This document shows, in pieces, positions 1-20,000 of a DNA stretch of 20,000 nt. Source of the DNA: an uncultured virus (IMG/VR IMGVR_UViG_3300042556_002263) (taxonomy: Duplodnaviria; Heunggongvirae; Uroviricota; Caudoviricetes). Position numbers and translations under genes: made by a program. The stretch lies in IMG/VR virus record IMGVR_UViG_3300042556_002263; one strand, written 5' to 3'. The notes beneath the pieces were generated by a model, which searched no databases, was not told the origin of the DNA, and saw only the letters and a program-made list of their open reading frames with translations. How positions within the stretch are numbered: position 1 is the stretch's first letter; the number at the start of each line of letters is the position of its first letter.

Positions 1-1
1 G

Positions 2-454
2 GCCAACTACAGGGTTGAAAAGGCATCAGAATCACCAGAAACAACCTCCGTCGTTTTCTTCCCAATCAAGTCTTCTGCCAAGCGTTCTGAAAAAGATGTA
101 ACCATCTTTGAAAAGATGTCACTTGCCGCTGTTGCGCAGAGGTACTGGTCTGATAATTCGGTGTCGGTTACAATATCTTTTGATGCAGAAAAAGAAAAAG
201 ACCAAATTGCAACCGTGCTTCATATGTATGACGGTCAACTTAAGACTGTTTCGTTTTTACCACAGGGTAATGAGACTTATCCACAGATGCCGTACACTCA
301 GATAACACGGGAAGAGTACGAAGAGGCTGCAAAATCCCTATTTCCCATTGACTTTTCTGGGGTTTATGCGGGAATGGCTGCAGATGCAATCGGAGAGTCT
401 TACTGCACAACGGATGCTTGTGAGATAAAATTTGTCAAAGACAATCAGGGATAA
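2..454 (+). CDS. nrdJ: Class II (adenosylcobalamin-dependent, monomeric RTPR-type) ribonucleotide reductase, C-terminal part (5'-truncated by the window)
   Basis: The frame is open from base 2 (ANYRVEKASESPETTSVVFFPIK...) into the 116..454 ORF. It contains QRYWSDNSVSVT, LKTVSFLP, YPQMPY..IT.EEY and a C-terminal CTTDAC redox pair resembling the Lactobacillus RTPR tail. Confidence 0.9.
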   Translation, partial: ANYRVEKASESPETTSVVFFPIKSSAKRSEKDVTIFEKMSLAAVAQRYWSDNSVSVTISFDAEKEKDQIATVLHMYDGQLKTVSFLPQGNETYPQMPYTQITREEYEEAAKSLFPIDFSGVYAGMAADAIGESYCTTDACEIKFVKDNQG

Positions 455-476
455 TTACAAACCAAAGCACACCCCT

Positions 477-526
477 GGTGTATCATTTACCCAGAAGGCG
501 CAAACAGCGCACTAGAGCACAGGAGA
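477..526 (+). promoter_or_regulatory. Putative -10 element (TATCAT, 481-486) and Shine-Dalgarno (AGGAG, 521-525) for the 531 gene
   Basis: Intergenic TATCAT lies about 45 nt before the ATG, and AGGAG lies 5 nt before ATG 531. No clear -35 element. Confidence 0.45.
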
Positions 527-530
527 CAAC

Positions 531-917
531 ATGTCAGCAATTATTTCACCAGAGACAATCACATTGACCATTCCCGGCACACTCGCTACATCTAGCATTG
601 TTACCATGGCAATGCCATTCAAGGGCATCATCACTGGCGCTTATGTTGCCGTGACAACCGCTCCAGTCGGCTCAGCCCTCACTGCAGACCTCAAGGTTGG
701 TGCAGATGTCGCTGCCGCCTTCTCAATCGCTGCTGCTGGCACCTCGGACGAGGGCACGCTGACCGCTGCTAACTGCGACTTCGCAAAGGGCGACCTTGTT
801 AGCCTCGATGTTTCAGCAGTTGGTTCAAGCACCGCTGGCGCAAACATGACAGTTTCTTTCACGGTAGCCGCATCGCACGATGCAGGCGCTCCGCTCGACT
901 GGGACGGCACGCTCTAA
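531..917 (+). CDS. Putative virion structural or capsid decoration-like beta-rich protein (128 aa)
   Basis: Strong RBS, Ala/Thr/Val/Gly-rich sequence with alternating beta-strand pattern (GIITGAYVAVTTAPVGS, DLVSLDVSAVGS, MTVSFTV), and C-ending codon bias like the capsid gene. Function is inferred. Confidence 0.55.
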   Translation: MSAIISPETITLTIPGTLATSSIVTMAMPFKGIITGAYVAVTTAPVGSALTADLKVGADVAAAFSIAAAGTSDEGTLTAANCDFAKGDLVSLDVSAVGSSTAGANMTVSFTVAASHDAGAPLDWDGTL

Positions 918-938
918 TTCCACACGCCTTCAGTAGTT

Positions 939-974
939 AACCCCGCTCCTGACGAGGGGCGGGGTTTCTGCTGT
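939..974 (+). terminator. Intrinsic terminator hairpin between convergent genes
   Basis: AACCCCGCTCCT-GACG-AGGGGCGGGGTT forms a 12-bp stem (one U-G pair that works on the + strand), followed by TCTGCTGT, shortly after the 917 stop. Confidence 0.8.
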
Positions 975-985
975 AACTAGACAGT

Positions 986-1438
986 TTATTTTTCTGTCTT
1001 TTCCTTAGTTGTAGGTCCACCGACAACCCATGCATCGCATGTTCTTTCAGAGTGGCACTTGAAGTCAAACGCTTCACAATACCCAATTTTTCCAGCATCA
1101 ATTACATCCCATGCTGAACCGGATTCATTTCCTAGACCACCCTCTATGCAGTTGAGCATCTTTGGTGTTCTCATGAAAAGAATACAGTTACCGCACAGTT
1201 GTTTTTTTGCTTCAGTTTCAGAAACATCCCATCTATTGCCCTTCTTTTTCCAAAACTCATTGTTTGGTTGGCGCGGGTTTAATGGTCCATACGCTGCGTC
1301 GTCGATTGCTTTCTGCCTATTTTTGATATTTACTTTTATATCTTGAGTAGCAGGTGGGCAGCCCTTCTCTGCTTTGATTTCAATTCCCTCAAAACGAAAA
1401 CCTTTTATTTCGCCAGAGTAGTTAGACCATGTACTCAT
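986..1438 (-). CDS. Cys-rich phage head-module protein (150 aa), probably metal-binding
   Basis: Contains CPPATQD, YGPLNP, CGNC and GYCEAFDFKCHSERTCDAW. ATGA overlap with the upstream gene. N-terminal leader shared with 13184..13813. Confidence 0.75.
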   Translation of the reverse strand: MSTWSNYSGEIKGFRFEGIEIKAEKGCPPATQDIKVNIKNRQKAIDDAAYGPLNPRQPNNEFWKKKGNRWDVSETEAKKQLCGNCILFMRTPKMLNCIEGGLGNESGSAWDVIDAGKIGYCEAFDFKCHSERTCDAWVVGGPTTKEKTEK

Positions 1439-2130
1439 TTCTTTTTTTTCTTGGCGTTCTGATATCGCTCAAGCATTCTTCTGCCTTTGGCAGCCAATTT
1501 CGCTGCGTCAGAAGCATCCTGTGGAACCGGCTCGCCCCATGCGGCAGCAGATAGTGCGAGTCTTGTTGGCCTTCCTTTTTCGTCCTTCATAGGTCCTGAT
1601 GGGTTGGAGAAGAATCTTGTCAAAAAAGAACCCTTGCGTCTCATTTTTTCTGGCGTATCGGCAGCGCCCCTTACTCCAGGCTTCAGGTTTGCACCCTCTG
1701 TTCTCTTGAAGTGCTTTCTTCCAGCAGCAGTCAAACCGCCCTTGGGGTCTCTAAGTTTTGCAGACTTGGTGAGCCATTCATTTCTTGAATGAAGTCTTGT
1801 TACCTGGTCATTTATTGTCTTTTTCTGCCACTGCTCGCCATAGTAGGAAACGGCAAGCCATTTAACTTGAGCGATACTTCCCGCTGGAGTTGCGTCTTCA
1901 AAGTGTCTCTTAATCCATGACTCTCTTAGTTCTAAAACTTCTACTTGTTCTGGTGTCTCGGCAACACCACCGTTTTCATAGATTGATGTAAGAACTTCAT
2001 GCACATAGTCACCCTTTGTGCCACCGCCAAGAGCCCACAGTTCCGGGTATTCTTCTTTCAGTTGTTGTGCGTATGTGGGGTCAAACAAATCCCACTGGCT
2101 CTCTGAAAATGAAAATATTGAATCAGTCAT
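1435..2130 (-). CDS. Two-domain phage protein (231 aa): acidic N-domain plus basic C-domain resembling DUF6321
   Basis: N-domain FDPTYAQQLKEEYPELWALGG..LRESWIKRHF..IAQVKW. After LTKSA comes KLRDPKGGLTAAGRKHF..NLKPGV..RRKGSFLTRF..GPMKDEKGRPTRLALS..W. The family name is recalled, not searched. Confidence 0.65.
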   Translation of the reverse strand: MTDSIFSFSESQWDLFDPTYAQQLKEEYPELWALGGGTKGDYVHEVLTSIYENGGVAETPEQVEVLELRESWIKRHFEDATPAGSIAQVKWLAVSYYGEQWQKKTINDQVTRLHSRNEWLTKSAKLRDPKGGLTAAGRKHFKRTEGANLKPGVRGAADTPEKMRRKGSFLTRFFSNPSGPMKDEKGRPTRLALSAAAWGEPVPQDASDAAKLAAKGRRMLERYQNAKKKKK

Positions 2131-2374
2131 TGCTCTTCCCCATGTATGAGTTCATTTCGTTTTTTGTTCTCATCCCCTGAGGCGTATTGGGGTCTAGTTC
2201 TGGTTTATCGATTCCAAAAACTGCCTTATACGCATCTCTGACTGGTGCTTCTGTTTGAAGTGTTGCGGCAAGAACCTTGAAGTCTTCTATTTTGTTGAAC
2301 ACATCCGCCATTTTCTTTTTTAGCGCTTTGATGTTTTCGGATTCAGAATTATTTTCGTCGTCAACATGGAGCAT
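2123..2374 (-). CDS. Hypothetical protein (83 aa)
   Basis: TAATG coupling to the upstream ORF and an 8-nt overlap with the downstream gene; helical, charged sequence. Confidence 0.65.
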   Translation of the reverse strand: MLHVDDENNSESENIKALKKKMADVFNKIEDFKVLAATLQTEAPVRDAYKAVFGIDKPELDPNTPQGMRTKNEMNSYMGKSND

Positions 2375-2565
2375 TAGATATCACGCTCCTTCTTTTTTTC
2401 GGCGCGAATCCATGGGTTGTTTGGGTTTGCCCCAGGATTGCTTGTCTTGTTTCTCTCAAGGAAATTTTCATATTCCTCTTCTGAGAATCCCTGTTTTAAC
2501 TCCTCTTCGAAGAACCTTCTCATCTTGAGTTTGTCCTTCATGGTTTCTCTACTCGGTGTCGTCAT
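2374..2565 (-). CDS. Hypothetical protein (63 aa; start could be 2541)
   Basis: Lies in the coupled minus-strand run with its stop overlapping the next ATG; highly charged. Confidence 0.6.
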   Translation of the reverse strand: MTTPSRETMKDKLKMRRFFEEELKQGFSEEEYENFLERNKTSNPGANPNNPWIRAEKKKERDI

Positions 2566-2710
2566 AGTCGTCTTTGTCTGTCTTTCTTTTCTTGGGAGGC
2601 AACTTTATTCCGTTGTCCAATGCCCAGTCCTCGTAGTCGTCGGGTACGCCCTGTGAGTCTCTAGCGTATCTTAGATACTCTTCTATGTTGTCTCGTTCTT
2701 TTCTTGACAT
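2549..2710 (-). CDS. Small hypothetical protein (53 aa) absent from the ORF track
   Basis: Manual translation: MSRKERDNIEEYLRYARDSQGVPDDYEDWALDNGIKLPPKKRKTDKDDYDDTE*. It fills the gap after the capsid terminator and has GAGTG upstream. Confidence 0.65.
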   Translation of the reverse strand: MSRKERDNIEEYLRYARDSQGVPDDYEDWALDNGIKLPPKKRKTDKDDYDDTE

Positions 2711-2744
2711 ATATTCACTCTGTTAAATGCACTGAGTTTTTACC

Positions 2745-2797
2745 ATAATAACAGAGAACCCCCCCACCGGAATTAACCAGCGAGGGGGTCCCTGTTA
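2745..2797 (-). terminator. Intrinsic terminator after the major capsid gene; its tail overlaps a possible extended -10 (TGT-TATTAT)
   Basis: Minus strand reads AACAGGGACCCCCTCGCTGG-TTAATT-CCGGTGGGGGGGTTCTCTGTT-ATTAT, a long G-C/G-U stem just downstream of the capsid stop. Confidence 0.75.
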
Positions 2798-2810
2798 GTA
2801 GTTGTTTTTA

Positions 2811-4148
2811 TCAGTCAGGTGCGCCGTCGAAAGTCACCTTAACGAATGACTCTGGACGCTTGACTGCGAGAGCGAGACGCTGCTCGGCGAGGATGACGAT
2901 TGCGTTGCGGACGAAGAAGTCAGCATGCTGTTCCGAGATTCGGATGTTCGCCTGCTCGCGGTCGTACAGTTGAGCACCTGTACCGAATGCGCCGACAAGT
3001 GCGACACCCTCGGTCATTGCTGGTGACTCTACGACTGGCAGACGCCAAACCTTTGGCTCGCCACCGAGAGCGACAGACACAGCGACCAGGTACTGGCCGT
3101 TTGAGTCCTTGGTCAGTTCGATGTCTTCCCAGTCGTTAGGGTGGAGAACCACGCCTGACGGCTCGTAGTAGGCAAGGAACGACAGTGTCGCTGCACGACG
3201 GATTGCGTCAGCCTTTGTGTCGGCTACAGGAAGGGTTGCACCGTCTGACCAGTCATAGGTCTGGATGCCGCTTGTCTGCAGAACGCCGGTCAGGTTCTCA
3301 CCGTTGCCGTCGCCATGAAGAATCTGAGCGTCCTCCTGAAGACGGAGACCGTACATCAACTCGTTGTCGATGATTGAACGCAGTTGTGGCTCGTCGGCAA
3401 GAACGTTGCGGTGAGCAGCCTCCCAGTGAGCAATGGTGCGAACTGGAGCCTGATGACCCTCGAACACCATTGAAGACTGTGGCTTAGCAGCGAAGTTCGT
3501 GTTACCGGCGTTTCTTTCAGCCACAGTAGCAGCGTTGTTTGTGCCACCACCGACTGAGGTGAAGCCGAGCATACGGAAGTACTCGATGACCGCAGCAGTT
3601 GTGGTGCGGCTTGGGAAGAGGTCGCGAACTCTCTTGACTCTCTGCGGAGGCATCACCATTGGGTCACGCTGTACTGAACCGAAGTCAGCAGCAGCACCGC
3701 GAGCAAGTGTGCCCGAAGGAGTTGTGGTGTAGATGTCCTTGAAACGGAGGTCTGAAGTGAGCGAAGCGCCAATCTGGAAAGGCGAAGGCATGTTTGCGCC
3801 GTTGCGTCCACCGTTAAGAGCCTTGAACTCTGGTGAAGCGAGGAACAAATCGCCGATGCTCTTGTTGCCGATGCCCTTAACCGAGTAACCAGCAGCAGCG
3901 GCAGCAGCAACTGACTCTGCAGGAGCCTGTGAGCCCCAGTTCTCTACGGTGGTCATTGCCTCAAGGCCCTCGATGAGTCCCTTGATTTCCTTGATGTCGG
4001 CCATGTTCTTGTCGAACGCGGTCTTTTGTGAAGCAGAAACGACAACTGTGCCGTCTTCTACGCGGAATGAGTCTGCAATCGCCTTGTTATCGGCCATCTT
4101 GGTCCGAAGGGCTGACTGCAATTCTGAAAGTCTTGCTTGGTCTGACAT
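2811..4148 (-). CDS. Major capsid protein, HK97 fold, with N-terminal coiled-coil (delta/scaffold-like) domain
   Basis: Contains RVRDLFP, VAE..KPQS, PVRTIAHW, LADEPQLRSIIDNELMYGL..EDAQILHGDG.GENLTG, VLHPNDWEDIELTKDSNGQYL and FVRNAIVILAEQRLALAVKRPESFV. AGGAG RBS at 4155-4159. Confidence 0.95.
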   Translation of the reverse strand: MSDQARLSELQSALRTKMADNKAIADSFRVEDGTVVVSASQKTAFDKNMADIKEIKGLIEGLEAMTTVENWGSQAPAESVAAAAAAGYSVKGIGNKSIGDLFLASPEFKALNGGRNGANMPSPFQIGASLTSDLRFKDIYTTTPSGTLARGAAADFGSVQRDPMVMPPQRVKRVRDLFPSRTTTAAVIEYFRMLGFTSVGGGTNNAATVAERNAGNTNFAAKPQSSMVFEGHQAPVRTIAHWEAAHRNVLADEPQLRSIIDNELMYGLRLQEDAQILHGDGNGENLTGVLQTSGIQTYDWSDGATLPVADTKADAIRRAATLSFLAYYEPSGVVLHPNDWEDIELTKDSNGQYLVAVSVALGGEPKVWRLPVVESPAMTEGVALVGAFGTGAQLYDREQANIRISEQHADFFVRNAIVILAEQRLALAVKRPESFVKVTFDGAPD

Positions 4149-4154
4149 TTTTTT

Positions 4155-4235
4155 CTCCTGGTTGAAGTTGATTTGTGTTGAACTATTTGGATGGCCCAGG
4201 TAAGCACCAAGCCCTGTAATTGAAAATAATAACGC
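4155..4235 (-). promoter_or_regulatory. Putative capsid-gene promoter (-10 TATTAT at 4226-4231), leader hairpin and RBS
   Basis: AT-rich intergenic region with GCGT-TATTAT, leader hairpin GGCTT-GGT-GCTT-ACC-T-GGGCC (about 4193-4213), and AGGAG before the ATG. Confidence 0.5.
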
Positions 4236-4266
4236 TATTTATTGTTACGCAGTGCAAGTATTGTGA

Positions 4267-4515
4267 TTATTCGGAATGTTTTTTATCTCTAGAAATAAAA
4301 GGCTTGAAGAGGTCTGAAGTCACCGTGCTTGAATCGACGTCAATTAAATCAAATAAATCTTCAAAAATGCCGTCAATCGTAGGCTTAATTTCCTCAAGTG
4401 CGTCTGCCCGCTCGTCTTGGCCAGTTGCCCTCAAAACAGCAATGAATCGTTCGATTTCATCTATTTTCATTTTCTGAAGTTCAGAAGGAGTTGCTTTCGA
4501 ATTAAACGATGTCAT
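4267..4515 (-). CDS. Small hypothetical protein (82 aa from ATG 4515), possible partner or immunity protein of the upstream effector
   Basis: ATG 4515 overlaps the TGA of the 1108-aa gene (ATGA), which is more plausible than the track start at 4593 inside that gene. Confidence 0.6.
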   Translation of the reverse strand: MTSFNSKATPSELQKMKIDEIERFIAVLRATGQDERADALEEIKPTIDGIFEDLFDLIDVDSSTVTSDLFKPFISRDKKHSE

Positions 4516-7500
4516 TTCTTCCTCATTGTCTTTATTTCCAAACCTGGTGTTCCCTGTCTTTCTGGATAGGATAGACCAAGCAAGGCTATCCATCTTCCCC
4601 TCGGTATGGACGGGAATAGTTTTTCCAATAAATCAACAGTTGATTTATCTATTGTCGAAATATTATTGTTTGCCCTTGTTCTTTCGGAGGGTTTTGACGT
4701 AATAGTTCTGCCAACCTCCGCTATCAATTCATGCACTCCATATCTGGCATATTCAGAATATCTCTTGGCAACATCATCAAATATTCCGCCTCTGTCTCGA
4801 ATTATGTCAGTAATCATGCTGTCTTTTCTGCCAAATAACATTTCGTCTATTAGGGCATCTAATGAAAGCGTAATTTGAAGCATGTTGTTTTGAAGTACGT
4901 CTTCTACCATTTCAAGCGCTTTTGCTTTAATCTGCGGTTCCGTAAGTCCTGTATATTGCTTTTTTACTTCGCGTATTGCGTCTTCCAAGAATCTTGCTTC
5001 TATATATTTTGGTAAATCTACGCCTGCAAAAATTTTTCTTACCACTGCTCCTGGGTCACTTGCTAATTGCTCAAGACCTTTTATGTATGTATCAAATCTT
5101 GCATCAAAAGTTTGAGGGTCTACCGCCATCATTACCGAATCTAGATAATGAAACCATTCATGTCTCAATGTTTCTTGAACAAAATCAAACTTTTTGTCGT
5201 CAAAACTTGAGCCAATGGCCTCATGTTTGCCCTTTTTTATGTGCTCTCTGCCGATAACAATAAGTGCTGCAAATGGAGTATGGTATGCAGATGCATTGCC
5301 CATTGGACCACCCTCTGGCCTGCCATCCCCATTAATCATCATTGGCAAACCAAACTCCTCAACCAGGCTTCTGAATGCAGGATTATCAGTAAGTTCGTCT
5401 TCGAGAACTTTTCTAAGTTTTTCTTGCTCACGAGGGTCATATCCAATATTGGAAAGTATTGTTTTAAGTTTCCAATTTCTATTGCCTGAATCTGAAATTA
5501 TTGAATACCTTAATGCTGGTATTGAGTCAAAAAGTCTGTCGTAAAACTCGTCTTCCGTTTCGTTGCTTCCCCTTATTGGGACAAACTGTTCAACAACTTC
5601 CCTAATTCCCTTCGGTGTATCAAGTCTTCCGCGAAGAGACAGTCTTTCTATGCTTATTGGAGATGGTGGACCAGCAACCGCACCCATTGCCTCCTCTCTT
5701 TTGTAGACCCCACCATCTGCAATCATCTGAAGTTTCTTTGACAGATATACGTCAGTATTTTTAGGTGAACCGTCTTTATGTTTTGTAATTCTGTTGTTCA
5801 GCCTTTGTATAAAACGCTGAATTCTTGCCTCTATCTTTCTGTCTATGCCTGGCAGTGTGGATATAGACGTCTGAGCCCCAGTTCCCGGTTGTGTCCCAAA
5901 TGGACTTGACCCACCAACTCTCCCCTGCTGGCTTCCTGGTTTATTTTTAGGAGGCGTGTATCTAGAGCCTTTTTTCTTTTTAGAAGAAGAAGCAAACCCC
6001 ATAAACTCATCTGATTCTTTGAGTGCTTCTTGCGCTTCATCTGAAAGAACTGATTTATCGCCAGGCTTTGGCTCTAGCGGATTACCGTTCATAAACTCAT
6101 CAAGTTTTTTTTGGTCAAAAACTTCTAGTTTTCCATCTTTGAAGGATGCCAATAGTCTCGGTGGTTTTCCCGGCTCTACCTCGTTATCCCATATATAAAA
6201 TTCGTCCACTTCACCATTAGCAACAGCAGAAGAAACCATTCTTGGAATAGAGCGAGCAAAATGGTCTGTTTGGTCAGGTATTTTTCTGCCTTGGTCTTTT
6301 TCTCTTTGTCGCAATCTGCGTGATGCCTCCGCCTGCGAAACATGAACCCAATGCGCAACAACTCTGTCGCCATTCCGTCGTGCTTGTGCAATTAATGCTC
6401 TCTGTCTTGTTGAGCCAGCACCAGTTGCAACTACGTCAGAACCATCTTTTCTTGCATCATCAATTGTATGCTGTGCTGCCCTAAGTGATTCATCATGGAC
6501 CATTGGCGCACCAGCGCCATCGCTATATCCGGGTAAGCCCATTTTTATAAAATCTGGGTCAACATGGGCGGCTTCATCTCTTGCTGGAACAAGACCTTTT
6601 GGAACAAGATGGTCGTCTAGGACCGTTGTTTTGCCACCTCCAGTTGTTCCACCAATCAAATATGTTGTTCTCTGTTTTTTGCCTTTATTTTTTGGCTTAA
6701 CAAGACCGCGAATTAGTTGACCCATTTTCTTTCCACCGAGGTTTCTGAATGGGTTTGTCGGCGATGCGTCTGGGTTTTCCAAACCTTCTATGCCAAAGTC
6801 TTCGCTCTTTATTGGCTTTGAAGTTGAAGCAAAACCTCTCGTGCTTCTGCTTCTCACGGAGAAGTTTTCAATTGGTTCACCAAATAATTGTTGTCTGCGG
6901 GAAGATGATGTTTTATCAAACCACGAAGCAACAGCATCTATTGAAGATTGAGAAATTGGTTTTTGTTCTGACTGGGCCGGGAGTTTTGGTTTTGGAATAT
7001 TTGGTCTTTCAAATGCTGAACCATCTTGCAATAGGCCGTCTCCGTCTCCGTCCTCAGCATTCGGGTCAAATCTTTGTGTGATTGTTCTTGCTGCGAATCT
7101 AGACACTCCAGAGATTTTTGGACCAATAGCCTTGCCCATTATTTCCTCGACAAGACTCTTTTTTCTTTTTTTCAACTCTTGCGATAAAACAGTCCTGATT
7201 ACCTTCTGGGTATTCTTTTCTTGATTTAAGCGACCAAGCGATGTCATGCCGGTTAGGTTGTTGTAATCCGTCATGTTTGTACATGGCATCCAGACTATTT
7301 TTCCAGACTTAGACATTCTTCTACTGACGCCTATGCAGCCAAGTTGTCTTGCTCTTCTACGCGCAGATTCTATGTCTGTAAATACATCGGTGTCATTGTC
7401 TCTCGGAGAGTACTGCTCTGACTTTTCTTCAAGAGATTTTGTTGCAAAACCGCCAGGAACATTTGGTGGATTTGGATTTCCGTGAAATATCCCCGGTATA

Positions 7501-7838
7501 CGACCGCCGCTTACTATTCCAACCGGATTTCCGGGCTTGCCATTCCATGATGTTAGCCCTACGCCTGGCGTGCTGTTTATTCCGCCAACGCCTCTTTCGC
7601 GTAGGTTTTCCCAGCGTCTTTTTTTTCTTTTGCCCTTCTTTTTTCTTCTAGAAGAGCGTTTTTCCATCTCAAGTATTGTTGTTCTTGACTTAACAGACAT
7701 GGGTTCAGTGAGCGACATGTACTGTTTTATTGAGGAACAGGGAATCCATTCACCTCTTGTGTTTTGATGCGCGCCAGAGCAACCAATCTGGGCAGCCCGT
7801 CTTATTGCAAGCAGTTTTGAAACGAAACCATTTTCCAC
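4512..7838 (-). CDS. Multidomain protein (1108 aa): two DUF3721-like repeats, DGDGDG tag, zeta-toxin-like P-loop kinase, C-terminal HExxH zincin metallopeptidase
   Basis: Repeats A..RA.Q[IL]GC.G...W[IM]PC. Walker A GTTGGGKT after a hydrophobic strand, then HVDPDFIK, VHDES and A.RR..R...GRKIP. HEWFH at 5148-5162 with downstream YSEYA..HELIAE. Confidence 0.8.
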   Translation of the reverse strand: MENGFVSKLLAIRRAAQIGCSGAHQNTRGEWIPCSSIKQYMSLTEPMSVKSRTTILEMEKRSSRRKKKGKRKKRRWENLRERGVGGINSTPGVGLTSWNGKPGNPVGIVSGGRIPGIFHGNPNPPNVPGGFATKSLEEKSEQYSPRDNDTDVFTDIESARRRARQLGCIGVSRRMSKSGKIVWMPCTNMTDYNNLTGMTSLGRLNQEKNTQKVIRTVLSQELKKRKKSLVEEIMGKAIGPKISGVSRFAARTITQRFDPNAEDGDGDGLLQDGSAFERPNIPKPKLPAQSEQKPISQSSIDAVASWFDKTSSSRRQQLFGEPIENFSVRSRSTRGFASTSKPIKSEDFGIEGLENPDASPTNPFRNLGGKKMGQLIRGLVKPKNKGKKQRTTYLIGGTTGGGKTTVLDDHLVPKGLVPARDEAAHVDPDFIKMGLPGYSDGAGAPMVHDESLRAAQHTIDDARKDGSDVVATGAGSTRQRALIAQARRNGDRVVAHWVHVSQAEASRRLRQREKDQGRKIPDQTDHFARSIPRMVSSAVANGEVDEFYIWDNEVEPGKPPRLLASFKDGKLEVFDQKKLDEFMNGNPLEPKPGDKSVLSDEAQEALKESDEFMGFASSSKKKKGSRYTPPKNKPGSQQGRVGGSSPFGTQPGTGAQTSISTLPGIDRKIEARIQRFIQRLNNRITKHKDGSPKNTDVYLSKKLQMIADGGVYKREEAMGAVAGPPSPISIERLSLRGRLDTPKGIREVVEQFVPIRGSNETEDEFYDRLFDSIPALRYSIISDSGNRNWKLKTILSNIGYDPREQEKLRKVLEDELTDNPAFRSLVEEFGLPMMINGDGRPEGGPMGNASAYHTPFAALIVIGREHIKKGKHEAIGSSFDDKKFDFVQETLRHEWFHYLDSVMMAVDPQTFDARFDTYIKGLEQLASDPGAVVRKIFAGVDLPKYIEARFLEDAIREVKKQYTGLTEPQIKAKALEMVEDVLQNNMLQITLSLDALIDEMLFGRKDSMITDIIRDRGGIFDDVAKRYSEYARYGVHELIAEVGRTITSKPSERTRANNNISTIDKSTVDLLEKLFPSIPRGRWIALLGLSYPERQGTPGLEIKTMRKK

Positions 7839-7843
7839 ATTAA

Positions 7844-8173
7844 TCAGAACAAACCTGTTGGTAAGTCCCCGTCATCCATTGGGTCAACATTCTCTCGACC
7901 CTCCATCTTGAGAACTGCTTTTTGCGCCTCTTCTGGTTTATCGGCATACCTCTTTTGATACAAACGGGCTTCCTCTAGGTCGTCTGCCCATTTTGCTTCG
8001 AGAGTGGAGTACATTCTCTCCATGCCACCCTCTTCTCCAGAAGCAGAAAGTATTCTCTCTGTCTCCTTTTGAACATCCTGCTTGTACTCTTTTCTCTTTT
8101 TAAGAGATGTAGTAAAAGGAGGCCAATCAAGAATAAGTGAGTATTCTTTATGCTTTGACATGAACTCTTCCAC
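7844..8173 (-). CDS. Small charged hypothetical protein (109 aa; start may be ATG 8161)
   Basis: Packed between two large genes with gaps of 2 and 5 nt; Glu/Asp/Lys-rich. Confidence 0.65.
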   Translation of the reverse strand: MEEFMSKHKEYSLILDWPPFTTSLKKRKEYKQDVQKETERILSASGEEGGMERMYSTLEAKWADDLEEARLYQKRYADKPEEAQKAVLKMEGRENVDPMDDGDLPTGLF

Positions 8174-8175
8174 TT

Positions 8176-11100
8176 TTAACTCGCTCTCTGGATGTCGTAA
8201 ATTTCTTTCATTCTACCTCGCTTCATTGGTCCGTCAACAATGGCTAAAGCGCCTCTGTTGAACCACACAATCGGCGAATTTCCCTCATGGTCAACACCGT
8301 CGTATCCGTAAATCATGGCGGCATAGTGCTCATCTTTTGACGCAAGTGATTCCATGTATTTTAGTGCATCCCATAGTTCCTGTCTCATTTCTGGAGGTGC
8401 AGTCTCCATATATTTAAACATGTTTGACAGGAGTTGACCTGCTTCAGTTTGCCAAATTGGGTCGCCATCTGCAAACGCTTTAAGAATTTCAGCCTTTAAT
8501 TCTTTTACCAAGTCTTGCGGGTCAAGGTCTTTTGCCCCCTGTGTTCCACCGCCAATTCCGGAGAGGGCTTTATGTACTTCACTCCAAATTTTTCTATGTT
8601 CGGCCTGAAGTTTTGCTGCCTCAGTGATTGTTAAAACCCTTGTATCTGGGGAAATAAGAGCAAGCGTTCCCTGTTCATAAGCGAGATAACCATCCCAGTT
8701 CGTACCAGGTCTTGCCCAGTATTCACCAGGACCGTATACAGCACCGCCTTCACCAGTGATAAATCTTTCTGGGTCTTCAATGTAGTCCTTAATCCAACCT
8801 ATTGCTCCGGCCTCGTTGTTGGCAGGCGGTGGGGGTGTTCCGTGACCACGCTGTATTACCTTCCATCCTTGACCAGCAAGGAATTCAGCATCTTCTTCTG
8901 TTATTGGTGTAGCAAGGGCATTATATCCCTGGGCGGTCCATACATTACCTAGTTCCTTACCAGCATTTTGTCCCTTTTGTTCTTGAAGCAGTTCAAGTGC
9001 TCGCGGGTCATCTTTTCCTCTAAATAGAATTGCAAGTTTTTGAATGCCCTTTTCATCAACTTTAGGAACTCCGCCTTTTCCATTTCCAAAAATTGTTGGG
9101 TTGGATGACTTTGTCGATTCAATTTCTTTCATGACATCATCAGCGCTCGGACCACCCTTGAGTTTGCGCTTAAGTCTTCTGCCGGTTCTTGCAAGCGCTC
9201 TTCTTGCTCTTTCTTTTGCCCCCGGTGCACCTGGTCTGTCTTCGCCAAGACCGCGTACTATGCCGCGCCTTTGTCTGCGTAGTTCTCTCTTGGCTTTTGC
9301 CGCCTCGGCGTTTTCGAAAATCCTGTCGGCAAACTTTTTTAATTTTCCGCTCTTTCCTTTTCCGACAACGGCCCTCTTGCCTTCTTTGTACTGTTCATAT
9401 TCAGTAAAGAATGAAGAAGGCGCTTTCCAGTCAATTTTGGGGCGAGTTTTACCTTCAAATGGGTCTTTTGTGCCCTTCAATATACTGCCCGCCGCATTTC
9501 TGCCAAGTCCCTGATTTCGTGACCTGGCGGTCAGGTGCTCCATTAGTTCCCAGTTATCTGTTTCAAACATTGAGTCAAAAACCTTAAGGTCCTGCAGGTC
9601 ATCTAGTAGAGTCCTTTTTTCACTCTCTAGTTTTTTGACTTTATTTTCTAGTGATTTTAGCGTTTTGGGGTTTGTTGGTGTTGGTGAACTTTGCGCCGCC
9701 TGAAGAGCATTGTTTGCAGCAACTAGGTCAGAATCAATGTCTTCGATAATTGCTTCAACTGCAAGTTCGAAACTTCTTAACGCTTCTCCGGAAATCCTAG
9801 AATCTTCAGACCATGGTTTGCTGTCTGCGTCTGTTTTGGAGCCAACTTTTCCGGTCTTTGCCAAGAAAGAACCCCACCATGTGCCACTACCGTACTCATC
9901 GCCAAGTTCTCTTTTGATTGTTTTCTGAATCTGTTCATATCTATCTTTTAGATTTTCAACAACTGTTGCTTTCTGTGCATCATCAAGACCGTTAAATATC
10001 TGACCGTCAGTATCTTTAACTTTGTCAACTCCTGGTCGTTTTCTGGCCGTTGCTTTACCACGCGAAGCAAAACCCTGAACCTGTCTTTCTGTTCTTGCAG
10101 TAGAAACTCTTCTTGATACACCGCGACCCTGCTCCGCAACTGGAGTTGAACGGCTAGCAATCGGTTTGACGTTTTCTAATCTGGGTTTTCCACCGGGAGT
10201 GCGCGCTCTGCTCGGAGCATCTTTTGGTGCCTGTAACGGTTTCCCGCCAGCAACCCTCGTGGGGCTAGTTCTTCCACTGGCGCTAGAAAATCCTTGCCAC
10301 GCTCTTGTGGCGGCTCTTGCGTCTACCGCGCCACCTGTTGCCCTGTCGTTAACTCCGGGAACTGCTGGTCTTTGGTACGGAGTTCCCTCTTGCACTATGC
10401 CGTCACCATCACCGTCCCAAGCCTTGGGGTCAAATCTTGCCATTGCGGCACGACCCGCTCTTCTTGCGAGTCTTGTTCCTCCACTAAGTCTCTCGCCGAG
10501 GGCTTTGAACTCAATATTTTCACCGAGACTCTTTGTCTCTAGTGAATCAATTATTCCGGTTTTAGTTCTTATGTTTTGGGAATTTATAAGAGCAGATTTT
10601 ATTTTCATTCCAAGTCTTCTTTCCGAAGACCTTCCAACATTTGAGTCAAATCTTTGTCTTAGGGATTTGCTTTGTGGGGTGCTTGGGTTTGCGTTGTACA
10701 TCCATTTTTGGAAGTTAAATGCATAATTATTGACTTTTGCCTCATGCGCAATGCTTCCCTCTTTAATGCTTTGTCTCATGTACAGGCACTTGTAAGAAAT
10801 AGCAGGAGAATACTGATATCCAGTAAAGTAGTTAATTGGAGTATCGATTACGGCTGGAACAATAGAGGCTGTCTTTATTCTTATAGAACCGGCATGTCTA
10901 TAGGATTTTGAAGCAACAAAATTTGAAACAGAAACATCACCATATCCAAATGTAAGTATTAGAGACTTGAGTTCTGTATCGGATGTATTTTTGTATGGAC
11001 CTTGAATTATTCCGGCAGGTATTTGCGATTCCTCTAGACTCTTTACCTCTACCTTATTTGCCCAGTTAGCCCACTCTTTGCCCTGACCCTCATATCCATA

Positions 11101-11184
11101 GTATTTAATGCCATAATCGTCTTTTACAGCGATGGCGAACTTTTCATTGCGTAGTGCATCAAAGAGTGTAGATACTTGCTTCAT
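8176..11184 (-). CDS. Multidomain protein (1002 aa): N-terminal leader, DGDGDG tag, coiled coil, C-terminal ADP-ribosyltransferase-like domain
   Basis: C-terminal motifs QGYNALATPITEE..VIQRG, GGAVYGPGEYWA and YAAMIYGYDGV..IVWFNRGALAI resemble ART-like domains of phage head proteins. ATGA overlap with the upstream gene. Confidence 0.65.
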   Translation of the reverse strand: MKQVSTLFDALRNEKFAIAVKDDYGIKYYGYEGQGKEWANWANKVEVKSLEESQIPAGIIQGPYKNTSDTELKSLILTFGYGDVSVSNFVASKSYRHAGSIRIKTASIVPAVIDTPINYFTGYQYSPAISYKCLYMRQSIKEGSIAHEAKVNNYAFNFQKWMYNANPSTPQSKSLRQRFDSNVGRSSERRLGMKIKSALINSQNIRTKTGIIDSLETKSLGENIEFKALGERLSGGTRLARRAGRAAMARFDPKAWDGDGDGIVQEGTPYQRPAVPGVNDRATGGAVDARAATRAWQGFSSASGRTSPTRVAGGKPLQAPKDAPSRARTPGGKPRLENVKPIASRSTPVAEQGRGVSRRVSTARTERQVQGFASRGKATARKRPGVDKVKDTDGQIFNGLDDAQKATVVENLKDRYEQIQKTIKRELGDEYGSGTWWGSFLAKTGKVGSKTDADSKPWSEDSRISGEALRSFELAVEAIIEDIDSDLVAANNALQAAQSSPTPTNPKTLKSLENKVKKLESEKRTLLDDLQDLKVFDSMFETDNWELMEHLTARSRNQGLGRNAAGSILKGTKDPFEGKTRPKIDWKAPSSFFTEYEQYKEGKRAVVGKGKSGKLKKFADRIFENAEAAKAKRELRRQRRGIVRGLGEDRPGAPGAKERARRALARTGRRLKRKLKGGPSADDVMKEIESTKSSNPTIFGNGKGGVPKVDEKGIQKLAILFRGKDDPRALELLQEQKGQNAGKELGNVWTAQGYNALATPITEEDAEFLAGQGWKVIQRGHGTPPPPANNEAGAIGWIKDYIEDPERFITGEGGAVYGPGEYWARPGTNWDGYLAYEQGTLALISPDTRVLTITEAAKLQAEHRKIWSEVHKALSGIGGGTQGAKDLDPQDLVKELKAEILKAFADGDPIWQTEAGQLLSNMFKYMETAPPEMRQELWDALKYMESLASKDEHYAAMIYGYDGVDHEGNSPIVWFNRGALAIVDGPMKRGRMKEIYDIQRAS

Positions 11185-13184
11185 TTCAGCGCTCCAAATA
11201 TTTCGAGCAGGGTGTTTTTGCTATTTTCATAGACACTGATTCTCGTTTCAATAATCTGTCCGACGATTTCAAGGTGTGCTTTTTCAGCGCCAGAAAGTTT
11301 TCCGTCGTTATACATCCTTGATTTCAACTGCGTAAAGTTAAATTTCCTTGCTCTTAATAATAAAGCGTCTATTTCTCTTCTGAAAGCAAGTTGTTGCTGT
11401 TTCTTTAGTTGTTGAAAGTATGACAAGTACTTGTCATTTCCAGGAGATTTCATAAAATCATTGATTGTCATCCTGGTGCGTTCACGAATTTTAATTTTGT
11501 CCAGGTCGGTGAGGGCAGATGTGTAGTTGTTTGTAACAACAGGTTTAGTTATCTCGCCATTTGACACGGGGACAATGGAACCTGGGTCCCTGACTCTTTG
11601 GTCCGTAATCCAGTCAGATACAAGCATTTTTGCTACGTCCTCAGGCTCATAGTCTGTGAACTTTTTTCTTCTGTCCACTTCATAGCCACGAATTATGCTG
11701 CCCGGGTCCTCAACCATGTATTTCCTATTGCTTCCAGTCCCCACAAAGAAAACGTCTGGGGATTCAAGGCCGAGAAACTGTTGGAAATCTGAGGCAACTC
11801 TTTGCCCAATGTGTTCATTTTCCCCAGACGGCGAGTGAAGTATGTACTTGGGCCCGTTTGGCACTGAAACAATGCTCCTCTTAGCGTCAAGTTTTTCAAC
11901 CTTAAATGCATTGCTTCTAGATATTGCTTGACCAAGTATTCCAGGGTCTATGTCGCTAAGTTTCCCACCTTCTGAAATAAGCGCTACCGCCCTATCGAGG
12001 TCAGTTATTTGTTTGCCGATTTGTGATTCACTATCAGTTTCACGAGAAGATTCTGCAATAGGCTTTGCTTTCTTTCCTTTTCCAAACAATTCATCAGCCC
12101 ATCTCGGAATTGTTCTACCGTTTTTGGAAACAGATTCATTTGGGTTCTTTATGTTTACAAAATTTTCTGAGTAGCCAATACCGTCACCCGTTTGGTTCAC
12201 TACTTCTTTTAAGCGTGCAGTTGGGTCATTGCTGATATCTATTTTTGCAGCAGAGTTAACTGTTCTTCCGAGTTTTCTTCTTTCACCAACAGTGAGCGGC
12301 CTCTTCTTTTCTAGACTTATCTGTGAGCCGCCAGGCATAACATATGTGAGTTTTGTTATTCCGGTGTTGGATAAAAGACCCAGTTCCTGTCCACCCATTT
12401 GGTCGGCACTTTGTACAGAAAGAAGATATGTAGCGCCCTCCATGTCTCTGTTGTCCGGGATTGCTCTTAATACCTGTGCTGATACAACTGGCTCTAAAAC
12501 AAAACCATCCCTGCGAACCATTCTGGCGACAGGTTTGTCAACCCTTCCTATTTCGGATACTAGATTTCTTGCTGCCGCAACTACAGCACCGCGATTTTCG
12601 TTTCCGACTCTTGGAATTTGTGGGCGTCTTGATTGAACTATGCTTTCTGGCATTGCCTGTCCAGTAATAGGAGTCGATTCGCCACGAGAAGCCTGAATTG
12701 CGCCTCGCGCGACTCTTCTCAATGCCCCTATTGCCAAACCGAGTGGGGAAGGAAGGTCAAATAGTTTTGCACCGCATGTTGAAAGTCTATTGTCCGTAAA
12801 TCTTCCACCATATTGGTATCCCTCTGGGCATCTTGAAACACCATCACCGCCTGGGGTTCGTCCTGGAATATTTGGTTTTCCTGGTGTTATTGCTCTCCAT
12901 CCACCAGACCTGACAGGACTTCTTAGCGGGCTTAAGTTTCCGGGCAATGCAACAGAACCAATTGACTGCGCGGCTTGGCCTATCGGGCTGTGGGTTCCAA
13001 GAAGACCAACTTTTACATCGTATTTTCTTGTCAGTCCTGAGCGTCTTGACAGCGCTTTGTAGTCAACCAAATTTTGGTCTCCATTTAGGCGTTTTTTTAC
13101 AATTGACTTATTTGTAATAGCGCTTTTAGTTGATATAAAAGAAATGCGCCTTACTACATATCGAGTCGTTGTGGAATCAAACAT
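11181..13184 (-). CDS. Multidomain protein (667 aa): RCP..RFT..C tag, degenerate JAB/MPN-like domain, degenerate HipA/PI3K-like kinase fold
   Basis: Kinase-like pattern KYILH..EHIGQRVASDFQQFLGLESPDV..MLVSDWITDQRVRDPGSI (canonical D.l..N.DRH.gN). JAB-like pattern RRDGFVL..DMEGATYLLSV..MGGQELGLL..GITKLTYV without the HxH motif. Confidence 0.55.
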   Translation of the reverse strand: MFDSTTTRYVVRRISFISTKSAITNKSIVKKRLNGDQNLVDYKALSRRSGLTRKYDVKVGLLGTHSPIGQAAQSIGSVALPGNLSPLRSPVRSGGWRAITPGKPNIPGRTPGGDGVSRCPEGYQYGGRFTDNRLSTCGAKLFDLPSPLGLAIGALRRVARGAIQASRGESTPITGQAMPESIVQSRRPQIPRVGNENRGAVVAAARNLVSEIGRVDKPVARMVRRDGFVLEPVVSAQVLRAIPDNRDMEGATYLLSVQSADQMGGQELGLLSNTGITKLTYVMPGGSQISLEKKRPLTVGERRKLGRTVNSAAKIDISNDPTARLKEVVNQTGDGIGYSENFVNIKNPNESVSKNGRTIPRWADELFGKGKKAKPIAESSRETDSESQIGKQITDLDRAVALISEGGKLSDIDPGILGQAISRSNAFKVEKLDAKRSIVSVPNGPKYILHSPSGENEHIGQRVASDFQQFLGLESPDVFFVGTGSNRKYMVEDPGSIIRGYEVDRRKKFTDYEPEDVAKMLVSDWITDQRVRDPGSIVPVSNGEITKPVVTNNYTSALTDLDKIKIRERTRMTINDFMKSPGNDKYLSYFQQLKKQQQLAFRREIDALLLRARKFNFTQLKSRMYNDGKLSGAEKAHLEIVGQIIETRISVYENSKNTLLEIFGALK

Positions 13185-13813
13185 TAATTTTCCAAAGTCC
13201 TGTTTTCATATGGAATTGACTTAGTTCCCTCTTCTGTTTCGCCTTCTTGCTCCCAATTGGAATCGTCAGAAAGCATTTTGCAAAAATCTGGTTCCATTTG
13301 CTGGAATCCCATCATTACTTTTGCCGCAAAATCTTCATCTTCTGCTGTAACAACATTATCATAATCCTCATCACGCATATCGTCTGATTTTTTTCCTGGA
13401 TTGCCTTTTGCTATTCTTGCAACCCTTTTACTGAAATCAGAATCTGACCAAATTGAACCGTTAACTATTCCACGCATTTTTTTTCTGCAGTTTTTCATTC
13501 CAGGGTGATGGCATCCCTCATTTGGCCATAAACCAGTCGTTTCATGGTGTAGCCACGCACAGATATTGTTCAACGGATACAATTCCGGGTGGTCGGCAAG
13601 GATTACCTTACATCTGCGAAATCCACCAGGCTTTTTCATAATTGGACGCCAGTAGCGCAAAAGTCTTTCTAGGTTTCCCCTTCTTGGGCCACGACCCTTA
13701 AGAATGTCGCCAGTAAGTCTTTCCTGTGGAACATCAAAAAGAACATCTTGTGGAGCCTTTTGCTCAAATATAAAACCTTTTATGGCTCCCTTGTGTTCAC
13801 CCCATGTAGTCAT
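13184..13813 (-). CDS. Phage head-associated protein (209 aa) with Cys/His domain
   Basis: GNLERLLRYW..PGGFRRC..L..ICAWLHHETTGLWP resembles a domain recalled from actinobacteriophage head modules. Coupled to neighbours on both sides. Confidence 0.65.
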   Translation of the reverse strand: MTTWGEHKGAIKGFIFEQKAPQDVLFDVPQERLTGDILKGRGPRRGNLERLLRYWRPIMKKPGGFRRCKVILADHPELYPLNNICAWLHHETTGLWPNEGCHHPGMKNCRKKMRGIVNGSIWSDSDFSKRVARIAKGNPGKKSDDMRDEDYDNVVTAEDEDFAAKVMMGFQQMEPDFCKMLSDDSNWEQEGETEEGTKSIPYENRTLEN

Positions 13814-14256
13814 TTTTCTTTCATCCCATCTAGGCGTATTGATTTTTGAGTATTTAGCCTAACCATTGAAACATTTTGTGTTTCTAAAAGTGATTTAAAT
13901 TCAAATACTCTTCTGTTTATAGATTTTGACTTCATCTTAGATTTTAGAACATCTGTAACTATTGGAACACCAGATAAAAGGCTTTCCGGTATTTTCTGTG
14001 TTTTGTTTACAAATATTCTTTTCCATCTATCTTCATCGGAGTCTGCGTCACTGGACTCGTTGTCCCATAGATATTTATGAAAACTGCTTGATTTTATTGG
14101 TTTAAGGCCATTTAGTTTTGTAGCGGTCTTCCAAAAATTTACCACTTTGCCACCTTTGTCGGTAGACAAAACGCCGTCTCTGTTTTTTGAGTCAGCGTCA
14201 ACTACATAATAAAGTTTTTGTTCACCATTAATGGTTGCAACAAGTATTGCCTTCAT
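13810..14256 (-). CDS. Hypothetical protein (148 aa)
   Basis: ATGA overlaps at both ends; contains EFKSLLE near the C-terminus. Confidence 0.7.
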   Translation of the reverse strand: MKAILVATINGEQKLYYVVDADSKNRDGVLSTDKGGKVVNFWKTATKLNGLKPIKSSSFHKYLWDNESSDADSDEDRWKRIFVNKTQKIPESLLSGVPIVTDVLKSKMKSKSINRRVFEFKSLLETQNVSMVRLNTQKSIRLDGMKEK

Positions 14257-17200
14257 GACGCAACCTTTTCTTTTGGCTTGCTTCCCTTTTTGTCTGGAAC
14301 TGTTTTTTCTATTATTGCATTAACTTCCATTTTGGCCAGTTGCCGCAGTGCTCTAATTCCCGTCATTCCGTATGGCGGCGGCGCTATCCACGTCTGTTCG
14401 GCCATTATGTCTATACCGTTTTTGTTTGTGAATATAACTTCTGCTACCCCGAAAGATATTAATCTTTCTTTTAGTTCTTGTGCTGCTTCAACTTGAAGTA
14501 AATAGGTTAGGTATTTGGGATTGTAGCCACCGCCAACCATTCCACCCTTGTTGAAAAAGTCGTTTATCTGAGCGTCTGTCATGCCTCTCGCTTTAAGCAT
14601 GCTGGAAACCCTCTTTTTTCCACCTATTTGATGTGACTTGGATACTGGTTTGTTTTCTATGTCAAATATCGAAATAGGTATTTTGATGTGTTCTATGTCG
14701 TTAAGTGATATTTCGCCGACTATAAAACCCTCAAAAACATCATCACCATTATCTCTTAGGAAGTTTCTGTAGTCCTTATTCATATAGGCATAAAGCGCTG
14801 AGGTTATTGTTTCTGCGGCTTGTTTCCCGCCCTTTATTACATTGCCAAACACCGTCATCATTATTCTTTGTTGGCTGTCGTCGGTTAGAAGTGAATAGAA
14901 ACCTTCGTTGTCTTCGCTATCTGCTCTTCCATACCCTATGCGTTTTGAGTTTTCGGAACGTATTACGAGTTCAATTCCCCTGCCGTAGTCGGCAAATTCC
15001 TCAGAACCAACTCTTGTACCAGCCATAAATAGATTTTGTTCTATGCGTTTAGTATCTGATTCATGCATTAGTTCAACCGGGGTGAGGGAAAACTCCGCAG
15101 AAGAAACCGAGCCACCTATTATCTTGTCTCTATTTTTCTTCATTTCAGAAAGCATTTTGCTGTCTACGTCAATATTTGCAATTTTGCCGCTTGTTAAAAA
15201 CTCTTGAAGAGAAGATTTAGTCATGGATACTCTTGCTCTTCTGTCTATCGCGCCAAAAACAGAACCGGCAATCTTCAATAGAATTTTGTATATTTCATCT
15301 TCAGAGTTTGATTTCAAAAATCTATTCAGTTCTTTTTCTTCAGGGAACATTTCTTTCGATGCTTCTTCTTTTATTTGTTTTATTGAAGCGCGAATAGACT
15401 TTAGGAAAGTGTCATAGTATTCGTCTACAGAAATCTTGTTTCCGTTTATGTATACATTTTTGTCATTAAATAATGCATATCCCATTTGTGATGCAGAATT
15501 AATTATTTCTTCAGCCTTATCTAGTGTGGCCCTGGACATTCCGCTTGAAGAATAGTTTCCTGAAGAAATCATAAGGTCTCTTCTTGACTTTTTGTATTTT
15601 TCAGAACTGCCTGAAAGAAGTTTTTTAACTCTTTCGTCAGTTGTTTTTTCTATTGATTTAGCAAGTTTTTCTTCTGCCTTTTTCATGTACTCAATAGCAG
15701 ACACCTGCTCGGTGATTTCCGCCTCAGCAACACCGTCTTCACCAAATCCAGTAACTTTCATTTTTCCAGGAGGAACAAGAACGTCTCCAGATTTTTCAAC
15801 TTTTGCCTTAGAGCCAGGAGGCACAACAACTCTAACTTTTTGTTTTTTGCCAGTTGGTTTTTTCTTCTCTGGTTGTGGTTTTTCCCTTAAACCAGGGCCT
15901 AGGACTTTTATCTCTATTTCATCAAATTCTGATTTTCCAAAAAGACTAGAAACCCTATCCCTTGCTCCGGAAAGTTTTGATTTCGTTGCTTCGCTTAATT
16001 CTGATGCTCTTTCCTGAAGAACGCCAACCATTCGAATTGCGCTTGCTTTATTTTCTTCCGTGTTAACCGAATCTGCTATTTCGTTTATTGCTTTTATGAT
16101 TTCTTCCGGAAGACCTTCTTTTGCAATTTTGTCAAGACCGTATGCTCTAACTTTTTCAGCAACTTCAGGACTAATCCATCCCTTCATAAGCATCATCCCG
16201 AGCATTTTTTCTGCAGCATCTCTACTTCCGCGTCTTGCTATGGGTATTAGTGCTGCTGCTGGTCCACCAGCCGAAAAAGCAATTGCTGTTTCTGCAGCAA
16301 GCGACACAAGGTCTTCGTTTTCTGGGTCTACCCCCATTTTTTCCATTGCTTTTCGTGCCGCTCTTGAGTTGAGCAATCTTCCCGCTATCCCAGCGCCAGT
16401 TGCGGCGCGGGAAGAACTTGCGAAACCTCTTCCGTATACTTCTGCTTTGCTTATGCCTTCTGTTTCTATTACGGAACCTATTTCATAATCTGATTCGTCT
16501 ATTTCAAATTCTGCAATAATTTCTTCATCGACCTCTGATTTATCAATTATTTGCAAAACTGGAATTACGGTTTCTGTGTCGTCAAATGAAGTTTCGTTTT
16601 GCGGTTTAATACCGTATGACGAATATATGTCTTCAAGCATTGCCGCATCAGCGCCATATCCTGGATTGTCAACTGAAGAAATACTTGAAACTGGAGTACT
16701 CTCTACTGCTCTGGATATTGTTTCAATTTCACCGGCAGACAGTTTTGCATTTTGAGATTGTGAAACTCTGGAAGCAGAAGCCATTCCACCAGAATATTCC
16801 CTTAAAAATTCTGGTGCGTCTGGTCTCATTTCCCAAATTGCTCGTGTTCCTGGTAGGGAACCGTTTGTTTTTAAATATTCGTTAATGTCCCAAATGTCAT
16901 TAATTGGCGCAATGAGGCCCCTGCCTATTCTTGACTGAGTATCTTCCCATTGTTTAACTGTTCTCTCTACCCTTTCAAGATATGAACGGCATGGTCCAAC
17001 ATCGTCGTAACTATCCCTATCTCTTGCCCTTACATCAGGGGGGCAACCTGCATCAAATAACTCTCTTGCTTCTTTAAGTTTTTGACCAGCCTCAAGATAC
17101 TTTTCTCGCAACTTTGTAATCGCTTCAACAAGTTTTGCTTCTTCGTCTGGGGATATCGTATCGCCTCTTAAAAGTGAACTTGCCATTTCTTTTAAATCGA

Positions 17201-19913
17201 CATCGTCAAGCGGCAGTTCATCCATTAAATCATTAATATATTTTTTCTTTTCGCGGTCATTTGCCCCCTTATTGTCAGGGGCAATACGCATATTCCTTTG
17301 TGCTCTCCATGTGGCAAGTAGGCCACCTTTTCTTTTTGATGAACGGTCTGATGGATTTTCTGGTTTACCATCAATCAAGTCTCTAACATCATCTGTACTT
17401 ATTTCGCCGTTTCGAATTTTTACCGCTATGTCGCTAGTTCTTCTTCCGCCGAACGGGTCGTATTCTCGACTCCCCCCCTCGGATGGGGTGCGTGGTTCTG
17501 GGGCTGTTGGCACAACTATTCCTATGTCGTCTGCCGACCACCACGGAGCAAGTCCACTAGGGGTTGATGGCGTTGGTGCGCCATCTGGAACATCTGGAGT
17601 TGGTCCATCTGGTGCAGTTGAGCCTCCAGGTGTAGGTGGTGTTGATGCGGGGACCAAGGGTGATGGTGAATAAACCTTGTCTATAAAACTGTCTAGTTCT
17701 GGGTCGTCGCCTATTAGGCCAACTTTTCTGTTTGCCGCTAATTCTGTAATTGTTTCAAGAAGAGCAATGCTTCTTTCCCTATTTGCTTTTTTAAATCCTA
17801 TCGAGTCAGCATTGCCAATTGCTTGAAGAGCAGTTTGCTGTACATCTCCAGAGTATCTTCCTGCAACACCGTCTAATCTCCTATCGATGAGGTCTTCTAT
17901 ATCGGCACCAAGAGCAGCCCGAAGATGTTCTGGAGAGGCTGCTTCCAGAAAAGATTGAGCGACATCAAGAAGTTCACCGTTTGTCATATCGTCGAGTTTT
18001 TTTACCGTTCCATCACTGTTTTTAGGCAATAGTCCGGTGAAATCAGAAATACCTGATTCAGACATTGCTTCGACATAGCGACCTATTGAACGAATTTGGT
18101 CGTAATGGTAAGCCTCATGAGCCGCTGCTTGAGCGCCAAAATCTCTCCAACCATTTCCAGTCATCGCTGCTAGGTCTACCGAATATGTATGAGCCCAATA
18201 TCTGCCTGTTTCATCGGCATGAATTGTGGCCGCTATTGCCGCCCATTGTTGTTCCTGAAGTCCGCCAGTTGCTTCGTATATATCTATTGAGCCCTCTGGT
18301 GGTGCGCCTCTATGCCCCTGAACAGCCGGACCAGAACCTATGTATAAATAATCGCCTCCAGCCATTCCGTTGAGGTTGGTGAAATCATGAGCATCCGGTC
18401 CACCTCCATGTTGTTTTGTAAAGCCAGACGGGTTCACAGTTATTTTTACATTTTTTAATTCTTGCGGTCTTAGGGTTGCGTCTATTGCAAGTTGCTCAAG
18501 AGCGCCAATTTTCATTTGAGACTCTCTATCCATCATCGCTTCTATAGCCCTAGCGAATGGTGTTCCAGTTCCCTTCTCGGCCTGAAACTTTGCCTCAAGT
18601 TGACTTGGCGTTAATCCTGGATATCTTGCTTCTATAGCGTCAGCATGAATTCTAAAAAATTCATCTCTTAAAAACTGTTGATGTGTTTCTTTTGTTCCGC
18701 CTACATAAAACTCATGACCGCTAGCGGCAAATCCATATCTAGGGTCGCGACCAATTGCTTCTAAAAGATTAACTATGTCCGCTTCTTCGTCTCCTGTAGT
18801 TGGAACGCCAAGTTCGGACATTAAACGCTGAACTGTGTCTCTTTTTTCCTGAGCAATTCTTGCCATTCTCTCGGCTCGACCATCGGTAAGGCGCATTGCC
18901 TCTCTCAGTGTTGGTGCTATTGATGCCCTATATGACGGGTCGAAGTATTTTTCTCCGACAAGGTGGTCCGGTCCACCAAGGTCCGTGTATGCGGAAGCCA
19001 ACGAAGCGAGACCACGCATACCGTCTCGTTTGTATGCTTCTCTGATTTTTGTGGCAGAAATACCAACCTGTAAAAGACTTGCAACGAGTGTTACCCTGTC
19101 CTGTGATTGTGCAATATTTTGCACCGCGCCAACTATCGACTCGTCGTCCTCCGGCATTGTAAGAACCATTGCCATCGCTGCAACTATCTTTTGCCCTGCC
19201 TGTGAAACTGCAAAACAGCCTTCACCTCTTTCGTTTGTGAATCTGTTTGCCGCAGGCGTTCCGGGCGGGCATCTGAATTTTCCAAGAGCATCAACTACAA
19301 CACCGGCGGCTCTGGCGGCAAAATTTATTAATTTTCCGCCCGTTTCAGATTCGCCAATTGTCTTACCAAGACCTTTTACCTCTAGGCCCTTGTCTTCATA
19401 TGGCGCAAATGGGTCAAACGGGTCGTGCCCTGTTGACTTGATTGGATTGCCAGTTCTTGGGTCAAGTTTGTATCTTTTAACGCCAACTTTTACACCTGGT
19501 GGAGAAATTGGAGTATTGCTTTGCCCTGGTTTAACCCATCCAAAATTCGGAACAGGGTCAGCCGACATGAGGGCCGCTTTTCTTTCCGGTTCTGTCACAT
19601 GCATCTTGAGGTATGTGCCTGGTTCTTTTTTCCCGTTGGGGTCGTAAACCATTCCCCTGTCATTTACGAGTTTTGAAGAACTAGCACTTTCAAGACCGCG
19701 TTTTCTTCCGTCAGAATCGCCACTAGTTGAAGCACCAGGCATTGCCGCCTTAACAGAAACGTCGGCAATCAATCTCTCCGTGCTTGAAGTTACCCTCACT
19801 CCGGCTTTGAATAAAATTGCAGAGATGTCTGGGTCTAGACGGGTCTGTTTTGTTCGTATGCCAGGAGCGTAGTGGCGAATTTTTCTGTAGTTCACCCCCG
19901 TCATGCGGGCCAC
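14253..19913 (-). CDS. Giant multidomain protein (1886 aa): RCP..RFT..C tag, HExxH metallopeptidase-like domain, Pro-rich linker, split degenerate VIP2-like ART, C-terminal DUF3626-like domain
   Basis: AAAHEAYH at 18105-18119 with downstream GRYS..LLETITE. KVRVVVPPGSKA..DVLVPPG resembles the VIP2 ART C-half. ADYG..ELVIR...KRIGYGRADS..FEGFIVGEISLNDIEHI resembles DUF3626. Start is GTG 19913 or ATG 19904. Confidence 0.65.
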   Translation of the reverse strand: MARMTGVNYRKIRHYAPGIRTKQTRLDPDISAILFKAGVRVTSSTERLIADVSVKAAMPGASTSGDSDGRKRGLESASSSKLVNDRGMVYDPNGKKEPGTYLKMHVTEPERKAALMSADPVPNFGWVKPGQSNTPISPPGVKVGVKRYKLDPRTGNPIKSTGHDPFDPFAPYEDKGLEVKGLGKTIGESETGGKLINFAARAAGVVVDALGKFRCPPGTPAANRFTNERGEGCFAVSQAGQKIVAAMAMVLTMPEDDESIVGAVQNIAQSQDRVTLVASLLQVGISATKIREAYKRDGMRGLASLASAYTDLGGPDHLVGEKYFDPSYRASIAPTLREAMRLTDGRAERMARIAQEKRDTVQRLMSELGVPTTGDEEADIVNLLEAIGRDPRYGFAASGHEFYVGGTKETHQQFLRDEFFRIHADAIEARYPGLTPSQLEAKFQAEKGTGTPFARAIEAMMDRESQMKIGALEQLAIDATLRPQELKNVKITVNPSGFTKQHGGGPDAHDFTNLNGMAGGDYLYIGSGPAVQGHRGAPPEGSIDIYEATGGLQEQQWAAIAATIHADETGRYWAHTYSVDLAAMTGNGWRDFGAQAAAHEAYHYDQIRSIGRYVEAMSESGISDFTGLLPKNSDGTVKKLDDMTNGELLDVAQSFLEAASPEHLRAALGADIEDLIDRRLDGVAGRYSGDVQQTALQAIGNADSIGFKKANRERSIALLETITELAANRKVGLIGDDPELDSFIDKVYSPSPLVPASTPPTPGGSTAPDGPTPDVPDGAPTPSTPSGLAPWWSADDIGIVVPTAPEPRTPSEGGSREYDPFGGRRTSDIAVKIRNGEISTDDVRDLIDGKPENPSDRSSKRKGGLLATWRAQRNMRIAPDNKGANDREKKKYINDLMDELPLDDVDLKEMASSLLRGDTISPDEEAKLVEAITKLREKYLEAGQKLKEARELFDAGCPPDVRARDRDSYDDVGPCRSYLERVERTVKQWEDTQSRIGRGLIAPINDIWDINEYLKTNGSLPGTRAIWEMRPDAPEFLREYSGGMASASRVSQSQNAKLSAGEIETISRAVESTPVSSISSVDNPGYGADAAMLEDIYSSYGIKPQNETSFDDTETVIPVLQIIDKSEVDEEIIAEFEIDESDYEIGSVIETEGISKAEVYGRGFASSSRAATGAGIAGRLLNSRAARKAMEKMGVDPENEDLVSLAAETAIAFSAGGPAAALIPIARRGSRDAAEKMLGMMLMKGWISPEVAEKVRAYGLDKIAKEGLPEEIIKAINEIADSVNTEENKASAIRMVGVLQERASELSEATKSKLSGARDRVSSLFGKSEFDEIEIKVLGPGLREKPQPEKKKPTGKKQKVRVVVPPGSKAKVEKSGDVLVPPGKMKVTGFGEDGVAEAEITEQVSAIEYMKKAEEKLAKSIEKTTDERVKKLLSGSSEKYKKSRRDLMISSGNYSSSGMSRATLDKAEEIINSASQMGYALFNDKNVYINGNKISVDEYYDTFLKSIRASIKQIKEEASKEMFPEEKELNRFLKSNSEDEIYKILLKIAGSVFGAIDRRARVSMTKSSLQEFLTSGKIANIDVDSKMLSEMKKNRDKIIGGSVSSAEFSLTPVELMHESDTKRIEQNLFMAGTRVGSEEFADYGRGIELVIRSENSKRIGYGRADSEDNEGFYSLLTDDSQQRIMMTVFGNVIKGGKQAAETITSALYAYMNKDYRNFLRDNGDDVFEGFIVGEISLNDIEHIKIPISIFDIENKPVSKSHQIGGKKRVSSMLKARGMTDAQINDFFNKGGMVGGGYNPKYLTYLLQVEAAQELKERLISFGVAEVIFTNKNGIDIMAEQTWIAPPPYGMTGIRALRQLAKMEVNAIIEKTVPDKKGSKPKEKVAS

Positions 19914-19919
19914 GCTTTC

Positions 19920-20000
19920 TTAGATACTAGGGTCGATATTTTTGAACTCTTCCTCGAGCAGTTCAAACTCGATTAGAGAAGACTTGATGTCCTCAGGAAG
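19920..20000 (-). CDS. C-terminal end of an upstream gene (truncated by the window); identity unknown, possibly a head maturation or scaffold gene
   Basis: Manual translation ...LPEDIKSSLIEFELLEEEFKNIDPSI*; the stop lies 6 nt before the next GTG. Confidence 0.55.
   Translation of the reverse strand, partial: LPEDIKSSLIEFELLEEEFKNIDPSI

What the first reader, a model, noticed from the sequence alone, without database searches (positions are those of the whole stretch)
4267..19913. Capsid-linked cassette of mosaic effector polyproteins with a shared tag and linker grammar
Seen: four large proteins and small coupled ORFs fill about 15.6 kb directly upstream of the HK97 capsid gene. Each large protein follows the pattern leader, K-[AGV]-type site, one of two conserved tags, then enzyme-like domains, which in three proteins are delimited by G-[FM]-[AS]-S linkers. 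Known: phage MuF-type and polyvalent proteins carry zeta, ART, MPTase and kinase domains and are thought to be injected. Inference: these are head-packaged cargo polyproteins cut into several host-takeover or anti-defence effectors, with addressing and processing signals that do not rely on a recognisable MuF domain.
Basis: partly seen in the sequence, partly recalled or inferred. Interest (0 to 1): 0.88.

Follow-up and report, generated by a model that had tools for sequence, protein, structure and literature searches.

The report
Phage head polyproteins with cut-site grammar
An uncultured large phage places several giant multi-domain proteins between its head-protease and capsid genes, all built to one shared plan of leader, probable cut site, short tag and domains joined by a recurring linker, so they are probably loaded into the capsid and cut into many pieces, though no cut has been observed.

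Summary
Four large ORFs (1886, 667, 1002 and 1108 aa) and four small, translationally coupled ORFs fill 4267-19913 on the minus strand, directly upstream of an HK97-type capsid gene. The linker occurs 6 times against 0.29 expected.

Relatives (342 IMG/VR loci) extend the picture:
- The module runs portal, then an S78 prohead protease fused to a 0.8-2.3 kaa extension, then the giants, then the capsid gene.
- The protease fusion itself carries tag A and 8-9 linker motifs.
- The linker is kept at orthologous junctions.
- Its sequence differs between lineages (GFAS, GLAS, GMRS, LRSS, ISGRM, TASM).
- In one complete 137.8-kb genome, all 15 copies lie in head-module proteins.
- The K-[GA]-[LI]-G site resembles the capsid's own delta/mature junction.
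- It coincides with the end of free-standing homologues of the gpG leader.

Best reading: these are capsid-loaded polyproteins processed by the phage protease. This is a new variant of T4/phiKZ-type head-protein processing.

Not shown: packaging, cleavage, or which protease acts. Only the zeta-toxin domain is identified robustly. The ART and metallopeptidase calls remain leads.

The parts
14253..19913 (-). gpA, 1886 aa from GTG (1883 aa from the ATG at 19904). Leader 1-179, K-G-L-G site, tag B, HExxH region, Pro-rich linker, then two G-Phi-A-S junctions and a C-terminal region.
   Evidence: No Pfam, PHROG or NCBIfam family.
19350..19376 (-). gpA site-1, KGLGKTIGE.
   Evidence: Kept as K-[GSAQ]-L-G-x-T-[IL]-x-E in 35 of 35 homologues.
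19215..19271 (-). gpA tag B (C-P-P-G...R-F-T-N...C).
   Evidence: Nearly invariant in 35 homologues.
18105..18119 (-). gpA HExxH.
   Evidence: Present in 35 of 35 homologues. No peptidase family or PDB hit.
16776..16787 (-). gpA linker motif GMAS (residue 1043).
   Evidence: GGMAS in 13 of 35 homologues, and a shifted G-[LI]-A-S-[KR] in about 17 more.
16416..16427 (-). gpA linker motif GFAS (residue 1163).
   Evidence: Positionally kept in about 33 of 35 homologues, with Phi and x varying.
13810..14256 (-). gpB, 148 aa, ATGA-coupled small ORF, conserved in relatives.
13184..13813 (-). gpC, 209 aa, Cys/His-rich, 52-75% identical in relatives.
   Evidence: phrog_6439 at 5.8e-4.
11181..13184 (-). 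gpD, 667 aa, core protein of the lineage. Short leader, Y-K-A-L site-like motif (13032-13061), tag B (12774-12830), no linker motif.
   Evidence: (648 homologues, all unnamed)
8176..11184 (-). gpE, 1002 aa. Conserved leader 1-226, site-1 (10477-10506), tag A (10366-10434), linkers GFSS (10282-10293) and GFAS (10063-10074), middle region, C-terminal domain 735-1002 (8179-8982).
7844..8173 (-). gpF, 109 aa, acidic small ORF upstream of the zeta-bearing gene.
   Evidence: Found in 30 of 49 loci with the zeta domain and 0 of 31 without it. Alignment A6.
4512..7838 (-). gpG, 1108 aa. Leader with two DUF3721 repeats (7731-7826, 7275-7367) split by GFAT (7440-7451). Then site-1 (7104-7133), tag A (7002-7070), GFAS (6825-6836), zeta-toxin domain (6264-6689), GFAS (5988-5999), and a C-terminal HExxH domain (HEWFH at 5148-5162).
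4267..4515 (-). gpH, 82 aa from the ATGA-coupled ATG. Found only in the two closest relatives.
2811..4148 (-). HK97-type major capsid protein with an N-terminal delta domain. The junction KGIGNKSIGD lies at 3849-3878.
   Evidence: (three hits lacking the delta region start at query residue 96)

Best explanation
The cassette is the distal part of an expanded head-morphogenesis module of an uncultured myovirus of about 130 kb. Its giant genes most likely encode capsid-loaded polyproteins built to one plan.

1. An N-terminal leader brings the protein into the procapsid. In gpG it is a DUF3721 protein that also exists free-standing just upstream of the capsid gene in relatives. In the largest polyprotein of relatives the leader is the S78 prohead protease itself.
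2. A K-[GA]-[LI]-G-x-x-[ILT]-[GS] site follows. It resembles the capsid protein's own delta/mature junction, and the leader is removed there.
3. A short module with tag A (an acidic D-G-D-G-D-G loop) or tag B (a Cys-bracketed loop) follows. It would become the new N-terminus and is shared by four proteins per genome.
4. Unrelated domains are strung together by R-x-G-Phi-[AS]-S-x-[ST] linkers. The phage protease cuts these, probably before the Ser as assemblin-type proteases do (the assemblin and HK97 precedents are recalled, not from a call).

The products include a zeta-toxin-type kinase and two HExxH domains. They would stay in the head and leave with the DNA. gpF may hold the zeta domain in check in the producing cell.

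Shown: gene order, motifs, their conservation, lineage specificity and confinement.
Inferred: packaging, cleavage, the protease responsible, and ejection.
For: Synteny in relatives:
- Terminase | portal (PF04860, 2.2e-48), then a 1935-2290 aa protein with an N-terminal Peptidase_S78 domain (8.7e-11 and 3.3e-11), then a 466-474 aa protein, then the gpA homologue (59% identity), and on to the capsid gene.
- S78 lies in ORFs of 789-1667 aa in 4 of 5 further relatives.

Shared module:
- The only within-genome paralogy among the giants is the 40-75 aa site-1 plus tag A module. It occurs in four proteins per genome at 42-79% identity, the protease fusion among them.
- The site always lies 20-30 aa upstream of the tag.

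Module boundary:
- Free-standing leader homologues of 207-245 aa lie directly upstream of the capsid gene. They end exactly where site-1 begins.
- Of 99 short homologues of the leader, 71 carry DUF3721 alone or nothing, 21 add Zeta_toxin, and 7 add another family.

Capsid junction:
- It reads K-[GS]-[LI]-G-x(2-3)-S-I-G-[DEQ] in the close clade.
- A distant clade has M-G-R-K-S-I-G-E beside cargo sites K-A-L-G-R-S-I-G-G.
- Homology to capsid proteins without a delta region starts at residue 96.

Linker motif:
- 62 copies in proteins of 750 aa or more from the window, G1 and G2. R is at -2 in 31 of 62.
- G2 uses L in 29 of 29 copies. G1 uses F 16, L 8, M 2.
- Other lineages use LRSS, GMRS, ISGRM or TASM.
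- In the complete genome G004, 15 of 15 [ST]GRM copies lie in five head-module proteins. SGRM is the top enriched 4-mer of the proteome, 14 observed against 0.44 expected.
- GLAS in G2: 29 observed against 1.43 expected.
- The motif is kept at junctions even where the downstream domain differs.
Against: - There is no protein-level evidence. The window itself does not contain the protease gene; that gene is seen only in relatives.
- In G1 and G2 the motif also occurs three times in a tape-measure-like tail protein, with the same F/L preference as the rest of each genome. A protease confined to proheads should not reach that protein.
- A 3.1-3.2 kaa protein with the site, tag A and 10-11 motifs is encoded outside the head module and has a leader of only about 36 aa.
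- The capsid junction matches the cargo site only loosely. The spacer differs, and G1 has K-S-V-Y-G.
- gpD's site is weak.
- Alignment conservation around the motifs is not distinctly low.
- Most segments have no recognisable enzyme fold.
Confidence: 0.55

Rival explanations
1. The linkers are cut by the HExxH (zincin-like) domains carried by the polyproteins themselves (gpA middle, gpG C-terminus), not by the S78 prohead protease. Cutting may happen after ejection into the host. This is what Iyer et al. proposed for the MPTase domains of polyvalent proteins.
For: - HExxH is kept in 35 of 35 gpA homologues.
- The gpG C-terminal domain has a conserved upstream His, HEWFHYLD with Asp at +3, and a downstream HELIAE. 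This fits the phage-type MPTase described in PMC5512222 (passages read).
- That paper proposes autoproteolytic release of domains inside the head or after injection.
- It would explain motifs in the tape-measure-like protein, which is ejected too.
Against: - No peptidase family or PDB match for either HExxH region.
- The two regions are not detectably related to each other (hhalign probability 11%).
- The gpG-type domain is absent from G2 and several other relatives that keep the motif.
- The S78 fusion carries the most motifs and is present in every lineage examined whose record covered that region.
Confidence: 0.15
2. The motifs are not cleavage sites. They are short linear motifs for something else, such as docking to the capsid interior or the DNA, a serine modification, or a hinge. 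The giants stay intact as internal or ejection proteins, like the N4 virion RNA polymerase.
For: - Ser is the one residue common to all lineage variants.
- The motif occurs in a tail tape-measure-like protein.
- According to PMC5512222 (passage), N4 vRNAP is packaged unprocessed.
- Conservation around the motifs is unremarkable.
Against: - There are many copies per chain, spaced 50-380 aa apart.
- They sit at junctions where domains are swapped.
- Flanks are basic and poor in hydrophobic residues.
- A protease is fused to the chain with the most copies.
- Analogous systems in T4 and phiKZ/SPN3US are cleavage systems (abstracts in the listing).
Confidence: 0.12
3. The polyproteins are processed as proposed, but the products are mainly structural: an inner body, DNA-condensing proteins or an ejection channel. 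They are not host-takeover or anti-defence effectors.
For: - Most segments have no enzyme signature.
- gpD, gpA, gpB and gpC are core and conserved across lineages.
- The giants take up about a quarter to a third of coding capacity: 9212 + 3212 of 37,036 aa in G1 and 10,375 of 43,903 aa in G004, by a crude ORF caller.
Against: - There is a zeta-toxin domain with an intact P-loop.
- The distal domains vary and are swapped on a constant leader.
- Relatives carry HipA/APH-like, HTH/sigma-r4, KTSC and pentapeptide-repeat modules.
- gpF co-occurs with the zeta domain.
Confidence: 0.15

Closest known systems
T4 internal proteins and Alt: capsid-targeting sequence plus gp21 prohead-protease processing
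   Same: Proteins are loaded into the prohead by an N-terminal signal. The head protease removes that signal at a motif shared with other head proteins, and the proteins are then injected. One of them is an enzyme effector. (PMC5512222 passages; otherwise my own knowledge.)
   Different: - The protease family here is S78 (HK97-type), not T4 gp21.
- The leaders are folded domains of 180-445 aa rather than about 10 residues.
- The chains are 0.7-3.4 kaa with many internal sites.
- The motif is G-Phi-[AS]-S rather than L/I-x-E (the T4 motif is recalled).
phiKZ / SPN3US head and ejection proteins processed by the prohead protease (gp175 / gp245)
   Same: Many head-internal proteins are cut at one consensus by an essential phage protease and then ejected (abstracts of PMC10052503, PMC7411985 and PMC5694885 in the listing).
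   Different: - Those are jumbo phages with a T4-like protease.
- Their substrates are mostly separate genes cut once or a few times.
- Here the genome is about 130 kb with an HK97-type capsid and protease, and bead-on-string chains have up to 11 sites.
Polyvalent proteins of phages and conjugative elements (Iyer, Burroughs, Anand, de Souza, Aravind 2017, PMC5512222)
   Same: Giant multi-domain proteins are encoded next to portal/terminase-type packaging genes. They are predicted to be packaged and injected, with zincin-like MPTase domains proposed to release the other domains (passages).
   Different: - No MuF, portal or ArdC-N fusion is present.
[quoted passage not shown]
- In the passages I read, that paper does not describe a shared leader/site/tag module or a recurring linker motif.
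- 'zeta toxin' has 0 occurrences in its main text.
Herpesvirus UL26 protease-scaffold fusion with release and maturational sites
   Same: A capsid-maturation serine protease forms the N-terminus of a longer assembly polypeptide and frees itself and its partners by cutting at short sites. The in vivo C-terminus of PrV assemblin is an Ala (PMC4498786 passages). S78 and assemblin share a fold (recalled).
   Different: The herpesvirus protease has two sites and one scaffold partner. Here there are 8-9 sites in the fusion, and further substrate chains carry unrelated domains.
HK97 gp4/gp5 maturation
   Same: Same capsid (TIGR01554) and protease (TIGR01543/PF04586) families. A delta domain is removed at a junction just before an S-[IL]-G N-arm (the HK97 cut after Lys103 is recalled).
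   Different: HK97 has no cargo proteins and a free 25-kDa protease.

Membership tests
HK97-type major capsid protein (PF05065 / TIGR01554) | Profile match above the curated cut-off over the whole fold | tested here: met
   PF05065 147.2 bits against cut-off 24.2. TIGR01554 120.3 bits against 27.5. phrog_10 at 3.5e-63.
Zeta toxin / UNAG-kinase family (PF06414) | Profile match above cut-off, and a P-loop | tested here: met
   47.9 bits against cut-off 22.3, gpG 384-525. The family profile hits PDB 1gvn zeta at E 0.0015, with the GGTTGxGK[ST] stretch aligned to the zeta P-loop.
Zeta toxin / UNAG-kinase family (PF06414) | Cognate epsilon-type antitoxin encoded directly upstream | tested here: inconclusive
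   gpF (109 aa) lies directly upstream. It co-occurs with the zeta domain in 30 of 49 loci and in 0 of 31 loci without it, though the loci are not phylogenetically independent.
Polyvalent proteins (Iyer et al. 2017) | Two or more unrelated effector-type domains in one polypeptide, encoded beside virion packaging genes | tested here: met
   gpG carries zeta plus an HExxH domain. The cassette lies between portal/protease (in relatives) and the capsid gene.
Polyvalent proteins (Iyer et al. 2017) | Zincin-like MPTase domain recognisable by profile | tested here: inconclusive
   HExxH and the flanking conserved His/Asp/Glu fit the paper's description. There is no Pfam or PDB profile hit.
MuF-type head protein fusions (PF04233 and relatives) | MuF domain at the N-terminus | tested here: not met
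   No MuF family in any of the 8 cassette proteins at E<=0.01, nor in 17 segments at E<=1. The only trace is an Atlas lead: Phage_min_cap2 in 14% of one cluster, at score 0.90.
ART-PolyVal ADP-ribosyltransferase (PF18760) | Profile match, and a catalytic R/H...S/Y...E constellation | tested here: not met
   - No Pfam hit at E<=1 in 11 homologues or in the isolated segment.
- None at E<=0.01 in 44 of the 74 clusters that carry the domain.
- The PDB profile's best E is 0.45, to unrelated chains.
- The only support is Atlas feature similarity of 0.91 to clusters in which 22-35% of members carry PF18760.
- Conserved R-G and G-x-G-E-Y-W are seen, but no clear catalytic Glu.
Substrates of an S78 (HK97-type) prohead protease | S78 protease encoded in the same head module | tested here: met
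   Not in the window. It is present in relatives G001, G002 and G003, and in 4 of 5 further records; the fifth is a 44%-complete fragment.
Substrates of an S78 (HK97-type) prohead protease | Cleavage at the proposed sites during head maturation | not testable with these tools
   This needs virion proteomics or an in vitro assay.

The most novel reading that the evidence does not exclude
A large, so far uncultured clade of aquatic myoviruses spends a quarter to a third of its coding capacity on capsid-delivered polyproteins. The clade comprises 342 capsid-related IMG/VR loci and more than 600 gpD clusters. The polyproteins are written in a co-evolving 'grammar': a folded leader (in one case the prohead protease itself), a capsid-like maturation site, a short acidic (possibly Ca-binding) or Cys-loop tag that becomes the new N-terminus, and interchangeable domains separated by a lineage-specific protease motif. 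That would be a polyprotein strategy like those of herpesviruses and RNA viruses, operating inside a tailed-phage head. It would deliver two dozen or more distinct products per infection.
Probability: 0.4. Interest if true: 0.85.

Novelty: new variant of a known kind. Interest (0 to 1): 0.7.

Why it matters
If these chains are loaded and cut as proposed, several things follow.

- HK97-type (S78) proteases would have a readable and evolvable substrate code. Processed head and ejection proteins could then be predicted from sequence in a large group of environmental phages.
- The system would be a natural cargo-loading device (leader + site + tag) for HK97-fold shells.
- Dozens of domain families with no known fold or function would be marked as candidate injected proteins.
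- A testable toxin/inhibitor pair emerges (zeta domain and gpF).
- It would provide a clean case of co-evolution between a protease and its sites.

No cultured phage in the collection searched carries gpD, gpE or the gpG leader. The biology is therefore unexplored at the bench.

Tried and rejected
- **Whole genome of the window:** not held.
- **Near-identical DNA in cultured phages:** none.
- **Cultured phages with the closest capsid proteins** (Cantare, DalanDe; about 48% identity):
  - They also have large proteins and HEIGH domains between portal and capsid.
  - They show no sequence similarity to gpA-gpH, no repeated G-Phi-x-S and no DGDGDG.
  - They therefore give no experimental handle.
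- **Pfam, PHROGs and NCBIfam** on whole proteins, on 17 segments and on homologue sets: beyond capsid, zeta, DUF3721 and DUF6321, only two weak unknown-function PHROG matches (phrog_7924 on tag A, phrog_6439 on gpC).
- **PDB profile searches** for the gpE, gpD, gpA, gpE C-domain, gpG HExxH and gpA HExxH alignments: nothing.
- **hhalign of the two HExxH regions:** probability 11%.
- **Protein Atlas:** an ART-PolyVal lead for the gpE C-domain; only unnamed clusters for the gpG C-terminus.
- **Transmembrane segments:** none convincing; the 19-residue Kyte-Doolittle maximum is 1.42.
- **Host:** one 6.3-kb contig binned with a Bacteroidia MAG carries a gpD relative at 39% identity. This is too weak to name a host.
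- **A suspected terminal duplication in G001:** checked and rejected.
- **Structure prediction:** closed at every attempt.
- **Complex prediction** for zeta domain + gpF: not available. No fold, no disorder test and no binding test could be made.
- **One protein search timed out**.
- **Literature searches:**
  - Searches for head polyproteins with an S78 protease, and for DUF3721, found no description of this system. Only listings and the cited passages were read.
  - The 'polyprotein' of PMC7689252 is a DNA polymerase fusion and is unrelated.

Full report
**What is in the window**

All relevant genes lie on the minus strand.
- gpA: 14253-19913, 1886 aa. An identical database protein of 1883 aa points to the ATG at 19904 as the start.
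- gpB: 148 aa. gpC: 209 aa.
- gpD: 11181-13184, 667 aa.
- gpE: 8176-11184, 1002 aa.
- gpF: 109 aa.
- gpG: 4512-7838, 1108 aa.
- gpH: 82 aa from an ATGA-coupled ATG.

After a 118-nt gap comes an HK97-type major capsid protein at 2811-4148 (PF05065 8.1e-43; TIGR01554 1.1e-34).

Gene junctions are ATGA four times, TAATG once, and gaps of 2 and 5 nt. The 'small coupled ORFs' of the finding are therefore real.

Family searches name only four things beyond the capsid: a zeta-toxin domain in gpG (residues 384-525, 1.4e-12), two DUF3721 repeats at its N-terminus, a weak match of the zeta region to a PHROG of 'minor head proteins', and a weak match of the tag A stretch to phrog_7924, a family of unknown function. 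gpA, gpB, gpD, gpE, gpF and gpH have no family, and gpC has only a weak unknown-function PHROG match (phrog_6439, 5.8e-4), in Pfam, PHROGs or NCBIfam.

**The motifs**

- Tag A (F-D-P-x-A-x-D-G-D-G-D-G ... R-P) is in gpE and gpG.
- Tag B (C-P-x-G ... R-F-T ... C) is in gpA and gpD.
- Both tags are preceded at 20-30 residues by K-[GA]-[LI]-G-x-x-[ILT]-[GS]. gpD has only Y-K-A-L.
- G-[FM]-[AS]-S occurs six times in gpA, gpE and gpG against 0.29 in shuffles; 0 of 2000 shuffles reach 6.
- The flanks are poor in hydrophobic residues: 0.193 against 0.272, with 3 of 2000 placements as extreme.

**The wider module**

No whole genome is held for the window. No cultured phage is close: there is no DNA match. 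gpD, gpE and the gpG leader have no tblastn match among 50,697 records.

The capsid protein has 342 relatives among IMG/VR contigs at 68-86% identity. In three long relatives the gene order is as follows:
1. terminase (divergent);
2. portal;
3. a 1935-2290 aa protein whose first ~170 residues are a Peptidase_S78 prohead protease;
4. a 466-474 aa protein;
5. the gpA homologue;
6. gpB, gpC, gpD, gpE, gpF, gpG;
7. the capsid gene.

In four of five further relatives the S78 domain again lies in an ORF of 789-1667 aa; the fifth record is a 44%-complete fragment. The phages have a tail sheath, so they are myoviruses. The window therefore shows the distal two thirds of a head module about 30 kb long.

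**The site and tag form one shared module**
- Within a genome, the only similarity among the giants is a 40-75 residue stretch comprising the K-site and tag A.
- It occurs in four proteins per genome: the protease fusion, the gpE-like protein, the gpG-like protein, and a 3.1-3.2 kaa protein encoded elsewhere. Identity is 42-79%.
- Even divergent lineages keep K-x-L-G-x-x-I-G-G followed by D-G-D-G-D-G.
- In 35 gpA homologues the site and tag B are nearly invariant.

**The K-site is a module boundary**
- The first ~233 residues of gpG occur in six relatives as a free-standing 207-245 aa protein directly upstream of the capsid gene. These proteins end at '...ELKKRK..', exactly where the site begins in gpG.
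- Of 99 shorter database homologues of this leader, 71 carry DUF3721 alone or no family, 21 add a zeta-toxin domain, and 7 add another family.
- gpE shows the same logic. Its leader and tag are recognisable in proteins of 950-2206 aa whose remaining parts differ.

**The capsid protein's own junction resembles the K-site**
- In the window the junction between delta domain and mature part reads K-G-I-G-N-K-S-I-G-D.
- In the close clade it reads K-[GS]-[LI]-G-x(3)-[ST]-[IV]-G-[DEQ].
- In a distant clade it reads M-G-R-K-S-I-G-E, beside cargo sites K-A-L-G-R-S-I-G-G.
- Homology to capsid proteins that lack the delta region starts at residue 96.
- The resemblance is suggestive but loose. The spacer differs by one residue, and relative G1 has K-S-V-Y-G.

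**The linker motif behaves like the substrate code of one genome-encoded reader**
- In the window plus two whole relatives there are 62 copies of G-[FLM]-[AS]-S in proteins of 750 aa or more.
- The consensus is R(-2, 31 of 62)-[SG]-G-[LF]-[AS]-S-[SRT]-[ST].
- Relative G2 uses Leu in 29 of 29 copies. G1 uses Phe 16, Leu 8, Met 2.
- Counts per protein: the protease fusions carry 8 and 9 copies, the 3.1-3.2 kaa proteins 10 and 11, and the gpA-, gpE- and gpG-like proteins 1-2 each.
- Outside these proteins and a tape-measure-like protein, only 2 copies per genome occur in roughly 25,000 residues, which is about the chance level.
- More distant lineages repeat other short motifs: [TSN]-L-R-S-S, G-G-M-R-S, I-S-G-R-M and P-T-A-S-M.
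- Among 74 cluster representatives carrying the gpE C-domain, the commonest repeat is G-M-R-S, up to 14 copies in one 2386-aa protein.
- In the complete 137,811-bp genome G004, 15 of 15 [ST]-G-R-M copies lie in five head-module proteins. S-G-R-M is the most enriched 4-mer of the whole proteome, 14 observed against 0.44 expected.
- In G005, 13 of 16 G-[MLF]-[RA]-S copies lie in the head module.

At orthologous positions the motif persists while Phi and the third residue change.
- gpE 371 is kept in 11 of 11 homologues.
- gpG 335 and 614 are kept, including relatives whose downstream domain is different.
- gpA 1163 is kept in about 33 of 35 homologues.

Against this: gpE 298 is unique to the window, and a crude conservation measure around the motifs is unremarkable.

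**What the domains are**
- Zeta toxin: robust.
- gpG C-terminus: it has an invariant His, H-E-W-F-H-Y-L-D and H-E-L-I-A-E. This fits the phage-type MPTase described in passages of PMC5512222.
- gpA: it keeps HExxH in 35 of 35 homologues.
- Neither HExxH region matches any peptidase family or solved structure, and the two are not detectably related.
- gpE C-terminal domain: it occurs in 74 clusters, nearly always near the end of chains of 900-2980 aa.
  - A language-model search places it next to clusters partly annotated ART-PolyVal, at score 0.91.
  - No profile method supports that placement.
- No kinase other than zeta is seen in the window. Relatives carry weak HipA/APH-like, HTH/sigma-r4, KTSC and pentapeptide-repeat modules.
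- gpD is a core protein with more than 600 unnamed homologues.

**Mechanism proposed**

Leaders bring the chains into the procapsid. In the largest chain the leader is the protease itself, much as the herpesvirus protease is the N-terminus of a scaffold chain that frees itself at short sites (PMC4498786 passages). Maturation removes the leaders at the K-site, in parallel with removal of the capsid delta domain. This exposes the tag module as the new N-terminus. The linkers are then cut.

I recall, but did not verify here, two precedents: assemblin cuts (V/L)-x-A|S, and HK97 gp5 is cut before a Ser. On that basis G-Phi-A|S is the likely bond.

The D-x-D-x-D-G pattern of tag A looks like a calcium-binding loop. 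That is my reading, untested.

gpF lies directly upstream of the zeta-bearing gene in 30 of 49 loci with the zeta domain, and in none of 31 without it. It may act as an epsilon-like inhibitor, but the loci are not independent and the complex test was unavailable.

**Open problems**
- In G1 and G2 a tape-measure-like protein carries three motif copies with the genome's own Phe/Leu preference. A protease confined to proheads cannot explain this. In G004 the tape-measure-sized protein has none.
- The 3.1-3.2 kaa protein has almost no leader and lies outside the head module.
- Either the HExxH domains or the S78 protease could be the enzyme.

**Comparison and novelty**

The logic is that of T4 (targeting sequence plus gp21) and of phiKZ/SPN3US (abstracts in the listing). 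The architecture recalls the polyvalent proteins of PMC5512222.

The differences are:
- a shared leader/site/tag module;
- a lineage-specific linker code;
- no MuF domain.

Four literature searches found no description of this system.

Earlier unchecked notes of this scan describe analogous 'polyprotein plus protease-type linker' systems in other phage lineages. The general theme therefore recurs. This lineage and its motif set are new to those notes: the sequence look-ups found nothing.

Verdict: a real, non-chance feature, and a new variant of a known kind.

Noticed in passing
window 13762-13813 (gpC N-terminus) and 1388-1438 (150-aa ORF 986-1438, minus strand): Two otherwise unrelated small proteins, one inside the cassette and one downstream of the capsid gene, share their first 17 residues (M-[ST]-T-W-...-G-x-I-K-G-F-x-F-E). 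Identity is 10 of 17, E 1e-4 for the single comparison. This may be a shared N-terminal signal.
   Followed up: partly
window 7844-8173 (gpF): This small acidic ORF is found only in loci whose next gene carries the zeta-toxin domain (30 of 49 with the domain, 0 of 31 without). It is a candidate epsilon-like inhibitor or chaperone. The binding test was not available.
   Followed up: partly
relatives: L093:6591-16226 (G001) and G002 28352-37690: A 3112-3212 aa protein is encoded away from the head module, on its own between opposite-strand genes. It starts with the K-site at residue ~37 and tag A at ~59, and carries 10-11 linker motifs. No family was found.
   Followed up: partly
relatives: L092:10814-15487 (G001) and G002 89119-93672: A tape-measure-like tail protein (weak PHROG match, lying near the tail-sheath gene in the tail module) carries three linker motifs at similar positions in both genomes. 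Each genome uses its own Phe or Leu preference. A prohead-only protease does not explain this.
   Followed up: partly
L009:5785-9633: The gpG homologue of this relative has a ~150-residue insertion between the two DUF3721 repeats of the leader. The insertion starts with its own K-S-L-G-Q-T-I-G site and a D-G-D-G-D-G tag.
   Followed up: no
L036:12901-13722 and L037:12911-13729: A 272-273 aa protein downstream of the capsid gene begins, after only ~8 residues, with K-I-L-G-x-P-I-G and D-G-D-G-D-G. The site/tag module is therefore not restricted to giant proteins.
   Followed up: no
window 3001-4000: The capsid gene has a G+C fraction of 0.57, against 0.37-0.48 for the rest of the window.
   Followed up: no
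window 2-454 (+) and 1435-2130 (-): The C-terminal end of a ribonucleotide reductase (phrog_367, 3.3e-25) runs into the window on the plus strand. A DUF6321 protein (2.1e-30) lies downstream of the capsid gene.
   Followed up: no
L001 and L002 (Brevibacterium phage Cantare, Gordonia phage DalanDe): These are the cultured phages with the nearest capsid proteins. They also place 0.7-1.6 kaa proteins with H-E-I-G-H motifs between portal and capsid, and DalanDe's annotated capsid maturation protease is 1633 aa. They lack the repeated linker motif and the tags.
   Followed up: partly

Follow-up and report, generated by a model that had tools for sequence, protein, structure and literature searches.

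The maturation (M) and release (R) sites of herpesvirus assemblin have the form hydrophobic-x-Ala-Ser and are cut between Ala and Ser, and the S78-type prohead proteases of phages are regarded as assemblin-fold enzymes. In Staphylococcus phage 80alpha, capsid and scaffold proteins undergo Prp/L27-type cleavage (...FFA/SKK, the slash marking the cut). In SPN3US, phiKZ and T4, head and ejection proteins are processed by the prohead protease at a short recognition motif: after Glu for T4 gp21, at S/A/G-x-E for phiKZ gp175 and for 201phi2-1, and at A-x-E for SPN3US gp245 (PMC5694885). Polyvalent proteins of phages and conjugative elements were described by Iyer, Burroughs, Anand, de Souza and Aravind (2017; PMC5512222), who predicted that their domains are released by proteolysis. 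The word 'linker' has no occurrences in the text of PMC5512222, and none of 12 passages, out of 23 extracted from it, names a junction motif. No published description of the junction motif considered here was found.

The motif has the general form G-[FLM]-x-S, preceded by an R/S/G-rich stretch and followed by R/S/T, and is spelled GFAS (G-F-[AS]-S) in this phage. Like the T4, phiKZ and SPN3US systems, the locus has a short peptide that recurs in several head-region proteins at propeptide or domain edges, together with a phage-encoded prohead protease (here in the relatives) and cargo putatively destined for ejection. Unlike the sites in those systems, G-[FLM]-x-S has no conserved Glu, joins enzyme domains within giant proteins instead of directing the trimming of an N-terminal propeptide, is absent from the capsid protein, whose junction region is constant across spellings, and differs in spelling between close relatives; the protease of the relatives is of the HK97 type (S78) and is fused to cargo. 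As with the polyvalent proteins of Iyer et al. (2017), multi-domain effector proteins lie in a phage head-gene block, here with S78 in an N-terminal position. The hallmark Pfam families of the polyvalent set (such as MPTase-PolyVal and ArdC-N) were not detected in the proteins of the window (the whole 20,000-nucleotide stretch analysed), the zeta-type kinase being the one match. The small residue followed by an invariant Ser would parallel the Ala-Ser of the assemblin sites. However, the hydrophobic residue here adjoins the presumed P1, a position that other genomes may fill with Arg, Lys, Glu, Gln, Gly or Pro. The F-A-S of GFASSSKKKK, with Lys downstream, also resembles the Prp/L27 site of phage 80alpha, but the sites here are internal and multiple and do not form a single N-terminal leader, the host is likely an actinobacterium, based on WhiB genes, and none of five related phage genomes matched the Prp family (PF04327) at E<=1.

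The window is classed as a head-gene block because it includes the major capsid protein (Table 1). The initial annotation listed six hexapeptides in three proteins of 1108, 1002 and 1886 aa (P0001, P0002 and P0003, respectively), and all six were found, exact and on the minus strand. Two further candidates, GFATKS in P0001 and possibly KKR-GLES-ASSSK in P0003, were added here. Six to eight copies of a short consensus thus recur in three head-region proteins of the window.

Table 1. Features of the window discussed in the text
Feature	Coordinates	Strand	Basis or remark
Major capsid protein, HK97 fold	2811..4148	-	Pfam Phage_capsid, E 8e-43
P0001, 1108-aa multi-domain protein	4512..7838	-	ORF, Pfam, AF2 domain map, fold matches
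Junction GFASSS, P0001 residue 614, C-terminal edge of kinase	5982..5999	-	first residues of pLDDT<50 segment 614-644
Junction GFASTS, P0001 residue 335, N-terminal edge of kinase	6819..6836	-	inside pLDDT<50 segment 327-342
FDPNAEDGDGDGLLQDGSAFERP module, P0001 residues 256-285	6984..7073	-	50 residues upstream of residue-335 junction
Junction GFATKS, P0001 residue 130, Thr at fourth position	7434..7451	-	pLDDT<50 segment 74-142
P0002, 1002-aa protein	8176..11184	-	ORF, AF2 domain map
Junction GFASRG, P0002 residue 371, end of disordered linker	10057..10074	-	best-conserved site
Junction GFSSAS, P0002 residue 298, start of disordered linker	10276..10293	-	sequence, AF2
FDPKAWDGDGDGIVQEGTPYQRP module, P0002 residues 250-275	10360..10437	-	sequence
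P0003, 1886-aa protein	14253..19913	-	ORF
Junction GFASSS, P0003 residue 1163	16410..16427	-	family alignment
Junction GMASAS, P0003 residue 1043	16770..16787	-	family alignment
Possible further site KKR-GLES-AS, P0003 residue 73	19680..19697	-	family conservation

Compared with shuffled sequences, G[FM][AS]S is enriched (6 observed against a shuffle mean of 0.25, with 0 of 20,000 shuffles reaching 6), as is GFAS (4 copies, 0.075 expected). The wider G[FLM]xS occurs 12 times in the three giant proteins, where 3.4 are expected (0 of 5,000 shuffles), and 3 times in the other 11 ORFs of the window, where 1.8 are expected (P 0.28). However, these enrichments are post hoc, and because some 4-mer reached at least 4 copies in 10 % of 2,000 shuffles, it is conservation and not the counts alone that is decisive. 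The codons differ between copies, as first reported, with differences at all four motif positions, and the synonymous codons are all represented, with Ser and Leu each drawn from both of their codon families. The codons vary freely and selection is therefore on the peptide. Gly and Ser are invariant, the residue between them is variable, and S, G, R and T abound in the flanks. The basic residues said to follow most copies are present at all six sites, with K or R within two residues of the hexamer. When mapped onto AF2 models, the sites fall within or at the ends of segments with pLDDT<50 between confident domains, and the motif is kept to approximately 32-38 % identity in homologues, including those in which neighbouring or C-terminal domains have been exchanged. 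The gene ends of shorter homologues coincide with motif positions.

P0001 consists of two DUF3721 modules, an FDP-DGDGDG module, a zeta-toxin-like kinase and a C-terminal zincin-like HEWFH domain, with disordered linkers between them, which is the make-up of a polyvalent protein. Pfam matches were to DUF3721 and, at residues 384-525, to Zeta_toxin, while the structural match to zeta/PezT spans residues 354-585. The proposal that GFASSS and GFASTS bracket this kinase thus agrees with both boundaries. G-[FLM]-[AS]-S is found in the corresponding pre-kinase stretch of all 20 homologues P0004-P0023, and distant homologues have GLRS, GLKS, GMRS or GFRS at the aligned residue-335 site. At the residue-614 junction, shorter homologues stop. 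The GFATKS site precedes the second DUF3721 module and reads GFATKS, GMSTKS, GLSTKS or GFASKS in homologues, following the same spelling rule as the other sites. In the FDPNAEDGDGDGLLQDGSAFERP module, D258, D263, D265, D267 and P279 are invariant columns of alignment A1.

P0002, which has no Pfam family, is made up of an N-terminal part, an FDP-DGDGDG module, a disordered linker and a folded C-terminal part. Its two junctions, originally placed in a low-complexity linker, lie one at either end of the pLDDT<50 segment 302-376. The GFASRG site is present in 45 of the 49 homologues, and among 33 sequences (to 33 % identity) G371 and A373 never vary, and R367, Q368, S374 and R375 vary little or not at all. 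This site reads RQVxGFASRS in contigs with the F spelling and RQVxGLASRS in those with the L spelling. The GFSSAS site was found only in close homologues, more distant ones having GLASRT approximately 20-50 residues further on. The FDPKAWDGDGDGIVQEGTPYQRP module shares 79 % identity, over 34 aa, with part of P0139, a protein that carries S78.

P0003 also has no Pfam family and carries HEAYH at residue 599. The column block at residue 1163 is G-[FLM]-x-S in 44 of the 45 aligned members (to 32 % identity), with indel-rich flanks. GMASAS is confined to closer homologues, others having DGLASRQ nearby. Near the N-terminus, most family members retain DSDGKKRGL[EQ]S, and the KKR-GLES-AS site may terminate an N-terminal leader, though its membership in the motif set is uncertain because it does not follow the F spelling.

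Related phage genomes use GLAS, GMAS, GLRS, GMRS or PLGS, and capsid proteins can be 85 % identical between phages with different spellings. Spelling is associated with genome, with chi-square values of 145 (df 22) at position 2 and 101 (df 11) at position 3. The switch from F to L occurs jointly at orthologous sites, and this concerted change points to one trans-acting reader. In the relative G001, five giant proteins that make up 22 % of residues hold 26 of the 31 copies (binomial P 3e-13); shuffles of these five gave a mean of 1.3 copies and a maximum of 7 in 5,000, and elsewhere in the proteome there are 5 copies, where 3.9 are expected. Copies number up to 11 per protein, at domain junctions, some in tandem 6 residues apart. 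The FDP-DGDGDG module occurs once in four of the five motif-bearing giants of G001, always 35-81 residues upstream of the first junction, and is absent from the other ORFs of that genome; in addition to P0001 and P0002, it is present in 11 of 18 protease frames. No recurring motif was found in the cultured relatives Cantare and GMA6.

One of the five motif-rich giants of G001 starts with an HK97-type (S78) prohead protease. S78 is encoded in 18 of the 20 related records tested, at the N-terminus of open frames (568-4740 aa) that immediately follow the portal gene, and in 13 of the 18 it heads an open frame of >1,100 aa. No Pfam protease was detected in the 20-kb window, but the position that S78 occupies in the relatives would fall past its right end. 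Among the 95 + 7 ORFs of G001, there is no clear Pfam peptidase besides S78. A motif spelling is the commonest tetrapeptide in 12 of 14 protease-led frames of >900 aa, with counts in such frames of 9 for GLAS, 11 for GFAS, 9 for GMAS, 15 for GMRS, 8 for GLRS and 17 for LGSR. The S78 domain itself, which ends in ...TISVKS and has no G-[FLM]-x-S site there, shares 74-92 % identity with its counterpart in genome G019 across spellings, and the F, L and M classes are not told apart by any of its columns. A single column is E in all eight genomes with a small residue and not E in all seven with Arg, a pattern that represents at most three independent contrasts on an unresolved tree. The major capsid protein yielded no junction-type copy, and its N-terminal junction region, AAAAAAGYSVKG...SIGDLF, does not differ between genomes that spell the motif GFAS, GLAS and PLGS. 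The motif is also absent from the G001 portal and from the 667-aa protein.

The motif therefore lies in disordered linkers that border domains, is conserved as a peptide, is spelled in a genome-specific way and is confined to giant head-region proteins. In the initial annotation, it was proposed to be a second cleavage or recognition signal; the conserved protein-level signal at domain boundaries in three proteins was borne out, and we infer the cleavage. Our leading interpretation, with a probability of roughly 0.45, is that G-[FLM]-x-S marks the sites between domains at which capsid-loaded, multi-enzyme 'polyvalent' cargo proteins are processed, most likely by S78. The packaging of these proteins, the enzyme and the cut position are likewise steps that we infer. 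A cargo protein would enter the prohead by means of an N-terminal part that ends in the FDPxAxDGDGDG module. The S78 prohead protease, as the first domain of one cargo polyprotein presumably encoded just past the right end of the window, would then cut within the exposed linkers, the probable target being the bond that joins position 3 to the invariant Ser.

An origin of the motif by chance, or from the composition of Ser/Gly/Ala-rich low-complexity linkers, would be compatible with the S, G, R and T-rich flanks and with the frequency of recurrent 4-mers in shuffles. However, this origin is already contradicted by the homologue data and is highly improbable, given positional conservation to 32-38 % identity, residues at position 2 (Phe, Leu or Met) that are not low-complexity residues, genome-specific spelling and the excess of copies in the G001 giants. 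A motif that is not cut, serving instead for docking or anchoring to the capsid interior, scaffold or portal, or for modification of the Ser (phosphorylation or glycosylation) to mark inter-domain hinges, is somewhat unlikely. An invariant Gly and Ser around a variable residue suits modification or docking as well as it suits a protease site, the classical protease substrate, the capsid protein, lacks the motif, the S78 domain is constant across spellings, and one motif-bearing protein includes a zeta-type kinase domain. Zeta-family kinases, however, are known as small-molecule or nucleotide kinases and not as protein kinases. Moreover, docking would need no copy at each junction, while the number of copies per protein and the tandem copies resemble polyprotein sites, and the gene ends that match motif positions were also counted against this explanation.

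The signal could also be cut by a protease other than S78, which we regard as unlikely. The encoded HExxH peptidases, suggested as readers in the initial annotation, are less favoured here; several motif-bearing proteins (P0002 and the 794-, 1298- and 2089-aa proteins of G001) lack any HExxH and self-processing in cis therefore cannot be general, so that these enzymes would have to act in trans, while S78 is present in most of the related records. In their favour, the modelled terminal HEWFH domain of P0001 resembles the anthrax lethal-factor zincin 1yqy_A, a middling match (Z 8.9, rmsd 4.1, 176 aligned). Three HE[WY]xHY modules recur in the 3112-aa protein of G001 and three in the 2693-aa protein of genome G005, whose protease polyprotein contains ArdcN and MPTase-PolyVal, and peptidase processing of polyvalent proteins was predicted by Iyer et al. 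(PMC5512222). However, the HExxH regions of the window match no Pfam peptidase family, even at E 5. A proteasome-like protein (MTTIAG...; proteasome-beta/HslV-like) is found in G001 and in all five further genomes, at 40-55 % identity; being more variable than S78, it has more room to track the spelling, and the near-constant S78 domain fits another reader. Proteasome-type enzymes, however, are known as processive degraders and not as site-specific cutters. A host protease acting after ejection would leave the spelling differences between phages with 85 % identical capsid proteins unexplained, unless the hosts differ.

It is conceivable, though doubtful, that the junction peptide, together with its reader, constitutes a private code that evolves fast, in which each lineage re-spells all of its cut sites jointly to match a shifted protease specificity, with F, L or M at position 2 and Ala/Ser, Arg/Lys or Gly at position 3. 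If so, cargo modules would be processed correctly only in phages of the same dialect, which would hinder the exchange of anti-host cargo between incompatible phages and provide a natural set of near-orthogonal protease/site pairs. If G-[FLM]-x-S is a cut site, it would provide the first rule on what an HK97-type (S78) head protease recognizes in cargo, and would explain how many enzymes are loaded and released from few giant genes by phages that infect abundant freshwater actinobacteria. The joint re-spelling seen between close relatives would then be a clean natural case of protease-substrate co-evolution, and in thousands of giant phage proteins that lack annotation, the limits of domains would be readable directly from sequence.

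The minus strand of the window is a phage head-gene block by ORF and Pfam annotation, in which three genes for giant proteins, P0001 (1108 aa), P0002 (1002 aa) and P0003 (1886 aa), precede that for an HK97-fold major capsid protein (see table). Pfam recognizes two DUF3721 domains and a zeta-toxin-type kinase (residues 384-525) in P0001. No Pfam family was found for P0002 or P0003 even at E 5, and this threshold gave nothing usable for the HExxH regions or the 667-aa protein. Cultured phages included no match to the window (megablast) or to P0001 (tblastn). In IMG/VR, relatives of the capsid protein number 342, and their contigs reach ~156 kb. Genes for two WhiB proteins are present in a close relative, G001 (132 kb; 85 % identity in the capsid protein), and the nearest cultured capsid and protease sequences are those of actinobacteriophages (47-49 % and 38-44 % identity, respectively). 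On these grounds the host is probably an actinobacterium.

Coordinates of features in the window and in the related genome G001
Feature	Location	Strand	Details
P0003	14253-19913	-	1886 aa; first in transcription order
148-aa protein		-	after P0003
209-aa protein	13184-13813	-	after P0003
667-aa protein		-	after P0003
P0002	8176-11184	-	1002 aa; after 667-aa protein
FDPxAxDGDGDG module of P0002	10360-10437	-
109-aa protein		-	between P0002 and P0001
P0001	4512-7838	-	1108 aa
FDPxAxDGDGDG module of P0001	6984-7073	-
HEWFH domain of P0001	4560-5906	-	residues 645-1093
108-aa protein		-	after P0001, before capsid protein
Major capsid protein	2811-4148	-	HK97 fold; Pfam Phage_capsid, E 8e-43
DUF6321 protein	1435-2130	-	231 aa; separate gene downstream of capsid gene
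150-aa protein	986-1438	-
Ribonucleotide reductase fragment	2-454	+	left end of window; strand opposite to head block
Class II ribonucleotide reductase	G001 43449-45599		place matching the window fragment
Proteasome-beta/HslV-like protein	G001 L094:5643-6257	+	far from head genes
Tryptophan-halogenase family gene	G001 110045-111562	+	Pfam E 3e-103; adjoins 2OG-Fe(II) oxygenase and glycosyltransferase

The 209-aa and 150-aa proteins are Cys-rich and share an N-terminal stretch, M-T/S-T-W-...-G-A/E-I-K-G-F-I/R-F-E; they are probably paralogues.

The initial annotation described a recurrent G-[FM]-[AS]-S peptide at domain boundaries in the three giant proteins. All six hexapeptides are present where it placed them, and the observation is confirmed and extended here. 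GFAS is the sole tetrapeptide common to P0001, P0002 and P0003. G[FM][AS]S has six copies where 0.25 would be expected, and none of 20,000 shuffles reached six. The pattern was picked post hoc and some tetrapeptide reaches four copies in 10 % of shuffles, so counts alone would not settle the motif. A looser form of the core, G[FLM]xS, is found 12 times in the three giants, where 3.4 are expected; its frequency in the remaining 11 ORFs is that of chance. The codons differ between copies at every motif position, as originally reported, and every copy has a Lys or Arg no more than two residues after it.

Mapping onto disorder places the P0001 and P0002 copies in or at the ends of linkers. AlphaFold modelling of P0001 (38-row alignment, mean pLDDT 75.5) gives a pLDDT below 50 for segments 74-142, 229-264, 268-291, 327-342 and 614-644. 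The motif at residue 335 lies within the fourth of these and that at 614 opens the fifth; an additional copy, GFATKS at residue 130, is in the first. Residues 343-613, between the two motifs, fold as a zeta/PezT/AvrRxo1-type kinase (Z 15), and the copies do bracket the kinase. P0002 (model pLDDT 66) has a single long disordered segment, 302-376, with one motif at either end, in agreement with the linker position proposed for them.

The homologue sets for P0001, P0002 and P0003 comprised 84, 54 and 57 matches, respectively. The P0002 site at residue 371 is a conserved island within a variable linker, and 45 of 49 homologues have it. Among 33 sequences reaching down to 33 % identity, G371 and A373 never vary, and R367, Q368, S374 and R375 vary little or not at all. 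At P0003 residue 1163, 44 of 45 aligned members have G-[FLM]-x-S, to 32 % identity and amid indel-rich flanks, with A, S, E, Q or P as the third residue. Before the P0001 kinase, G-[FLM]-[AS]-S is found in the corresponding stretch of all 20 homologues P0004-P0023, and the aligned site in more distant relatives reads GLRS, GLKS, GMRS or GFRS. The site after the kinase is kept in about half of P0004-P0023, including where a different C-terminal domain follows, and shorter homologues end at exactly this position. Only closer relatives retain the copies at residue 298 of P0002 and residue 1043 of P0003. Over 117 non-redundant sites the logo is [R/S]-[R/S/T]-[G/S/R]-G-[L81 F26 M10]-[A89 S28]-S-[R/S/T/A]-[S/T]-[G/S/R].

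The motif is concentrated in the giant proteins. In G001 (166 ORFs), 26 of the 31 G[FLM][AS]S copies are in five giants that make up 22 % of residues (binomial P 3e-13); when the giants were shuffled 5,000 times, the average was 1.3 copies and the highest count 7. The remaining 32,483 residues of the proteome hold 5 copies, compared with 3.9 expected. Three of the five are homologous to P0001, P0002 and P0003; the others are a 3112-aa protein bearing NUDIX and DUF3626 domains (11 copies) and a 2089-aa protein (9 copies) that is encoded after the portal gene and starts with Peptidase_S78 (residues 22-165), an HK97-type prohead protease.

The spelling of the motif is specific to the genome. In G005, a complete genome with a 75 % identical capsid protein, G[FLM][AS]S is almost absent, and the giants repeat [PA]-L-G-S-R-S in its place (LGSR, 21 copies). 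An unbiased tetrapeptide count over the 14 frames longer than 900 aa that are led by the S78 protease returned a spelling of the motif as the commonest tetrapeptide in 12: GLAS (9 copies), GFAS (11 and 4), GMAS (9), GMRS (15 in two records, 4 in another), GLRS (8 and 3), GFSS (4), R[LF]SSG and LGSR (17). Spelling depends strongly on genome at position 2 (chi-square 145, df 22) and, for small versus basic residues, at position 3 (chi-square 101, df 11), with two near-duplicate records included and some expected counts small. At the P0002 site, four contigs of F spelling, among them the window, have RQVxGFASRS, and four of L spelling have RQVxGLASRS; the orthologous P0001 and P0003 sites likewise switch in concert. 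Concerted change at unrelated sites, combined with free codon use, fits a single trans-acting reader, which we infer from the sequences. GLASLA, at residue 301 of P0003, is not counted as a site: genomes of F spelling keep its Leu, and the sequence around it is not rich in S, T or R.

With this conservation and spelling, chance is a most improbable source of the motif, despite the post hoc choice of pattern. Linker position, conservation and spelling support the original proposal insofar as it saw a recognition signal at the edges of domains; that the peptide is cut, at which bond and by which enzyme, is our extrapolation. We favour a proteolytic signal, cut by S78 or by another protease (probability about 0.65). 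We regard an uncut motif used for docking or modification as somewhat unlikely.

The leading candidate for the reader is the S78 prohead protease, as known from relatives, though cutting by this enzyme is given slightly less than an even chance. Of the 20 related records tested, 18 encode S78, the two misses being fragments ~45 % complete. The protease is without exception at the N-terminus of its frame (568 to 4740 aa). It is the sole clear Pfam peptidase in G001. Also in the G005 frame are five KTSC domains together with ArdcN and MPTase-PolyVal; the latter two are a hallmark of the polyvalent proteins of Iyer et al. (PMC5512222). In G008, G009, G010 and G012, DUF6321 is fused directly behind the S78 domain. 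Against S78, the capsid protein lacks the motif, and its N-terminal junction region is identical among GFAS, GLAS and PLGS genomes. Identity of the S78 domain to its counterpart in the related record G019 is 74-92 % regardless of spelling, and the domain ends in ...TISVKS, which is not a G-[FLM]-x-S site. The F, L and M classes are not told apart by any S78 column; one column, the Glu of FNIDEAQG, splits small from Arg at position 3 (8/8 vs 0/7), with no more than three independent contrasts on an unresolved tree. Complex prediction for the S78 domain (alignment A3) and P0002 linker 350-395, run without controls, favoured neither outcome (score 0.00, mark 0.32). Head proteins of Brevibacterium phage Cantare and Gordonia phage GMA6 (47-49 % identity in the capsid protein, 38-43 % in S78) have no recurring junction peptide, and these phages supplied no experimental specificity. 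All 18 S78 domains in A3 end ...HGANQLT-x-T-[IL]-S-[VI]-K, with Ser next in 14, and GMA6 Orf19 has ...TVSVKS at the same place; the protease might cleave itself at this end.

That a protease other than S78 reads the motif is unlikely. The HExxH peptidases suggested initially cannot act in cis everywhere, as HExxH is missing from P0002 and from three of the G001 proteins that carry the motif. For action in trans, the HEWFH C-terminal domain of P0001 is confidently folded (pLDDT ~90) and belongs to no Pfam family; Foldseek with the P0001 model matched the kinase domain alone, and a VIA wide search gave one middling match for the C-terminal domain, suggesting resemblance to the anthrax lethal factor zincin domain (Z 8.9). 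Related HE[WY]xHY modules recur in the giants of G001 (three) and likewise of G005, and Iyer et al. predict this route for polyvalent proteins (PMC5512222). Another candidate is the proteasome-beta/HslV-like protein, which begins MTTIAG and is present in all six clade genomes examined (G001, G004, G005, G009, G010 and G012; 40-55 % identity). A phage-encoded Prp-type protease was discarded, as it was found in 0 of 5 related genomes.

The nearest known system is prohead-protease processing of head and ejection proteins at a short motif; the SPN3US enzyme cuts at A-x-E, and those of phiKZ, 201phi2-1 and T4 likewise cut after Glu (PMC5694885). Unlike in those systems, the motif here has no Glu, joins many enzyme domains, is absent from the capsid protein, and is lineage-specific in spelling, and the protease belongs to another family and is fused to cargo in the relatives. 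Full-text literature searches and passages of PMC5512222, PMC10914622 and PMC5694885 yielded no published description of the motif.

A highly conserved module, FDPxAxDGDGDGxxQxGTPFxRP, occurs once each in four of the five motif-bearing G001 giants and in no other G001 ORF, every time 35-81 residues ahead of the first junction. P0001 and P0002 have the module, as do 11 of 18 protease frames, where it is preceded by a coiled-coil, scaffold-like stretch. Its DxDxDG loop is calcium-binding in appearance. The module is possibly a head-targeting or anchoring element, and would mark the end of the part of each giant that is incorporated into the head, with the first cut coming next.
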